This document shows positions 1 through 64,000 of a DNA stretch of 64,000 nt, one piece after another. Each line of letters starts with the position of its first letter. Positions within the stretch are counted from its first letter, which is position 1. The notes below the pieces were generated by a model, which was not told the origin of the DNA, made no database searches, and saw only the letters and a list, made by a program, of their open reading frames with translations. This DNA comes from Candidatus Poribacteria bacterium (GTDB lineage: Bacteria > Poribacteria > WGA-4E > PCPOR2b): assembly GCA_965208325.1 (NCBI GenBank), contig OZ242326.1, positions 2,880,001-2,944,000 of the forward strand. Direction: 5' to 3'. Made by a program: the position numbers and the translations under genes.

Positions 1-37
1 GAAGGTGGGTTGACATCAATCAACCGGATAATTTCTT

Positions 38-140
38 GTAGGTTGGGTTGAGCGGTGTTGAGAAACCGACGCATGTTTGCCGCGGGCGTTGCGTGTTTTG
101 ATTGTGTTCAAAATTCGAATCAATGAAGCGTAACCCAACG
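38..140. repeat. GTAG-type REP/REPIN-like element (GTAGGTTGGGTTGAGCGG...GCGTAACCCAAC)
   Basis: Related copies near 17120, 18824, 23691, 24308, 24602, 29338, 29963, 38569, 38808, 39158, 39841, 43010, 48875 and 60766, all intergenic. Confidence 0.8.
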
Positions 141-445
141 TTTTTTGCATGCGAAGTGTATCGCTAACTGGTGGTGCTTGAAGCAAAAAAACTGGAGATC
201 GCTATTGCACTCGCTCTTCGCTCATTTGGCGGTTACGTTACGTTCAGCGTGATTTACGAATCAAGTCGTACAGAAATCGGTATGGATCTTGGCATAGGTC
301 TGGAATTGAAAACGCCAGACGAAAGAAAAGTAGTGGGATTGGCCACGGGCTAAACCGAACCTATAAGCACTGACACGCCAATAATATTTTACAGGGCAGC
401 ATTTTTCAGGGTTTGGAAATGGAAGCGATCCAAGGAGAATATCCA

Positions 446-622
446 ATGACACGTACCAAGGCGATTGACAGAGTTAAACTTCCGGCAAATAGTGGCAGCG
501 TGAATAGGAGGGACTCAGTTAAATCAATTCTCGACACGCCAGAGGTTGTAACGAAGGAAGTGTTTGAATCTAAATTAGATAGGAACAAAAAGAAAAGCGA
601 GAACTCCAGCAAGAAGAAGTGA
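446..622 (+). CDS. Small basic hypothetical protein
   Basis: AAGGAG RBS before ATG at 446; no recognisable domain. Confidence 0.3.
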   Translation: MTRTKAIDRVKLPANSGSVNRRDSVKSILDTPEVVTKEVFESKLDRNKKKSENSSKKK

Positions 623-655
623 GTAGCAAAGAGACCAAGATAAGTTACCCCCATA

Positions 656-678
656 ACTTACCCCCATCCTTTAGACAG
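656..678. mobile_element. Inverted copy of the 23-bp end of the duplicated module
   Basis: ACTTACCCCCA-TCC-TTTAGACAG matches the reverse complement of 11181-11203 at 20/23 positions and also 36973-36994; a second TTACCCCCA lies just to its left. Confidence 0.55.
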
Positions 679-822
679 AAAATAAGGGGATTTAAGTAAT
701 AAAGTCCGACTAATTCTGGTCAATTTTCAACGCCTGAAGTTAGTGAAAATACACCTCGTATGGTGTACGGTATTCGAGCGATTGATGTGACCGCTCTCGC
801 TTGTAAAAATTGAAATAATCTC

Positions 823-879
823 TCAACCGGCGCCAAAGATTAGTCCGACAATTGCTATAAGAATCAGCCAACCTAACAT
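823..879 (-). CDS. 18-aa hydrophobic micropeptide (MLGWLILIAIVGLIFGAG)
   Basis: AGGAG RBS before ATG at 879; single hydrophobic helix. Confidence 0.4.
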   Translation of the reverse strand: MLGWLILIAIVGLIFGAG

Positions 880-940
880 CGTGATTCTCCTTATGTAAGG
901 ATTATGGGGGAGGGGGTAGCCGCCCCCTGTGGAGAAGAAG

Positions 941-1249
941 CTAAAGCCTAGGGCTAGCGACAAACATGGGAAATACATGTTCATTCCCTTCCCAGTCGGA
1001 AATAGTAATCTCTCCTCTCGAATAATCACTATCATCATGCTCGATGACAGTAACACAGACTTTTGCGTCACTATTGCGGTCCCGCACAACAATCCTTGGC
1101 AATCCTTGATCATCCATGGTCAAGTCAAGGATACCTATGATTGAAATTGTGTTGTTCTTAATCCAAATAGTGGGATTACCCTCGTCGTCTACGATTGTAA
1201 TACTTTTGCAAGTTACAGATTCATAGGTTGGATTAGTTATATCAGACAT
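941..1249 (-). CDS. Hypothetical protein, paralog family with 2360-2818 and 41137-41442
   Basis: GAGGAG RBS before ATG at 1249; motif YESVTCKSITIVDDEGNP resembles FGEIECGRLTV and FENNECRALTMSDSNGKP. Confidence 0.65.
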   Translation of the reverse strand: MSDITNPTYESVTCKSITIVDDEGNPTIWIKNNTISIIGILDLTMDDQGLPRIVVRDRNSDAKVCVTVIEHDDSDYSRGEITISDWEGNEHVFPMFVASPRL

Positions 1250-1333
1250 CGTAAATCTCCTCTTTGTAAGGGTTGTGGGGGAGGCGTAACCCTCCCTCTT
1301 TTTTCGGCAATACATACAAGTTGGTTAATTTTC

Positions 1334-1618
1334 CTAACTCATGTCGTCAGCATCTTCCGTCATGGACTCGTCGTCCACCATGGGCTCATCTTCTGTGGGT
1401 TCAGGATCGGGTTTCCTATCAGTATCTCGGTCAATGTCTCGGTCACTTTCCCGATCAACTTCCCGGTCAATGTTAATATCTCTATCGACATCGCGCTGGA
1501 AGATGTCTAGGATACGGGTAGCTTGGTCACAACCAGTTAGCGAAACCATCATTAGCGCCAACAATACGAAAACCACAGTAAACACTGTTCCAACAGCAAT
1601 GGGAGTTGTTAATTTCAT
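1334..1618 (-). CDS. Small lipoprotein with D/R-rich low-complexity tail
   Basis: AAGGAG RBS, hydrophobic signal, LTG-C lipobox, repeated DIDR/DTDR. Confidence 0.7.
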   Translation of the reverse strand: MKLTTPIAVGTVFTVVFVLLALMMVSLTGCDQATRILDIFQRDVDRDINIDREVDRESDRDIDRDTDRKPDPEPTEDEPMVDDESMTEDADDMS

Positions 1619-1645
1619 GAAATATCTCCTTCTTGGTTTAGAAAT

Positions 1646-1726
1646 GGGCGGCGCGGAACAGGGAATACAGGAGCGTGAAACCCATGGATAGGTTTCCCCT
1701 TTTTTCTACCCTATTCCGCGCCATAG
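1646..1726 (-). repeat. Member of the TATGRC...GYCRCC stem-loop family
   Basis: Minus strand ATGGCGCGGAATAGGG...CCCTGTTCCGCGCCGCCC long stem, directly before the RBS of 1334-1618. Confidence 0.7.
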
Positions 1727-1793
1727 GTTGCTTTCCAATAAAATTCAAATGTGCGAACGCGGCGTTTGCAGTGCTTACACCGCGCAGCCCGTT

Positions 1794-2216
1794 TTATAAT
1801 TTTTTTCCGTCGGGAGCGCGCATGTTCTGGGGATTAGGTTTAATGATGCGCTTCTTGCAGTGTTTGCATTTCACAGTCAATTTTCCGAGTTCAGCCCGGA
1901 TACGTTTAAAATTCTCGCTTTCCCGCATTGTAATCATGGACTGAGAACGTCTGAATATCAGCCCGTTCTTGTTTTCTTGAATTAACCTCATTTTGCTGTG
2001 TCGCCTTGCTGAATATGGGATCTCATCTTCAGTAGGCGAAAGTGACGGTTCACCTGGGGTAAATGTTATTGAAGGCGGGCCGTCGACGTGAAAGGTAACC
2101 AGAAATGCGGCAATGGGGCCGCCGTGACCAATTATCATGGATGTCTCTTCTTCGTGCTTCACAGCGATATTACATATATCGACGCGGTTATTAACTTCCA
2201 GCGTAAATTCATTCAT
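1794..2216 (-). CDS. Hypothetical protein
   Basis: 140-aa ORF, GGAGAGG RBS, CxxC near the C-terminus. Confidence 0.55.
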   Translation of the reverse strand: MNEFTLEVNNRVDICNIAVKHEEETSMIIGHGGPIAAFLVTFHVDGPPSITFTPGEPSLSPTEDEIPYSARRHSKMRLIQENKNGLIFRRSQSMITMRESENFKRIRAELGKLTVKCKHCKKRIIKPNPQNMRAPDGKKL

Positions 2217-2359
2217 GTTTCCTCTCCGTTAGAACCTGATGGAAAGTATGTTGCAGAGCCATTGTTTGAATATTTGAGGGTCAAAATCATCGGATTTTCA
2301 AGGCATGTACCCCAAAATTGCCTCCCCCGAGGACGGACCTGGTCCATTGAAAAGGGCTC

Positions 2360-2818
2360 TTAATGTTGATGTGATTCACCCGTGCGGATTTTGTCTTTAT
2401 TCCAAGTATTGACAACACCGTTACCATGTTCATTTATGCCCATGGAAGCAATGGCTTTCGTTTTACCACTAGCAATTACATACCCGCCATGTTCATCATG
2501 ACCAATGTCCACGTTCACTTTAGCGTTAGCGTCCCTTACAGTGATAGCAGGGACAATTCCCGGGTGGGTGATATACGTGGTACCGTAACGAGTACCGCCA
2601 TAAAGCAGCATGCCAGTATCCAAGAGGTGTACGACACCACGATGATAAGTGTATCCATTGACCTGCAAATCCTCGTTGACCGTCAAACGCCCACACTCAA
2701 TCTCTCCGAATTTTTCCTTTTGTGCGGATATGGGCGACAGCAGCATGCCGATAATGGTGAAAATACTGCCTAACGCCATTAGACCTAGCTTGTGCTTCCA
2801 ATTAATCAGGGGTTTCAT
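2360..2818 (-). CDS. Exported hypothetical protein (FGEIECxxLTV family)
   Basis: AAGGAG RBS, N-terminal signal/TM segment, ATGA overlap with the upstream ORF. Confidence 0.7.
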   Translation of the reverse strand: MKPLINWKHKLGLMALGSIFTIIGMLLSPISAQKEKFGEIECGRLTVNEDLQVNGYTYHRGVVHLLDTGMLLYGGTRYGTTYITHPGIVPAITVRDANAKVNVDIGHDEHGGYVIASGKTKAIASMGINEHGNGVVNTWNKDKIRTGESHQH

Positions 2819-3255
2819 TTGGTGTCTCCTTGTTGTTTCGGAACGGTGTCAATCGTCATTTTCAATTTAAGCTTTTCTTTAATACGCTCTAAATAATCAG
2901 CCATCTGATAAACACCATGATACCGCCTCACATACCAGCCGCCTATTTCTACATCACTACGGCGTTTCCGAGGACGAAACACTACTTTAGGTAGAATAGG
3001 CGGAATCCTTGCAATGCCCACTAAGGCGAGCACCTCATGAAATGTCTTATACTCTGTGTTATTTTCAACTATAGTGCCGTCTGCCATTGTGACAACCAAA
3101 TGGCGGTTAGGTTCATCAGACTTTTTGGGGATAGATGATAACCCATTTACAAACTGCATAATGACCTTACCGGTTGGACGCTGCTTCCCATACCTCTCTA
3201 CGGCTTCAGAAATAGTGTCGATCAATTGCTTCCGTTTATTATCAGAGATTGGCAT
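2815..3255 (-). CDS. Hypothetical protein
   Basis: AAGGAAGG RBS before ATG at 3255; translationally coupled to the next ORF. Confidence 0.65.
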   Translation of the reverse strand: MPISDNKRKQLIDTISEAVERYGKQRPTGKVIMQFVNGLSSIPKKSDEPNRHLVVTMADGTIVENNTEYKTFHEVLALVGIARIPPILPKVVFRPRKRRSDVEIGGWYVRRYHGVYQMADYLERIKEKLKLKMTIDTVPKQQGDTK

Positions 3256-3277
3256 AAATCCTTCCTTTTTTGTGGAA

Positions 3278-3305
3278 TTGTCCAATAAGAACCATTAGCG
3301 GACAT
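3278..3305. promoter_or_regulatory. 11-6-11 palindromic site (dif-like or operator), copy 1
   Basis: TTGTCCAATAA-GAACCA-TTAGCGGACAT. Confidence 0.55.
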
Positions 3306-3387
3306 CCCCCGCTCCCCGCCAAAAGTCCAAATTTGCGTTCTTTTATGACGGCTGTATATAGAACTGTTATGTAGGCAGCCAGATACT

Positions 3388-3585
3388 TCAGTCATTCGAC
3401 TGCTTCTTCTTGTTTGTGCTATGCGTTAACCGACGAAGGTATTCGATGTTCATGTCGATACACTTGCGGATAAGCGAGCCAAAGGAAACCCCGGTCGCAT
3501 ACTTTGCTTGTTTTAAGATAGTATCTTGCCGTTCCGTAAGTTGTATCATCACTGTGGACCGTGCGGCATCCTTTTCTCCGTTCAT
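3388..3585 (-). CDS. Ribbon-helix-helix (CopG-like) DNA-binding protein, paralog 1
   Basis: VMIQLTERQDTILKQAKYATGVSFGSLIRKCID pattern; near-identical core to 32013-32198; AAGGAGG RBS. Confidence 0.7.
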   Translation of the reverse strand: MNGEKDAARSTVMIQLTERQDTILKQAKYATGVSFGSLIRKCIDMNIEYLRRLTHSTNKKKQSND

Positions 3586-3619
3586 GGACACTTTTTCTTT
3601 CCTCCTTAAATTTGGCAAA

Positions 3620-3782
3620 GGGTGACGGGGAACGGTCTCCACTGGAGTGTTGTGTCAATGGGAATAATCTACCCGCGCCCCGCCTTATTAAATTTTGGCG
3701 GCGGCAAACAGAACCAAGGAGACGGAATTGCTCAGCGAATCGTACGAACTGTGAGCAACCCAAGAGCTGGTTGTCACCGTAC
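3620..3782 (-). repeat. Tandem pair of stem-loop family members, homologous to 33598-33759
   Basis: Stems at 3620-3688 and 3697-3782; shared linker ATTAA(A/G)TTTTGGCGG..CAAACAGAACCAAGGAGA. Confidence 0.75.
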
Positions 3783-3803
3783 TAGAGATTTTTTGTTTCT
3801 GGT

Positions 3804-6557
3804 TTACTTCACTATTGCCATGCGACGTAGTGATTGATAATCGCCCGATCGCAATTGGTAGAAATACACGCCGCTTGGCACAGTTTCACCGGACTGGTTT
3901 CTGCCGTCCCAATGCGCGGCTTGTGTCTGATTGGCGTAGAAGCCCGCGTCCCGATGCCCCAAATCGAGTTGCCGCACTAGATTGCCCTGGACGTCATAAA
4001 TCGTCAGCGTTACTTTGCCCGCGCGGGAGAGGTGGTACGGAATCCAGGTCTCCGGATTGAACGGGTTGGGGTAGTTTGGCAAGAGCGCGGTCTCTTTCGG
4101 CGTCAAGGCTGCGAGGAGGTGTTTCAGCGTGAGAACGCCGCGCTGGTATTGCGCTGTGTTTTTGCCCGTCAGCTTGGCTTCGGTTAGCCAGTGTTCGACC
4201 ATCACCGGGGACAGGTCTGTAGGCAACTGGACGCGGGCTGCCGGTGCAGCCGGTACGCTGTCTACCGCAGCGGCGACGGCGATAACGTCGTCGATGTCGA
4301 CAACCCCATCCCCGTTGACGTCCGCCGATTCTTTGCCTGTCCGCCCGTAGTGCACTGCGACGTAAACAATGTCTAGACGATCCACGCTTCCGTCGCCGTT
4401 GGCGTCCGCGATAATGGGTGGAGGCTGAGTTTCGGCAACGGCGTGAAAGGTGATTTTCTCCAACAATCCAACGGCGGATGCCTCGACAGAGTTTTTTCCC
4501 GGATTTTGCCCCAACGTCAGGGTAGTCTCCGCTTGCCCGCCGCTATCGGTCATTGCGCTTGTTGCACTGAGCTTGCCGCCGCCCACAGTGACTGTGAAAA
4601 CAATTGGAACCCCTTCAATCGGGACGTGTTTCTCGTCCAGCACTGCCACGACGAACGGGTTTTCAAGCGCTTCGCCGGCGTACGCCCGTTGATCGCTCCC
4701 CGATTGGATGCGAATCCGCGGCGGTGGTCGGCTGTCAAAACCTACCTCAACTCTTCTTTCCTGTAAGGCAGGGATGTGTAGGTAAATTGAGGCGTAACTC
4801 AAGGGGTTTCCCTGCAGATGAACCTCGTCCCCATTACCCAATCCCGTATTGGCTACCAGCGGTGAAATGTCCGAGATGTTGTTGCGCGAAAGGTCCAGGA
4901 TTGTAAGGTCGGTCAACCACGATATTGCCTTGATGTCCGAGATGTTGTTTTCCCAAAGATTCAACCGTCTCAGGTTGGTTGCCGCTTCGAGCCCAGTTAA
5001 ATTGCTGATGTTTGCGTTAGCGGCGTCAAGCATATCATCAAGCGCCGCCATTTCCGCCGGGGCAATGGGTTCACCGGCTGTTTTGTTGAGGGCATTCTCA
5101 ACCGCGGCACGGAGGTTCGGGTCGGGTATATGGATCGGAAGCCCCGCCATGGCGTTGAATGTGACCGTCTGCCCAATTCCAGCGGCGGACACCTCTACCG
5201 TGTTTTGTCCGATATTCGCGCCCAGTGTCAACACGCTCGCTGCACGGCCGCCCCGATCTGCGTGGGCGGACTCCACACTGAGCCTGCCGCCGCCGACGGC
5301 GACAGAGAATCTAACGGCAACCCCCTCAATCGGATTGCCGTTGTGCACATCTCGGACTTCAACGACAAACGGGACGAGTAACGGTGTATCCGGCAAGCCG
5401 TGTTGGTTGTCTCCTGAGACTTTCGTTAACGGCTCTAATTTTTCCGAAAACAACGTAAAGTCTCTCCACGACACATTGCCATCCGTATCAATGGCTTCAA
5501 TGGTAATCGGATGGGTAGTCGGATTAAAAAGGTTCGTGTTTCTGCTGTAAGGTAGGGAATGTGCATGGGGAATAACGCCGTCGTAATCAAAGGCAGCAGT
5601 TTCCTCTTGGTTTCCCCCCAACCCAAAACACGCCTTGACCGAACTGCCGTTGGGACTATCGGGTTGATTAACGTGTAAGATTACCTGGTGAAGTCCGTCA
5701 AAATCATGGAGGCGGGGACTGACAATGATATTACTTGCGAATGCTGAATATGAACGGGGCGAAATGAGTTCTATGGTGGGCGGCTCCCCCGCTTCAATTG
5801 GGGTGCTCTGATTGAAGTAGGTATGAACCGACAAATACACCGCATGGCATTGAGATAACCGCTTCTCATCCCGGGAACTAGGGCCATACGACATTACGTA
5901 GGCACCATCTCGGAAATCGTGGTAAAGTCCAAAGGCGTGTCCCAATTCGTGTGCGATTAGCCACCAATCAAATGCACGCAAGCAAAACGCGAATCCGCCG
6001 CGTTTTGAATATGCGCGGCCTTGACCGCCATCAATATACGCCGTCTCAAGTGTGCCCGGTCGGTCGATGAAAACGAGATAAACGTTCTCATAAAGATTGA
6101 ACGCTTCTTCAATCTCGCCAATTACAACAGGCGTACTGCCAAAGCCTTGTGGATAATGGCTGTCCGGGTATCTCCCGCCGACCTGATTCACTATCGGTTC
6201 ACCGTAAGCGTCCGTTTCAACCCGGAAGGTTTGCCGTCCGTAGCCGTGCGCTTGCATCTGATCGGCAAAAAAGCTTTGTGCGATGCTAAGCTGTTCCTTA
6301 ATTCGTTTCACCACTTGTTCCCGATACGGGCGGTCATTGGGTAAAAAGTAAATTATGCGCACGGTGCGTGTTGTTCCGACATTCAGAGCAAGGGTTTTGG
6401 AGCGGGCATCTGGGTGCGTGCCGCGCTTATGGTACTGATGTCCGGTAAACCCGCAGTAATGAGCTGCCGATTTAGGCGGGGCGGCAAGCGCGGCGGTTAG
6501 GTTAACAAGGCACAAAAGCACCGTGCAAAGCGATAACCGAAAAAATCGGATTTTCAC
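3804..6557 (-). CDS. Secreted zinc metallopeptidase-like protein with Ig-like (Big_1), LRR, dockerin-like and FlgD-Ig/T9SS-like C-terminal domains
   Basis: Signal peptide, HELGHAFGLYH (HExxHxxGxxH), SGDNQ Big_1 repeats, internalin-type LRR, DANGDGSVD dockerin, NYPNPFNPETWIPY. Confidence 0.9.
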   Translation of the reverse strand: MKIRFFRLSLCTVLLCLVNLTAALAAPPKSAAHYCGFTGHQYHKRGTHPDARSKTLALNVGTTRTVRIIYFLPNDRPYREQVVKRIKEQLSIAQSFFADQMQAHGYGRQTFRVETDAYGEPIVNQVGGRYPDSHYPQGFGSTPVVIGEIEEAFNLYENVYLVFIDRPGTLETAYIDGGQGRAYSKRGGFAFCLRAFDWWLIAHELGHAFGLYHDFRDGAYVMSYGPSSRDEKRLSQCHAVYLSVHTYFNQSTPIEAGEPPTIELISPRSYSAFASNIIVSPRLHDFDGLHQVILHVNQPDSPNGSSVKACFGLGGNQEETAAFDYDGVIPHAHSLPYSRNTNLFNPTTHPITIEAIDTDGNVSWRDFTLFSEKLEPLTKVSGDNQHGLPDTPLLVPFVVEVRDVHNGNPIEGVAVRFSVAVGGGRLSVESAHADRGGRAASVLTLGANIGQNTVEVSAAGIGQTVTFNAMAGLPIHIPDPNLRAAVENALNKTAGEPIAPAEMAALDDMLDAANANISNLTGLEAATNLRRLNLWENNISDIKAISWLTDLTILDLSRNNISDISPLVANTGLGNGDEVHLQGNPLSYASIYLHIPALQERRVEVGFDSRPPPRIRIQSGSDQRAYAGEALENPFVVAVLDEKHVPIEGVPIVFTVTVGGGKLSATSAMTDSGGQAETTLTLGQNPGKNSVEASAVGLLEKITFHAVAETQPPPIIADANGDGSVDRLDIVYVAVHYGRTGKESADVNGDGVVDIDDVIAVAAAVDSVPAAPAARVQLPTDLSPVMVEHWLTEAKLTGKNTAQYQRGVLTLKHLLAALTPKETALLPNYPNPFNPETWIPYHLSRAGKVTLTIYDVQGNLVRQLDLGHRDAGFYANQTQAAHWDGRNQSGETVPSGVYFYQLRSGDYQSLRRMAIVK

Positions 6558-6691
6558 CCCTTAGACTCCTGTTTTTGTATGGATTTTGATGGCTATAATA
6601 AAACCTATAATCATTTATACACTGCGGTAGGTGCGGTTAGGAAACCGTAGTGAAAGCGGGGCAAGATGCCCCGCCTACGGGTGTGCTGGCG

Positions 6692-9616
6692 TTATTTCAC
6701 GATTACCATCCGCCGGAGCGCGTTATAATCGTCCGTTCGGAGTTGATAGAAATAGGCGCCGCTAGCGACGGCTTCGCCGTTTTCGTTCCTGCCGTCCCAA
6801 TAGGCAGCGCGGGTTTTCTCGATATACACGCCCGCCCGTTGATGACCTAAATCCAACTGTCGAATTAGGGCGCCGTTTAAGTCGTAAATCGAGATTTGGA
6901 CGTCCGAACCCGTCGCTAACCGGTAAGGTATCCAGGTCTCCGGATTAAACGGATTTGGATAGTTTGGCAGAAGTGCGGTCTCTTTCGGCGCCAAGACTGC
7001 GAGGAGTTGCTCCAACGTGAGAATGCCGCGCTGGTATTGCGGCGTGTTTTTGCCGGCCAGCTTGGCTTCGGTTAACCAGTTTTCGACCATTTCCGCGGTC
7101 AGGTCTCTAGGCATCGCCGCACGGGCTGCCGGCGCAGCGGCTACGCTGTCTACCGCGGCGGCGACCGCGATAATGTCGTCGATGTTCACAACGCCGTCGC
7201 CGTTGATGTCCGCTGCACCTTGGCTTGTCTGTCCGTAGTGCAATGCGACATAGACAATGTCTTGGACATCTACGCTGCCGTCACCGTTGGCGTCGGCGTC
7301 TTTGGCTTCGACGGTCTCATCTTCGGTTTCGTCATCCGGGTCTTTCGATTCGATCGGTTGCGGAGAGGCGTTAATGGCAATGGAGGACGGGCGATCCATG
7401 CCGCTTGCGATAACATCTTCAACGTTGGATGCGTCCAAATTGGCACGCCGGACTGTTTCATCACGCCAATCTGTCCAATATATTTTTCGATTGTCGATAT
7501 CTAAGTCTAAGCTGTGCACCCCCGCTAATTCTGTAACGACGTCTTCGACATTTGAACCATCCAAGTCGGCACGCTGGATTTTTCTCGCGGCAGCATCTGT
7601 CCAGTACATTTTCCCGTCTGCAACATCTAGGGCAATGCTGGTTGGCGCCTGCAATCCTGTGACGAGGTCTTCGACATTTGTGCCATCCAAGTCGGCGCGC
7701 TGGATTTTATTCGTGCCGTCATCTGTCCAGTACATCTGACCGCCATCAACATCTAACGCCAAACCGCTTGGAATGCGCAAACCGCGTGTCAGGAGGTCTT
7801 CAACGTTTGAACCGTCTAAGTCGGCACGTTGGATTTTATCGGTGCCGTTATCTGTCCAATACATCTTACCGGCCGCAACATCTAGGGCAATGTCTTTCGT
7901 CCCTTTCAATCCTTGTGTCACAAGGTCTTGGACGTTTGCGCCGTTCAAGTCGGCGCGTTGAATTTTATCCGTGCCGGAATCTGTCCAGTACATGTGTCCG
8001 CCGGTAACATCTAGGGTTAAACCGCTTGGTTGTTGCAGACCGCGCTGAACTAGGGTTTCGATGCGTGAAGCGTCGGAGCTGGCTGCGCGGATGCTCATTG
8101 TGCCGCGGTCGATCCAGTAAATGGCAAGCGGCTTCTGTTCACGGACGGCGGCGACGGGAACGTTTGCGGTGAGCGAACTGCCGCTGTAGCTTGCGATGCC
8201 GCCGGCGCGCACACTGAACGACAACGTCGCATTTGTGTCAAAGTCGGTGCCGTCAAAAGCGAGTACAATCGTAATCTGCGTGTCACTTTCGCGCCGAACC
8301 CTATTAACAGTAACACCTGCAATCCCGGAAACCATCACGGCGTTACTGATGCGGGACAAAGACTGTTCCCATGCACCGTTCCTCAATGTGAGCGCCACAT
8401 CGCTTCCGTCTAACACCGTCTCTGTTAAGGGCGCCGAAGTTGAGGCGTGTAGCGTCGGTTCCTTTTTCGCCTCCACTGTAATACGCACGCTCGCAGAACA
8501 GTTGTTAGTTTTGTCACTCTCGTTTGCAACACTATCGACGCATGCGCCGAAATAGTAGGTTCCGGCAGATGTTGGGGCCGTAAGACTGATGCTCTCGGCA
8601 CTCCTCCCATTAGCATTAAGCGCGCTAACACTGGCCGTGCCGACCGCTGTATCGCTAGTCGAAATCGTGGAATCGGCCGAGCGGTAGTAGCGCAGCGTGG
8701 TCGCGGCCGCACTGCTTGTGCCGCTATTTCTGACGGCGGTGGACAGCGTAAAATTTTCGCCGGCGGTTAAGTCGCTTTTACTGACTGTCGGACGGTCAAC
8801 GATTAAGTCCGGCGAGTCCGATTGAACCTCCACCGTGATACGCACGCCGGCGGAGCAGTTGTTGTCAGAATTGCTCTCGTCCGCAACTGCGTCAACACAA
8901 GCGCCGTAGTAGTAGGTGCCGGCAGATGCAGGGGCGGTGAGACTGATACTCTCGGCACTCGTCCCATTTGCATTCAGCGCGTTAACGCTGTCCGTGCCGA
9001 CTGCTGTATCGCTGGACGAAATCGTGGCATCGGTCGAGCGATAGTAGCGCAGCGTGGTGGCAGCGGCACTGCCAGTGCCGCTATTTCTGACGACCGTCGA
9101 CAGCGTAAAGCTTTCGCCAGGCGTTAAGGTGTTTTTACTCACGGTTGGGTGGTCAACGACTAAATCCGATTGTTCAGATTCGGCACAGGTTGGCGCGTTG
9201 CTAAAACGTGTCACAACCCAAACTTCACCACTCTTTACAAAGCGGAACCAATTGAAATCAACTTCTGTAGGTTCTGAAATAAGAACATTTGTTGCACCTG
9301 CGAGTTGTACAACACCGTATCCGTCACTTCTATGAGCAACCAAAAGTAGACTCTCGGCACCGCTGCTGTTCACAACAAGGTCTGCTGCAAAGGTGTCTCT
9401 CGGAAATTGAAGACCGACACAGATTTCCGGTGCACGGTCTATTAAGTCTCCTGCTAAAGCCGTGTCTCCGGCCTTAATTGCCGCTTGCAAATCGCTGTAT
9501 TTTGAGCTTACAGGAACTTGACTCTGGCTGAAACCAACATCTGGCAACCCACACACCAACACTATTACGATGAGAATTGACAAGGCAACTTTTCGACTTA
9601 TGATAAACATGGCCAT
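6692..9616 (-). CDS. Secreted protein with two CARDB-like Ig domains, YWTD (LDL-receptor class B) propeller, dockerin-like and FlgD-Ig/T9SS-like C-terminal domains
   Basis: Repeated MYWTD..IQRADLDG motifs, duplicated TLRYYRS..GACVD units, same C-terminus as the neighbouring gene. Confidence 0.9.
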   Translation of the reverse strand: MAMFIISRKVALSILIVIVLVCGLPDVGFSQSQVPVSSKYSDLQAAIKAGDTALAGDLIDRAPEICVGLQFPRDTFAADLVVNSSGAESLLLVAHRSDGYGVVQLAGATNVLISEPTEVDFNWFRFVKSGEVWVVTRFSNAPTCAESEQSDLVVDHPTVSKNTLTPGESFTLSTVVRNSGTGSAAATTLRYYRSTDATISSSDTAVGTDSVNALNANGTSAESISLTAPASAGTYYYGACVDAVADESNSDNNCSAGVRITVEVQSDSPDLIVDRPTVSKSDLTAGENFTLSTAVRNSGTSSAAATTLRYYRSADSTISTSDTAVGTASVSALNANGRSAESISLTAPTSAGTYYFGACVDSVANESDKTNNCSASVRITVEAKKEPTLHASTSAPLTETVLDGSDVALTLRNGAWEQSLSRISNAVMVSGIAGVTVNRVRRESDTQITIVLAFDGTDFDTNATLSFSVRAGGIASYSGSSLTANVPVAAVREQKPLAIYWIDRGTMSIRAASSDASRIETLVQRGLQQPSGLTLDVTGGHMYWTDSGTDKIQRADLNGANVQDLVTQGLKGTKDIALDVAAGKMYWTDNGTDKIQRADLDGSNVEDLLTRGLRIPSGLALDVDGGQMYWTDDGTNKIQRADLDGTNVEDLVTGLQAPTSIALDVADGKMYWTDAAARKIQRADLDGSNVEDVVTELAGVHSLDLDIDNRKIYWTDWRDETVRRANLDASNVEDVIASGMDRPSSIAINASPQPIESKDPDDETEDETVEAKDADANGDGSVDVQDIVYVALHYGQTSQGAADINGDGVVNIDDIIAVAAAVDSVAAAPAARAAMPRDLTAEMVENWLTEAKLAGKNTPQYQRGILTLEQLLAVLAPKETALLPNYPNPFNPETWIPYRLATGSDVQISIYDLNGALIRQLDLGHQRAGVYIEKTRAAYWDGRNENGEAVASGAYFYQLRTDDYNALRRMVIVK

Positions 9617-9754
9617 TCGACACTCCTTATGTTTGGCTTACGATTTAGTTGAAATGAAGACAGCGGGGGCTGCTTGAAATTACCCCCACAAACTAGGCAT
9701 TGACTTAAACATGCTGAAAACTCTTTCGACGAATCCCGCGTGTTTATTCGACAA

Positions 9755-9895
9755 TCGGCGGATAAACCACCGCACCCGAACCAGAAGGACCCGGCGCGCT
9801 GGACATACCACCAAGACCTCGCTTACCCGAATAGGCGTCCTATTTGACCATTCGGGTATCCGGCGGCAATCTGCGTTAGCCCGGTTGCCGCCATA
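9755..9895 (-). ncRNA. Candidate three-hairpin leader RNA (motif X), homologous to 34381-34524 and partly 32311-32366
   Basis: Conserved TGGTATRTC...CCGG-loop-CGGGTRCG and GGACGCCTATT; stems kept despite sequence change. Confidence 0.5.
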
Positions 9896-9972
9896 CAGAC
9901 AATGTTGTATGCCAGCAATGTGAACGCAATAATTTCCACTGTTGAAGCAAACGTGGGGTTTTCATTGATTTC

Positions 9973-10193
9973 TTAATGCCTCAAGTTTAGCCTTGTTATT
10001 GCACATCTAATCTTTCGGCGCAGTCGCCTCGCGGAATTGCGCCCCGTTTACATTTGCGGCGGTATCGGGGACAAGCGGTTCATCGTCTTCTTGGGTTAGT
10101 ATTTCGCGTGCAATGTCACAACCCGAAAAAAACACAGGGTAACAACACAAAACTGAGTTCTTCGGTAAATTTTTTTTGGTTCCTATGAGTCAC
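9973..10193 (-). pseudogene. Frameshifted small lipoprotein
   Basis: AAGGAG RBS + GTG; SG-CDIAREILTQEDD lies one base out of frame after two homopolymer runs. Confidence 0.4.
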
Positions 10194-10512
10194 TGATGTT
10201 CTCCTTTTTTAGGATTAGCCATAGCCGTTTGAATTCACTCTGTGAGCTTTTTTCAAGATAAAGTCAATTGCTATCAAAGGCACACAATCAAAGCGAGTAA
10301 TGCGATTGCTGGAGGACTTATCTTGATTCCTACCCATATAGAGTTAAATAAGCAATCGCATTTTGATGGATATACCTTGGGCACACGCAATAATTCCAAC
10401 TAACCGGCACCGCGAAGACATGGCACAAGACTGCCAAAGCGGCGGCTATTTTGCATTTCGAGCGAAACACGAACGATAAACGAACAAGCAGCGGCCTCCT
10501 CTCGTCGGCGCG

Positions 10513-11203
10513 AACAGAACCAACTGCCATAAAGTCTATTGATATAAATACAGGGAAATTCTCTCCCTCCTTCCATTCCCCGGCGAAGGGGAGCGGCAGG
10601 CATCACGGAGCCGTAATGTCGCCTCCTGCCGCGGGAAGGGAAATTGGACGCGTCAATCTCTAGAGCCGGACGGATCAGAAAAAGACGATCTGCCTCCCCT
10701 TTAATAGAACAAAAACCGTGCCAATGGTCGGTTTAAGGAGGAGTTCAACTCTGTAGAGACGGATAAATCCAGTGGTAGTCTAGGTTCGATGGATATGCGA
10801 AGCAGCCGGGCGGGCAGTTAGCGTGACAGGGTGCAGGTTGAAAAAGTATCAAAATGAGACTGGCAAGGTGTGCAGAAATAGAGGAAATCGGCGGGGAATC
10901 CTGTAATGACGCGGGATGCGGACGTTTATCTCAAAATAGGACTGAGTCTCATTTTGGGACAAATGAAAGAGGGTTTAAGGACGGATTAGTTCATTCAAAA
11001 AAAAAATTTTAGCACAACTGTTTCAAGTTGTATTTATTTTTCGGTAATTTCTGAGTGATATGCGGTGCGGTTAGGAATCAGAACCTACCGGAATGGGCCG
11101 CGCAGTTTATACAACTTCAATTTCCGATAAAGTGTTGATTGACCAATCTTCAACGCTTACACCTTAATGGGCAAGTATGACTGTCTAAACATTGGGGGTA
11201 AGT
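10513..11203 (-). repeat. ~690-bp non-coding module, copy 1 (terminal motif, enhancer-like sites, sigma54-like promoter, structured leader)
   Basis: Direct repeat of 36300-36994; 10744-10863 is identical to 36530-36649. Confidence 0.9.
10705..10724 (-). promoter_or_regulatory. sigma54-like -24/-12 promoter (imperfect -12)
   Basis: TTGGCACGGTTTTTGT versus consensus TGGCAC-N5-TTGC. Confidence 0.5.
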
Positions 11204-11317
11204 AAATCCCATTTCACGCAGCCGCACCGCGATGTGCTTGGACAGGTCTTCCGGCGGCAACTGTGCCAGTTGGGTCTCCGAGATGCCAAAGAGTTGGTAA
11301 TAGGCGCGGTTGGCGTG

Positions 11318-13444
11318 TTAATCGGGCAGAATCCTGGAGCAGGGCAGCTGGATGTGGATTGTCATCCCTTTTCCATGTCCGCCGCTTGATGCGCTAATCT
11401 TGCCTCCGATTGCAATCACGAAATTAGCGCTCGAATGCAGCCCCAGTCCCGTGCCCTTCTGTTTGGTGGTATAACCTGGCGTAAAGATTGTCCTGGATTG
11501 GTCGGGGTCTATCCCTATCCCGTTGTCGGTAAAATCGATGCGCAAGGAATCCGCATCACTGTGCGCTCGAATTCGGATAAAGGGCATCTCGTTCAATTCC
11601 CCCAATTTCGCGAGCTCATCGATGGCTTCAATCGAGTTCTTGACCATATTGACTATCATCTGATGAAACTGGCTCTCCTGTATCCGAATCTCATCGATCG
11701 CTCCTTCACAGTCTATCTCAATCTCTATGCCGCGCTTTTCGATAGAGTGCTGCAATACATTGATAGCCGATGAAAGTGCTTCGGCAAGATGGATATCTTT
11801 GCGGTTATCGCGGGCGTCGCCATGCGACTTCTGCGTCCGGATGATGTCCACGATATGATTGGTACGGTTCCGAATACGCTCGACCCTCCGCTTCAAGTCG
11901 GCGTCAACCTCGTGCAAGTCGGTTGCCAACCCCTTAATGAAGGGTAAAACTTTTAGGCCTTGCGGGTGATTGGTGACATACTCACCCAAATCTTCTCGAT
12001 GCGCTTCGAGTGCGTTGGCGAGGGCAGTGAGCCGGGTTGAAAGTTTGTCGCTGGCAAGCATTTCGTAGACGGTATCAGTGCCGACTGCGACACTGTTGAT
12101 GGCATTGCCGATATTGTGCAAGATGGTATCGACGACCTCCAACCGCCCCTGTGCGAACGCTTGATTCAAATGTTCGGCGGCACGCACTTTATCCGTTACG
12201 TCGTGGAAAACAACGACTCCTCCTTGTTGTTCACCGCTGTCGTCCCGCAGCGGTCTTCCGCTGACGTTGAGATATGCGCCCTCAGGTATAGAGGGATTTT
12301 GCACAAATATTTCGACGTTATTTGTTGATTCACCGCGGATGGCGCGGGTCAGCGGAAGCTCATCGGTCGGGAACGGCGTTTCCTTGTCCATATAATACAT
12401 CCCGTATTTTTGCGTCCAGTCGTTGATGGGGACTTCAAGCTGCGGTCCGCCAGCTATCTGTTCGGCCCGCGGATTGAACATGGTCAAATTGCCGTTTTTA
12501 TCGGCAACGACTATGCCGTCACTGATGTTGTTAAAGACCGATTCCAGGAGTTGAGTTTGGCGTTCAAGTTCAGCGATCGAGTTTTTCAGCCGTTCCTCGG
12601 TCTGCTTGAGTTGCGTGATGTCGCGTATTACGGCAACTGCGCTTACCACATGTCCCTTCTTGTTCAATATGGGGCGTGCGCTGATACTCACGTGGATGCC
12701 TTCCGGCTGTGTCTCATTCCGCAACAACATCTCAATGTTATCGGTGTTTTCCCCCAGTAACGCCAACGCAAGCGGAAGTTTGTTTACGGGGAACTCCGAC
12801 TCCCCGTCCGGTTGAAACAGACCAATCTGCCGAGGCGCATCCTTGGTATGTTTGCCGCGCAGTTTCTTTGCCCCCATCTCGTCAGCTCGTTTGTTGAAGA
12901 ACACATATTTTCCGTAATCGTCTGCGACAATCACGCCGTCGCTGATGCTGTTGAAAACGGTATCTAACAACCTTGACTGCCTTTGCTGGTTAGCCCTCGA
13001 TTCATCGAGTTGGGCTTGTATGGTTTTCAACTCGGTGATGTCGCGCAACACAATCACTCCTCCAATCAGTTCACCCGAAGAATCGTGCAACGGCCGCCCA
13101 CTCACGTTGATAAAAACGCCGTCAGGTCTCTGCTCATTGCGAATGAACAGTTCGATGTTGTTTGTAACCTCGCCGTGCATGGCTCGCATCAATGGAAGAT
13201 TCTCGTTGGGAACGGGTGTCATCTTATCGGGATAGAATGTGCCGTAAATTTCACTCCATTCGTGTGGAGAATCTTCGGTCGGCCCCATGCCGACAATGCC
13301 GACCGCGGTCGGATTGGCAAGCCAAAATTCACCCGCCGTGCTGGTCGCGACAACTCCCTCACTGAGGCTATCGAAAATGGTTTGCATCTGTTCTAGCTGC
13401 TCTCGCAGTTGCTTGTTTTCAGCTTCTAATTCCGTGATAGTCAT
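11318..13444 (-). CDS. Cytoplasmic sensor histidine kinase with three PAS domains
   Basis: Three FNSISDGVIVAD-type PAS repeats; H box ILHNIGN; N, DNGIG, F and GTGLGL boxes. Confidence 0.92.
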   Translation of the reverse strand: MTITELEAENKQLREQLEQMQTIFDSLSEGVVATSTAGEFWLANPTAVGIVGMGPTEDSPHEWSEIYGTFYPDKMTPVPNENLPLMRAMHGEVTNNIELFIRNEQRPDGVFINVSGRPLHDSSGELIGGVIVLRDITELKTIQAQLDESRANQQRQSRLLDTVFNSISDGVIVADDYGKYVFFNKRADEMGAKKLRGKHTKDAPRQIGLFQPDGESEFPVNKLPLALALLGENTDNIEMLLRNETQPEGIHVSISARPILNKKGHVVSAVAVIRDITQLKQTEERLKNSIAELERQTQLLESVFNNISDGIVVADKNGNLTMFNPRAEQIAGGPQLEVPINDWTQKYGMYYMDKETPFPTDELPLTRAIRGESTNNVEIFVQNPSIPEGAYLNVSGRPLRDDSGEQQGGVVVFHDVTDKVRAAEHLNQAFAQGRLEVVDTILHNIGNAINSVAVGTDTVYEMLASDKLSTRLTALANALEAHREDLGEYVTNHPQGLKVLPFIKGLATDLHEVDADLKRRVERIRNRTNHIVDIIRTQKSHGDARDNRKDIHLAEALSSAINVLQHSIEKRGIEIEIDCEGAIDEIRIQESQFHQMIVNMVKNSIEAIDELAKLGELNEMPFIRIRAHSDADSLRIDFTDNGIGIDPDQSRTIFTPGYTTKQKGTGLGLHSSANFVIAIGGKISASSGGHGKGMTIHIQLPCSRILPD

Positions 13445-13453
13445 TTTAGCGCG

Positions 13454-13894
13454 TTAGCTCCTCCCAATCAGGTTGAAATCATACACCTGTTGAACCAGCC
13501 CTAAAACATAGTCGAGGTTCTCGACCGACTTCAATTTTACAACGGTCCAACCGAAATCCTTTTTCTCGTATATTTCATGGGGATCCGTGATGTTGTCGAA
13601 AGGCATTTTTAAGTAAAAGGTCACGTGTTTCAGGTGTTGGTAGACTGATAAAAACTGTGTTCTCATCAACTTCGGAGCTTTGAAACCGACACTACCATCC
13701 GATTTTCGGTTAAACGCCTCAACCCCATCCAAGTCCAAAACACGCTGCATTAGCCGTTGGAAAAGAGCGTCCATGTCTGTTGGGGTCGGCGGCGTGTGCT
13801 CCTTGAGCCGTAACTGCTCCAGTTCGGTTCGCATCTCTTGGAGACCGCTTAACACTGAGTATTTCCTCCTTTGGCACGACAGACATTTCAACAT
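13454..13894 (-). CDS. DUF5655-like domain protein (start uncertain)
   Basis: VGFK...YLKMPFDNITDP...VKLKSVENLDYVLGLVQQVYD resembles DUF5655 (from recall). Confidence 0.55.
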   Translation of the reverse strand: MLKCLSCQRRKYSVLSGLQEMRTELEQLRLKEHTPPTPTDMDALFQRLMQRVLDLDGVEAFNRKSDGSVGFKAPKLMRTQFLSVYQHLKHVTFYLKMPFDNITDPHEIYEKKDFGWTVVKLKSVENLDYVLGLVQQVYDFNLIGRS

Positions 13895-14121
13895 CGGTGA
13901 TAGCGCCTAGTGCGTCCGTCTTGGGAATAATTTGCTAGGGTCGCATATCCAATACTGCCGAAAAGCAACGTGTCTGCTCATTATCCAATTTGTTGTAGTC
14001 ATTTCGGTTCATATTTACACAGAGAGGAAACGACTGATTGATAATCGAGGTTAGGAATCCTCTCCCACAAACCAATAATAAAAGCATAATTTTTAGTCGT
14101 AATGACTGTAAATTCAAAGTG

Positions 14122-14250
14122 AGCAATGCGTAAAATCTAATGCGTAATGCGTAATGAGTAATGCGTAATGCGTAATGAGTAATGAGTAATGAGTAATGAG
14201 TAATGCGTAAAATGTAATACGTAAAATGTAATGCATAGAGGGTAATGCGG
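14122..14250. repeat. Heptamer tandem repeat (GTAATGC/GTAATGA)n
   Basis: Visible tandem array; shorter tracts near 21710-21760, 23648-23686, 24545-24597, 27615-27645 and 29300-29332. Confidence 0.9.
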
Positions 14251-14286
14251 TAAGCGGCTCGATTGCGTTAGAAAATGAATTTAGAA

Positions 14287-14320
14287 AGAAACCGTGTTTT
14301 GAAGAAAAAACTCGGTTTCT
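14287..14320 (-). terminator. Repeated palindrome just after the stop codon (terminator or REP-like)
   Basis: AGAAACCG..TTTT...AAAACTCGGTTTCT; copies at 18973-19006 and 25185-25218, each following a FlgD-Ig-terminated gene. Confidence 0.65.
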
Positions 14321-14324
14321 CTTG

Positions 14325-17030
14325 CTACTTCATAATCAGCATCTTCCGGCTGGCTGAAAAGTCCGGGGTATGCAATTTGTAGAAGTAAACACCAGAAGCA
14401 ACCCGCTCACCCATGTTGTTACGCCCGTCCCAATACGCGGCGCGCGCCCGGCTATTATAAAATCCCGCTGATTGAAAACCGATCGACAGCGTGCGAACCA
14501 AATTACCCGTTGTATCGTATATGGATATGGATACAGGACTGTCTTCCGTGAGTTGATATGGAATCCACGTCTCCGGGTTGAACGGATTCGGGTAGTTCTG
14601 CAACAACTGAGTCTGCTTCGGTTGACCGATGGTATCCAGCCTGACAGACAATACTGCGTTTTCCAAGTGTTCAGGGGCCACTTTGAATCTCAGGGTTGGC
14701 GATTCAATATTTCCATCCAGACCAATGACGCGCACTTCAATCACGTCTCCGGCTTCGACAACGCTCCGCCGCAACAAGTCTGCGGTCGCAGCGGCAAAGT
14801 AATCACCTTGCACCGGCGCGGTTATGATCTTGTTTGTTCTCAGGTTGAGGACGACAACTTGATAGCCGTCAAATGACTGTACACCTTCCAAATGCCCACT
14901 CACAACGAACGCCCACGCGTTTTGAGCAACCCCCCTGTCCCCCCTTATCAAGGGGGTAATGGTGGGTGCCGCCGCGGCAGGCTCTGTTTGGCTAGTCCAC
15001 GGCGCTCCGACGAAGGCGAAATTGCGGGTTTCCGGGACATTGACGATATAACCGCCGCCGCCTTCGATTGGAAAACCGTCGTTCGGCGCGCCCGGCGTCC
15101 ACGCCACGAAACGCTGGTTCGGCGCATCGATCGTGATGACGGTTGTCGCTCCTGTCAGCCCGGCAAGCGACTTGGCGCTCATCGGGGTTGACGGCGCCAA
15201 CGGCACGGAAATCATGTTCAATCCTTTCGGCAGCGTGACGTTGTAGGCGTTACTGAAATACTCACTCACTTCTTCGGCAACCGGTCTGGCGATAAACCCG
15301 TGTCGGCGTCCATCCGCCGAGTCATAGTGGCCGACGACAGAGCCGTCTTGATTGATATTCCAACCCTCCGTGCCAACACTGCCGGGAACCTGCAATTCGT
15401 GCGGCTCCCCGAATCTGCCGACGTATGTGCGCGGGACATCACCCACTTGTTTGGCTCGACCAACGATAATCCCTACATCGTTGATACCGTGCATAAAAAT
15501 GTACTCGAAATCCGCGGCTGCTAAGATGTCGGCAAAACCAAATCTGCCATCCGGAGCACGCGCGTATGCCTGATATGTGCCGTCACTGTCCACATAGCTG
15601 CCCACAACGGCACCTGACGCACTCACAAAGTCGGCATAAGTTTCCACTGCTCCGGGGACTTCAACGATGGTTTCCCCGGAAAAGCCTCGCCGCACGCCGG
15701 CAGCGTCGATAAAATTGCCCGTCAGTGCCCCGGTCGCATCGGAAATACCGTATATCTCCGTTTGGACCGCATCCGGAAAATCATATTGCCGCAGTTTGCC
15801 ATTTTTCAAGACGACACCGTGGTAAAGCCCCTGGTTGTCCTCGTAATGTCCGGCGGCAGTCCCATCGTTACCGAGCGCATAGAAATAAGTGTTCTTGGAA
15901 TCAGGAAAATCATGCCTCGTAAAAACGCCATCAATCAGCGTAAAGGCGACTATTTTTTCACCATCGGCAGACCGCGTGTAGCCGGCGTAATCCTCAAAAT
16001 CGCTGCTCGCCGTCAACGCTAAAAATTCAACACCGGGAACATCAATACTCTCAAAAGTATAAGTGTAGTTGAGGATGTCAGGCGGTACAACGGGCCGATC
16101 GCCGCCCGTTGCAGCAGTCCTAGCGATAAACCCGTGTCTGCGCCCATCCGCCGAGTCATAGTATCCGACGACAGAACCATCCTGATTGATATTCCAGCCG
16201 TCTGTGATAACACTGTCCGGTACCCGCAATTCATGCAGCCCGCCGAATCTGCCGACGTATGTGCGCGGGATGTCACCCACCTGTTTGGCGCGAACCACTG
16301 CAACGCCTAAATCGTTGACGCCGTATGGATACAGATACTCCAAATTCGATACGTCGAGAGCGTCGGCAAATATAAACCTGCCATCAGGGGCACGCACGTA
16401 TGCCTGATATACACCGTCACTGTCTACGTAACTGCCTACCACGGCGCCCGATGCGGTCGAAAAAAAGGCATGAGTTTCCGCTGCTCCGGGGACTTCAACG
16501 ACGGTATCCCCGGAGAAACCGCGGCGAACACCGGCATCGTCGATAAAATTGCCGGTCAGCACCCCGGTCGCGTCAGAAATACCGTATATCTCCGTTTGGA
16601 CGGCATCCGAAAAATCGTATCGCCGAAGCTCGCCATTTTCCAAGACGACACCGTGATACAGACCATCGCTATCTTGGTAGTGTCCCGCGGCTGTCCCGTC
16701 ATTACCCAACGCATAGAAGTGAGTTTTCTGCGAGCCGGGGAAATCATGGCGCATAAAAACATCGTCAATGAGCGTAAAGCCGACCTCTCTTTCGCCATCG
16801 TCACTTTTCGTATATCCGGCGTAATCCTCAAAGTCGCTGCTCGCTGTCAGCGCCAAAAAGCCCACACCCGGAACATCAATAGTTTCAAAAGTATAGTTGG
16901 CGCCGGCGGATGCGCCTCCGGATTCATTGTTCGTTTGTGCGGCGGAATCCCATGGGAAAAAGGATTTGAGGCACATATACAACGTAAATATGTAAAACAA
17001 AAAATTCGGTTTTGTCTGAGTAATCGACAT
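14325..17030 (-). CDS. Secreted protein with a duplicated beta-propeller-like unit and FlgD-Ig/T9SS-like C-terminus, paralog 1
   Basis: AAGGAG RBS before ATG at 17030; two YTFE(T/S)IDVPG...RHGFIAR units; NYPNPFNPETWIPY. Confidence 0.9.
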   Translation of the reverse strand: MSITQTKPNFLFYIFTLYMCLKSFFPWDSAAQTNNESGGASAGANYTFETIDVPGVGFLALTASSDFEDYAGYTKSDDGEREVGFTLIDDVFMRHDFPGSQKTHFYALGNDGTAAGHYQDSDGLYHGVVLENGELRRYDFSDAVQTEIYGISDATGVLTGNFIDDAGVRRGFSGDTVVEVPGAAETHAFFSTASGAVVGSYVDSDGVYQAYVRAPDGRFIFADALDVSNLEYLYPYGVNDLGVAVVRAKQVGDIPRTYVGRFGGLHELRVPDSVITDGWNINQDGSVVGYYDSADGRRHGFIARTAATGGDRPVVPPDILNYTYTFESIDVPGVEFLALTASSDFEDYAGYTRSADGEKIVAFTLIDGVFTRHDFPDSKNTYFYALGNDGTAAGHYEDNQGLYHGVVLKNGKLRQYDFPDAVQTEIYGISDATGALTGNFIDAAGVRRGFSGETIVEVPGAVETYADFVSASGAVVGSYVDSDGTYQAYARAPDGRFGFADILAAADFEYIFMHGINDVGIIVGRAKQVGDVPRTYVGRFGEPHELQVPGSVGTEGWNINQDGSVVGHYDSADGRRHGFIARPVAEEVSEYFSNAYNVTLPKGLNMISVPLAPSTPMSAKSLAGLTGATTVITIDAPNQRFVAWTPGAPNDGFPIEGGGGYIVNVPETRNFAFVGAPWTSQTEPAAAAPTITPLIRGDRGVAQNAWAFVVSGHLEGVQSFDGYQVVVLNLRTNKIITAPVQGDYFAAATADLLRRSVVEAGDVIEVRVIGLDGNIESPTLRFKVAPEHLENAVLSVRLDTIGQPKQTQLLQNYPNPFNPETWIPYQLTEDSPVSISIYDTTGNLVRTLSIGFQSAGFYNSRARAAYWDGRNNMGERVASGVYFYKLHTPDFSASRKMLIMK

Positions 17031-17291
17031 TAAAAACTCCTTTGTTGTATTGACTAAAGACGGCGGTTGGGTGTTCATGTAAATTGTCTGAATCAGGATT
17101 TACAGGATTTAAGTTTATGTGGGTTGGGTTATGCGGTTTAGACAACGCTTTGAGCGACGCCGCTATTCGACGAGGTTGAGTTGATTTGATGCGTTAGCCT
17201 TTATTATCAGAAAGGCGGTGCCTTATATCTGGCTCAAAGCCAATGCAATTACACTGCATTACCCCCAACCTAATTGTAAAGATATCTAATA

Positions 17292-18065
17292 TTAGATTTT
17301 TGATCGGTTATCATTTATGGGTTTCCATGTAAGTGAAACGGTGACGGTCAACCGGGTTACGTCGTCAAACTGCATGGCTTTTGTCCCGGCAATGTCTTGA
17401 CCCCGAAAGGTTTCGGTCTTGCCGACAAAGTCGTCCGAAAAAGGAAATCCAACTCCGCCCGGTTCCGGGCAAGGCAATGAATCATCCTCAATAACGACAA
17501 GATATATCACCTTATCCTGCAGATCGTCGTATGTTAAATAACCGCCGTCGGACTTATTGAAAAAGGCGCCCACGGAGTAGAGCCTGTCCGACCCGTCTAC
17601 ATGTTCTAATCCGTTAATTTGACCGGAGCACGCAATAAAGTTATCTGCGCGGTCATAAATGTGAACCTCAATTTCAAGCCGACCGAATTCATACTCGTTC
17701 GTAACCGCAATTTCCGTGATGGTGACACGATCGGGCACACGTGAAACGAAAGGCCCGCCGGAACCTAACGATTCTTCTAAGGGCGTAAACCTATTGTCAA
17801 CGTCATCTCTGAACGTAAAAATCTGATCTTCAATCGCCATACGCGATTTGAAAATAGCGCCTTCAACGTCTCTCCGCAGGTCGGACTGTTCGCCACGCAA
17901 CGTGGAAATTTCGTCTGCAAGATTGGGCCGCTCGTCTCTTAAAGAGTTTATTTCGGATTGGAAATCTTCGCGCAAAATATCAAGATCTTCTCGATCAACT
18001 TCAGCGCATCCAATCACAAGAAGAACTAAAATCATCACAATCGAATGCGTGTAACTTAGCTTCAT
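17292..18065 (-). CDS. Lipoprotein with coiled-coil and C-terminal beta domain
   Basis: GGAGG RBS before ATG at 18065; VIG-C lipobox. Confidence 0.75.
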   Translation of the reverse strand: MKLSYTHSIVMILVLLVIGCAEVDREDLDILREDFQSEINSLRDERPNLADEISTLRGEQSDLRRDVEGAIFKSRMAIEDQIFTFRDDVDNRFTPLEESLGSGGPFVSRVPDRVTITEIAVTNEYEFGRLEIEVHIYDRADNFIACSGQINGLEHVDGSDRLYSVGAFFNKSDGGYLTYDDLQDKVIYLVVIEDDSLPCPEPGGVGFPFSDDFVGKTETFRGQDIAGTKAMQFDDVTRLTVTVSLTWKPINDNRSKI

Positions 18066-18267
18066 ATAGAACCCTCCATAGTTAGGACATGTTGGCATTT
18101 GAGTGAAAGGCTGATTTAATGCACCGACCGCTTCACAAACGCCAAGCATCCCCATCGTTCCTCCCATCCCCGACATTCTTCCTCAATTGGTTCCCTCATT
18201 ACAAATTTGAAAGAGTCGGTAAATCCTTCAATTCCAATCGTTCAATGGCTTCAAGCCGGGTTGGGTT

Positions 18268-18774
18268 TTATTTCTTTTTGAAGACTATGGTACTACCATC
18301 ATCGCTGTTCAGTGTGAGCGTATTCCCTTTTCTCGTCCAGGTGCCGGTGTCTTCGTCCGTAGGACCGACTGGTTCTACTTCTTCTTTAAATATACCGGTG
18401 CCTTCTACTGCTATAGGTGTAAGTGTATAATTGGAGTCAGATAGGGAGTAAGTGCCTGTCATTTTCATTGAACCTTGCCCTGAAAGTTCCAAGCCTTCCT
18501 CTTCCACTTCAAACTTCACAGCGATTTCCGCTTCCACCGTTCCATTCTTATCAAACATCCAGTTATTGGCGACAATGGAAACATTTCCTCCTTCTTCGCC
18601 AAATTCTTCCACGAACAACCGGTCAAAACTCTGACCATCAATGGTTTCCCATGCCCAAGTTCCGACCCATTCATTATCATCCTCATCACTACCACAGCCG
18701 ATGGATACAATAATCAGAACTACGTAAAGGCTAACTAACCACAAATACCAGCGGGGTATTACGTGTTGAAACAT
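18268..18774 (-). CDS. Lipocalin-like lipoprotein
   Basis: SIG-C lipobox, WVGTW, GTY and GTW..GNTLTL motifs. Confidence 0.75.
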   Translation of the reverse strand: MFQHVIPRWYLWLVSLYVVLIIVSIGCGSDEDDNEWVGTWAWETIDGQSFDRLFVEEFGEEGGNVSIVANNWMFDKNGTVEAEIAVKFEVEEEGLELSGQGSMKMTGTYSLSDSNYTLTPIAVEGTGIFKEEVEPVGPTDEDTGTWTRKGNTLTLNSDDGSTIVFKKK

Positions 18775-19010
18775 CCTTTGAATCTCCCTTTTAGATTAAA
18801 TGTTAGATTTTTGAACAAGTTTCGTAGGTTGGGCGTAGCGGTGTTGACGATAAACACTTCAATGCGCCGCGTGCTTTACCTGGTTTGATTGCGTTAGAAA
18901 ATGTGATTGATGGAGCGTAAACCAACCGACAAAAATCGAAGTTGAATCGGGAGGGGCTTCCGAAATTCAGAAAGAAACCGAGTTTTGAAGAAAAAACTCG
19001 GTTTCTCTTG

Positions 19011-21695
19011 CTACTTCATAATCAGCATCTTCCGGCTAGCTGAAGAGATCGGGGTATGCAATTTGTAAAAGTAAACACCAGAAGCAACCTGCTCACCCAT
19101 GTTGTTACGGCCGTCCCAATACGCGGCACGCGCCCGGCTATGATAGAAACCTGCGGACTGAAAACCGACCGGCAGCGTGCGAACCAAATTACCCGTAGTA
19201 TCGTATACGGATACCGTCACAGGACTATCTTCCGCGAGCTGATACGGTATCCACGTTTCCGGGTTAAACGGATTCGGGTAGTTCTGCAACAACTGCGTCA
19301 GTTTCGGTTTACCGATACCGTCAAGCCTGACGGACATTACGGCGTCTGCCAGGTGTTCAGTGGTCACTTTGAAACTTACGGCTTGAGATTCAACAACCCC
19401 GCCCGGTCCGATAACGTGCAACTCCACCACATCCCCGATCTCGACAACGCTCCGCCGCGACAGGTCCGCCGTTGCAACGGCGAAGTAATCGCCTTGCACC
19501 GGCGCAGCAATGGTGCTGTTTGTTCGCAAGTTACGGACGACAACGTGATAGCCGTCAAACGCGGGTTTAACTTCGTAGGTAGGGTTGGGTTCCCCAACCC
19601 TACCGCTTACAACGAACGCCCACGCGTTTTGAGCAACCCCCCTGTCCCCCCTTATCAAGGGGGTAATTGTGGGTGCCGCTGCGGTAGACTCTGTTTGATT
19701 TGTCCACGGCGCACCGACGAAGGCGAAATTGCGCGTTTCCGGGACATTGACGATATAACCGCCGCCGCCTTCGATTGAGAAGCCGTCGTTCGGCGCGCTT
19801 GGTGTCCAGGCGATGAAACGCTGGTTTGCCGCATCGATCGTAATAACGGTTGTCGCTCCTGTCAGCGCTGCGAGCGACTTGGCGCTCATGGTAGTTGGCG
19901 GCGCCAACGGCACGGAAATCATGTTCAATCCTTTCGCCAGCGTGACGCGGTAAGTGTTACCGAAATAATCACTCACTGCCTCGGCAACGGGTCTGGCGAT
20001 AAACCCGTGCCTGCGTCCATCTACCGAGACGTAGTTTCCGACGACAGAGCCGTCCTGATTGATATTCCACCCCTCCGTGCTGACGCTGCCCGGCACCTGT
20101 AATGCAGAGCGTCCACGCGCCGATCCGATATAGGTGCGTGGGACATCACCGATCCGTTTGGAGCGGGCAACGAAAATTCCTGCAGTGTTGATTGCATGGA
20201 AAAAATAGTATTCGAGGTTATCGGCATTTTCCAAGTCGATAGATGTAAATTGGCCGTGCGCATGTATATATCCGTGATAAAGCCCCTGAGCGTCGACGTA
20301 ACTCCCTACCAGCCGCCCGGCAGCCACAAAGTCCGCGAAGGTCTCCGAGGCGCCGGGGACTTCAATGACGGCATCGCCGGTGAATCCACGACGCACCCCT
20401 TGAGCGTCCGTGAAATTTCCTGTCAGCACACCTGTTTCATCAGAAATTCCGTATATCTCAGTTTCAACAGCACCGGGGAAATCGTATTGCGTAAGTACCC
20501 CGTTTTCCAAGATAACACCGTGAAATGACCCCTGGCTGTCTTGGTAATGTCCGGCGGCGCGGCCATCATTACCGAGTGCGTAGAAATAGGTGTTTTCCGC
20601 GTTCGGGAAATCGTACCTGGTAAAAACGCCGTCAATGAGCGTAAAGGCAACCATCTTTTGACCGTGAGCACTCCTCGTGTAGCCGGCATAGTCCTCGAAG
20701 TCGCTGCTCGCAGTCAAATGTAGAAATTCTACCCCCGGCACATCAATACTCTCAAACGTATAGTCAGAGAAGGTCGGCTGCAGCGCAGGCGCCCCGGCGG
20801 GTCGGGCGATGAATCCGTATCTGCGTCCATCGGGTAGATTGTAGTATCCGACGACAGAGCCGTCCTGATTGATGTTCCAACCTTCCGTGCTCACGCTCTC
20901 CGGGAATTGTAATTCCACTCGCCCGCGGAATGTACTGACATGGGTGCGCGTGACATCACCGACAAATTTGGAGCGGGTAACGTATACGCCCGCCTTGTTG
21001 ATGCCGTGCACAAGAACGAATTCGATGTGTGCGGCGTTTGGGATGTCAACAGTCCGATACTCGCCATCCGGAGTAAGTACGTAAGTGTGATAGAGTCCGT
21101 CCATATCAATGTAACTGCCGACGAGCCGTCCTTCAGCCACAAAGTCGGCGAAGGTCTCTGCGGCACCGGGCACCTCAATGATGGTGTCCCCTGTGAACCC
21201 GCGCCGAACCCCATCAGCGGCGATAAAATTACCCGTCAGCGCACCTGTTTCATCAGAAATCCCGTATATCTCCGTTTCAACGGAGCCGGGGAAATCGTAT
21301 TGCCGGAGTTCGCCATTTTCTAAGACGACACCGTGATATTGACCATCGCTATCTTCGTAGTGTCCCGCGGCTGTCCCGTCATTACCCAACGCATAGAAGT
21401 AGGTGTTCATTGAATCCGGGAAATCATGGCGCGTAAAAACGCCATCTATGAGCGTGAAGGCGACCATTTTGCCGCCGTCCGTACTTTTCGTGTAGCCTGC
21501 ATAGTCCTCGAATTCGCTGCTGGCGGTCAATGCTAAAAAGTCTACATCCGGAACTTCAATACTCTCGAAGGTATAGTCGGCAGCGGTTTCAGTGTTGTCT
21601 TGTGCAGCCGTGTCTTTTAGGAACAAGGAATTGAGGCAAAAAAACAACGTAAACGCGTTAAACAAGAAACTTTTTTTAATCTGAGTGGTTATCAT
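19011..21695 (-). CDS. Secreted protein with a duplicated beta-propeller-like unit and FlgD-Ig/T9SS-like C-terminus, paralog 2
   Basis: Full-length similarity to 14325-17030; AAGGAG RBS before ATG at 21695. Confidence 0.9.
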   Translation of the reverse strand: MITTQIKKSFLFNAFTLFFCLNSLFLKDTAAQDNTETAADYTFESIEVPDVDFLALTASSEFEDYAGYTKSTDGGKMVAFTLIDGVFTRHDFPDSMNTYFYALGNDGTAAGHYEDSDGQYHGVVLENGELRQYDFPGSVETEIYGISDETGALTGNFIAADGVRRGFTGDTIIEVPGAAETFADFVAEGRLVGSYIDMDGLYHTYVLTPDGEYRTVDIPNAAHIEFVLVHGINKAGVYVTRSKFVGDVTRTHVSTFRGRVELQFPESVSTEGWNINQDGSVVGYYNLPDGRRYGFIARPAGAPALQPTFSDYTFESIDVPGVEFLHLTASSDFEDYAGYTRSAHGQKMVAFTLIDGVFTRYDFPNAENTYFYALGNDGRAAGHYQDSQGSFHGVILENGVLTQYDFPGAVETEIYGISDETGVLTGNFTDAQGVRRGFTGDAVIEVPGASETFADFVAAGRLVGSYVDAQGLYHGYIHAHGQFTSIDLENADNLEYYFFHAINTAGIFVARSKRIGDVPRTYIGSARGRSALQVPGSVSTEGWNINQDGSVVGNYVSVDGRRHGFIARPVAEAVSDYFGNTYRVTLAKGLNMISVPLAPPTTMSAKSLAALTGATTVITIDAANQRFIAWTPSAPNDGFSIEGGGGYIVNVPETRNFAFVGAPWTNQTESTAAAPTITPLIRGDRGVAQNAWAFVVSGRVGEPNPTYEVKPAFDGYHVVVRNLRTNSTIAAPVQGDYFAVATADLSRRSVVEIGDVVELHVIGPGGVVESQAVSFKVTTEHLADAVMSVRLDGIGKPKLTQLLQNYPNPFNPETWIPYQLAEDSPVTVSVYDTTGNLVRTLPVGFQSAGFYHSRARAAYWDGRNNMGEQVASGVYFYKLHTPISSASRKMLIMK

Positions 21696-21802
21696 GAAAA
21701 ACTCCTTTTGCGTAAAACGTGATGGGTAATTCGTAATGAGTAAACGTAATGCGTAATGAGAAAAAGCAGATGCTGCCAATTAGTGCTTTCATTTGATGCC
21801 CC

Positions 21803-22177
21803 TTACATCTGCGGTCTTTTACCGCGCCATTTAGGAATATTCGGGATGCTAGACGGATCCACATAGGGGGCGGGTTCTGAGAACAGGCGTCCGGGAACAG
21901 CGGGCGGTGCGCCGCCGTCAATGGAGCTGAGTCCCACGGGTAGCTTGGCAGTGTGCAGCGGGCGACGGGGTGGGGTTCTGAAATTTAAGTCGCCTTCTTC
22001 CTGCTGCGGTTTTTCCGGCTCTAATGGATGGCTGCGGATATGTGCTTCCATGAAAATCACGCTAATACCGCTCTTTTCGTTTAACGGGCCTTCTTTATCG
22101 TAGGCGGCGGCGAATATTACCCACAAGACGGTTGCGACGAACACAACCGCGATCAGGGCGCTAATCAACACTTTCAT
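21803..22177 (-). CDS. Membrane-anchored hypothetical protein with YVDPSSIPxIPKWRGK C-terminus
   Basis: N-terminal TM helix; C-terminal motif shared with 41542-41883. Confidence 0.65.
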   Translation of the reverse strand: MKVLISALIAVVFVATVLWVIFAAAYDKEGPLNEKSGISVIFMEAHIRSHPLEPEKPQQEEGDLNFRTPPRRPLHTAKLPVGLSSIDGGAPPAVPGRLFSEPAPYVDPSSIPNIPKWRGKRPQM

Positions 22178-22191
22178 TGTTTGCTTCCTAC

Positions 22192-22425
22192 TCAGAGAAT
22201 ACCTAGGATTTCTTCGGGGTCGTCGTTGGTATCACTATATGCAATCGTAATTTCACCGCCAGGGAGTGGGATTACGACATTTACACATCGCGGATCCCCG
22301 ACCGATCTTTCAACAACCCTGCAAATGTCGACGATCAATTCATTTCCACTTAGGCGGGGACGGATTTCTATAAAATCGTCACCATTTCCGTACATCGATG
22401 GGTTTAAGTAGTTCATCTCTGGCAT
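22192..22425 (-). CDS. Small hypothetical protein
   Basis: GAGGAG RBS; preceded by the palindromic site. Confidence 0.6.
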   Translation of the reverse strand: MPEMNYLNPSMYGNGDDFIEIRPRLSGNELIVDICRVVERSVGDPRCVNVVIPLPGGEITIAYSDTNDDPEEILGIL

Positions 22426-22447
22426 AAAAACCTCCTCTTTTTGTGAA

Positions 22448-22474
22448 ATGTCCGATAAGAGACATATCGGACAT
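22448..22474. promoter_or_regulatory. Palindromic site, copy 2 (5-bp spacer)
   Basis: ATGTCCGATAA-GAGAC-ATATCGGACAT. Confidence 0.55.
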
Positions 22475-22585
22475 TTTTTTCAGCGGAAAAATGGTGAGGG
22501 GGCGAGCCCTTTTTGGGCGAAAAAGCCCCGGTTAGTGTTTTGCCCGCGCCCAGCCCTTTAGAAGCGCGTATCTATCGACGAGTAT

Positions 22586-23491
22586 TTAATCCTCAATTTT
22601 GAACCGATACGGAATAATTATACGAATTGAGACCGGTTTACCGTCTTTTTGAGCCGGAGTAAATCGTGACCGTTTCAACGCCTCAATTGCTTCTTCATCG
22701 CATCCATAGCCTAAAGGTTGGATAACCTCAATATCGCTTGCTTTGCCGTCAATTCCAATCGTGGCTTTTAACTTCACTACGCCTTCTTTTCCGGCATTCC
22801 GGGCGCGTTCCGGATACTTCGGCTTTGGTTTATGGACGGCTTTAGGCGGTACAGTGTTTTCCGTTATGTCCACGACGGGTACGTTGACAGTGTCGTCTAG
22901 CCCAATATCTGCGTCCGGGATGTCTGTCTCCATCTCGTTAAAAATTGATGGTCTGCCAGGTTTGGTGGGGGCAATCTTCGGCAATTCAGGTTCAATGCTT
23001 GGGCGTTCCCCTTCGGCGATTGGCGGCCTTTCAATTCTCGGTATCTCCGGCGGTGCATCAGGTGAGGCAATATCGAGATTATCTGAAGGGATAGTGATTT
23101 CGCCTGGGCCGGATGGAATATCCACCGGTTTTACCGGTTGACTGGGTTGGATAGTCTCAGTTTGCCGTATTTCGGGTTTAATTGTCTTGGCTTCACGCTC
23201 AGGTTCACGACGAATTGGTTTGATTTTCTCCGCATCAAACATATCAGCGACCACTACATCATCATCGTGAATGGCGACATTTTTGGCAATGTGAAAAGCT
23301 ACAAACAGCATGATGACCAAATGAAAAGCGAGAGATACAATCCACCCAAGAGATTTAGACACGCGATTCCGCTTTCTTTGCCGCCGTTCTAAAATCGGCT
23401 GAACCGCAGGAATCGGGCGTTTGCGTTCATGATTTAGCGAATTCGACTTCGATTGAAATTCCTTGGTGTTTTCAACATTATGGTTGGACAT
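22586..23491 (-). CDS. tonB: TonB-family energy transducer
   Basis: SLAFH TM helix, Pro-rich linker, PKYPERAR..EGVV..GCDEEA..RFTPA C-terminal domain. Confidence 0.85.
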   Translation of the reverse strand: MSNHNVENTKEFQSKSNSLNHERKRPIPAVQPILERRQRKRNRVSKSLGWIVSLAFHLVIMLFVAFHIAKNVAIHDDDVVVADMFDAEKIKPIRREPEREAKTIKPEIRQTETIQPSQPVKPVDIPSGPGEITIPSDNLDIASPDAPPEIPRIERPPIAEGERPSIEPELPKIAPTKPGRPSIFNEMETDIPDADIGLDDTVNVPVVDITENTVPPKAVHKPKPKYPERARNAGKEGVVKLKATIGIDGKASDIEVIQPLGYGCDEEAIEALKRSRFTPAQKDGKPVSIRIIIPYRFKIED

Positions 23492-24002
23492 GGTTCGAAA
23501 ATCTCCTTTCTGTTTTGAGCGCATCAAGTTATTGACGGCGCTAGATTGTAATTCTACTTGACTTTAAATTACCAGTAACCGAATGTCTTCTCCCTATGTG
23601 TCAATACTCGATCGAGGGTAACGAGAGCATCAGTCCTAACCGGTGCGGCGTAATGAGTAATGCGTAATACGTATTGCGTAATGAGTCTTTGTAGGTTGGG
23701 TTGAGCGGTGTAGACAACAAGGATTTCAATCCGTCGCGTGCGTTACGCGGTTTGATTTCGTTCGAATACATGATTGACCGAGCGTAACGTAACGCTTTTC
23801 GTATAGTCATATCGGTTCATATTTACGCGAGGAGGAATCGACCGATTAATTATCAAGGCTAGGAAGCCTATCCTACAAACCAATAGTAAAGGAATATTTT
23901 TAGATATAAAGACTATCGCCATCGCTATTCGCTCAGTCGATCGCTCAACCCAACCTACAAATACTGTTCGCCGGCAGGAGTTAGTCGAAATAGTCGAAAT
24001 CG

Positions 24003-24266
24003 CTAGGTCGAACTTCCGAAGCTAACCAATACAAAGACAAGAAAAACTCCGACGATGAATCCGAATTCGTACCACCGGCCGTTGTTGTTTAATTCGTAGA
24101 TGCCCACGTCTGTGAAGATGCTGGCGATTAAGGTGAAGACGCAAATCAAGCCGTGCCAAACTCCGCTGAAAAAGCCGGCGCGTTCGTAAGGAGTAGCGTC
24201 GCCGGGGAAACAGCTTGAGAATACAAACACAACGAGAAGTAGGGTTACCAATCTTAGGTATTTCAT
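24003..24266 (-). CDS. Small membrane lipoprotein
   Basis: Lipobox FSS-C, AGFFSGVWHG and YELNNNGRWYEFGF; the upstream ORF extension is REP-derived. Confidence 0.65.
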   Translation of the reverse strand: MKYLRLVTLLLVVFVFSSCFPGDATPYERAGFFSGVWHGLICVFTLIASIFTDVGIYELNNNGRWYEFGFIVGVFLVFVLVSFGSST

Positions 24267-25235
24267 GATTCCGCCTTTACTTTCTTCGCGTAAGGTTATC
24301 AGCTTTTGTAGGTTGGGGTAAGCGGTGTAGACAACAAAACATCGTAATGCCGCGTGGGTTACATGGTTTGATTGCGTTAAAAAATTTGATTGACGGAGCG
24401 TAACCCTACGGTTCTTGTAATAGCTATGTCGGTTGATATTTACACATTGGGGAAGCGACTGATCGATAATCGAGGCTAGGAAGCCTGTCCCACAAACCAA
24501 TAGGCATCTGTAATGTTTTTTGTCGCAATGACCGTAAATTCAAAGTGAGTAATGAGTAAACGTAATGTGTAAAGCGTAATTAGTAATGCGTAATGAGCTT
24601 CTGCAGGTTGGGTTGAGTGGTGTAAACTACAAAAATCTCATAGTACCCGGTTTATTCGGTGTTATCCGCTTAACCCAACCTACAAAAACTGATTCTCTGA
24701 AGAAATAGCCCGCATTTCCGTGTCAAATTTCCAGCTGGATTTTCGCGGGTGTTTTTTTGCCCCCTCTAGCTCCCCCTTGTAAAGCTTACTATTACCCACA
24801 TCTTAATGGAGGGTGCTAGAATCTGCGCACAACCCAACCTATAACCTCCCCTAACCCCGCCTTAGTAAGGAGGGGAATGATTATTGTAATGAGTCGACAA
24901 GGCGTTCTCACTGTAGGAGAGGCATCCCTGCCTCGACAATCGGCAGAAGGATTTCCCGCCCACAGCGTGGCTCCGTGCGAATTTCTGGACTTGTGGGTAA
25001 TAGTAAGCTTGTGAAGGGGGAGAATTTTTTTTTGCCTCTTGTCGGTTCAGCGGTTCTGGAGGTGAAGACTTGAAGACTATCGACCTCCCTATTCGGTCGG
25101 TTGATCCTTCGCTATCCGCTCGGTTGATCCCAACCTAAAGAAATTCCAAGTTGAGTCGGGAGGAACCCCTCCCGAACTTCGGAAAGAGACCGAGTTTTGC
25201 AGAAAAAACTCGGTCTCTCTTGCCAATCTTGCAGT

Positions 25236-27524
25236 TTACTTGACGATTACCATCCGCCGTAATGCGGTATACTCCCCCGCACGGAGTTGATAAAAATACA
25301 GACCACTCGCTACGTGCTCACCGAATTCGTTTGTACCATCCCAATACGCGGCTTTCGTCCTATCCGTATAATTGCCCGCTGCTTGATGCCCTAAATCCAA
25401 CCAGCGCACCAGCTCACCTTTGGAATCGTATATCGAAATTTGCACATCGGCGTGGTTCGACAGATGGTACGGTATCCACGTCTCAGGATTAAACGGATTC
25501 GGGAAATTCGGCAGCAGTTCAGCCGACTGCTGCGGCGCAGTGTCTCCACGTTCGATGACTTCGTCCGTGTCTTCCATATCCTCTAAATCGTCCAATGCCA
25601 CACCCAAATCCCACAGGTGAATCACATTGTCGTAACCGCCGCTTGCAAGTATCCCGCCCCGGCTGACAGCTATACTCCGACCCCACTCGGTATGGCGTTC
25701 TAGCACGTGGAGCGGCGTGCCCGCTGCCGAGTCCCAAAGCCTGACGCTATTATCCTTACCCGTACTGGCAAGTATTTCACCATTCGGGTGGAATGCCGTG
25801 CTGAATACCCAGCCGGTATGCCCGGCAAGAACGCGGCTTGATTCTGTCTCGAGATTCCACAACCGGACGCTGCCATCCGCGCCGGCACTGGCAAGCGTGT
25901 TGCCATCATCGAACGCGACGCTCAATACCTGTTCCTCATGTCCGGAGAATTCCTTTGTGATTTCACCGGTTTCAGGATTCCACAGCCGGACAATCGCATC
26001 GCCGCCGCTGCTGGCGAGCATGTCCCCGCTCGGATGGAAGGCGACGCTCCAGGCGCGAACCGAGTGCGCACGTATGCGATGCTTGCGCTCAACTCTACTC
26101 AAGTTGGAAATGTCCCAAATGGAAATATGCCCATACTCTGTCCCAGTTGCCAGGGTGTTCCCGTCCGGACTGAAGTCTATGCCCCAAACTGTACCGCCCG
26201 GTCTGATAATTCGTTTGATTCGCCCCGTATCAAGGTCCCACAACAACACTCTGGCATCCATGCCGCCGCTCGCCAATGTGTTGCCGTCCGGACTGAATGC
26301 AACCGAGCGCACCGAAAACCGATGACCTTCAAGCGTCCGTATGAGTTCCCGTGTTTCAACCTCCCACAACCGGACGGTTTTATCTTTGTGCGCACTGGCA
26401 AGGATTTCCCCGCTCGGACTGAAAGCGACGCCGTATACCCGCTGCGTCCCGGTATCGCCCGGATTCGATGTAGCTTCAATTGTGTCAATGTATGTGGGTT
26501 CGGGAAATAACGGCGTTGCTGTAGCAGTAAACACAACCGTCTCATCTACTCCGGCGGCTGACGCTTCCACGGCAAACTCGCCCGGACTATCACCAAGCGT
26601 GAGCCTGGCAGAGGCTTGCCCAGCGGCGTCTGTGGTGGACGTTGGATGGTTCAATGCGCCAACCCCGGTGAGGACGGTAAAGGTGACGGTCGTGCCCGCT
26701 AGCGGGGCGTCGTACTGGTCGCTAACCTTTACGACAAACGGGTCTGCCAACACGCTGCCGATGAGTCCCGTCTGGTTATCTCCGGAGATTTTCTCCAATC
26801 GCACCGCCTTCGGGCGTGAGGGGTCAACGGTTACGGTAAATTCTGTATAGATGTCGGGTGTATCGCTTGGATAGGCTTTGACGATGTATTGTCCCGCTGC
26901 ATCGGTGCCGAGGGTGAGCGTCGTCGTGGCGCGTCCATTTGCATCTGTCGTTGCCGTCACAGGATTCAACGATGCGCTGGATTCGTCTCCGGAGTCAATA
27001 GAAAAAGTCAAATCTACGTCCGGCATGGGGTTTCCGTCCGCATCCCGCAATTCGACAGTAAGTCTCTGGCTTTCCCCGGGGCTAGTGACATGATTGTCGT
27101 CCGAGACATTTACCAGTTTCGGCGATGGCGGAGTTGGACACGATGGCTTACCAGTTATTATAAAGTTAATATTAGAGGTGGGGCGGGGATCTCTAGTGAG
27201 CCGCACTGTGACTGTATATGTGCCGCAGGCATTCGCATTAAAGTGCAATTCAAACCATGCACGGCCATCGTCATCAGTTGCGGATGGGGCAGACAGCGTC
27301 GCAGTCCCGTTGTTTGGACTGAGGCCCCACGTCAAGGCCCCTCCTATAGGGTTGCATGTGGGCGCGCAAAGCACCAGCCCGAATTCGTAGCGAACGCCCG
27401 GCCATCCGGGCTCAACTTGCAGGGTATGACTCTCACTGGCAACCGCACCTAACGGTACTGAGAGACAGATAAACAGTAGATAGATGAGACCAATTGTTTG
27501 CTTTTCGATAGGGGCGCTTGACAC
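25236..27524 (-). CDS. Secreted protein with Big_1 Ig domains, WD40 propeller and FlgD-Ig/T9SS-like C-terminus
   Basis: GH..SVAFSPDG..LASG..D..VRLWD repeats; NFPNPFNPETWIPY. Confidence 0.9.
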   Translation of the reverse strand: MSSAPIEKQTIGLIYLLFICLSVPLGAVASESHTLQVEPGWPGVRYEFGLVLCAPTCNPIGGALTWGLSPNNGTATLSAPSATDDDGRAWFELHFNANACGTYTVTVRLTRDPRPTSNINFIITGKPSCPTPPSPKLVNVSDDNHVTSPGESQRLTVELRDADGNPMPDVDLTFSIDSGDESSASLNPVTATTDANGRATTTLTLGTDAAGQYIVKAYPSDTPDIYTEFTVTVDPSRPKAVRLEKISGDNQTGLIGSVLADPFVVKVSDQYDAPLAGTTVTFTVLTGVGALNHPTSTTDAAGQASARLTLGDSPGEFAVEASAAGVDETVVFTATATPLFPEPTYIDTIEATSNPGDTGTQRVYGVAFSPSGEILASAHKDKTVRLWEVETRELIRTLEGHRFSVRSVAFSPDGNTLASGGMDARVLLWDLDTGRIKRIIRPGGTVWGIDFSPDGNTLATGTEYGHISIWDISNLSRVERKHRIRAHSVRAWSVAFHPSGDMLASSGGDAIVRLWNPETGEITKEFSGHEEQVLSVAFDDGNTLASAGADGSVRLWNLETESSRVLAGHTGWVFSTAFHPNGEILASTGKDNSVRLWDSAAGTPLHVLERHTEWGRSIAVSRGGILASGGYDNVIHLWDLGVALDDLEDMEDTDEVIERGDTAPQQSAELLPNFPNPFNPETWIPYHLSNHADVQISIYDSKGELVRWLDLGHQAAGNYTDRTKAAYWDGTNEFGEHVASGLYFYQLRAGEYTALRRMVIVK

Positions 27525-27883
27525 TTGAGAGTCTCCGATTCAACACGATCCAATAACTACTGGCAGTGGATTGACAAACTGCATTGCCTTAGATTGGATA
27601 TCTATAGTCATTTGTGAGTAATGCGTAAAACGTAAAGCGTAATGAGAAAAAGCGTTGGGTTAGGCTTTGCGATTCTTGCCAAGAGCGGCGTCATATTTTA
27701 GGAATGGTAGACTATGCTTTGTGCGCATTCGGCATTTTCCGCTTTACCCAACCTACAAAATCTCGTCATCAAAAATTCCTCCTTTCTTTATTCTAGCAGT
27801 CCGTTCTTGATTGCATCAGGAAGTGCAATTTAATCAATCTGAGCCGCCTTTTTAATATACGACCAGGCTGATTTACTGATTTA

Positions 27884-27953
27884 GGCGACGGGCTTTTGCT
27901 GGCGGAAAGGATGGGGTGCTGTAAACCCCAAAAAGCGCCAGCTGCCCGTCATT
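27884..27953 (-). repeat. Stem-loop family member
   Basis: Minus strand ATGACGGGCAGCTGGCG...CGCCAGCAAAAGCCCGTCGCC. Confidence 0.7.
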
Positions 27954-28051
27954 TAGACCTTAGGATTGTTTTTGATCGCACCGGGGAGTGCAATAGTCGC
28001 ATTGTGGGCGAATTGTGGATAACTTTGCACGCTCTCGGTTATTTCACGTGT

Positions 28052-28228
28052 TCACTTTTTGACCTCCTGAAACGCCTCTTGAACGCCGAACGGCACGCAT
28101 TGATTCCAATTGAAACACCAGCACATCAAACGGCCGAACAGTTCCTCGTTCTCTAATATTTCGCCGGATTCGATTGCGCGAACAACTTCCTGCGCTTGAC
28201 CCATTGGAACGCTATCAGAATTCGACAT
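28052..28228 (-). CDS. 58-aa hypothetical protein (below ORF-track cutoff)
   Basis: GGAG RBS; MSNSDSVPMGQAQEVVRAIESGE... Confidence 0.4.
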   Translation of the reverse strand: MSNSDSVPMGQAQEVVRAIESGEILENEELFGRLMCWCFNWNQCVPFGVQEAFQEVKK

Positions 28229-28326
28229 TACTCACTCCGTGTGTTCTTGGTTAGGCTATGTAATTTCAAAGAGTTCTACAGGCGCAACGCGGACGGCGGC
28301 GGCAAGTTGGCGCGTGCGCGGTGATG

Positions 28327-29298
28327 CTACCATTCAACCGGTTCCGTGAGGGAAGCGTTTCCATCTTTTAACTCATTCCTGGCTCTAAACCGCCCGTATC
28401 TAGCGTACTTAAAACCCGGTCTCAGACGTATCGCCTCATCGAAGTCTTGAATCGCGGCGGCGTATTGTTCCAGTTCATATTTCGCCCTACCCCGATAACA
28501 ATACGCGTCGGCATAATCCGGTGTCATGCGAATCGCCTCGGTATAGTCGTGAACGCTAGCCGCATAATGTCCTATCTCATACTTCGCCCTACCACGCCAG
28601 TAGTAGGCGTCAACATAATCCCGTTCCAAGCGTATCACTTCGTCGTAGTCGTGAACACAAGCAGCATATTGTCCTAACTTAAACTTTGCCGTACCTCGCC
28701 AGTAATAATAAGCAGCAACATTATCTTCATGCCTAATCGCAGCGTCGAAGTCCGCCAGCGATGCGGAATATTGTCTTAGCTTATACTTTGCCCTGCCGCG
28801 CCAATAATGGCAGTCATCTAAATGACTAAGACTGAGTCGTATAGCGGCGTCAAAGTCTGGAATCGATGCGGCGTATTGTCTAAAGGCGTATTTCGCTACG
28901 CCGCAGGCGTAGTAAGCGTCCGCAAATTTTGGATTAAATAGAATCGCAGCATCGAATTCCGCAATCGCATCAGCGTATTGCTCGAGTTCATACATTTGCG
29001 CACCATGCTCAAAATAACGAATGGCATGGGATTCTCTATGCAGTTGGTGCGTCCGAGTTCTTGACGGACGGTCTCTTTCCGGTCGCGGACTTTCCTCCTT
29101 TGCGGGTTTGCCTTTCACAAGTTGATTGGTAATTACTTCGTATGCGTTTTGGACAAGTATAAAGCGAAGTTTTGCACCGGAGGACGGATCCTTGTCCGGG
29201 TGCATGACTTTCACGCGGTCACGATAGGCTTTCTTGGCATCGTCTAGTGTCGCATTGGATACCAGCCCCAAAATGCGAAATGCTTCCTTTCGTGTCAT
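28327..29298 (-). CDS. J-domain (DnaJ-like) + TPR repeat protein
   Basis: N-terminal J domain with HPD; several AYY.RG.AK TPR repeats. Confidence 0.9.
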   Translation of the reverse strand: MTRKEAFRILGLVSNATLDDAKKAYRDRVKVMHPDKDPSSGAKLRFILVQNAYEVITNQLVKGKPAKEESPRPERDRPSRTRTHQLHRESHAIRYFEHGAQMYELEQYADAIAEFDAAILFNPKFADAYYACGVAKYAFRQYAASIPDFDAAIRLSLSHLDDCHYWRGRAKYKLRQYSASLADFDAAIRHEDNVAAYYYWRGTAKFKLGQYAACVHDYDEVIRLERDYVDAYYWRGRAKYEIGHYAASVHDYTEAIRMTPDYADAYCYRGRAKYELEQYAAAIQDFDEAIRLRPGFKYARYGRFRARNELKDGNASLTEPVEW

Positions 29299-30170
29299 AG
29301 TGAGTAATGAGTAAAACGTAATGCTTAATGAGTTTTTGTAGGTTGGTTTGAACGGAGTAGACTATAAGAATATAAATGCGTCGCGTGTTTTATGCGGTTC
29401 GATTGCGTTAGAAAATTTGAATAATGGAGCGTGACTCAAAGCATTTAGTTATGGTCATTTCGGCTCATACTTGAATACGGAGGAATTGACTAATTTATAA
29501 TCGAGGCTAGGAAGCCTCTCCCACTGTAATTACCCCCTCTAGCTCCCCCTTGTAAAGGGGGAGAATTTTTTTGTCTCTTTTTGATACAGCGGTTCTTGAG
29601 GGGAAGGTTCGAAGACTCGAAGGCTTAGGGACTATCGTCTTCGCTGTCCGTTCAGTTGATGCCAACCTACAAAAACGGTTAACCCTCCGAGTCCATAGCC
29701 TGATTGCATTGATAAGCCTACGCGGCTAGTACCGCGAAAACCAAAAACGAGTAAGCAACTAATACAACACAGCATAGTAACTTCATTGGTGATTTCCTTA
29801 TCTCTTGTTTAACTCGTGAATTCGGACGAATCAGTGCAGTCGGCGAATTATGAACAGGAATTAGGTAAATTCCACCGAATGCGGTGGCTAATATGAGTGC
29901 GAGATATATCCATTCAAGCATTTTTCAATCCGATCTGAGTAGCGACAGCGAGTGCAGTTTTTGTAGGTTTAGATCAGCGGTGTAGACAATGCGCCGCGTG
30001 CGTTACATGGTTTGACTGCGTTAGGAAATAAGATTAATGGAGTGTAACCAACCTACAAAATTTGAAAAAGACTATCGCTAATCGCTCAGTTGATCCTAAC
30101 CTACAACAGCCTACCTACCTTTCAGTTGGCGTTTCATCGCAAAATAGGCCGTTACCCCTAAGTGTCAAGC

Positions 30171-30361
30171 GGGAGGCAGACACGCACTTACTGGAGGAAA
30201 GGCTTGGGATTCCAAAAGACCCCAGCCTATTCTTTTTAACGTGTCTGCCATAAGGTTAATTTCTATTTTGGATTTTGTAGGTATATCAAGGGTGACGGGG
30301 CGGGAGATGCGCTAACACGCAGAATTTCGTCAACACTGGCGCCCCCGCTTCCCGTCATAAG
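30171..30361 (-). repeat. Two tandem stem-loop family members with no ORF between them
   Basis: 30171-30255 (GGCAGACACG/CGTGTCTGCC) and 30290-30361 (TGACGGG/CCCGTCA), both ending CATAAG. Confidence 0.75.
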
Positions 30362-30442
30362 ATGAATCATTCAGCGCCGCTGATTACTATTCACGTCGGA
30401 GTATTCACCCTAACGCACTAATCGCTGGCGGCAAAAGCCGTT

Positions 30443-31657
30443 TTACGGCGACACCGCTTCGTTTGCGGCGAAAGGCACTAGGTTGCCGTCCTTGATAGTC
30501 AGCACAACCGGTTCGTAAAGCGCTTCGCCCTCCGCGTCAAATGAGAAGTGCCCGAGGTTGGTGCCAAAGTCGTGCACCGTAGCCAAAGCATCGCGAATGG
30601 ACATTGAATCCGGAATCGTAATTGACGCAGAATCCTCTGAAAATGTCGCCTCTAAAATCGCGTGGTAAAGGATGTAAAGCGCCGCGTATGACTGAGCTGC
30701 CCATGGGTCCGGCGCGATTCCGTATGCCGCTTGGTAACCGGCAACAAACGACTGATTCATCGGATTGTCCACTGTGCTATCCCAACCGGTGAAAGTGATA
30801 ACGCCGTCCGCCGCGGCGCCCGCTTGTTGAATATCGTTGATACCTAATTCCGGAACGATATAATCCGCCTCAATGCCAATCTCCCGTGCCTGTACCACCA
30901 CGCTCACGATTTCGGGAGCCAGACCTGAAACAAAGAGCGCGTCCGGGTTAACTTCCATTATCGCGGTCAATTGCGCTGTGAAGTCGGTGTCGCCGGATTG
31001 GTACGTCTCGGTCAACAACACATCCACGCCGCGGTTCAAAAGCGCCGCCGCCAAGTGTTCGTAGCTGCTCGTGGAGTAGAGATCGGCGTCGTCATATATC
31101 ATGGCCGCGCTTTCATAACCGATCGCCTCATGCGTAATGTTCACACCCGCCGGATTCATCTTATCTACGGCTAGGGCGGCGCGAAAAATGTAATCCCCGA
31201 TGCTGCTCAGACTGGCGGCGGCTGACACGGAACTTAAAACCACAACCTGATTCTCTTGCGCTATCGGGAAAGCGTGCTGGGCTTGATTCGATATGGCAAC
31301 ACCCACAATAGCGGGAACGCCCGCCTGAATCAGCCGTTCAAACGCGGATTCCATGCCGTCTTGGGTGCTCATGTCATCCTCGACAAGGAAATTAATCGTA
31401 AGCAGATTGTTCGGCAGCCCGTTGATTTCGTCGCGTGCAAGATTAAAACCGCGCTCCATCGATAGACCATACGGCGCAGCGTACTCGCCCGTGAGCGGCG
31501 CAACCAAGCCGATGTCAATCGAAGCAGGGGCTTCAATATCAGAACCGTCGTCCGTTTGGGTCAATAGTTCAGCTACTATATCGCAACCGCAAAGCCCGGC
31601 AACGAGACCGATAACCGCAGTTGCGAAAACGAATAGGGAGATGCCTGTTCTAATCAT
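30443..31657 (-). CDS. LivJ/K-type ABC substrate-binding lipoprotein
   Basis: Lipobox, IGLVAPLTG, GDTDFTAQL, AAQSY. Confidence 0.9.
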   Translation of the reverse strand: MIRTGISLFVFATAVIGLVAGLCGCDIVAELLTQTDDGSDIEAPASIDIGLVAPLTGEYAAPYGLSMERGFNLARDEINGLPNNLLTINFLVEDDMSTQDGMESAFERLIQAGVPAIVGVAISNQAQHAFPIAQENQVVVLSSVSAAASLSSIGDYIFRAALAVDKMNPAGVNITHEAIGYESAAMIYDDADLYSTSSYEHLAAALLNRGVDVLLTETYQSGDTDFTAQLTAIMEVNPDALFVSGLAPEIVSVVVQAREIGIEADYIVPELGINDIQQAGAAADGVITFTGWDSTVDNPMNQSFVAGYQAAYGIAPDPWAAQSYAALYILYHAILEATFSEDSASITIPDSMSIRDALATVHDFGTNLGHFSFDAEGEALYEPVVLTIKDGNLVPFAANEAVSP

Positions 31658-31854
31658 TGGGTGACTTTCCTTTGTTTGGATTTTTGGGTTATAGGTTTTA
31701 CGCCTTCAATACGTTTTAGGAAGTCCTCAACCTCATGGTGGGTTGGACGGCGTCCGCAGAGACGTTTGGCTGCGTCCGCGATGGTATCTAACAACTCATC
31801 CTCTTCGATTAGTTTTTGCGTTTCGCCGCGGAAATCTTCAGGAGAATCGCGCAT
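31654..31854 (-). CDS. Small hypothetical protein
   Basis: AAGGAAG RBS before ATG at 31854; ATGA overlap with the downstream gene. Confidence 0.55.
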   Translation of the reverse strand: MRDSPEDFRGETQKLIEEDELLDTIADAAKRLCGRRPTHHEVEDFLKRIEGVKPITQKSKQRKVTQ

Positions 31855-31915
31855 TGTTCTTCCTTTCACCACGCATGTAACGCCGTCAGTCGGCGTAATT
31901 GAATTTTGCAATAAA

Positions 31916-31991
31916 GGCGACGGGTGCAGGAATACTCTGATACAGAGTAAATCCGCAGGATTGGACCTTTTTTCCCGCGCCCCGTCATAAG
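31916..31991 (-). repeat. Stem-loop family member
   Basis: GGCGACGGGTGCAGGAA...TTCCCGCGCCCCGTCATAAG. Confidence 0.75.
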
Positions 31992-32012
31992 ACAACCATA
32001 TATGTGCAAGGC

Positions 32013-32198
32013 TTAATCCTTCTCCTTCGCGTTAATAGTCAACCGGCGAAGGTACTCAATATTCATGTCGATACACTTCCGAATAAGCGAGCCAAACGAA
32101 ACTCCGGTCGCGTTCTTGGCTTCTTTCAAGATAATTTCCTGCCGTTCCGTAAGGCGAATCATCACGTGGGATTGGGTGTCCTCTTTGTCGTTGTTCAT
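32013..32198 (-). CDS. Ribbon-helix-helix (CopG-like) protein, paralog 2
   Basis: Core near-identical to 3388-3585; preceded by stem-loop 32233-32302, similar to 3620-3688. Confidence 0.7.
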   Translation of the reverse strand: MNNDKEDTQSHVMIRLTERQEIILKEAKNATGVSFGSLIRKCIDMNIEYLRRLTINAKEKD

Positions 32199-32392
32199 GG
32201 ACACGTTATAGTACCCCCTTTCTTTTAACCATGAGCGACAGGGAACGGATTGACACAAGAGAGTTGGGGCAATGAAAAGTGCTTTACCCGCGCCCCGTCA
32301 TGCGTTGTTCGTCGGTAGAAAAACCGCACCCGGACCACGCTGACCGGGTTTGATAGACATACCACCTAAATTGCCGTGCTGCTATTAGTAGG

Positions 32393-33565
32393 TTATTCAA
32401 AGAATTCCAATTGACCATCGGCGACAATCAATATTTTCGGCTCGTAAACCGCATCCCCGACGGCGTCAAAAGAGAACTTACCGAAGACAGTGTCGAAATC
32501 CGCGATATTTGCCAATGCGTCACGAATTGCGGTTGCGTCAGTGGATTCGGCGTTGGCAACGGCTTCCGCCAGAACATGGAGCGTGGTGTAAGACCGCGCC
32601 GCGGAATTACTCGGCTCCACGCCGAATTTGGCGCGATAGTTCTGGACAAAGGCAGCATTTCCCGGTGTGTCGGCTGTGCTTACCCACCCGACGAAAGTAA
32701 TCGCCCCCTCGGCAGCCGCACCCGCTGCACGTACGTCAGCTATGGTCAAGGTTCGCATAACAAACGGCACCGAGTCGGGTATACCGAGTTGGCGCCGTTG
32801 GGTCAGAATTCCCGGTTTTTCCGGCGATAAAGAGGAGACAAAGATAATATCGGGATTTGCGTCCCTTATCCGAGATAATTGTTCGCTAAAGTCGGTGTCG
32901 CCGCCTTGAAACGTTGCTGTAACCAATACCTCGACGCCCTTCGCGGCAAGCGATTCCCTCACCGCCGCATCGCTATCCGTAGAGAAGACATCGCTTTCAT
33001 CGTACATCGTAGCGGCTTTTTGATAGCCGAGTTTTGCGTAAGTCGCCTCAATACCGCTTGGAATCAGCACGTCTGTGGTGAGAGAGACACGAAATGCATA
33101 ATCGCCAATCGCGCTGAGACCGCGTCCGGCGGATGTTGGGCTAAACGCCACCACCTGATTCTCTTGCGCAATCGGGAACACGACTTCTGCCTGACCCGAC
33201 GTGGCGGGACCGAGAATAACGGATATGCCATCCTGTTGAATCAGTTTATTGAATGCTTCAACCGCACCCTCAATGGTGCTTCGATCATCCTCTACGATAA
33301 ACTTGATGCTTCTCTCTCCGAGTTTTGAGTTGTTAATCTCTTCGAGAGCAAGTTCATAGCCGTTGACCGTGGGTTCCCCAAATGTAGAGGTAAGCCGTCC
33401 CGTAATGGGTAGCACAACACCGATGGGAATCTCTACACTCACATCTTCCATATCAGGCGGCGCGGGGAGGAGTAGTTGCCCAATCTGGTCACAAGCGGAA
33501 AGCCCAATTATGAAGAGGACTATCGCCGGTACAAACGAAAATGCTGTAATTCTTCCGATATACAT
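32393..33565 (-). CDS. LivJ/K-type ABC substrate-binding lipoprotein
   Basis: LSA-C lipobox, IGVVLPITG, GDTDFSEQL; likely start ATG at 33565. Confidence 0.9.
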   Translation of the reverse strand: MYIGRITAFSFVPAIVLFIIGLSACDQIGQLLLPAPPDMEDVSVEIPIGVVLPITGRLTSTFGEPTVNGYELALEEINNSKLGERSIKFIVEDDRSTIEGAVEAFNKLIQQDGISVILGPATSGQAEVVFPIAQENQVVAFSPTSAGRGLSAIGDYAFRVSLTTDVLIPSGIEATYAKLGYQKAATMYDESDVFSTDSDAAVRESLAAKGVEVLVTATFQGGDTDFSEQLSRIRDANPDIIFVSSLSPEKPGILTQRRQLGIPDSVPFVMRTLTIADVRAAGAAAEGAITFVGWVSTADTPGNAAFVQNYRAKFGVEPSNSAARSYTTLHVLAEAVANAESTDATAIRDALANIADFDTVFGKFSFDAVGDAVYEPKILIVADGQLEFFE

Positions 33566-33597
33566 TTTGACATCCGTTGTTTTGAAATGAAAAATTT

Positions 33598-33759
33598 GGG
33601 CAGACGGGACACGAATTGACATAGGAGTTTCGTTTCCATGGGACAATTTATCCGCACCCCGCCATATTAAGTTTTGGCGGTGACAAACAGAACCAAGGAG
33701 ATTGTATTATCCACAGCACTTACAAACTATGAGCAACACAAAAACTGTTTGCCACCATA
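33598..33759 (-). repeat. Tandem pair of stem-loops, homologous to 3620-3782
   Basis: Stems at 33598-33667 and 33676-33759. Confidence 0.75.
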
Positions 33760-33766
33760 CGAGAGA

Positions 33767-34351
33767 TTACTGCGATTCTGCCAACGCAATCACACCGCAG
33801 CCGATTCGCGCGCCGGCAGCCCCTGAGGGCTGGGACGTAAAGTCGTCGGCGCCGGCATGGACGATTATGCCTTTTCCGACAACGTCGCGGATGGAACCGG
33901 TACCGATTTCCCAAAGGTCTGTCGCCAATTCGATTTTGCCGGTGCCGTCCTCGCCAACCATTATATTGCCAATGTCTCCGAGATGAAATTCGCCCTCACC
34001 CCATTTGCCGTGGGAGGTGTTCGTCGGATTCCAGTGCCCGCCTGCCGATGTCCCGTCCGGTGCGCTGCAATCACCGTATTCGTGGATATGAACTGCGCGG
34101 AGCCCTGGTTCCGCGTTCTGAATCTCAATGGTCAGCGCGATTGTGTCTCCGATTTGTTCGAAAACCGCCGTACCGGTTACATTGCTTCCGCTTGTCGAAC
34201 CTATCGATGCGTGTGCCTGTTCTGACGGCGGCGGCGGCAAAAGGTCAGCCAAATCCTGTACCGCATCACAACTCAGAAAAGCAATCGAAACGGCAATCAC
34301 CAGTGACAGCATTAAGGCTTGTCTTCCAAACACGTTAACCCCTTTTTTCAT
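33767..34351 (-). CDS. sodC: Cu/Zn superoxide dismutase (lipoprotein)
   Basis: HIHEYGDC, AGGHWNP, HLGDIGN, IIVHAGADD, GARIGCG; AAGGAG RBS before ATG at 34351. Confidence 0.93.
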   Translation of the reverse strand: MKKGVNVFGRQALMLSLVIAVSIAFLSCDAVQDLADLLPPPPSEQAHASIGSTSGSNVTGTAVFEQIGDTIALTIEIQNAEPGLRAVHIHEYGDCSAPDGTSAGGHWNPTNTSHGKWGEGEFHLGDIGNIMVGEDGTGKIELATDLWEIGTGSIRDVVGKGIIVHAGADDFTSQPSGAAGARIGCGVIALAESQ

Positions 34352-34380
34352 CGTTAACTCCTTTCGCTTTACTCCATCAA

Positions 34381-34524
34381 ATGGTAGAAAACGTACCCGA
34401 GCTACGCCGCCCGGCTGCGCTCGATATACCACTAAACTCGGGACTATTCTTGCCCAAATAGGCGTCCTGTACGCCTATTCGGTTACTCGACGACTACCGG
34501 GGTTAACCCGGCTCTCGCCATAAG
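34381..34524 (-). ncRNA. Candidate leader RNA motif X, second full copy
   Basis: Homologous to 9755-9895; immediately 5' of sodC. Confidence 0.5.
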
Positions 34525-34655
34525 GTGGCGGGGAATTACTGCGATGGGAAAGGAAGGGTATTTCAGCCCCAATTAAAACCATCGCAGCCGCCCGTCATAA
34601 CGGGTTATCTGTTTACTTTGCCATTCACGATTTTCACAATCGCCTAAGCACCGCA

Positions 34656-34943
34656 TCAAGCTTTACCGCTGGAATTTGCTCTGTCCACTCGTTCAAATTC
34701 GCAACTAAGGCTATCCATAACAAGCGTAAGTACATGTCCGTCCTGCCAATGCGATAAGCAATTGACGAGCGTGTATAAAAAGTGTCTGGCATCTTCGGGT
34801 TTCGTTCCGACAGGCAATCGTATTTGACTAGTTCCAAGGTATAAATCTAATTTAAATAACCGAATCGACTTGATATTGTCCGCATTGATAAACCATATTT
34901 TGTCATCGTTGGCATTACAAGGGACAATGTAAATCCATCTCAT
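34656..34943 (-). CDS. Small hypothetical protein
   Basis: 95-aa ORF bracketed by two stem-loops; GAAGG RBS. Confidence 0.55.
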   Translation of the reverse strand: MRWIYIVPCNANDDKIWFINADNIKSIRLFKLDLYLGTSQIRLPVGTKPEDARHFLYTLVNCLSHWQDGHVLTLVMDSLSCEFERVDRANSSGKA

Positions 34944-35407
34944 GGGCTATTACCTTCGTTCGTAATAAGGCGGCGGGGACAGGAGCAGTGTTAGTTGTTC
35001 TATCGATTGGCTAGATTCCCCCACTCCCGTCATAAGCAAAACAGTTACGTTAAAAGGCGGCAGGCAACAGGGATAAGGAAGAATACGTTAGGCGATCGCA
35101 CATAACGCCTAATCATCAAAAAACCCTGCCGCCCGCCATAAAAACTTGACTTGCTTTCATTTTGCGTTTCACCGTCCGCGGCACAACCGGCGGTTGCGTC
35201 CGTATCCGCAAAATGTGCAAAGTCCCTTTCGCCCGCTGTGCGCGCCACTGAATAATTCAAGTGTATCCATGCCGAACTGCGGGCAATATGTTGGGACTTT
35301 TTTCAGACTGGGTATTTTTTAGTTTTTTTTTGTGTCTATATTCGTAACAAAACGCCTTTCGCGCCAGACATAAGAGCGTATTGGTTTAGATGTTCGTTAA
35401 AATCAAT

Positions 35408-35497
35408 CTAGAGGAGATGCTCTAGCATGAAAGTAACAACGCCAGCAAGTAATCCAATAATGAAAAAATAAAGGAGTAGAAAACCAAAATTGAACAT
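35408..35497 (-). CDS. 29-aa hydrophobic micropeptide
   Basis: GGAGG RBS; MFNFGFLLLYFFIIGLLAGVVTFMLEHLL. Confidence 0.5.
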   Translation of the reverse strand: MFNFGFLLLYFFIIGLLAGVVTFMLEHLL

Positions 35498-35845
35498 TGT
35501 TTCACCTCCATTTGCCGAAATAAGTGAGGGGGCAAGTGCGGGGGTGGTCGGTGTCCCGTTGATAAACATAGGAGCGCGCTTCACGTCATGAGTTGATACA
35601 TAGAGCATCGCAATCAGTGCCGCCCGCCAAACAACCGTGCCAAGCAATCAGTATGTGTTTCACCTAAGGCGGATTGATAGAAAGGGTGACGAGGGCGAGC
35701 GTTTGCGTTACACTCTGAAATCCATCGACAAATGAGTCCCCCGCCCCGTCTTAAGACCTCTGTCAGTATTGTTAATCCGACCGGTCTTGACGATCTCAGC
35801 GATACTTTATTCTCCGATTGAAGACAATGGTCTCTATCAGGAAAT

Positions 35846-36205
35846 CTATCCAACTTCCGCGTGGGCAGACCAAGTGCTAAATGATTCTCCTGATGCATCA
35901 AGCTTGATGTTCATCTTTTCACCCGGCGGCAAGGGCAAGTAGCTTGGCATAGTTGGGCCTAGTTCTGTGCCATTTGACAGATGGACTTCAACTCTAACGC
36001 GTTGCAGTGTACTGCTGGTGGTATTTTCTACCGTACCAACAAACGCCCTTGTTGCGGCATCGTAGTTGAGTATTAACCTTGCACCGCTTCGTACATCATC
36101 ATAAGTGTCGCCTTTGGCAAGCATTTGTAACGATTCTTCGTCCTCTACCGTGCCGCAAGCGAGGATAGCGATCAGCACCGTGAGTAAAACAATGTTGAAT
36201 TTCAT
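35846..36205 (-). CDS. Small lipoprotein with Ig-like (FxLYD-like) domain
   Basis: ILA-C lipobox; GTVENTT..TL.RVRVEVHL..G. Confidence 0.75.
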   Translation of the reverse strand: MKFNIVLLTVLIAILACGTVEDEESLQMLAKGDTYDDVRSGARLILNYDAATRAFVGTVENTTSSTLQRVRVEVHLSNGTELGPTMPSYLPLPPGEKMNIKLDASGESFSTWSAHAEVG

Positions 36206-36299
36206 TTGATTGTCCTTTTTTGTAATTTAAGCATACAAATTCAACTGGGGCGGAAAGGTATTATGTAGCCTACCATTTAGCTATTGCATCATGCCCTAA

Positions 36300-36994
36300 A
36301 ACAGAAGCAACCGCCATAAGGTCAATTTAAATAAAATATAGGGAATTCCCTTCCCTCCTTCTATTCCTCGGCGAGAGGGAGCGGCAGGCATCACGGAGCC
36401 GTGATGTCGCCTCCTGCTGCGGGAAGGAAAATTGGATGCGTCAATCTCTTGGACCGGCCGGATCAGAGAAAGACGAATTGGCTCTCATAGTATGGCACAA
36501 ACCGTGCCAACGGTCGGACCAAGGAAGGGTTCAACTCTGTAGAGACGGATAAATCCAGTGGTAGTCTAGGTTCGATGGATATGCGAAGCAGCCGGGCGGG
36601 CAGTTAGCGTGACAGGGTGCAGGTTGAAAAAGTATCAAAATGAGACTGGAAAGGCGTGCAAAAATAGAGGAATTCGGCGGGGAATCCTGTAATGACGCGG
36701 GATGCGGGCGTTTATCTCAAAATAGGACTGAGTCTCATTTTGGGACAAATGTAAGAGGGTTTAAGGGCGGACTATTTCATTCAAAAAAAATATCGTTTTT
36801 TTGGCACAACTTTTTCAAGTTTTATTTATTTTCCGGTAATTTCTGAGTCATGTGCGGCGCGGTTAGGAAACTGAATCTACCGGAATGGGCCGCGCAGTTT
36901 ATACAACTTCAATTTCCGATAAAGTGTTGATTGACCAATCTTCAATGCTTACACCGTAATGGACTAGTATGACTGTCTAACATTGGGGGTAAGT
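36300..36994 (-). repeat. ~690-bp non-coding module, copy 2
   Basis: Direct repeat of 10513-11203. Confidence 0.9.
36493..36509 (-). promoter_or_regulatory. sigma54-like -24/-12 promoter
   Basis: TGGCACGGTTTGTGC (GG-N10-GC) on the minus strand; also reads TGGCACAAACCGTGC on the plus strand. Confidence 0.6.
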
Positions 36995-37129
36995 TCAGTG
37001 CTGAAGCAGGGATTGAAACGCCGAACGGACAGCAGTCTCGCGTGTGGCACCGAGCCGATTGAACTGATTGAGCGCGGCGTAATAGTCTCTGACGGGTTTG
37101 TGGGCTGGTTTAAGATTAAGGTTTTCCAT
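36995..37129 (-). pseudogene. 5' fragment of a large type ISP/IIG-like restriction-modification gene, truncated at the module end
   Basis: MENLNLKPAHKPVRDYYAAL...ETAVRSAFQSLLQH*; stop codon directly abuts ACTTACCCCCA; family assigned from recall. Confidence 0.55.
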
Positions 37130-37227
37130 ACGAGACATCGTCGAGATTTGAACCTTTATCTACAGCAGTTGAAAACGCACTGAATCGGATTCTTTAACTA
37201 GAGACAGCGGTTGAGACCGATTACAGA

Positions 37228-38007
37228 TTACCTGCGATAACTACTCAATCCCTTCAGAGCATTCGTGCTCTCCGATTCTGATTTTCGGCGTTCTTCTCTC
37301 AGCGCCGGCGCAGATTTGAGGAGCAGACTCGCGGCTTGCAAGCGAATTTTTTCGTCGTCGCTGTCGAGCAGCTTGTCCAATACAGAGATTGCTTTTTGTG
37401 CGCGGGCAGAGACGGCTGCGATTTGCGCTTCGAGATAGGAGTTGCGTGCGGCTTCCAGTTCGCGCTTAAAATCCGGGTCGTGATTTCGCCACCGGTTGAC
37501 TGTCTCTCGTGTTTTACCGATTGCTTCGCCGACTTCGGCATCGGGTTTGCCTTCAATAATGAGCGGTATCGCTTGTATCTGCTCCTCAGTCAAACCGTAG
37601 GGAGTTGCGCCGCTTTTCAGCTTGGTTGCGACCAAAACTTTCATCTCATCCAGCAACTCATTGAACTCGCTATCTTCTTCTTGCGCCCACTCTAAGATTG
37701 TGCCTTTTTTCAATCTAGTCGCGATTTCAGCATCGGCATAGGAGACGTTGCTGAAAACGAGCGCGGCGGCGTGTTTTTCTTTGGTTTCATACCCTCCGCC
37801 TAACACGTTCTGGGCAATCTCGGCGATGAACAGCGGCTGTGTTTCCCACTCGCGAATGACGGCGGGGGACACGCCGACAGCGGCAGCAAGCTCTTGTGTG
37901 TCTCTTGTATCCCAGAGCGTCGCCGCCCAAGCCTGTTCTTTGCTGAGTTTCATCATCGGTTTCACCGTTGGTGCGGCGGCAGGTTTTGATTTTTTATTGA
38001 CGTTCAT
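37228..38007 (-). CDS. Protein with three tandem HTH (phBC6A51/terminase small subunit-like) units
   Basis: ELAAAVGVSPAVIREW, EIATRLKKGTILEW, EVGEAIGKTRETVNRWR..DPDF; AAGGAG RBS. Confidence 0.75.
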   Translation of the reverse strand: MNVNKKSKPAAAPTVKPMMKLSKEQAWAATLWDTRDTQELAAAVGVSPAVIREWETQPLFIAEIAQNVLGGGYETKEKHAAALVFSNVSYADAEIATRLKKGTILEWAQEEDSEFNELLDEMKVLVATKLKSGATPYGLTEEQIQAIPLIIEGKPDAEVGEAIGKTRETVNRWRNHDPDFKRELEAARNSYLEAQIAAVSARAQKAISVLDKLLDSDDEKIRLQAASLLLKSAPALREERRKSESESTNALKGLSSYRR

Positions 38008-38078
38008 TTATATCGCTCCTTATTCGGAATGTTGTAAAATAATTCGTTTAGTTTACGGGTTGTCCAACCCGTAACGGG

Positions 38079-38370
38079 ATATCACAAACCCTCACACCAT
38101 GTCACATATTGTGAGGTAACCTGTGACATTTCGGCTTTCGGCTGCAATACCTTCAGAAATCCGCTTTACATGCGGGTTTCAAAGGTTTTTTGAATGCTCC
38201 GCATTCTCCGTTCTATGTCACAAAATATCACATATTGTGAGGTGTCTGTGATGTGGGAAATGGCTCGCGTAAGATTGGCGGAAAACCGCTTGACGTAAGG
38301 ATTCAACGCATATTTTATTTCCATGAGCCACCACTGTATGTCACAAAACCTCACACAATATCATACATAT
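38079..38370. promoter_or_regulatory. Three clusters of TCACA/TGTGA boxes
   Basis: TCACATATTGTGAGG at 38102 and 38228, plus flanking RTCACA direct repeats. Confidence 0.6.
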
Positions 38371-38539
38371 GGCACACTGCCGATTTTTTGCCAAAAAAAA
38401 GGCGCACCATCTCCTTTGAAGGTGTAGGTCTCCCTCCACTAGAAAATGGTACGCCGTGATTATATTATATCAACACTAATTGATGTTGTCAAGTTTTTTT
38501 CTAAATTTATTACGTCGCGTCCGCCGGAATCGTTGCAGA

Positions 38540-40105
38540 ATACTGTCTGAATCAGGATTTGCAGGATTGTAGGTTGGGTTGAGCGGTCTTCGCCGAATAA
38601 TGTACAATTTTACGTTCCTCTCCGGAAGCCTAACGACGTCCAGGATCCGATGCACGGAGCGTAACCCAACGCTTTTCGTATTTACTAAACGTTTCCAATA
38701 ACCCAAACGCTCCGCAATATCCAAATACTGTCTGAACTGTGATTTGTATGATTGAATGATGGGCTATGATTAAGAGAGCACATACTCATTAGGTGTTTGC
38801 GGCTCTTGTAGGTTGGGTAGAGCGGATTCACCCATAAACCGCCCATTTAAATCATCCACACTGTCAACCTAGCCACGCACAAAATCCTATGAATCGAGCG
38901 AAACCCAACGCTTTTGAAACCTCTGGCATTTCAATCGACTCCCAAACACCATCACCGCCCCTAATTCCAAACTAAACTCACTCGGTCAATCCTACAATAA
39001 CTGTCTGAACTGTGATTTGTGTGATTGAATGATGGGCTATGATTTAAAGAACTCATCTCTCTGCAGGAGCAATATCCGAATCGAGACACACTACCTGTGG
39101 GAGCGGCTTCCAGCCGCGATTTAGTAGCAGGCACACCCCGGTCTGAAAAGTTTTTTTAGGTTGGGTTGAACGGTTTTCACCAAATGATGTACAATTTTAC
39201 GTTGTGCTTTGGAAGGCTAACGTCATACAAAATCCTATGCGCGGAGAACCCGAAGACCGCAGAGGGAAAGACTATCGCCAGCGCTATTCGCTCAATTGAT
39301 CGTTGGGTTCGCTGCATCTTAACAAATTTCAAACACCTTCAAATACCAATATCCAGCCTACCTTTTCCAGACTTTCATTTAACCCGCTTAACCCAACCTA
39401 CAAAAAAACAGGAACCCTCATGGCGTCGAGCAACGAATATCAACAGCTCGAAATTCAAACCCACAAATTTCAGCCAAAATTACAGTTTTTACAGTCCATA
39501 AAAAAAGGGTGAAAATTTTGCGGTTTGTGTTATCCGAAAAAATTAAAAACGCTTCTGTTAGATTAGGTTGACGAGAGGTAGATTTGGGATATTTGATTTG
39601 CTTATTTTGTGAGTATTTGGGATATGCTAAAATTAGCGGAAATGGGCACAACGGTAGGCAGGGAGCGGGTTTGGAGCGTAGAACATTATTGAGTAATAAA
39701 AAAAATAAGTTGAGAATGCTCATTTTTAAACCCGCGGACGGGATAATCAATTCAATCATCATAGATTGCTCCTTACAACGTGCATCATTGGGGCCGATTC
39801 TTCTTCCGTTATTCCGTTTGGGAGCCTTTCGACGCATTCGAAGGTTGGGTTGAGCGAATTTCACCAAAAAATGTAAAATTTCGCTTTGCGCTCTAGAAGC
39901 CTAACGACTTTCAAAATTCGATTCGCAGAGCGCAACCCAACGCATTTTGTAATTCCGCACAGTCCACGATGACCTGAACGCCTTGCGATTAACGAAAAGC
40001 GTTGGGTTCGCTACACCTTAACTAATACCAAACAACTTCATTTTACCAAATTCCATTCAACATCTTACGCTCTTGAATTTACGCCGCTTAACCCAACCTA
40101 CAAAA
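38540..40105. repeat. Mosaic of REP-like and other short dispersed repeats; no credible CDS
   Basis: Four GTAGGTTGGG-type units; duplicated CTGTCTGAACTGTGATTTGT..GGGCTATGATT (38728, 39001; inverted relative at ~60914-60953). Confidence 0.8.
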
Positions 40106-40195
40106 GCTTCAAACAGAATTGTAATTGTGGCGGTTATGGTAATGGTTCGCTTGGTTGGCTTCTTTCTTGTAAGCCATCTCTTATAGAAGTACCTG

Positions 40196-40594
40196 TTACT
40201 CATGACGAACAATGTCAAAATTTATAGCGTCACCGTTTTTAAGCCATCTCTCATAAAGGTACTTGGAAGTTGGGTGCATTGGGTCGAAATCTGATACGGA
40301 AAGGAACCCGTCACGATACCATGCTTTTTCTTTTGTGCGTGGACGGAAAAACTTAGAATAGAATCGCGAATGCAAACTTGAATCCCAGTCTCGGTCTACT
40401 TCTTCGATAAAAACGCCATGCTTCTTCATCAAGCGTTTGCGCTGTTTTTGAAACCAGCGCATCGCACGCTGTTTTGCCTCTTCATCATTTCGGCATCGCA
40501 CAAAATTCTGGGACCAACACTGTTTGTCCCCAAGTGGTACGTAGAAGTAGTCGAAGTTATATGAGACGTAATAAACTCTCTTATTTTTCCGCAA
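40196..40594 (-). CDS. Hypothetical basic protein
   Basis: 132-aa ORF overlapping the upstream ORF; its start (YYVSYNF) resembles that of 40581-40826 (YYISFKY). Confidence 0.55.
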   Translation of the reverse strand: MRKNKRVYYVSYNFDYFYVPLGDKQCWSQNFVRCRNDEEAKQRAMRWFQKQRKRLMKKHGVFIEEVDRDWDSSLHSRFYSKFFRPRTKEKAWYRDGFLSVSDFDPMHPTSKYLYERWLKNGDAINFDIVRHE

Positions 40595-40826
40595 GGATAT
40601 CCTTAAGTTCCTTAATCGTACGTTCTAATATACGCGCGATTTCGGGGCCATCTCCTGTTTCTGACAAAAAATTATTGTTGAAATAACGATCTATATATTT
40701 CAACAATCTTCTTAATTCTTCTCTTGCTTCCAGTATTCTTGAACGTGTTTCTTCTCGCATCTGGGGTGTCCTTTCTAGAGTTGGGTAATTAACATATTTG
40801 AAACTGATGTAGTAGTTTCGAGTCAT
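40581..40826 (-). CDS. Small hypothetical protein
   Basis: 81-aa ORF directly after the palindromic site. Confidence 0.55.
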   Translation of the reverse strand: MTRNYYISFKYVNYPTLERTPQMREETRSRILEAREELRRLLKYIDRYFNNNFLSETGDGPEIARILERTIKELKDILAEK

Positions 40827-40840
40827 AGACTGGATCTAGG

Positions 40841-40868
40841 ATGTCCGATAATGCCGCTTATCGGACGT
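40841..40868. promoter_or_regulatory. 11-6-11 palindromic site, copy 3
   Basis: ATGTCCGATAA-TGCCGC-TTATCGGACGT. Confidence 0.65.
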
Positions 40869-41136
40869 TTACACACCGCCAAAATAAAATGTTAGCAACT
40901 CATATAGATACACGCTCTTCATCTCTTGTAAGCAGATCTATCAGTATTTCCGCCGTATTTCATCGCATACACAAACATATTCACCATAAACTGTTGCACG
41001 TCCGCAGAACGGCGCATCCGCAGCATCGTTCGGCTGGGGATTTCCGCCGCCCCCGTCGCGCATATTCCACTATCTGAAACTCGGGCATCGGTGGATCGTT
41101 GTGTGCCTAAAACAAAACGAGACATATACGAAGAAT

Positions 41137-41492
41137 TCAAGGAGATTCTAGATTTAGATAGGATTCCCAATAAGCACGATCACGCGCTTTCACATCAGGA
41201 GGAGACTCTTTCGCAACACCTCCAGACGCTAGAATTCGACCTAATTCATCCATGATAAGAAGTGAAGTCGCAGGTTTACCGGATTTATCAAATAGATAAA
41301 TCGCCGGGCCAAAATCATCGGTACTCCCCATTATCACTATTTCGGGTGTTAGCGTGCCTTTTTTGAATAGTGTTATTCTTGGCTCGCTATGATCGCCGCC
41401 TGAATCTAGCATGATTCGAGGCTTGCCGTTAGAATCTGACATCGTTAATGCGCGACATTCATTATTCTCAAAATTTTTCTTTCCAATAACAT
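41137..41492 (-). pseudogene. Paralog of 941-1249, probably frameshifted near its start
   Basis: The RBS-linked ATG at 41492 is out of frame with FENNECRALTMSDSNGKPRIML. Confidence 0.45.
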
Positions 41493-41541
41493 AAGAAATC
41501 TCCTTTTTGAGGTTTTTGAGGAGGTGACAGCCTCCCCCTTT

Positions 41542-41883
41542 TTATTTCTGCCGTATTTTACCGCGCCATTTAGGAATATCTGGGATGCTGGACGGATCCA
41601 CATAAAAGGGTTCTGTTTTCAGCTTTTTCGGGCGTTTGATAACAGGCGTTCTGTGGGTAATATCGATAAATCGCCCGTCTTTACCGACGTATTTGATGGT
41701 ACGAAAATCTTGGTTTGCTTTCTTTGTTTCTTCTGCCATATGCTCAATCAACCAGGCCCTTTCCCTATACAAAGTAATGGCGGTAAAGGGATGCTGGTTG
41801 GTATAGGACATGGCATCTAAGAACCAAAAGCAAAATCCAACAAATGCGAGCGCGATTATCGGGGGAATCAAGTTTCGGTTCAT
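41542..41883 (-). CDS. Membrane-anchored hypothetical protein with YVDPSSIPxIPKWRGK C-terminus
   Basis: AGGAGG RBS; TM helix; C-terminus shared with 21803-22177. Confidence 0.7.
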   Translation of the reverse strand: MNRNLIPPIIALAFVGFCFWFLDAMSYTNQHPFTAITLYRERAWLIEHMAEETKKANQDFRTIKYVGKDGRFIDITHRTPVIKRPKKLKTEPFYVDPSSIPDIPKWRGKIRQK

Positions 41884-41908
41884 TTTGTTTCCCTCCTTTT
41901 TTTGCCAA

Positions 41909-41936
41909 ATTTCCGATAATACCTATTAGCGGACAT
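41909..41936. promoter_or_regulatory. 11-6-11 palindromic site, copy 4
   Basis: ATTTCCGATAA-TACCTA-TTAGCGGACAT. Confidence 0.55.
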
Positions 41937-42012
41937 CCTTTCAGTCCGCGTCATAAGGAATGTCCATAACCCCGCCATTCATTTTCGCCTATGCACCAAT
42001 CTCTTTCCTTCT

Positions 42013-42210
42013 CTAACGCTTGTCTCCCCGCAGGTGTCTCGACAAACCCTTCAGCACCAGGTGGCCATGATACCGTTCGAGATATTCAGAACAATCAAGT
42101 TTAGGCAATTTAGGTTCTAAAACGATAATGGTATTATGGGCTTGGTCATGTCTGCCGCACGCCCAGCACAAGCAACATAGAAGGCAAAATAGGAACAATC
42201 GGTTTAACAT
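42013..42210 (-). CDS. Small putative lipoprotein
   Basis: Hydrophobic N-terminus with WA-C; overlaps the upstream stop codon. Confidence 0.4.
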   Translation of the reverse strand: MLNRLFLFCLLCCLCWACGRHDQAHNTIIVLEPKLPKLDCSEYLERYHGHLVLKGLSRHLRGDKR

Positions 42211-42692
42211 TGTGAGACCCGCGATTGAACCGTTTTTAAGAGTTGTCTGCCTGCGTCCTCATCAATAGACCATAGCACTCCTATAGAAATGCTTTCCTTA
42301 CCGCGAATCTTATTGAACTCCTCGACTCTAACCGGATTATTAACGATTGGGAGATACCAGTCAACAGGGATTCGATATTCAAAACAAGCGGTATGCTGAT
42401 AAACCAACCGATCACTGCCTTTGAAGCTCGAACCCTGCCAACAGTCTGTGACTCGCCCCGCCGACACAACGCCTTTACGGTTTGCATACATGAAAAGAAT
42501 ATCTCCCGGTTTCAGCTTTCCAAGTATATCTACGCCATATTTCTTAAAGCCCTCTGTATCTACGGCGTATTCCTTATATTTGTCTGATGTAAAACTTGAA
42601 GTGAAGGCGTATTCATATTTAATCCACTTCGCATGGGGGCTGTAACCAAGTTGCTTATTACTAGCATCGGTATTGATGTAATAAAATTTCAT
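42204..42692 (-). CDS. Stand-alone EVE/PUA-like domain protein (type seen fused to restriction nucleases)
   Basis: LKPGDILFMY..GVVSAGRV...RIPVDW; GGAGG RBS before ATG at 42692. Confidence 0.6.
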   Translation of the reverse strand: MKFYYINTDASNKQLGYSPHAKWIKYEYAFTSSFTSDKYKEYAVDTEGFKKYGVDILGKLKPGDILFMYANRKGVVSAGRVTDCWQGSSFKGSDRLVYQHTACFEYRIPVDWYLPIVNNPVRVEEFNKIRGKESISIGVLWSIDEDAGRQLLKTVQSRVSQC

Positions 42693-43757
42693 AACAATGT
42701 TCCTCCATGTTAGCGACCAGCACGCCAATGTTCAATTTCCACCCCACACTCTCGGCACGGTGTGAGATTACGCTGTGGCTTGCTGGGATTCTTGAGATGC
42801 GCCTCGTCGAGGCTTGAATAAATCATGATACTCTAAGAAATTCTCCATTTTATCACCAAATTGCTTTTTCTATAGCTCTGCACGCCTCAAATGAATCGTT
42901 GGTGGCTATAAGGCAGTGCCCCAATTGTTTGGACACAAAACTGAGCTCTTCAGTAAATTGTTGGCAGTGAAGGGAGTTGACACCAACCAACCGGATAATT
43001 CTTTTTCGTTTGGGTATAGCGGATTTCACCAAATGATGTACAATTTTACGTGCCGGTCTGGAAGCCTAACGACGAACAAAATTCGATGCACGGAGAACCC
43101 GAAGGCGGGAGAGGAAAAGACTATCGCCTTCGCACGTATTCGCCGCCGTTGCTCCGCTCGCCGTAGCCGTTCGTCCTTCAGGTTAGTCATAGCTATTGTC
43201 ACATTAAAACAAAGGTCTTTTCCATTCTCTGGCTATTAGCGTTCACAGTTGTTTACGTCTTGATGGCAGATTGTTGTGTCAACAGTTGGGTGATAGCGGC
43301 GTGGAAATAGTCAAATAATGTCCTCTGCATCTTTTTTCATTTCCTCGGATATGCCATAGGCCGTATCCGAAGTGGAGGTGATTTTACTCTGGGTTTGCGC
43401 AATGTTCTTTAATCTAGTAGCGCCGTATCTGGGGGAGGGTAACATGATTGCTGTATTCAAGATTCTTCCCGGATTGCTCACACCTTTTCAATTCGCTTGT
43501 AACGTTTTGCATTGCCGAACCGCATCCAATAAACCAAACGCGCCGGATTCAAGGCAAGACTATAACTCGAGAAAACTATTGCCCTCGTTATTCACTCGGT
43601 TGATCCTTCGCTATTCGCTCAGTTGCTCGTTGGGGTCGCTGCATCTTAACAAGTTCCGAGCATAATCAAATGCCGATATCCATTCGACATTTCTCGCGTC
43701 TCAAATTTACTCCGCTTACCCAAACTACAAAAACTTGCGCTCCCCTTCATCTTGGAA

Positions 43758-44525
43758 TTATTCAGGACGCCCCTTCGAGTTCAGTTTGTAACCGAACTCA
43801 GTCGCGTGGACAGCATACAGAAACCCGTGAGAATCCGTGTCAATCACTAAAGCCAGTAATTGCGCCTTTTCGTCGTAGTTGTCCAGTATCAGTTTCTTGA
43901 CCGCCTCCTTGTTATGATTACCCTCTGTAAGATCATGCTTAACATCCTTATCCGACAGCATCAGGAGGCCCAGTCTGGTGTAGTTAGACTTATCTGGTAG
44001 CTTACGACCCTTCTCACGATTAGACCGCCGAGTTTTTGCGAGATTAGTGCGATTCCGAACTTTCAGGATACGCGAATAGTCAATTTTACTTGGCTTTGCG
44101 CCGCCGACATTGCATACTTTCAGGATATGCTCAGCCTCGAGATACGCGAATAGGGTATTCTCCGTAGCGCTAAATACAAGATTGATAAACATAGTGGGAC
44201 CATAATTGAGACGGCGTGCCACGATCTTCACACGCTTGTATGTCTCAGTTTTCAGGTGCATGTTTATGCGCTTTTCGAACGGCGTCACATCTCTCTGTGT
44301 TTGCTCGATAAACTCCTTGCGCCCTTGCCTCATTCGTTCTATTAGTTTCTCGTCGTCCACGTTTAGGATAATGTTGAATACCTCGCTCGTGGGCTGTGCT
44401 CGACGATGGGATACACGCCGAATACGATAGCCACAGTCCGCTCGAACAGAAATACATTGAGTATTGCTCTTTTTCTTCATCCTCGGTATCTTTTGTATCT
44501 GTATTTGCTTAAGTGCCAAATTCAT
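43758..44525 (-). CDS. Hypothetical basic protein with two RHH-like segments
   Basis: 255-aa ORF; CISVRADCGYRIRRVS.. and INMHLKTETYKRVKIVA.. Confidence 0.55.
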   Translation of the reverse strand: MNLALKQIQIQKIPRMKKKSNTQCISVRADCGYRIRRVSHRRAQPTSEVFNIILNVDDEKLIERMRQGRKEFIEQTQRDVTPFEKRINMHLKTETYKRVKIVARRLNYGPTMFINLVFSATENTLFAYLEAEHILKVCNVGGAKPSKIDYSRILKVRNRTNLAKTRRSNREKGRKLPDKSNYTRLGLLMLSDKDVKHDLTEGNHNKEAVKKLILDNYDEKAQLLALVIDTDSHGFLYAVHATEFGYKLNSKGRPE

Positions 44526-44540
44526 TTATACAGTAGAGAC

Positions 44541-45211
44541 TTACTTGAAGATTTTAAGTTCCCCGTTCTCGACAACCAGCACTACCGGGTCATAAACCAC
44601 ATCACCTCAACGTTAAACGAGAACGACCCTAAAATGGTATCCGAATCCGCGATATTCGCCAGCGCACGCCGAACCGCCGCCGCCTCGGTTGTGCCAGCGT
44701 TGACAATCATTACGGCTATGATATACAGGGCAGTATACGATTGGGCACCCCACTGATTCAGTTCAATGCTATACGTCGCCCGGTAATTCTCCACAAACGC
44801 TTGATTGCCCGGCGTGTCCGCTAGGCAGCTCCAATTTGGAAAAGAGACCGCTCCTTCCGCAACATCGCCTATAATAGCGATTTCATTGCCGGTCAATTCG
44901 GGCGTGATATACCGAACCGAGGCGGGGACACCCAGCGCACGCCCCTGGCTCATAATCCGAGTGCGTCCGGTCGGTAAAGCGGAGACATTGTTTTCGGGCA
45001 GGTGATGCAGCAATACACGCCCGATGGCTTTCGCCGCGTAGTATATCGTGTGTCCCTGCAGTTCCGTCCGAACGTCCTTAACAAATGTATACGTGTCAAA
45101 ACCGGGATAGATACGCTCAAGTTTTCGTCCAATGACCAAACCGTCTTGAGTCAGATCGAAAAGTGTGCGTTGACTCATGCCGGAAAATTTGCGCCGCTCT
45201 TTCACACTCAT
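44541..45211 (-). pseudogene. Chimeric pseudogene: DNA-alkylation-repair-like N-terminus fused to a frameshifted LivK-type C-terminus
   Basis: RIYPGFD..FV.....HHLPEN joined to DTPGNQAFVENYRA..AQSY; the true tail GDVVYDPVVLVVENGELKIFK* is in another frame. Confidence 0.7.
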
Positions 45212-45258
45212 TTAAATCTCCAGCGCGTTTTGCCGGATTGCATGAGGTTACTTAAATA

Positions 45259-45377
45259 GGACTTACGCAATAAGTTCAAAAGTCCCCCTAACAAAGGGGA
45301 TTTAGGTGGTTAAAAACACTGAAAAAACGGCCGTTTGAGTCCAATAGTTCCTTTTTCTGCTCAATTTGCGTAAGTCC
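45259..45377. mobile_element. MITE-like element with perfect 12-bp terminal inverted repeats
   Basis: GGACTTACGCAA...TTGCGTAAGTCC, non-coding. Confidence 0.7.
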
Positions 45378-45383
45378 GTCTCA

Positions 45384-46610
45384 TCACAAATTCGATCGAA
45401 AAGAACGTTCTTCAGTCTCCTCAAAAAACAATTCCTCGCTCTGAGTCGCCATCTTAACTGCAATTCGATCTTTTAAAATTCGTGGACTGAAATTCTTGCG
45501 TACTTCCTCATCAATTCGGTTCAATAAAAATGGGATTTCATGGCCGGGACTGTTCATCTGACAATCGGAGGCCATGATGCGTAGCATATCCTCTAGATGA
45601 TGCTTATGTACTTCAAATCCGAATGCCTTGCTCCTAGGTTTAAAGACTCCTCTGAAAATATCACGGGCGATGCCATTTTTAAATCCATCGAAAGCATGCT
45701 GGTTACGGACACCGTTATTCTGATTTAAGTGGTTTTCTAATGTCTCGACTACGTAAACTTCACCAGCACTAAGGGCGCGAGCAAATTTGGTAAATGTAGG
45801 ATTAGCTATTTTTTTGACAATACCCAGAACTTGCTTTTTTTTGGTCTCAAACAATTTGTTATACAACTGCACCCCTTCTTGAGTTGATACAAGGTACTCA
45901 TCGACCAAAGGACCATCCAAAAACAGATAAGGTTCATCAATTTCTAAACAGTGCTCAACTTCGTAGTATCTCAAATATGCGGTTGGATATATGCCAAAGA
46001 GACCTTGTTTTTCGCGTGCAATGAAATCGTTTGTATCGACCGCATCAGAAAGCAAAACCTTACTTGACCAATAGTGCAGCGAATCTTGCATCGGCCGACG
46101 ATGTGAGAGGCTGCCGATGCCAACACAAATCGCTTGTCCGGCTGAATACTTTTGCATCGGTAGGGCAAAGGTGCCATCTATAGCGGCAACTTCCCCTTTC
46201 TCTAATTCTCTCGCCTCACTGAATAAACCAAACTCTACCTTACGCAATGGCGGTAAATCAGAATCGATTCGCCTGGCTTCCATAGTCTCGCGGGCTTTCC
46301 GTATTGCCCGAATTGCCCGATCGCTGCTGAGCATTTCTACAATATCCTCAGCGATCTCCCCGAAATTAGAAGCGAACTCATTTCTTGATACACGTCTCGA
46401 ACCATTGAGAAGTTCTTGAAAAATCTCAATATGCCGCTTGGGTGTCCCACGCCGGGATTGGTCGCTGTTACGTATTGCCACAACACCGTCGGCGGTCTCA
46501 TCGAAATTAACGACTGATTCATCTCTTGATTCACCTAGGAGTTTGTGAACCATTTCAACTTGTCGATTGGGTTTCGATGAATTGAAGAACTTCCTAATCC
46601 TTCTTAACAT
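45384..46610 (-). CDS. nurA: NurA-family nuclease (RNase H-like fold)
   Basis: AAIDGT and FLDGPL motifs, GIVK, PFLL..ID; 10 bp downstream of herA. Confidence 0.75.
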   Translation of the reverse strand: MLRRIRKFFNSSKPNRQVEMVHKLLGESRDESVVNFDETADGVVAIRNSDQSRRGTPKRHIEIFQELLNGSRRVSRNEFASNFGEIAEDIVEMLSSDRAIRAIRKARETMEARRIDSDLPPLRKVEFGLFSEARELEKGEVAAIDGTFALPMQKYSAGQAICVGIGSLSHRRPMQDSLHYWSSKVLLSDAVDTNDFIAREKQGLFGIYPTAYLRYYEVEHCLEIDEPYLFLDGPLVDEYLVSTQEGVQLYNKLFETKKKQVLGIVKKIANPTFTKFARALSAGEVYVVETLENHLNQNNGVRNQHAFDGFKNGIARDIFRGVFKPRSKAFGFEVHKHHLEDMLRIMASDCQMNSPGHEIPFLLNRIDEEVRKNFSPRILKDRIAVKMATQSEELFFEETEERSFRSNL

Positions 46611-46620
46611 TTGAAATTCC

Positions 46621-48180
46621 TCACTTCTGATTGGTTCTGTTCGGGACGGTGTTATCGCTGCGCATTAGCTCAAATGGAGATGGTGCCATCTGCACTGGAA
46701 TTACGTTGAACGATTCAAACATCTTAACAAGAGCATGACCAGTTCCGAGTCCCAACGCTTCTATAGAGTACCTCTTTCCCATTGTCTGTGTTGCAGAGTC
46801 TGCTTCATCCTTGCTGTTCTGATGCATAACCATGTGCGTGTTGAGATTATTCATCACACGTTGAGGGATTTGTGAAGCGTTTTGAAGGCTAAGTATAATT
46901 GAGTGATCAAGTGTTCGTCCTTCTCGCATAATGCGGTTGAATGAACCAGCAAGTGTATCGCTGTAACGTGACTCATTATCAAAAATGCGGTGCGCTTCAT
47001 CTACCATGTGAACAATGCCCACTCCTTCCCCCTTACTGCGATGCGATTGGCAACCATCCAAGACGTAAGACAAGAGTAAGGCATAAGATGAATCGTCCAT
47101 CTGTGAATAATCAATGACCAATATTCGTCCTTTACTTACATCAAAATCAAATTGGCGTACTGTCTTGCCATCAACAGCATCTAGCCACGGCATTTCCTCC
47201 CTGCGGCCTCGGACTTTTCGCAAGATAGTATTCCCTGTTCCCCCATGAATCCGTTCTCCCGGATCTACGTTTGGCTCCATGCGATTTTGAACAACTTTCA
47301 AGATGTCATCAAGTGAATATGGCTTTTTCTCAATTGAATCGGCGGCACTTGCAAATCCTTCAAATTGCAATTCTTCTTCTGTTCTAGGAAAGAAGAAACC
47401 TGCCAACATAGGTGGTGATAAATCGGATGCCCTGCACCCCGCAACAATATCCACATGATTTGGATTGCACTTGCCATGGAATCCGACACGAGTCACGTGA
47501 TAAGCGGAACGAGGTTGCAGTTCATACTCACGAAAGCGCTTCCAGATAGTTTCTACGTTTGGGTCGCTATTTTTAGATTTAATCAACTCATAGTCCGGCT
47601 TTGCGTCATGCACCAAAACGCATTTGTTAAACTTCATTGCCTGATCGATTAAATTCGCAGCAACGTTCGACTTTCCCGAACCCGTACCGCCTGCTATCAT
47701 GATGTGGTGGTTTAACGTTCGCGCATCAATACAGAGCGGTACACCGTCGGCATTGAGAAGCTCACCTATGACGTTAAAACTACCATCTGAATGTGTAGCT
47801 TTCCGAGGGATTCCAATTACTTGACTTATCGTTTCTATATCCAGTTGAGTCACAGGGGCGCCCGGTAATGGCCTTACGCGTGATGTTAGCATCTGATGCC
47901 CGTCGTATTCTCCCAATACCAATATATCAAACACCTGCACCGACTCAACGGATTGTACATCAGCGCGGGATTCCATAAGTTTTAGTCCATGAAGAATCGT
48001 TGGATCAAGGGGGTTTCCTACCGTGGAGACGTTTCGGTTAGGTTGGATAATCTGTCCAATCCACAATTTACCGTCTTGCACTATACGAACATAATCAAAC
48101 AAAGCAAACTCTTCCTCCATTCGCCCCATTGCCTGAATGTTCGATAAGTTGCTGCTTGGACCGTCATGTAATACGAGCAT
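46621..48180 (-). CDS. herA: HerA/FtsK-family ATPase
   Basis: HIMIAGGTGSGKS Walker A, VDEAH Walker B, REGR, SLQ, N-terminal HAS-barrel-like region. Confidence 0.88.
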   Translation of the reverse strand: MLVLHDGPSSNLSNIQAMGRMEEEFALFDYVRIVQDGKLWIGQIIQPNRNVSTVGNPLDPTILHGLKLMESRADVQSVESVQVFDILVLGEYDGHQMLTSRVRPLPGAPVTQLDIETISQVIGIPRKATHSDGSFNVIGELLNADGVPLCIDARTLNHHIMIAGGTGSGKSNVAANLIDQAMKFNKCVLVHDAKPDYELIKSKNSDPNVETIWKRFREYELQPRSAYHVTRVGFHGKCNPNHVDIVAGCRASDLSPPMLAGFFFPRTEEELQFEGFASAADSIEKKPYSLDDILKVVQNRMEPNVDPGERIHGGTGNTILRKVRGRREEMPWLDAVDGKTVRQFDFDVSKGRILVIDYSQMDDSSYALLLSYVLDGCQSHRSKGEGVGIVHMVDEAHRIFDNESRYSDTLAGSFNRIMREGRTLDHSIILSLQNASQIPQRVMNNLNTHMVMHQNSKDEADSATQTMGKRYSIEALGLGTGHALVKMFESFNVIPVQMAPSPFELMRSDNTVPNRTNQK

Positions 48181-48476
48181 CTTCGCCTCTGAAAAGGTGA
48201 GTTAATTTTTACGGGCAAACTAACCTAGACACAATCTTAGCAATGCTTCCGAAGCAGTGATAGCGGTAAGTCCTCACAAAGAGCAAACAAACCCATGGCA
48301 TGTGCCAGGGTTTTCAGTGCTTGGGTTTCCTCAATTTCGTCCGGTCGGCGGAGCACTATTCCCAGGCAGATATTGCTCTATGAATCTTAGCGCTGATAGC
48401 AATTTTGTTTTCTTGATTCAATGTTGTAGGAACCGCTTATTGTAGTGTCGTCCCTAGAAATTCCGTCCGTGTGGCA

Positions 48477-48680
48477 TCATGCTTTCTCATACTCCTTGAG
48501 AAAACCAACAAATTCTCCGCGATGCTTTTCCTCATCAGCGCGCAGTTTGACACAGAGGTCTTGTGTGACGTAGTCAATGCCGTCGCACAAGCGGATAACC
48601 TTATTGTAATGTTCAATCGCCCCGTTCTCCGCGTCAATCACACCGTGGATAGCTGTGACAACATCGGTCTAATCTTCAGT
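48477..48680 (-). pseudogene. 3' remnant of a ferritin-like/rubrerythrin-like gene
   Basis: TED*TDVVTAIHGVIDAENGAIEHYNKVIRLCDGIDYVTQDL...DEEKHR; in-frame TAG and no 5' part. Confidence 0.65.
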
Positions 48681-49166
48681 CTGTCGCGCATTCTGATGCA
48701 AGATAATTATACCATCAGGCGTGATTGCGGGTGGAAAGCACGGAAGCGTCAGATTTTGCATCTGCACGGTAACATGACGGTTACTAAACCGGCCGGGAAA
48801 GAACAAGGATAGGAATGAAAACGGAAGAATTACCATGAAACATCGATAATAGCGAGCCTACCCAGTTGCTGCATGTTAGGTAGAGCGATCAAGCGACCGA
48901 AAAGGGAGCACGATAGTTCTTACCTTCAGTAAAAATTACCATGACCGTGCGAAACCCAACCTACAAGAACTGCATACGTGATTGCACGATGAGGCGTTGT
49001 AATCTGACGATTCGTCACGAATGCGGGGCACGCGGAATACTATCGCCTTCGCTATTCACTCAGTTGATCCCCGCCTACAATGGGGGTAGCGTCTGACTCC
49101 TCCTTGCCAAGGGGGAGGATTTTACTAGACAAAACTATCGTCCTCCCTATTCGGTCGCTTGATCCC

Positions 49167-50276
49167 TCAGAATTTCAACCCCAAGCTAACGCGGTGCGCG
49201 CGCTGTAGATGACCAAAATCGGCAAACGCATAATCGAGAGAAAGCATCGTAGCGGCAAAATCCATGTGCATACCCAAGCCGAGCGTAAGCCCCTCTTCAT
49301 CATCACCCCGGTCAGCGCCCAACCGGAATTTATAACCGCCGCGGAGCGCAACCACCTTTTTGTACCAATACTCCAAACCGAAATTTACCCGTTCGCTATT
49401 GTCGTTCGGATGGTTGCCGTCGAGTGCGACCGTGAGCAGGCTTTCGCTAGAATCAATCAAATCGAAGGCGATGCCGAGGCGGAAATTTGACGGCAACGGA
49501 AATTCCACGGTTTCTAATTCAGCCGTTCGCGTCGGATTCGTCGTGTCCGGATACGGGCGGTAGTCCGCGTTTCTGGGATCGCCCGCCGCTTCGGCGCCGG
49601 TTTCAAGGTCGGGACCGCTGAAGCGCATTTCAGGCCCAAAATTCGAGAATGACATTCCAATGCGCAAACTTCTCCAGCCGGTGTGGTACAAGGTGCCGAC
49701 ATCCACGGCGACCCCTCTGGCGCTCTCGCGGTGAATCTGTTGATGAATGTATTTGGCATTGATACCGAAGGAGAGGCTGACCCCGGTTTCTTTCTCGTAA
49801 AGTTGTCTGGAATACGCCGCCGATACCGCCGCATCCCACGCCGAGAACCACAACCCCGTCCCATCCGGCTTTGAGAGCGTGGTAATTTCCATATCCGGGA
49901 CGTTCAGAAATGTAACGCTTGCGCCCAAGGTGCCCACCTTGTCAATCGGCGTGGCGAACGCAAGATAGTTGTACCGCACATCCGCCAACCATATTGTGTG
50001 CGTGTCTGAAAAGCTAGTGTGTTCGAGTTGGCTTAACCCGGCAGGATTCCAGTAGATGCTTGTGACATCGTTCGCAAGCCCGCCAAACGCGCCTCCCAAA
50101 CTATCCACCCGCGCGCCGGGTCCAATTTTCAGAAACTGTGCGCCGGCAGTACCGACATTTGTGGTCGCGTTACTCGTAGCCGCCTGTAAAAACACGGCGG
50201 CAACTATAAGCATAGAAATTAACGAGGTGAATCGCCGACTGTTCATCGCTTTATTCATAAAAATAGTTTTGTGCAT
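49167..50276 (-). CDS. PorV/PorQ-family (UPF0164) outer-membrane beta-barrel
   Basis: AQFLKIGPGAR..LGGA....D..SIYWNPAGL; C-terminal HRVSLGLKF. Confidence 0.88.
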   Translation of the reverse strand: MHKTIFMNKAMNSRRFTSLISMLIVAAVFLQAATSNATTNVGTAGAQFLKIGPGARVDSLGGAFGGLANDVTSIYWNPAGLSQLEHTSFSDTHTIWLADVRYNYLAFATPIDKVGTLGASVTFLNVPDMEITTLSKPDGTGLWFSAWDAAVSAAYSRQLYEKETGVSLSFGINAKYIHQQIHRESARGVAVDVGTLYHTGWRSLRIGMSFSNFGPEMRFSGPDLETGAEAAGDPRNADYRPYPDTTNPTRTAELETVEFPLPSNFRLGIAFDLIDSSESLLTVALDGNHPNDNSERVNFGLEYWYKKVVALRGGYKFRLGADRGDDEEGLTLGLGMHMDFAATMLSLDYAFADFGHLQRAHRVSLGLKF

Positions 50277-50320
50277 GGTCTTCTCCTGCTGAAGAGCGCG
50301 CCTCAAAGGCGCATCCCCAT

Positions 50321-53300
50321 TTATCGAATAATCGCAAACCGGCTAATTCTATTACCGACGACAGCGTCGCTCTCATCGCGCGCTTCAACATGATAGATAT
50401 AGACGCCGCTGGCAAGGGCTTGATTGTAAAGGTTTAGCAGCTCAAACGTCTCCGTGCCGCCCTTATCGCCCTGCGCCAACCGATCATCCGGACTGAAGGC
50501 TGCGGTATGTTCGTGTTCAATCTCTCGCACTAACTCGCCCGCCATCGTATAAATCCGAATCGTACATCGCGGCGGGAGATGCGTGAAGAAGATTTTATCC
50601 GTCCCTTCGGCAGTCACTGCCCGGTTGGTGACGAAATAGGGGTTCGGCACAACGCGAATTCGTCCTAGATCGGCTTCGATGTTTTCCGCGGTAAGCGTCT
50701 CTTCGCCCGTCTTCAGAAGCACTACGTCACCGTCCTGCGGGGCGCTGACGCCGCCCATCTCAACCATAAACACATCGCCTGCGGAGATTTCACCGTTGGG
50801 ATCTTTGATGTACACGTAACCGCCCCGAATGTAAATTCGAAAATGATCCGGTGTAGCTTCCCGACTATAGGTATCGACCCAAATGGGACCTGCTTGAATT
50901 GCATACCCATCGGCGCGCTCCCCGTTGAAAGCAATCTCTTCGCCCGTATTCTCATCCATCACTTTGACGTGTGTATCGTCGACAAACCTAATCGAGTAGG
51001 TATGCGGACGGTAATATGTCGCCCACCAAACGTTGGTCCACGTGTTCTCTCCCACGCCGGGCGACTGAATGTCCACCGTCCAACCCGAAACAGAGCCTTC
51101 ACTCAACTCAACGTTGATAATCGAGTTTTCGGTGGGACTCCCGTACGTTACATCAACGCCCTTTATCTTTAGGATAACGCCGTCAAACATCGGGGAAAGC
51201 ACCTCCACAGCCTCGCCGTGAGGGGGGTCATACCACTCAAACGATTGCCGTTCCACCACCGTCTGGTTTGTCGCCGCGTCAATAATCTCATAACTGGGCG
51301 GCTGGTACCCGGGACCTGTAATATACGCGCCGGCATCGGTCTGTTTGGCGCCCTGCCAGACGATTCTATATTCGTGTCCCGTCACCCTGTTCGGCGCAAG
51401 TACCATCGGTTCTACCGTGACTGTCCCCGTGAGAGCCGAAGGCGTATCCACCACATCGGCAGTGGCGCCTCGATACCCGGCCGGTTGCGCACGCGGCACC
51501 ACATGAACCATCGTCTCAATCTGGCTGCTTTCCATCGCGATAAGCCCGGTTTTCGGGTTGCCCGTATCATAAGAGGTAACCGCATAGGTGTACTCAAGGC
51601 CGTTGGTCAACCCTTCGTCGGTGTAGAAATTCTTGATGCCCGCATCCTCACCAAGCGACATCGAAGGCGTAGAAACAACCCGGAAGATATCGCCCGCCAC
51701 TGGAGGACCTGAAGGTCCATCCGAAATTGATACATACAAACCGCCAAAGTAGATTTGCGCACCGGAACGGTAGGTTCCATCAGGATACGGTTCACCCGTA
51801 GCCGAGTCTTTCACCACAACATAACCCTCACCGTTCGCGGGGAATTCCGGATTATGCGCCATTACCTCCCAGAGCGTCGTATTAATTACCTCAAAGGACG
51901 TGCTAGAGTTAAATTTGATGGCGTAAACCGCACTTTTGAAAAAGTCGGAAAAAAACGGCTCATCGCCCTCGTTAGTAATGGTAGCGTCCGACTGCTTGCC
52001 GACATGCGCCACTGTGAAGAAGTTGCCGGTTGCGCTCGGTTTATCAAATTCCATTAGCATCGTCCAATCTTCCACAGGGTTGCCGGACGATGAATCGTAA
52101 GAGGTATCTCTCCGGTACACCCGATAACCCTCAAACACCTTCTCCGAATCGGTCACATCAACATATTCTTCGATACTTTTATTCACACCTTGGTCCACCC
52201 AGCGTCCATCGCTTTCCCAAATGAGTGTCACCTGTCCGTCAGCAGGGAGTGCAGTGACCAGCGGGGACGGCGGCGGCGCCGGTGCAACATACGCATCATC
52301 GTACAACTTCTGCGCCCAGTCCGAAGATGCCTGCAGCCCTTCAAGCCCCTCGCCGATTGCCACTGCCGCGATGACCGTGAATTCCTGACCGGGAGCGAAC
52401 GCCGCGATGGGGCCGTACGATTGGATAAAGCGCTGGTCGTCGTAATTCGCGGGAAGCGGTTCAACGCCGGGGATGCTGATTAAAGCGTACTTTTCCGCGT
52501 CAGTTGTTGGATCGGTGGATATCGTAATCCGTTTGTGCGCCGTAAAAGGAATCTTCGCCCCGGCATCCTGCGCGTTGTCCCCAAAATACGCATCTAATAC
52601 CCGCAAACCGATGTACCCGACCGCAGACGCATTGGAGAAGCCGTAAGAGAGAAAACGGTTCGGATGGGCTTCAGGGTTGAGCGCATCCGGCGTCTCATCC
52701 AGCGCAACAAAGTCGTCAGCCGAGTAGCTCGCCGTGCCCGTTTCGTTGCTAGAGATATCAACGTCGTACCGGAACGCCATGAATAGGTCTTCGAGCGTCT
52801 CGTTCCCAACATTTTTGACGTTATATTCCAGAATAAAAAAGTCGTAGAGCGGCGCATAACTCCACTGAAAGCCGTTGACGTCAAGCTCCAACCCGAGAAT
52901 TAATCCCTTATTCGCCTCAGCGTTCATGTCCGTGCATCTGAACCGAATCGCTTGGCTCGCCGGTGTCCCTTGCGTAGTTACACCGGGCTTATCAGAAATC
53001 ACCTCGGGTACATCATCAGTCGGCCAAATCTCACTCTGCCTGCCATCCGATTCAGAAACCCCAACTTCGCCGCCAATCTTGGCGCCGATCCAGATATTGC
53101 CCTCATAAAGGTAGGAATCGTTCGTTCCCGCAGGCCACCAACCTGACGGGTTCGCGGTCGGGTTGCTGGGGTAGCCGACGACTGCGGTGTTGTAAACAGC
53201 AGACGATAGATTGCCTACGTCAAGCGCTTTCCAATCCACGCCTGCCTTCACCGGCAGAATTGCTATGGCGAATAGCGCAGATGCCAGTAATGCAGTAGGC

Positions 53301-53338
53301 TTAAATCCACGTGTCTGCCCTGTTCCGTGGGTTTTCAT
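50321..53338 (-). CDS. Large secreted protein with fibronectin-like segments and VVPNPY T9SS-like C-terminal domain
   Basis: Signal peptide, FEGYRVYR, YTYAVTSYD, IRVVPNPY...LASGVYIYHV. Confidence 0.85.
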   Translation of the reverse strand: MKTHGTGQTRGFKPTALLASALFAIAILPVKAGVDWKALDVGNLSSAVYNTAVVGYPSNPTANPSGWWPAGTNDSYLYEGNIWIGAKIGGEVGVSESDGRQSEIWPTDDVPEVISDKPGVTTQGTPASQAIRFRCTDMNAEANKGLILGLELDVNGFQWSYAPLYDFFILEYNVKNVGNETLEDLFMAFRYDVDISSNETGTASYSADDFVALDETPDALNPEAHPNRFLSYGFSNASAVGYIGLRVLDAYFGDNAQDAGAKIPFTAHKRITISTDPTTDAEKYALISIPGVEPLPANYDDQRFIQSYGPIAAFAPGQEFTVIAAVAIGEGLEGLQASSDWAQKLYDDAYVAPAPPPSPLVTALPADGQVTLIWESDGRWVDQGVNKSIEEYVDVTDSEKVFEGYRVYRRDTSYDSSSGNPVEDWTMLMEFDKPSATGNFFTVAHVGKQSDATITNEGDEPFFSDFFKSAVYAIKFNSSTSFEVINTTLWEVMAHNPEFPANGEGYVVVKDSATGEPYPDGTYRSGAQIYFGGLYVSISDGPSGPPVAGDIFRVVSTPSMSLGEDAGIKNFYTDEGLTNGLEYTYAVTSYDTGNPKTGLIAMESSQIETMVHVVPRAQPAGYRGATADVVDTPSALTGTVTVEPMVLAPNRVTGHEYRIVWQGAKQTDAGAYITGPGYQPPSYEIIDAATNQTVVERQSFEWYDPPHGEAVEVLSPMFDGVILKIKGVDVTYGSPTENSIINVELSEGSVSGWTVDIQSPGVGENTWTNVWWATYYRPHTYSIRFVDDTHVKVMDENTGEEIAFNGERADGYAIQAGPIWVDTYSREATPDHFRIYIRGGYVYIKDPNGEISAGDVFMVEMGGVSAPQDGDVVLLKTGEETLTAENIEADLGRIRVVPNPYFVTNRAVTAEGTDKIFFTHLPPRCTIRIYTMAGELVREIEHEHTAAFSPDDRLAQGDKGGTETFELLNLYNQALASGVYIYHVEARDESDAVVGNRISRFAIIR

Positions 53339-53588
53339 TTTTCCCTCCTGAAAACGAGGTTAAATACACTCAAAATCTCTTACTCATATAGCCGAATCAA
53401 ACAATTCGCCGAAAATTCAAGGCTCTAATACAACTCATTGACCTTTTTCAGTGACAGTAATTGTTTTCAATTCAATATTGCTAACACGAAAGTGCGGGAA
53501 CTCATGATGAACTCAATCTGTTGGCGTTACTGAGAACCTCTGTCCTTGCACGACTAAAATCGGCGCCTGATTTCCTTATCACTCTATG

Positions 53589-54638
53589 TCATGCCTGTCG
53601 ATTATTCCACATTTCCGCTCGCCGCATGAATATCAGGGGATCTGCCACCCATTCTGCATAGCCGATATTCCGGTCATCTGTCAAATAGTTGAGTTTCTCG
53701 TCAATGCAACTAGCTAGCGCCGCATCTTCCACCGCCAGCGTAAATCCGCCGAGTTCTACTTCCTCGTCAAGGACGGTGACAGTGAATGTATTGTTGAAGG
53801 CTTGCACAGCATCACGGTTTCCAATCTCACCCCTGGCTATTGCATCAATTGTACCCGCCGCCAAGGCATCAAGGAGTTCCGATTCACCACCCTCATCTCC
53901 AAGATAAATGACTTGCGGCATATTTTCCAAGGGCGGATAGAGATGGCTCCGTCCTGCCAAATTCGGAGTGGCGTTGGCGGCGGTTATCATGTACATTTCG
54001 GTGCCATCCGCAACGACAGTGCCTTGCGGTGTCGTAACACGCGTACCCTCGGCGAGAACACCGTTGGCATCAACAAGTCCCGTCAGTTCCAGCAAACGTG
54101 CTTCTCCGGTCGTTGCGTAAAGCACGCCAACGCGCACATCGCGGGTCAAATCGGCATAGTCGGCCAGGCGTTCTGCATCTTCGGTGCGCACCAAAAGCGA
54201 CTGGCGAAACTTGATATGCCCTGACGTAAAATTAACGACTTTGTTGCCGTGCTCATCTCGGGTGCGAGAGTCGAGAATCGTGATGCCGCCGCCGACAATA
54301 TCGTATTCTGAATCGGCGGACTTCAGCCAGATGTCCGGCCAAACCGCGATAGGGTGGCGGACTAACGACAAGCCCGCGCCTTCCATAGCTTCAAGCGCCG
54401 TCAGCAGGTCTGCCTCATAGCCAAGATGTGTACTAAAGCCCTCGGCAGTAGGTTCTTCGTCAGCACTGTAACTCACAGGTGAAAAATAGGCGTAGAATCC
54501 AACATTGAGGACTTGGCCGCCATCTGTGCAGGCTTGCGATGGCGAAGTGGGATGGAGAATAGGCTGAAGTTGATCGCAGGCGGAAAGCCCCGCAATCGCA
54601 AACACGCAGGTGAGTATGATGATTTTCTTGGTGGTCAT
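53589..54638 (-). CDS. Family-3-like substrate-binding lipoprotein
   Basis: LSA-C lipobox, F.PVSY, GYEADLL, GITILDSR. Confidence 0.8.
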   Translation of the reverse strand: MTTKKIIILTCVFAIAGLSACDQLQPILHPTSPSQACTDGGQVLNVGFYAYFSPVSYSADEEPTAEGFSTHLGYEADLLTALEAMEGAGLSLVRHPIAVWPDIWLKSADSEYDIVGGGITILDSRTRDEHGNKVVNFTSGHIKFRQSLLVRTEDAERLADYADLTRDVRVGVLYATTGEARLLELTGLVDANGVLAEGTRVTTPQGTVVADGTEMYMITAANATPNLAGRSHLYPPLENMPQVIYLGDEGGESELLDALAAGTIDAIARGEIGNRDAVQAFNNTFTVTVLDEEVELGGFTLAVEDAALASCIDEKLNYLTDDRNIGYAEWVADPLIFMRRAEMWNNRQA

Positions 54639-54866
54639 CTCGGCAACACCCTTACCGATAAAACGTTCGTTTTCCGCCGCCCATACAATAATCCTGACGT
54701 GGTTCGCCCTTCGGGTGGCTTTTGAGATTCCCCAACTGTTCTATTGATTTCCTTATTTGTTGGTAATAGCGGTAACGGTATAATCGATATTCGGAATAAA
54801 ATACCGGCACGATTATAGCACAGGTTCCGAATTTCGTTCAAACAAATAAAACCCGCTCTTTTTTAC

Positions 54867-56792
54867 TCATGGGTAGAGGCTATAAACCTTTATACCGAGT
54901 GCGACGCCAATGAGGCTCCAAAGCCCCCAAGCGAGGAATTGGCCTAATATAAAGCCCAGAAACAGCGGCAACGCACGGCGATAGGCGCCGATTCCGCCGC
55001 CCTTAAAGACAAGCCGCTTGAGCAGCCATCCCCAAAATATTGAGAACCACATGCCGCTAATGCACCATCCGTAGGAAACAGCGAAACCCACAGGGTAAAA
55101 CGACCACCACAGAAACCGGCGTTTTAAGTACGCAAGCAAGACCGTAAAGGCGAATCCAAACCCAAATCCGCGAATCTGCCGCGTGCTCGGGTCGCGGGGA
55201 TTGGTAATCCAACTCGAAAGGAATTGGAACGGCGCGACGGCATCCCAGCCCTGCCTGTAGTGATGCTGATAGTAAAGCACGATATGCGCGCCAATGGCAA
55301 TCAACGATCCGACAATACCGGCAAAAATCATCGCCGCCACAAGCCGATTGTCCCGTATCCGCAGCGCTGAACCAATCTTGAACCCTTCGAGCTGGTGGGG
55401 CATCGGATGAGAACGGTAACCATAGGAAAGCCATTGAAGCAGTGTCGTCAGCGAAAGATTTCTTGCACCGACAACACGTGTCCCCGTAAACATGATGATA
55501 AGCCGGTCCGGCAGCGCGTCATGAAGTTCATGCGTGGGCGGCCCCAACTCTGCACGCATACGCGCCATAGCAATACACAGGAGGAAATGAATGATAAAGT
55601 AGAGCGCCGCCACCCAGTACGGCAGACCCGCAGCGTGCCAAAACGCCAGCATGAGGAGAAACCCGCCAATCCCTCCATAGATTGCGAAACGGTACAACGG
55701 CTCCTGCTTTGACGCCTCCCCGCTTTTGCTGAATAGCCCGCTAACCATCAACCAAATATGCCGCCGAGCCGTCCAGAGTGCAATAAATCCAATAGCAAGC
55801 CATGCGCCGGCGCGCTGTTCACCATGCCAACGGTCCAGAGGGCGCCAACCCATTGCAGAAAAGAAGACATGCTCTGCTTTCCAAAATAAGAAGAAAAACC
55901 AAAGCGAGAAGGAAAGCCCAAGCGGCATCAAGTAACCCACCCCCACCGCGAATAGGTAAATCTTCATCGGGAACCATGAGATAGCGCTCCACGGTTTCTC
56001 GGTCATAAACTGCGCAATCTCAATGTCCTTCAGCGGGAGCGCGGGAATCCATGGATAGAGATAGTTCAACCCGGCAAACACCTCTATTGCCAGCGCAACG
56101 GCGAAACCTATCCAAGTCAGCCGGCTAGAAAAAACGCCCGCCGTGTTGCCAATGATCTCGATGGGAAGTTGCGCAATCGGGTAGTTCAGCCGCTCATGCT
56201 CTATCCACTGTCTCCGGAGAACGATGTTGATACACAGCGTGACAAACAGGAAAATAGCCGTGAAAACCGACCACGCAACGAAAGGTTTAAGCCACGACAG
56301 CACAATGAACCGCTGCCAAAAAGGCTCAGTGCCGGGTTCATAATACCCCTGCAGCACGTTGAGGTCAGAGATAGTAAGCCAGTTCGGAAGGTAGGTGTGG
56401 AAAAGATTCGCCCAGTCGTTCTCGGGGGTCGCAAGCCAAAAACCGTTGATGGTTGTCGGCACAAGTTGGCGGGCGATGTCACGTCCCGAAAGCGCGGTAG
56501 CAATCGAAATCATGACGTAGAGCGTGGCAAGTTCGGATGCTGTCAGTGCGAAACGCGGGGCAAAGCGCTTTATGCCGTGATTGATCATCGCCAGCATAAA
56601 CACCGTGAAAAGCACCGTTGGAAAGAATGAGAAGACCGTGACTTCCCCAACAGCACGGTGCTCTGCCGCGACAATCCAGAAAACATTAAAAAATATCAGA
56701 GGAGCCCCAAATCCGAGCACCCTGACAATAAAGCGGATTGTGCTAGTGGTGTCGGCGGCACCCGGGCTCTTCGCTTGAGACGCTGAATACAT
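54867..56792 (-). CDS. Polytopic membrane protein (DUF6785/DUF6784-like putative transporter)
   Basis: Many TM segments; RQWIEHERLNYPI, RMRAELG, PLFLGFILG. Confidence 0.8.
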   Translation of the reverse strand: MYSASQAKSPGAADTTSTIRFIVRVLGFGAPLIFFNVFWIVAAEHRAVGEVTVFSFFPTVLFTVFMLAMINHGIKRFAPRFALTASELATLYVMISIATALSGRDIARQLVPTTINGFWLATPENDWANLFHTYLPNWLTISDLNVLQGYYEPGTEPFWQRFIVLSWLKPFVAWSVFTAIFLFVTLCINIVLRRQWIEHERLNYPIAQLPIEIIGNTAGVFSSRLTWIGFAVALAIEVFAGLNYLYPWIPALPLKDIEIAQFMTEKPWSAISWFPMKIYLFAVGVGYLMPLGLSFSLWFFFLFWKAEHVFFSAMGWRPLDRWHGEQRAGAWLAIGFIALWTARRHIWLMVSGLFSKSGEASKQEPLYRFAIYGGIGGFLLMLAFWHAAGLPYWVAALYFIIHFLLCIAMARMRAELGPPTHELHDALPDRLIIMFTGTRVVGARNLSLTTLLQWLSYGYRSHPMPHQLEGFKIGSALRIRDNRLVAAMIFAGIVGSLIAIGAHIVLYYQHHYRQGWDAVAPFQFLSSWITNPRDPSTRQIRGFGFGFAFTVLLAYLKRRFLWWSFYPVGFAVSYGWCISGMWFSIFWGWLLKRLVFKGGGIGAYRRALPLFLGFILGQFLAWGLWSLIGVALGIKVYSLYP

Positions 56793-56868
56793 CCTAAACC
56801 ATTTCGTCAGAAGATAAAATCGTGAGATTTATGGGCATGAAATACGTACATACAAAGTCTGCGTCACC

Positions 56869-57075
56869 TTAACCGCCTTGAACGGCATGCACAATCTCAA
56901 CCTCGCTGCCCGCACGGACTACCGTCTCCTGCCACTGTTTTTTGGAAATTAACTCCTGATTCATGGCAACGGCAATCCCGGGTTGGACCGGATCAATTTG
57001 CAGGTCTAAAAGGAGTTGATAGAGCGATAACCCTTGCTCAACCGTCTTGACTTCGCCGTTCACACGTATATCCAT
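56869..57075 (-). CDS. thiS: Thiamine biosynthesis sulfur carrier
   Basis: IRVNGE...AVAMN...VQGG C-terminus. Confidence 0.95.
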   Translation of the reverse strand: MDIRVNGEVKTVEQGLSLYQLLLDLQIDPVQPGIAVAMNQELISKKQWQETVVRAGSEVEIVHAVQGG

Positions 57076-57123
57076 CGGCTCTTCCCATCGGACATAATAA
57101 TCGCCAGCACAAAAATCACCGCG

Positions 57124-58302
57124 CTAATGTGTAAACCGTGACAACTGAAACGGTGAGATGATTTCCGAGGTTTTGCCCGTCAAAACGAGCGATGCAATCT
57201 CGCAGGCGGTCACGGGCGCAAGAAGGATACCGTGACGATAGTGTCCAGTTGCCATGACCAAATCCTCAATAGCCGTTGGGCCAAGGATTGGGGCGTTGTC
57301 ACGGCTTCCCGGACGCAGTCCGGTCCAAGTTTCTACAATTGGGAGGTCGTAAACGCCGGGAACCGCTTCCCATGCGCCCCGAAGCAGCTCGAATATACCG
57401 CCGGCGGTCAGTCGGGTATCGAACCCCATCTCTTCGCTCGTCGCTCCGATGACCAGACGCCCACCATTCTTGGGTACGAGATAGACATCTGTCGGATGCG
57501 TCGCGCGGGTTGTGCGAATCACCTTTTGGAGATTTAACCCCGACTCCATCTGCAGCGCCAAAATTTGACCCTTGACCGGGCGCAACGGAGGTTTCACATT
57601 TCGCGGCAACCCCTCAATCTCGCTAGACCAGCATCCGGCGGCAAGTACAATGACATCACAATCTTCCAGAACCCCATTGACCCACACCCCGTACGCCTTT
57701 TCACCTCGAATTTCAATTTTCTCGACGGGCGCGTTTTCGTACAGGTCTCCCCCGGCGTTTCCATACGCTGCAATCAGGGCGCGGACCATCAAACGGTTAT
57801 CAACCTGATGGTCGTTTGGGCTGGATATTGCCGCCGTGATTTTCGGGGAAAGCAACGGCTCTATCTCTCTCGCCTCGGCGCCGGTGAGCCATTCACACGG
57901 TAGGTTCAAAAATTGTTGCGATTCGTACAGATGCTCCAGTTCACGGGCATCATCCGGGTCTACGCCGACAATTAACGTCCCCTCCGTCCGGTAGCCGAGG
58001 GGCATCCCGCTGTCCGCCTCCAGTGCCGCCGTCCACTCCGGATACATCTCAAGGCTGAGACTGCCCAATCGTAAGAGCGCCTTCTCCTCAAGGTGAACTT
58101 CGGCGAGCGGCGCCAACATCCCCGCAGCCGCCCACGATGCCGAACGTCCCGCGCAGTCCCGCTCATAAATGGATACAGCGCAGCCCGCCTTGGCTAACTT
58201 CCAGCCGATGCTCAACCCAATCACCCCGCCGCCGATGATAATCACTCGCCGATTTGGATGTGGGTTGCGGCTATGCATCCTTCTCCTCTGTGAACGAAAC
58301 AT
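57124..58302 (-). CDS. thiO: Glycine oxidase
   Basis: GGGVIG, ASWAAAGML, GLRP, GHYRHGILLAP; thi operon context. Confidence 0.93.
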   Translation of the reverse strand: MFRSQRRRMHSRNPHPNRRVIIIGGGVIGLSIGWKLAKAGCAVSIYERDCAGRSASWAAAGMLAPLAEVHLEEKALLRLGSLSLEMYPEWTAALEADSGMPLGYRTEGTLIVGVDPDDARELEHLYESQQFLNLPCEWLTGAEAREIEPLLSPKITAAISSPNDHQVDNRLMVRALIAAYGNAGGDLYENAPVEKIEIRGEKAYGVWVNGVLEDCDVIVLAAGCWSSEIEGLPRNVKPPLRPVKGQILALQMESGLNLQKVIRTTRATHPTDVYLVPKNGGRLVIGATSEEMGFDTRLTAGGIFELLRGAWEAVPGVYDLPIVETWTGLRPGSRDNAPILGPTAIEDLVMATGHYRHGILLAPVTACEIASLVLTGKTSEIISPFQLSRFTH

Positions 58303-58448
58303 ATATTAATATACGCAAACCTAATGCCTCTGACGGGATTTTCGATCTTAAAATCGAAGATGGGGATTATTCTGGTTCGATTATTCTGGTTCATAGAAAC
58401 GCCAATCGCGCCCATTAGCGTTGCACACATTCCACTTGGCTCGACAAA

Positions 58449-60377
<1,929 letters not shown>

Positions 60378-60502
60378 CTATTCCTCCTGATAGATTTTAC
60401 TTTTGGCTATAGTAGCAGGCATACTCCGTATGCCGTAACCCTCGTCTCGACACCGGCATCACCATTCAATGCAATATGTGCAAGTTACACGGTACAACAA
60501 GC

Positions 60503-60538
60503 AAAAAAAAACCGCTTTCCAGCATAAGGAAAACGGCG
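60503..60538 (-). terminator. Intrinsic terminator of the TPP riboswitch expression platform
   Basis: CCGTTTTCC-loop-GGAAAGCGG followed by a T-run; the 5' arm is complementary to the aptamer 3' end. Confidence 0.75.
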
Positions 60539-60611
60539 TCCTAATCGAAAATGCCGCCGCCGCATAACAACGGCGATTTTCCGACCTGAATCGATAATTG
60601 TGGGTTAACTC

Positions 60612-60706
60612 GTGTTTTCCTACGCTGGGATTACCCAGGTCAGGTTCAAAGGGTTTGTTCTCAGCCCTCGCCGACCCTTTAAAATAGAGAGAGCACCCCT
60701 AACAAC
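60612..60706 (-). promoter_or_regulatory. TPP riboswitch
   Basis: AGGGGTGC...GCTGAGA..ACCCTTTGAACCTGA.CTGGGTAAT.CCAGCGTAGGAA upstream of thiC. Confidence 0.95.
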
Positions 60707-61269
60707 CTATACTGCGAGCTATATTACAACATCTACGCAAAAAAGTCAAGAAAAAGATGGTTCCCGTAGGTTGGGTAGAGCGGACTACTCCAATAATGCC
60801 CCTTCACCCATTAACCATTCCAAATCTGGTATGAAGCCTGGCGGAAAAATGCGCGCAGCGAAACCCAACTCATTTGAAACCTCCCGCACTCCAACTGATT
60901 ACCTGCCCCCCAATCATAGCCCATCATTTTATCACACGAACCACAGTTCAGACAAAAACTGTAAAGTTTCACAGTAACGCTATCCAAGGCTGTCCGGTTA
61001 TTGGAAACAATTCGGACTGAAATCCAGTCCCTGACTACATTTCACGCTTCCAAAATCTCGTTCTCATCTCCGGTTCAGTTTCAATTTACTGTGAAAACTG
61101 TGAAATTTACATTTGCTTCCCTTGAAGTAGTAGGCGTACTCCGTATGCCGCAACCCTCGCCCCAATACCGCCATCCGCCTTTAAAGCAATAGGCAGAAAA
61201 TCATTGACAATCGCGTCCACGCTAGATAAAGTATATCTGATATTGTTCCCATAATCTCCACCCCTAAGG

Positions 61270-62817
61270 ATGAGGACAATGAACCGTGACACCATTGTCG
61301 TTTTAGATTTTGGATCGCAGTATACGCAGTTGATTGCCAGGCGCATTCGTGAACAAGAGGTGTACTGTGAAATTCATCCATACTATACCTCCGCCGATCA
61401 GTTAGCCTCAATGCAGCCTAAGGGAATAGTCTTATCCGGCGGCCCCTCGAGCGTTTACGCGTCGGATGCGCCCCTTCCCGATTCCGGGATTTTTGCGCTT
61501 GGTGTTCCGATTCTAGGCATATGTTACGGCATGCAGCTCGTCGCACACCTGTCAAATGGCGGTGTGGTGCACCCCGCCGATGAACGTGAATACGGTTCGG
61601 CGGAACTGGTCGTTGATTTGCCGATTCCGCTGTTCGCAAATCTGCGGGGCGAGGTGAACGTGTGGATGAGTCACGGCGATCGAATCGAGGTGCTGCCGCA
61701 AGGATTCCTCCAGATCGCACACACACGCAACTCGCCAATCGCGGCGATGGGCGATATAGACCGGGATATCTACGGGTTGCAGTTCCATCCCGAGGTCGTT
61801 CACACAAAGGACAATAACCAGATTCTCTCGAACTTTGTCTTTGAAATCTGTGAGTGCAGCAAAGGATGGACCATGAAATCCTTTGTCGCCGAGGCAACAG
61901 AAAAAATCCAAAAGCAGATACAAGGCCACCGCGTCTTATGCGCCGTGAGCGGCGGCGTTGACTCAACCGTCCTTGCAGTTTTGCTCCGGCGCGCTATCGG
62001 CGAAGCGCTCGTTTGCGTGTTCGTTAACAACGGCTTGTTGCGAAAAAATGAAGCGGAAGGCGTGATTGAAGATTTTCACCAGCTTGGAATCGAAGTGCAC
62101 TGCATCGACGCTACAGATCGATTCCTGAATTGCCTCGCCAACGTTGACAGTCCAGAGGAAAAACGCAAGCGAATCGGGAACCAGTTTATCGAAGTTTTTC
62201 GAGACGAGTTGGGGACGTTAGGGGCGATTGACCACCTTGCGCAGGGCACCCTCTACCCCGATGTAATCGAAAGTGTGTCCGTCAAAGGGCCGTCTGCAAC
62301 CATAAAGACGCACCATAACGTTGGCGGATTGCCCAAAGATTTACCCTTCAAACTCGTCGAACCGTTCCGAGATTTGTTCAAAGACGAAGTCCGCGCAGTA
62401 GGCATCGAGTTAGGCATCCCGAAACCGATTCTTGGGCGGCATCCTTTTCCAGGTCCCGGTTTAGCTGTCCGGGTTATCGGCGCTGTTACCCAAGAGCGGC
62501 TAGATATTCTCCGTGAAGCGGACGAAATCTTCATCGCAGAAATTAAGAAAGCTGGGTTGTATAATGAGATTTGGCAAGCGCTGGCGGTGCTGCTGCCAGT
62601 TAAGAGTGTCGGAGTGATGGGAGATGAGCGAACCTACGAAAACGTGGTCGCGCTCCGCGCTGTCACCAGCACCGATGCCATGACCGCGGATTGGGCGCGC
62701 ATTCCTGACGGCGTACTAGCGGTAATCTCCAATCGTATCATCAACGAAGTGCAAGGCATTAACCGCGTCGTTTACGATATTAGCTCAAAACCGCCTAGCA
62801 CCATTGAATGGGAGTAA
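61270..62817 (+). CDS. guaA: GMP synthase (glutamine-hydrolysing)
   Basis: [34 protein letters not shown]. Confidence 0.98.
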
Positions 62818-62971
62818 GCTCTAGCCCAAGTGATTCTGTTGCTTCTCAACATGGACACATCTTGGGTATATTCACGTCGATCCGGCAAGGTGGGAATAGT
62901 AGATTCATCTTGAAATAACCACATTTTCAACCCCCTAAATCCCCCTTATCAGGGGGACTCTTGAACTTATA

Positions 62972-64000
62972 ATGACCGATCTCCTTGAATCCCTGAATTC
63001 AGTTCAACGCAAAGCGGTCCAACATACCGAAGGTCCTCTGCTGCTATTGTCAGGCGCAGGCAGCGGCAAAACCCGAGTGATTACCCACCGAATTGCCTAC
63101 CTCATCCGTCAACGCAAAATTTCACCGTTTAATATTCTTGCCGTAACCTTCACCAATAAAGCTGCCGCAGAGATGAAAGCGCGTCTTGAGAATCTAATTG
63201 GCCCCGACAGTCAATCCGTGTGGGCAGCGACCTTCCATTCAACCTGTGCACGGATTCTCCGCAAGGACATTGAACGGCTCGGCTATTCCCGCTACTTCAC
63301 GATTTACGATACCGTTGATCAGCTTACGCTGGTTAAAGATATACTCAAGCAACTCCAACTCCGTGAGAGCGATGTTCATCCAAGGGCTGCCCTCAGCGCC
63401 ATAAGCAACGCCAAGAACGAACTCACTACCTCTGAAATGTACGCAACGGCAGTCAGCGATTACATTGAAGAACGCATCGCACAGATTTACCGCATGTACC
63501 AAGACCGGCTTCGAGAAAACAACGCCCTCGATTTTGACGACCTTATCATGCTAACCGTCGTGCTGTTTGAATCGCACTCGGACGTCCTAGAGTACTATCA
63601 GAGCAAATTTCGATATATCCTCATTGATGAGTATCAGGACACAAACCACAGCCAGTATCGACTGATGCATGCGTTGGCGAAAAAGCATCACAACATCTGC
63701 GCCGTAGGCGACGACGATCAGTCGATATACTCGTGGAGAGGCGCTGACATCAACAACATCCTCGACTTCGAGCGGGACTATCCGAATGCCGCCGTTCTCC
63801 GCTTAGAGCAAAACTACCGTTCCACACAAAATATTCTCGAAGCCGCCTATGAAGTTGTCCGGAACAATCAGATGCGAACCGAGAAAAAACTCTGGACGCA
63901 GAACAAGATGGGCGAGTGCATCCGCTGCTTTCAGGCACAGGACGAGAACGAGGAGGCGGACGTAGTGCTGCGGGAGATTGAGCGCTGGCGGGAGAAAGGC
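62972..64000 (+). CDS. pcrA: PcrA/UvrD SF1 helicase, 3'-truncated by the window (missing from the ORF track)
   Basis: MTDLLESLN..Q..AV..TEGPLLLLSGAGSGKT, TFTNKAA, DEYQD, VGDDDQSIY, LEQNYRST. Confidence 0.93.
   Translation, partial: MTDLLESLNSVQRKAVQHTEGPLLLLSGAGSGKTRVITHRIAYLIRQRKISPFNILAVTFTNKAAAEMKARLENLIGPDSQSVWAATFHSTCARILRKDIERLGYSRYFTIYDTVDQLTLVKDILKQLQLRESDVHPRAALSAISNAKNELTTSEMYATAVSDYIEERIAQIYRMYQDRLRENNALDFDDLIMLTVVLFESHSDVLEYYQSKFRYILIDEYQDTNHSQYRLMHALAKKHHNICAVGDDDQSIYSWRGADINNILDFERDYPNAAVLRLEQNYRSTQNILEAAYEVVRNNQMRTEKKLWTQNKMGECIRCFQAQDENEEADVVLREIERWREKG

Follow-up and report, generated by a model that had tools for sequence, protein, structure and literature searches.

Enhancer-dependent sigma-54 promoters, of which glnAp2/NtrC and pspA/PspF are examples, have a neighbouring gene for an enhancer-binding activator (bEBP) and upstream activating sequences (UAS). 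In Myxococcus xanthus, PxrR/Pxr comprises a sigma-54-dependent small RNA beside its activator, and in the pdif (XerC/D-site) modules of Acinetobacter plasmids short palindromic sites bracket genes that an unlinked host recombinase moves. The part of PMC6615313 that treats reconstructed sigma-54 regulons gives the −24/−12 consensus as TTGGCATNNNNNTTGCT, and the portion of PMC3162934 on sigma-54 functions describes a "bacterial exterior" theme of this regulation.

The locus described here lies in a window of 64,000 nucleotides (the whole stretch of DNA analysed), and its source organism is a sponge-symbiont bacterium. The window carries two minus-strand arrays, A and B (Table 1), which a sequence-only reading had interpreted as an integron/CALIN-like platform whose genes are exchanged at stem-loops behind one promoter. 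That interpretation is partly supported, and ordinary duplication and reshuffling fits the observations better than a new gene-capture machine. The arrays are probably paralogous sigma-54-dependent operons whose present form reflects duplication, recombination (IS-linked and homologous) and the turnover of genes, rather than a recombination platform; the grounds are the module anatomy, the family of module copies, leader conservation, spread by IS and homology, the private low-copy hairpin units, the conserved order of array B, the lack of a linked recombinase, and the presence of TTGGTTCTGTT in both the module tail and the double hairpin.

Table 1. Features of arrays A and B; all lie on the minus strand (-). 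Identities of blocks 1-4 are from BLASTN
Feature	Array A	Array B	Remarks
Block 1, module	10513-11203	36300-36994	89.4% over 698 columns
Block 2, leader X	9790-9895	34410-34522	70%
Block 3, double hairpin	3644-3790	33624-33768	77.5%
Block 4, RHH-like gene and its leader	3425-3682	32038-32297	75%
PAS histidine kinase, upstream of module A	11318..13444		Pfam
Solo terminal end of rve-type insertion sequence, imperfect palindrome	11157..11203	36948..36994	Module A positions 1-47; 5′ edge common to bEBP-less copies
bEBP gene remnant	11085..11153		Final 22 codons (LKIGQSTLYRKLKLYKLRGPFR) plus stop
Three activator-site palindromes	10846..10960	36632..36746	A: 10946-10960, 10928-10942, 10846-10860; UAS part of B 95% identical to A
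Predicted sigma-54 −24/−12 promoter	10709..10724	36495..36510	A: TTGGCACGGTTTTTGT; B: TTGGCACGGTTTGTGC
Structured leader	10543..10639	36331..36427	A: P1-P4 core, terminator-like hairpin 10568-10552 plus U-tract; B: terminator-like hairpin 36356-36340
Post-module region, broken small hydrophobic-peptide ORF	9896..10512		Homologous to G2b (85.6%), locus C and G2e
119-aa lipoprotein, FxLYD domain		35846..36205	NCBIfam NF038353, E 1e-6
95-aa ORF		34656..34943	Conserved in G002 (88%)
Leader X	9755..9895	34381..34524	A: three hairpins just upstream of CARDB/YWTD gene, fold z-score −2.5; B: ends ~25 nt before sodC ribosome-binding site, fold z −4.2
CARDB/LDL-receptor-YWTD repeat protein, T9SS-type C-terminal domain	6692..9616		Pfam
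Metallopeptidase-like/LRR/Big_1 (Ig)/dockerin protein, T9SS-type C-terminal domain	3804..6557		Pfam
sodC, Cu/Zn superoxide dismutase, lipoprotein-type signal		33767..34351	Pfam Sod_Cu, E 6.5e-38
Double hairpin and leader	3592..3790	33566..33768	A: ~70-nt leader, before RHH-like gene, contains TTGGTTCTGTT; B: first leader copy (L1), upstream of LivK1, z −3.1
LivK-type periplasmic binding lipoprotein 1 (LivK1; Peripla_BP_6)		32393..33565	Pfam
Partial leader X (3′ hairpin and U-tract), then second leader copy (L2)		32205..32369	Upstream of RHH-like gene
RHH-like small gene	3388..3591	32013..32204
113-aa ORF and LivK-type binding protein 2 (Peripla_BP_6)		30443..31995
Tail of small ORFs without family match	656..3285		Partly conserved in G002's A-like array
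"Two empty hairpins"		29334..30066	Other multi-copy intergenic repeat families (D12-D14)

The module, its copies and its leader

The solo IS end forms the 5′ edge of all five bEBP-less module copies, and the same 47 nt terminate two elements of at least 600 nt that adjoin an rve-domain ORF (PF00665, E 5e-19). In copies C, G2e, G2f and G1b, module block 46-100 falls within the 3′-terminal part of an intact bEBP ORF, so of the "non-coding scaffold" first described the homology of the units stands, and the module is in part a bEBP gene remnant. The palindromes of module A lie 122-236 nt upstream of the promoter; across three genera their position is conserved and their sequence differs by paralogue. 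The single shared promoter that had been proposed to head both arrays was found on their coding strand as a predicted −24/−12 element. All 12 aligned long module copies have TTGGCAC without variation, the full pattern being TTGGCAC-N5-(T/G)TG(C/T) followed by the conserved leader, and the genome encodes sigma-54 (rpoN). The promoter of module A has one mismatch to TGGCAC-N5-TTGC; its −12 element is TTGT, not TTGC, which counts against the sigma-54 operon reading. Judged by these motifs, the module would control the regulon of a single enhancer-binding activator, with activator dimers on the three palindromes and sigma-54 polymerase on the −24/−12 element 120-240 nt downstream. Neither A nor B carries its own activator gene; from similar palindromes only, we infer that the locus C activator may control them in trans.

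The module is a family of promoter units, not a unique scaffold. There are four promoter copies in this genome and six in the related genome G002, and genome-wide BLAST places the long module at one location beyond A and B. At locus C an intact bEBP (RR-PAS-Sigma54_activat-HTH_8) lies upstream of a module copy; the fourth promoter copy, D, has no leader and runs straight into genes for other secreted proteins. Parts of the module are matched in 28 of 41 relatives, and in other genera an intact bEBP is directly upstream in nine of ten module loci, the downstream genes being different and mostly for secreted proteins (72 of the 140 listed ORFs were scanned). In the UAS part the copies group by genome (A and B 95%, A and G2b 79%, G002 copies 84-95% identical). 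We infer that, in this genus, an IS inserted into the activator gene of one module copy and that IS-linked and homologous recombination then copied the unit so formed (with its IS end, 22-codon remnant, promoter and leader) to other loci and evened out its sequence among them.

Of 151 genomes of the order, 20 carry the structured leader, with 34 copies altogether; it has no Rfam match. Its pairing is retained in 90.9% of cells, as against 41-56% in slid controls, and its covariation score exceeds those of 500 of 500 shuffles; one base pair varies as UA (18), GC (7) and CG (7), and covariation is otherwise thin because most pairs are invariant. The transcript would start with this folded leader of ~100 nt, closed by a weak terminator-like hairpin; as an attenuator or small RNA, the leader probably gates read-through into the genes behind it. 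It is rather unlikely that it is instead a free-standing sigma-54-dependent small RNA with its own terminator, such that the arrays share an sRNA gene and their cargo is transcribed separately. This would suit the hairpin and U-tract found right after the core in both modules, a core that stays ~85% identical in two families between diverging flanks, the lack of a −24/−12 motif at the corresponding position in 4 of 34 copies (as though the RNA tolerated other promoters), and the three G002 module copies whose homology ends directly after the core at about position 637; it sits poorly with a hairpin of only 5-7 pairs (3 of them G-C) and an interrupted U-tract, with the same-strand genes that follow within 0.2-1.3 kb in most loci, and with the leaderless promoter of copy D. 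The terminator-like hairpins, here and as the third hairpin of leader X in B, could end transcription, in which case downstream genes might need promoters of their own.

Homologous units and the genes between them

Comparison of A (1-11500) with B (29300-37400) by BLASTN gives exactly four collinear minus-strand blocks, so the two arrays of homologous, ordered units separated by unrelated genes are real; the partial leader X 3′ of LivK1 is also confirmed (A 9759-9815 matches B 32313-32369). This match is not due to chance, since leader X and the double hairpin occur at these two places only in the genome. The genes between the blocks are as first named, except for the "broken lipoprotein" of A, where no lipoprotein is demonstrated; it is a broken small hydrophobic-peptide ORF in which, compared with locus C and G002, ATG has become ATA and one nucleotide is missing, and both changes are shared by G2b. 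The CARDB/YWTD and metallopeptidase-like/LRR genes have no close orthologue in G001-G003. The RHH-like gene is indeed repeated, with three genomic copies (A, B and C), each behind a module; its protein has no Pfam or NCBIfam match at threshold, and its predicted model, an extended N-terminus and two helices, has RHH proteins as top Foldseek neighbours at E>1, so that an RHH fold is plausible and unproven.

Leader X and the double hairpin, two unlike units with two to three copies each, are private to the two paralogous arrays within 4.7 Mb (BLAST). Among 41 relatives leader X is found in three and the double hairpin in two, only at these loci and in two congeneric genomes, and scans of 185,579 species genomes and a metagenome collection gave neither unit in other organisms, G002's own units being the only ones in either scan with homology beyond the pattern. 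The two units have no enriched common core (10 matches against ~9.4 expected, four being the pattern's own source). Hairpin structure is kept by compensatory changes (e.g., GGCGT/ACGCC vs GGAA/TTCC), and the first 74 nt of leader X of A are 89% identical in G002's A-like array. Four of the six genomic sites of TTGGTTCTGTT lie within these units and the module tail (2.3 expected), and the likeness of the double-hairpin centre to the module tail fits local duplication. The "two empty hairpins" (~29334-29549 and 29955-30066), formerly counted as array units, fall into different repeat families and have as many as 29 further matches in the genome, with raised read depth.

These units could be decayed non-autonomous mobile elements (MITE- or REP-like) that made their own insertions, their shared order being partly coincidence. 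The genome is rich in such repeats, and G002 has a sharp-edged 74-nt X island and, with strain X6, an additional double-hairpin unit; we consider this improbable, because every copy is inside the two arrays, the alignments reveal neither target duplications nor terminal inverted repeats, module and RHH-like gene lie in one collinear order with the units, and the units occur in two genomes of one genus only. Under the paralogous-operon interpretation, leader X, the double hairpin and the RHH-like gene would be leftovers of an older whole-operon duplication, the first two most likely kept as intercistronic RNA hairpins (terminator, stabiliser or 5′-UTR elements), around which genes for secreted and periplasmic proteins would have been gained, lost or replaced.

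Synteny, breakpoints and recombinases

The gene order of array B is the same in this genome (G000), G002 and the independent strain X5, which counts against an exchange platform. A single segment of B is polymorphic, with just two states: the lipoprotein segment is replaced in G002 and strain X6, where an extra double-hairpin unit lies at the junction. G002 is collinear with the window from 35557 to 11307 and collinearity stops at module A; the PAS histidine kinase region is 92% identical to G002 3825197-3827741, with synteny ending on its 3′ side, and the flank upstream of B here is the flank of G002's A-like module. Modules A and B are 89%-identical direct repeats flanking a 25.8-kb segment, and the large difference between the genomes, the placement of the arrays, maps to these 0.7-kb repeats and the IS end rather than to any hairpin.

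When relatives are compared, three or four breakpoints do fall at or beside hairpin units, which counts against the paralogous-operon interpretation, as does the difference between A and B from leader X to the double hairpin, a nearly exact ORF-for-ORF swap from ribosome-binding site to stop that is hard to obtain from random indels. Because some breakpoints abut hairpins, a weak form of the cassette idea survives, in which hairpins and short leaders are recombination sites and an unlinked host recombinase moves ORF-sized cassettes behind one promoter; such a platform would be integron-like, with sites of a new type, and we regard it as very improbable. It would explain the ORF-precise difference, the ~70-nt leader copies on both sides of LivK1 (the second begins within the 3′ arm of hairpin 2), the compensatory changes, the shared promoter, and the loss of homology directly after X hairpin 2 in G002's A-like array, which leaves the 74-nt hairpin pair as an island with other genes on both sides. 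Against it stand the few copies of two unlike kinds with no common core, their absence from 38-39 of 41 relatives and from both collection scans as real matches, the fixed order of array B, and duplicated flanks of ~70 nt at ~60-70% identity, unlike the traces of site-specific insertion. The genome has four tyrosine recombinases and two Y1 transposases; no tyrosine, serine or Y1 recombinase is near any module, nor is any recombinase encoded within ~54 kb (the nearest tyrosine recombinase is ~54 kb away; no serine recombinase was found). The original reading likewise reported none in the window, and its proposal of an integron/CALIN-like exchange system with a dedicated family of sites is not supported.

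Comparison with known systems

The arrays resemble enhancer-dependent sigma-54 systems in the −24/−12 motif with palindromic sites 120-240 nt upstream, in the adjacent RR-PAS-AAA+-HTH_8 activator gene, and in the presence of rpoN; they differ in that the promoter module is multi-copy, insertion of an IS has left two of the copies here without an activator gene, and a conserved structured leader without an Rfam entry follows the promoter. By layout alone, activator gene, sigma-54 promoter and short structured transcript recall PxrR/Pxr, except that same-strand protein genes follow here and the RNA may be a cis-leader. A pdif-type mechanism is the kind that movable cassettes would need, but by eye the hairpins have no 11-6-11 dif layout; nor do they flank modules as inverted pairs, and they occur at two loci only. 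The largely secreted, periplasmic or lipoprotein cargo agrees with the "exterior" theme as outlined in part of PMC3162934.

Compared with integrons and CALIN, as portrayed in part of Cury et al. (2016, PMC4889954), the arrays likewise have a promoter at one end, same-strand functionally unrelated ORFs with hairpin-forming spacers between them and, like CALIN, no integrase nearby; they differ in lacking an attC-type site family (two unlike units in two to three copies each), IntI and any sign of cassette mobility across genomes, in their duplicated flanks of ~70 nt, and in a promoter that is activator-dependent where the integron Pc is constitutive. Putative mobile promoters, in the portion of Nijveen, Matus-Garcia and van Passel (2012, PMC3575422) that bears on the module, share with it closely similar upstream non-coding regions before non-homologous genes, an accompanying RNA motif and an associated insertion-sequence end; the unit here comprises a whole enhancer, sigma-54 promoter and leader (~450-690 nt), goes with a single activator family, and is conserved in two families within one order.

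Ordered blocks common to the two arrays

A BLASTN comparison of array A (window 1-11500) with array B (29300-37400), the two minus-strand gene arrays each headed by a 0.7-kb module, gives exactly four collinear minus-strand blocks (table below). The sequence-only reading had described two arrays with common non-coding units in the same order and different genes between them; both points are borne out, and the intervening genes are as named there. The window spans C1:2880001-2944000 of the host genome, G000, which is one 4.7-Mb contig of an organism represented by metagenome assemblies alone. BLAST searches of the whole host genome place leader X and the double hairpin, the non-coding hairpin units common to both arrays, at these two places only, rather than in the many dispersed copies of a REP- or MITE-type element.

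Coordinates of the blocks common to arrays A and B and of other features in the window
Feature	Window position	Strand	Remarks
Module block	10513-11203 and 36300-36994	minus	89% identity
Leader X block	9790-9895 and 34410-34522	minus	70% identity
Double hairpin block	3644-3790 and 33624-33768	minus	77.5% identity
Small RHH-like gene with its own leader	3425-3682 and 32038-32297	minus	75% identity
Predicted sigma-54 -24/-12 promoters	10709-10724 (A), 36495-36510 (B)	minus	-24 and -12 elements at fixed spacing
3' stretch common to two T9SS-type cargo genes of array A	4034-4333 and 6922-7221		84% identity
Same C-terminal module in other cargo genes	14278-14605, 18964-19291, 25291-25516		families D8, D10, D19, D20
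7-nt repeat runs (family D3)	14106-14263, 23619-23699, 24545-24597, 27594-27667		GTAATGC/GTAATGA type; just upstream of minus-strand genes
Intergenic repeats (families D12-D14)	73-133, 18820-18925, 23687-23901, 24303-24518, 29334-29549, 29987-30047		~60-105 nt; upstream of minus-strand genes
HTH protein gene	37228-38007		weak transposase-HTH matches only
Truncated LivK-type fragment	44582-45211
Adjacent NurA-like and HerA/DUF87-like ATPase genes	45384-48180	minus	possibly a defence or repair pair
TPP riboswitch	60600-60710	minus	66.9 bits; gathering score 54.3

The "empty hairpins" that had been counted as array units belong to the repeat families D12-D14, some of which have tens of copies genome-wide, and this part of the earlier description is not upheld.

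The module as a predicted sigma-54 control region

Module copy C, at 3.648 Mb in the host genome, immediately follows the intact gene of a sigma-54 enhancer-binding protein (bEBP; receiver-PAS-Sigma54_activat-HTH_8). In copies C, G2e, G2f and G1b, block 46-100 of the module coincides with the 3' end of the bEBP gene, and at A and B this gene is reduced to its last 22 codons. Alignment of 12 long module copies from three genera gives, in order, three palindromes (e.g., GTCCCAATATGGGAC; their sequence depends on the paralogue), TTGGCAC-N5-(T/G)TG(C/T), and a stem-rich conserved leader; TTGGCAC is invariant in all 12. The sigma-54 promoter consensus quoted in PMC6615313 is TTGGCATNNNNNTTGCT. The palindromes, which are putative activator sites, lie 122-236 nt upstream of the promoter, inside the ~80-250 nt range taken for such sites, and the genome has an rpoN gene (PF04552 match of 200.7 bits at G000 59505-59981). 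The promoter that had been proposed to be shared by both arrays is recovered as a predicted sigma-54 promoter in modules A and B. Copy D (G000:C1:2368670-2368810, minus strand, at 2.3687 Mb and outside the window) has the palindromes and sigma-54 promoter as elsewhere, without the leader; it is orthologous to copy "a" of the congener G002 and precedes a 408-aa protein, a 1639-aa protein and lipoproteins, which are other secreted proteins than those of A and B.

Of 41 related genomes, 28 have matches to parts of the module. At 10 further loci in other genera the bEBP gene is directly upstream in nine and directly downstream in the tenth, and the genes behind the module differ each time (LRR with a T9SS tail, trypsin-YWTD-CARDB, TPR with small ORFs, PKD/Ig, and TRL with cytochrome P460, among the 72 of 140 listed ORFs that were scanned). 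Such varied, mostly secreted cargo behind one family of modules fits the published theme, as set out in PMC3162934, that sigma-54 governs the bacterial exterior. A limited literature search on Poribacteria and sigma-54 found nothing related. Three of the relatives (G017, G007 and G022; loci L028, L029 and L031) have kept a run of small genes behind the leader, a TPR protein of 100-147 aa followed by ORFs of ~97, 89, 122, 80, 69 and 228 aa that have no Pfam match. In the congener G001, behind each of two module fragments (L020 and L021), there is a giant ORF (up to 3982 aa) that is highly repetitive, with repeats of ~98 aa.

The five activator-less copies (A, B, and G002 copies b, c and d) start at the identical nucleotide, with a 47-nt imperfect palindrome and then the last 22 codons and stop codon of the bEBP gene. 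The 47-mer corresponds to a terminus of an insertion sequence (IS); an ORF next to it contains an rve integrase-core domain. This IS is present as two 94%-identical copies (G000:C1:3306587-3307207 and 3740859-3741473; L059) whose rve-domain ORF is split-looking or short (165 aa), and its 47-nt end occurs again as solo ends at ~10 places. Module copies group by genome, not by locus: over the palindrome region, identity is 95% between A and B and 79% between A and its counterpart in G002, and the five copies of G002 are 84-95% alike. The promoter-leader part tracks orthology slightly better (86% for A and G2b versus 83% for A and B). This concerted evolution of promoter copies within each genome merits specialist attention.

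G002 is collinear with the window from 35557 down to 11307, with the content of array B through the histidine kinase, and the collinearity ends exactly at module A; the A-like module of G002 lies elsewhere (3.04 Mb), with a flank that is found upstream of B in the host genome. The synteny break and the displaced module indicate that modules A and B form a direct repeat enclosing 25.8 kb, and since the rearrangement maps to the 0.7-kb repeats, it carries the signature of homologous or IS-linked recombination. The whole enhancer-promoter-leader unit was probably copied ahead of new genes, aided by the IS end and by recombination between copies.

A conserved folded leader

In a second family of the order, identity over the module's final 150 nt is still ~85%. 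The leader is present in 20 of 151 genomes of the order (13/28 in family f1, 6/11 in f3, 0/104 in f2 and 0/7 in f4), and TGGCA(C/T) stands at the corresponding upstream position in 30 of 34 aligned leader copies. Four copies (G069_1, G010_1, G024_1 and G006_1; alignment A4) have no -24/-12 motif there; in G006_1 its place is taken, by eye, by TTGACA-17 nt-TATACT, as if the RNA unit could also sit behind a sigma-70-type promoter.

RNAalifold predicts three helices from the leader alignment. A five-helix drawing is 90.9% paired, versus 41-56% when the partners are slid, and its covariation score is above 500 of 500 shuffles, yet most pairs are invariant; the strongest single covariation is at one pair (UA 18, GC 7, CG 7). 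In both window copies a terminator-like hairpin and U-tract follow the leader core. The leader region (9600-11400) has no Rfam match with E<=1, and at gathering threshold the whole window gives only the TPP riboswitch, which lies away from the modules. Coding potential of the module and leader is ruled out by equal similarity in all six frames, indels between copies and compensatory changes in the helices; a short MAVGSV... ORF behind the leader does not stay in frame. We read this ~100-nt folded leader, conserved across two families of the order and new to Rfam, as a candidate cis-acting attenuator or small RNA, and it too merits specialist attention.

Gene turnover beside the hairpin units

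Leader X and the double hairpin each fold into several hairpins (z-scores -1.1 to -4.2; folding was used because an inverted-repeat finder overlooked most of them). X ends ~25 nt ahead of the sodC ribosome-binding site, and the double hairpin begins right after the upstream stop codon. Of the 41 relatives, 3 have X and 2 have the double hairpin, in every case at these loci. When 185,579 species genomes were scanned for the exact pattern, a method that would miss diverged copies, 32 stretches came up, 30 of them the pattern alone, with homology beyond it only in the two of G002 itself; in a metagenome collection all 12 stretches were the pattern alone. The module, X and double hairpin have no Rfam match beyond one chance-level match to the hairpin ribozyme (18.7 bits; gathering score 65). 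As a junction mark TTGGTTCTGTT was rejected, being common only to the module tail and the double hairpin and not to other junctions.

The small RHH-like gene has three copies, each behind a module. For copies A and B neither Pfam nor NCBIfam gives an RHH-family match, even at E<=0.01 (the one NCBIfam match of copy B is to ribosomal protein S5, far below the cut-off), and copy C has sub-threshold DUF6290, NikA-like and RelB matches. In the structure model (pLDDT 75) an extended N-terminus precedes helices at 22-35 and 39-66. Its top Foldseek matches are RHH proteins, with weak E values of 1.9-7.7, and a sequence-profile search against solved structures matched only an unrelated helix (E 0.6-0.8); RHH is a likely candidate fold. 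Behind the module, copies A, G2b, C and G2e share a homologous stretch with an ORF for a small hydrophobic peptide; in A this ORF is broken. The ancestral operon would then have consisted of the module, small peptide, a slot, the RHH-like gene and LivK; it was probably duplicated before the split of the host genome from G002, and the slot genes would have turned over afterwards.

The sequence-only reading took the arrays for an integron/CALIN-like platform on which genes are exchanged at the stem-loops, and several breakpoints do lie at hairpin repeats. Between X and the double hairpin, A and B differ almost exactly ORF for ORF; two diverged ~70-nt leader copies bracket LivK1, and the homology of the second begins in the 3' arm of hairpin 2; in the A-like array of G002, X is cut down to its first 74 nt (89% identity), preceded by two extra genes and followed by a different 99-aa ORF; and G002 and strain X6 have an extra double-hairpin unit in place of the lipoprotein gene of the host genome and strain X5. 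Three congeners lack close orthologues of the CARDB/YWTD and peptidase/LRR genes. X, the double hairpin and the ~70-nt leader might on this evidence be slow recombination hot spots that swap ORF-sized pieces into sigma-54 operons, through a hairpin-recognising host enzyme or replication-template switching, which we consider very improbable; if it were true, the activator's regulon would become, in sponge symbionts, a lineage-specific array that captures genes for secreted, eukaryote-like proteins. A cassette platform would be a major finding, and it is not supported. The hairpin units are of two unlike kinds with 2-3 copies each, confined to one small lineage and found in no other organism by these scans, and array B keeps its order both in G002, where it is collinear, and in the independent strain X5, whose 3,508-nt contig spans LivK1 through the module. 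(Run X4 comes from the study of the best-matching runs X1-X3, one of which may represent the sample that the window was assembled from, and is not independent.) The read joints at 27.6-30.0 kb lie within multi-copy repeats. The X7 joint 31207->33138, with 22 foreign letters and a 26-letter side, links the two LivK paralogues; it is probably from another organism or paralogue and was set aside.

No single site family flanks every cassette, since X is unlike the double hairpin and other junctions carry unrelated multi-copy repeats. Sites of the attC type, of which an integron or CALIN has at least two, carry R and L boxes with extrahelical bases and the paired motif RYYYAAC...GTTRRRY; no such pair was seen by eye. 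A common core of X and the double hairpin (TA[TC]GG[CT]G[AG][CG]A[AG][AC]C) was dismissed as a candidate site, with 10 matches in the genome versus ~9.4 expected. The proposed search for a linked recombinase found no tyrosine, Y1 or serine recombinase near any module. There is no integron integrase beside the arrays, although a CALIN does not need one; PF00589 matches lie only at 1.05, 1.67, 2.34 and 2.97 Mb, the nearest ~54 kb from module B. Neither a transposase nor an integrase is encoded in the 12 kb ahead of this module, a stretch that holds the HerA/NurA-like pair, the LivK fragment and a PorV-like porin.

Intergenic units that are both repeated and palindromic lend themselves to unequal crossing-over and slippage, so the breakpoints can be explained without a new enzyme. 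The shared promoter and the gene turnover beside the hairpins are real, and the arrays are probably built on duplicated sigma-54 enhancer-promoter modules. Through them a sponge symbiont would rewire the set of secreted and surface proteins under the control of a single signal, among them YWTD/CARDB, LRR and Ig-domain T9SS-type proteins, a periplasmic superoxide dismutase and solute-binding lipoproteins. The duplicated modules are akin to promoter reuse as described in PMC3575422.

Follow-up and report, generated by a model that had tools for sequence, protein, structure and literature searches.

The antisense RNA C4 of phages P1 and P7 (RF01695) is about 77 nt long, has a long closing stem that lacks a T loop and ends in UUAU|GG...CC|RCC; these facts are drawn from sections of PMC5320573, PMC10731613 and PMC2864571. 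In Acinetobacter baumannii the Group 1 sRNAs, which occur in several copies, are of the C4 antisense type according to a part of PMC5320573. Other small RNAs of mobile elements (sRNA-Xcc1, sXF and AS-traG) are also comparable, and clustering of copies within an island has precedent: five sXF RNAs, highly conserved in sequence, are grouped in a Xylella genomic island (PMC12189769, in part). The non-tRNA substrates of RNase P (pre-4.5S RNA, pre-tmRNA and the hisCD hairpin) are single housekeeping RNAs or sites in which the T arm gives way to an uninterrupted helix and U(-1)/G(+1) and RCC are retained (sections of PMC10731613). The relevant parts of PMC4919922 and PMC10731613 give as determinants of RNase P cleavage U(-1), A(-2), G(+1) and an RCC pairing with GGU of L15, and as an anti-determinant the pairing of the leader with RCCA. 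Integron attC sites, finally, are structure-conserved and sequence-variable hairpins placed between co-oriented genes. Here we describe a hairpin family from Poribacteria and propose, as a plausible reading whose whole chain of steps comes close to balanced, that its elements are genes for 60-95-nt small RNAs, predicted to be C4-like antisense RNAs released by RNase P.

The window, meaning the whole 64-kb stretch of DNA analysed, had been annotated with about 20 co-oriented, attC-like hairpins, mostly of 70-90 bp and with unrelated interiors. An inverted repeat with the conserved ends lies on the minus strand at all 19 listed positions (Table 1), but the set is less uniform than proposed: among the 17 elements folded, 11 reach z <= -2 against shuffles (those listed at 1646, 3620, 27884, 30171, 30290, 31916, 32233, 33676, 34524, 35056 and 35684) and six fold no better than shuffled sequences (3697, 33598, 34969, 36247, 22493 and 35526), the elements at 9862 and 34488 are hairpins of only 31 nt without a 3' RCC, and two others are decayed. 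Measured from G+1 to C72 the elements mostly span 60-79 nt, shorter than annotated. Their interiors are indeed diverse overall, except for three sets of paralogues (3697 and 33676; 3620 with 32233 and 33598; 9862 and 34488). A location just after stop codons was confirmed for some copies only, the nearest upstream ORF end lying 4 to 1425 nt away over 87 copies. The initial annotation included neither the degenerate copy at 10441-10528 nor the 0.69-kb leader, which is duplicated with one copy in front of each array.

Table 1. Features of the two arrays and their leaders, in window coordinates.
Feature	Position	Strand	Basis or remark
Leader copy 1: palindromic upstream sites, sigma54-type promoter, structured 5' RNA	36300..36994	-	89% identical to 10513-11203; homologues in relatives
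Putative sigma54-type -24/-12 box (GG-N10-GC)	36495..36510	-	sequence
Structured leader RNA: three-way junction, 6-nt AGGCGA bulge, then weak terminator-like hairpin	36340..36430	-	fold
Element directly behind leader copy 1, weak fold, 3' CCAG	36249..36315	-	z +0.26
Element	35688..35750	-	z -2.11
Decayed element	35531..35587	-	boundary from intact G002 orthologue (L029 3367-3422); z +1.23
Element, absent at orthologous place in G002	35059..35137	-	z -4.74
Element	34972..35031	-	z -0.38; orthologue in L029
Element, tandem with short hairpin behind	34527..34596	-	z -3.04
31-nt short hairpin, 5' end motif, no RCC	34489..34519	-	
Element ending GCCA, unpaired AUCUCCUU bulge	33679..33756	-	z -4.54
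Element, second of tandem pair	33603..33663	-	z -1.41
Element in front of 63-aa ORF	32237..32299	-	z -2.82
Element with two inner hairpins	31919..31986	-	z -4.17
Element	30294..30356	-	z -2.96
Element, best trans-target candidate	30175..30249	-	z -4.48; 14-nt match over Shine-Dalgarno site, G000:3557870
Element, G002 synteny ends at 3' foot	27887..27950	-	z -5.15
Doubtful or decayed element	22501..22555	-	z +0.33
Gene for PAS histidine kinase, adjoining leader copy 2 on its upstream side	11318..13444	-	
Leader copy 2	10513..11203	-	sigma54-type box 10724-10709 with GT replacing GC at -12
Degenerate first element behind leader copy 2	10441..10528	-	homologue in L027
31-nt short hairpin, paralogue of 34489-34519	9862..9892	-	comparison of arrays
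Element ending GCCA, paralogue of 33679-33756	3700..3778	-	z -0.62
Element before small ORF paralogous to 32013-32204	3624..3684	-	z -2.75
Element 31 nt before start codon of 94-aa ORF	1650..1722	-	z -5.98

The end letters of the 19 elements (A-2 in 18, U-3 in 16, C74 in 16, U-1 in 15, C75 in 15, R73 in 14 and A76 in 2) are a description and not a test, since boundaries were chosen by a score favouring those letters. With a profile trained on the window, eight window copies took the first ranks genome-wide, a result subject to training bias, and no second cluster appeared among the top 45 matches; at a loose threshold the real genome gave 898 matches versus 1252 for the reversed one, which does not separate signal from noise, so the top ranks alone were used. 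A scan of the window, judged by reading, found no family-type copies beyond 36.3 kb. Several conventional identities could be discarded. A run of four U's follows the stem in only 1 of the 19 window elements, in agreement with the annotated lack of U-tails, and in 3 of 65 family copies, which rejects intrinsic terminators. A tRNA or tRNA remnant with D, anticodon and T arms was rejected because ARAGORN placed no gene within the window and Rfam found there, at gathering score, a TPP match alone, with no meaningful E-value match on the elements. Both arms are present in single copies, contrary to a CRISPR-like split repeat, and the 3' TTA is not conserved, contrary to a MITE with TTA duplication.

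Relatives in two genera carry the same family, with 65 copies, and the literature listings searched, which mainly covered journals outside subscription, gave no description of it. All six flank letters were present in 65 of 630 candidates selected by their stem only, versus 0.6 expected. Starting instead from the flanks, 47 of 285 CTTATG sites in 30 loci, picked by earlier leader or pattern matches, had a C-R-C-C partner and 6/6 further pairs, compared with 0-3 qualifying among 186-371 sites in the eight control sets. A76 was not part of the selection, yet occurs in 47 of the 65 copies (44 of 54 in genus g5); it is mostly lost in the window's genus (2/19 and 3/11). The transcript strand is favoured by wobble pairs (26 G·U versus 4 A·C), and the better fold belongs to the sense strand in 30 of 39 cases. 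Compensatory changes are found in both outer and inner stems: one 11-member subfamily shows double changes in 5 of 23 pairs, with four of these columns in the core of the inner stems, and subfamilies with their own inner structure are kept across several genomes. Tandem copies with no intervening gene are spaced by 10 nt in seven of eight pairs, which makes the hairpins look like products.

The ends of the hairpins read U-A-U|G+1...C72|R-C-C(A), which corresponds to the published determinants of RNase P: U(-1), A(-2), G(+1):C72 and an unpaired R73-C74-C75 are present in the family, more weakly in the window, and pairing stops at U(-1):R73. The genome encodes RnpA and an RNase P RNA of type A whose L15 carries GGGU. 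Folding and covariation show that each element folds with ends mimicking a tRNA acceptor stem; judging from the published determinants, the host RNase P would then bind the unpaired RCC and cut at U|G+1, freeing a protected 5' end, and 3' trimming to RCC(A) would leave a stable small RNA. We consider the predicted cleavage of these tRNA-like ends at U|G+1 probable. The initial annotation had offered, next to recombination, RNA processing with a cut at the UUAU|G edge, and this second option is the better one, the ends matching both the RNase P determinants and those of C4. The hairpins, up to about 20 per island, differ in this number from the single non-tRNA substrates. The leader is nevertheless more conserved than RNase P needs in tRNA leaders (C-5 in 55 and U-4 in 58 of 65 copies), and together with the CCA of genus g5 this could suit another nuclease or RNA-binding protein reading CUUAU|G, or tRNA-like decoys acting through their CCA ends. 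We find such readings improbable: within a single subfamily the discriminator can be A or G, no candidate nuclease was seen repeatedly at the loci, and the leader in question is shared by C4, which RNase P is known to process. A variable A/G discriminator is atypical of a synthetase identity element. As a side observation, UAU leads 4 of the 49 tRNA genes of this genome and CUUAU is far more conserved in the hairpin family, an excess that could indicate another enzyme and that C4 shares.

The likeness to C4 goes beyond the ends. The family has its end consensus and its closed multi-stem fold of 70-90 nt, with inner hairpins, a UUCCU-type loop and a co-oriented position within a (here predicted) longer transcript; a search by end pattern brought up a genuine C4 locus, and the C4 consensus ends are uuuuAu|GGcgGg...cCcgCC|aCC. 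In viral contigs 16 of 120 end-pattern matches had an outer stem of at least 11 bp; the Rfam scan of pattern matches covered 12 of these 16 and two of four genome matches. The sRNA-Xcc1 consensus (RF02221) has the same closure, with a G start and a C-RCC end, as does AS-traG (RF02874) in one weak alignment (E 4). Linked icd/ant-type immunity genes are a feature of C4. Membership in the C4 family itself was rejected: its covariance model matched in none of 25 genomes at E <= 1 (up to 114 candidates scored per genome), C4-type two-site cis targets (a1b1 upstream and a2b2 downstream) within 300 nt stayed at background (2/47 versus 21/529 controls, with a positive control of 3/3), and PHROGs found no icd/ant-type gene among 80 neighbouring proteins. 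About 50 neighbouring proteins from relatives were compared with PHROGs alone. RF03163 exceeded its cut-off in none of the 25 genomes, and the sRNA-Xcc1 and AS-traG models matched in none of five genomes each at E <= 1. Unlike C4, the Poribacteria family presents many unrelated interior types per array and head-to-tail tandems, although C4 copies in a row also occur (three in L132), and unlike the conserved sXF copies its interiors are diverse. The elements might also be largely non-functional, decaying remnants of C4-type immunity modules brought by mobile elements, as the decayed window copies (22501, 35531 and 10441), the lack of cis targets and the losses between G000 and G002 would suggest; to this we give a low likelihood, given the compensatory changes in outer and inner stems, the subfamilies kept across several genomes and the absence of icd/ant-like neighbours.

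A DNA role was the first reading of the initial annotation, and hairpins do lie at gene-order breakpoints, which leaves it some small probability. Gene order is shuffled between islands, and synteny breaks at the 5' foot of elements at 3682/32297, 9895 and 35036/35132 and at the 3' foot at 27884. Moreover, among 94 pairs of related elements, which are not independent, the downstream flank alone is shared in 10 and the upstream alone in 3. Such data could reflect attC-like or HUH-like single-strand recombination sites used by a novel recombinase, with crossover at the 5' foot and a cassette made of hairpin and downstream gene. We regard this as very improbable, and the attC reading finds no support, in view of the transcript-strand bias of the wobble pairs and of the following results: R boxes (RYYYAAC/GTTRRRY) were found in none of the 19 window elements and 65 family copies; the best IntI score was 41 bits against a cut-off of 265 in a genome 95.6% complete, the nearest tyrosine-recombinase match being a short remnant about 55 kb away; no recombinase family recurred among the 60 most widespread ORF clusters, as read; and of 80 neighbouring small proteins PHROGs labelled none as a phage integrase or transposase. 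None of the 13 joints listed for four contig sets of one study, in which contigs drop rare forms, falls at a hairpin foot. Most breakpoints of L027 lie away from hairpins, a second repeat class standing at several of them, and 67 of the 94 pairs share neither flank. Many copies, unlike attC sites, are not at gene ends. RNase P and C4 account fully for the ends, and crossing-over between conserved arms would yield such breaks without a dedicated enzyme.

The leaders point to transcription of the islands from a regulated promoter. Their GG-N10-GC box agrees with the sigma54-type consensus; over 20 aligned leaders TTGGCAC is invariant and the GC at -12 is at least 90% conserved. RpoN is present in the genome, and a gene for a sigma54 activator lies within 1.5 kb upstream of 20 of 41 promoter matches, three of these 20 being behind one gene. 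This leader stands where C4 has a phage immunity promoter. Most family copies (53 of 65) follow a leader on the same strand, one is on the opposite strand, and for 11 the fetched DNA contains no leader. The leader RNA has no Rfam match and shows double changes in only 2 of 27 pairs. From these sequences we infer that an enhancer-binding two-component system may turn on the leader promoter and that transcription of the island would yield one long RNA or a few.

What the released RNAs would do is suggested by their loops. The anti-Shine-Dalgarno sequence UCUCCUU is the top unpaired motif, carried by less than half of the elements. Of 39 unique interiors, 12 contain CTCCT (2.3 in shuffles) and none AGGAG, and the two leading unpaired 5-mers are TCCTT (10/41) and CTCCT (8/41), the 95th percentile of the shuffled maximum being 7. 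Inner loops may pair in trans with ribosome-binding sites and block translation, a step to be taken with the most caution. Pairing with the next downstream start region was not enriched (mean rank 0.48, n=48), start regions of the own island were matched no more than the genome background, and no long local antisense match was seen apart from decayed copies. Loop-to-leader pairing gave no clear peak beyond purine-rich SD-like stretches. Another function would be punctuation or stabilisation in cis, where the G+1 cut splits the island transcript and the 5' stem caps the downstream message with no regulator released. According to a part of PMC10731613, cleavage of a hairpin has been put forward as a means of stabilising a section of the his mRNA; the element ends 26-32 nt before the start codon in 11 of 48 pairs, a count that leaves out one start inside the next element, and the downstream excess in flank sharing and the retention of RCC without A76 in the window's genus also fit this function. 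We nonetheless hold it rather unlikely as the sole function, because gene-free tandem pairs and triples exist, inner structures are subfamily-specific across genomes, the anti-SD enrichment comes with no pairing to the adjacent gene, and the full CCA is common in g5.

In a wider and more doubtful reading, the islands of 10-45 kb would be signal-controlled banks of guide RNAs comparable to microRNA clusters: a two-component system would act on the sigma54 promoter, the conserved leader RNA would carry the polymerase through the island, and RNase P would excise up to about twenty RNAs sharing only a tRNA-like chassis, each with loops of its own directed at ribosome-binding sites in other parts of the genome. 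This chassis would derive from phage C4-type RNAs, freed of their cis targets, then diversified and shuffled with small genes in a sponge symbiont. If true, the routine work of RNase P in a bacterium would extend beyond tRNAs and a few special substrates to whole arrays of unrelated regulatory RNAs, and C4, sRNA-Xcc1 and the Poribacteria RNAs would be built on one plan set by their ends, which covariance models lose once the interior is altered and of which a simple search for ends plus stem could find more. Poribacteria would also gain a first candidate for a system of post-transcriptional regulation, every copy offering a precise, testable cut site (G+1). Should the cis function alone hold, the family would still amount to dozens of natural RNase P sites outside tRNAs.

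Candidate trans targets were sought at several levels. Family-specific anti-SD patterns had no target gene in common in three pattern searches of five genomes each. The longest matches between elements and genome were 12-18 nt, those of 18 nt joining paralogous elements. A genome-wide two-site search at start regions gave 4 of 14 elements at p <= 0.025, after one self-match (27884) was dropped, and with 40 shuffles, crude gene calls and uncorrected p values it serves as a lead only. One candidate target is a protein of 825 aa.

We conclude that the elements form a genuine family: structured RNAs whose ends are of the RNase P type. An inverted repeat was found at all 19 positions of the initial annotation, co-oriented on the minus strand, which is the gene direction, and in that direction the elements read (C)UUAU / G-R-C-G-G...C-C-G-Y-C / R-C-C. 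Compared with shuffled sequences, 11 of the 17 elements folded had a z of at most -2 and six lay above it. Most measure 60-79 nt from G+1 to the paired C, shorter than the 70-90 bp first proposed, and those at 9862 and 34488 have 31 nt and lack the RCC. The interiors, described at first as unrelated, are so only in part, the others showing paralogy, and many copies lie far from any stop codon, contrary to the placement just after stop codons initially assigned to them. With a profile trained on the window, eight window copies took ranks 1-8 in the 4.7-Mb genome, and no second cluster appeared in the top 45. An Rfam scan of the window matched only a TPP riboswitch and none of the elements. A degenerate copy absent from the initial annotation and the other features are collected in the table.

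The determinants of bacterial RNase P include U(-1), A(-2), G(+1) and RCC:GGU pairing in L15; pairing of a leader with RCCA is inhibitory, and in pre-4.5S RNA and C4 RNA a continuous helix replaces the T arm (passages of PMC4919922 and PMC10731613). The elements carry exactly these letters and their pairing ends at U(-1):R73, while the window's genome has a type A P RNA with GGGU, plus RnpA. From these letters we predict that the elements are probably cleaved by RNase P; that the ends serve another enzyme, or act as a decoy, appears improbable.

The strict end pattern matched 28 of 41 related genomes, clustered and in tandem, and phylum-wide 40 of 151, single matches being about as frequent as in controls. 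As read from the pattern hits, clustered, structured copies in the phylum occur only in the window's genus (g1) and a second genus (g5). A stricter pattern gave 40 matches in GTDB, 24 of them titled Candidatus Poribacteria, and an outer stem of at least 11 bp was present in 24/24 of these versus 4/16 of the others. Scanning 31 loci for stems only, we obtained 630 candidates, of which 65 had all six flank letters versus 0.6 expected (one doubtful and one mis-bounded copy were left out of the target tests). When the search was turned round and began from the flanks, 47 of 285 sites qualified versus 0-3 in controls. Orientation is that of the nearest long ORF in 58 of the 65 copies, and clusters occur on both genome strands, which makes block polarity an improbable cause. 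In another genome (G050) a different repeat, with six near-identical copies, fits the pattern.

The pairing speaks for RNA rather than DNA: outer stems contain 26 G·U versus 4 A·C oppositions, and the sense strand gives the better fold in 30 of 39 unique copies. Pairs 2:71, 3:70 and 4:69 alternate between G-C and A-U types, among candidates for which pairing had been a selection criterion. One subfamily of 11 members has double changes at 5 of 23 pairs, mostly in an inner hairpin with a UUCG-type loop. A76, which was outside the selection criteria, is present in 47/65 copies (44/54 in g5, 3/11 in g1). The initial annotation had considered attC-like sites of ssDNA recombination. Gene order has indeed been reshuffled, and hairpin feet, the 5' foot in particular, coincide with some of the breaks, but homology between the conserved arms can account for them; R boxes and IntI are absent and no recombinase recurs among the ORF clusters inspected, which makes DNA recombination sites a very improbable reading.

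Each of the two arrays starts behind a copy of the leader, a duplicated 0.69-kb block (89% identity). Of the 65 family copies, 53 lie downstream of a leader on the same strand, one is opposite and 11 have no leader in the fetched DNA. Some part of the leader matched in 23 of 41 genomes, in many via short repeats only. In 20 aligned leaders TTGGCAC is invariant and GC stands ten bases after the GG, which by the consensus makes a sigma54 -24/-12 box; palindromic sites lie upstream of it and a conserved structured RNA downstream, and the window's genome encodes RpoN. Among 41 promoter matches, 20 lie at most 1.5 kb behind a homologue of a REC-PAS-sigma54-activator protein (three share one gene) and two behind a PAS kinase, window leader copy 2 among them. 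The leader RNA shows little covariation and matches nothing in Rfam; independently of the elements it could be an attenuator, an antiterminator or a riboswitch. Several copies of it occur in genome G032, yet this has zero matches to the strict element pattern. The island encodes small ORFs, lipoproteins, periplasmic binding proteins, a Cu/Zn SOD and large FlgD-tail proteins. The HTH gene beside leader copy 1 hints at a mobile origin.

When viral contigs were searched with the end pattern, a true C4 RNA, the antisense RNA of phages P1/P7, was recovered (76 bits). The Rfam consensus ends of C4 are the same as those of the elements, and sRNA-Xcc1 shares their closure. C4 has ~77 nt and is cut by RNase P, and its two loops pair with the target, partly covering the ribosome-binding site (excerpts of PMC5320573). 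By analogy the elements may work like C4, yet they stand outside its family. RF01695 (C4) matched 0/25 genomes, RF02221 and RF02874 0/5 each, and RF03163 gave none over the cut-off; icd/ant-like genes were absent among 80 neighbours. Whereas both cis targets were found for 3/3 control C4 RNAs, two-site cis targets were at background for the elements (2 of 47 unique elements; background 21/529). Clustered sRNA-Xcc1 copies in a Xylella island (PMC12189769) and carriage of sRNA-Xcc1 by integron cassettes (bioRxiv 10.1101/2025.06.18.660453) are a precedent for sRNA arrays; in the literature searched, with most subscription journals outside the search, we found no array that follows a sigma54-type leader, has unrelated interiors and lacks cis targets. 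Additional RNAs from phages or genomes that share the ends of the elements and have a long stem (loci L124, L136, L154, L207) matched no Rfam family.

The elements could quite possibly be released trans-acting antisense RNAs. The 10-nt spacing in 7 of 8 gene-free tandems, the conserved inner structure and the top unpaired motifs, which are anti-Shine-Dalgarno words, argue for this. Against it, the target tests, whether for cis targets, for island genes or for genes shared between genomes, established none. The sole target lead is element 30175-30249, with 14 nt of complementarity spanning the ribosome-binding site of an ORF of 825 aa, which by eye looks like a TonB-dependent receptor. An island array of guide RNAs under signal control, a guide-RNA bank, we regard as rather doubtful. 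The elements keep a short, fixed spacing to start codons and travel with their downstream flank, which points instead to punctuation in cis, a somewhat unlikely reading; that the elements are largely non-functional remnants has little probability.

Coordinates of the features in the window and at fetched loci
Location	Strand	Feature	Remarks
9862-9892; 34489-34519; loci L027, L029 (genome G002), L063		31-nt short hairpin subclass	5' end motif without RCC; usually directly behind full element
10441-10528		Degenerate element
30175-30249		Element with target lead
36300-36994; 10513-11203		Leader copies 1 and 2
G000 (window's genome):3648146		Third leader copy
36340-36430; 10552-10640	-	Leader RNA, ~110 nt, highly conserved	Alignment A4; three-way junction, AGGCGA bulge, weak terminator-like end; sigma54-type promoter in front
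37228-38007	-	HTH protein, just upstream of leader copy 1	Terminase small-subunit PHROGs match, E 3e-20; adjoined by 47-aa gene fragment
875-927; 1246-1304; 41498-41543; several places in L027		Second repeat class	Short G/C hairpin, C/A-rich spacer, strong Shine-Dalgarno site; precedes small genes; also at several gene-order breakpoints
41.5 kb; 2.4-2.8 kb; 22.6-23.4 kb; 0.9-1.3 kb		Window counterparts of L027 genes	L027 (G002) is a second island with homologues of genes scattered over 0.9-42 kb, order different
L132:543-1587		Three consecutive C4 modules	Each with own a/b specificity and own upstream/downstream targets
L153:306-390		RNA with same ends and long stem	43 bits sRNA-Xcc1, 19 bits C4; between the two families
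G087:C47:34673-34750		One structured copy of g5 subfamily	Genome belongs to a different family within the order; either transfer or binning error
3388-3585; 32013-32204	-	Two paralogous ORFs (63-67 aa), both directly following an element	By eye look like ribbon-helix-helix DNA binders; no Pfam or PHROGs match
45384-48180	-	NurA-like and HerA-like gene pair
60600-60710	-	TPP riboswitch	Before thiC
14100-14230; 23650-25150; 29300-30100; 38550-40100		GTAG-type REP hairpins and short TAATGCG/TAATGAG tandem repeats	Distinct from the elements
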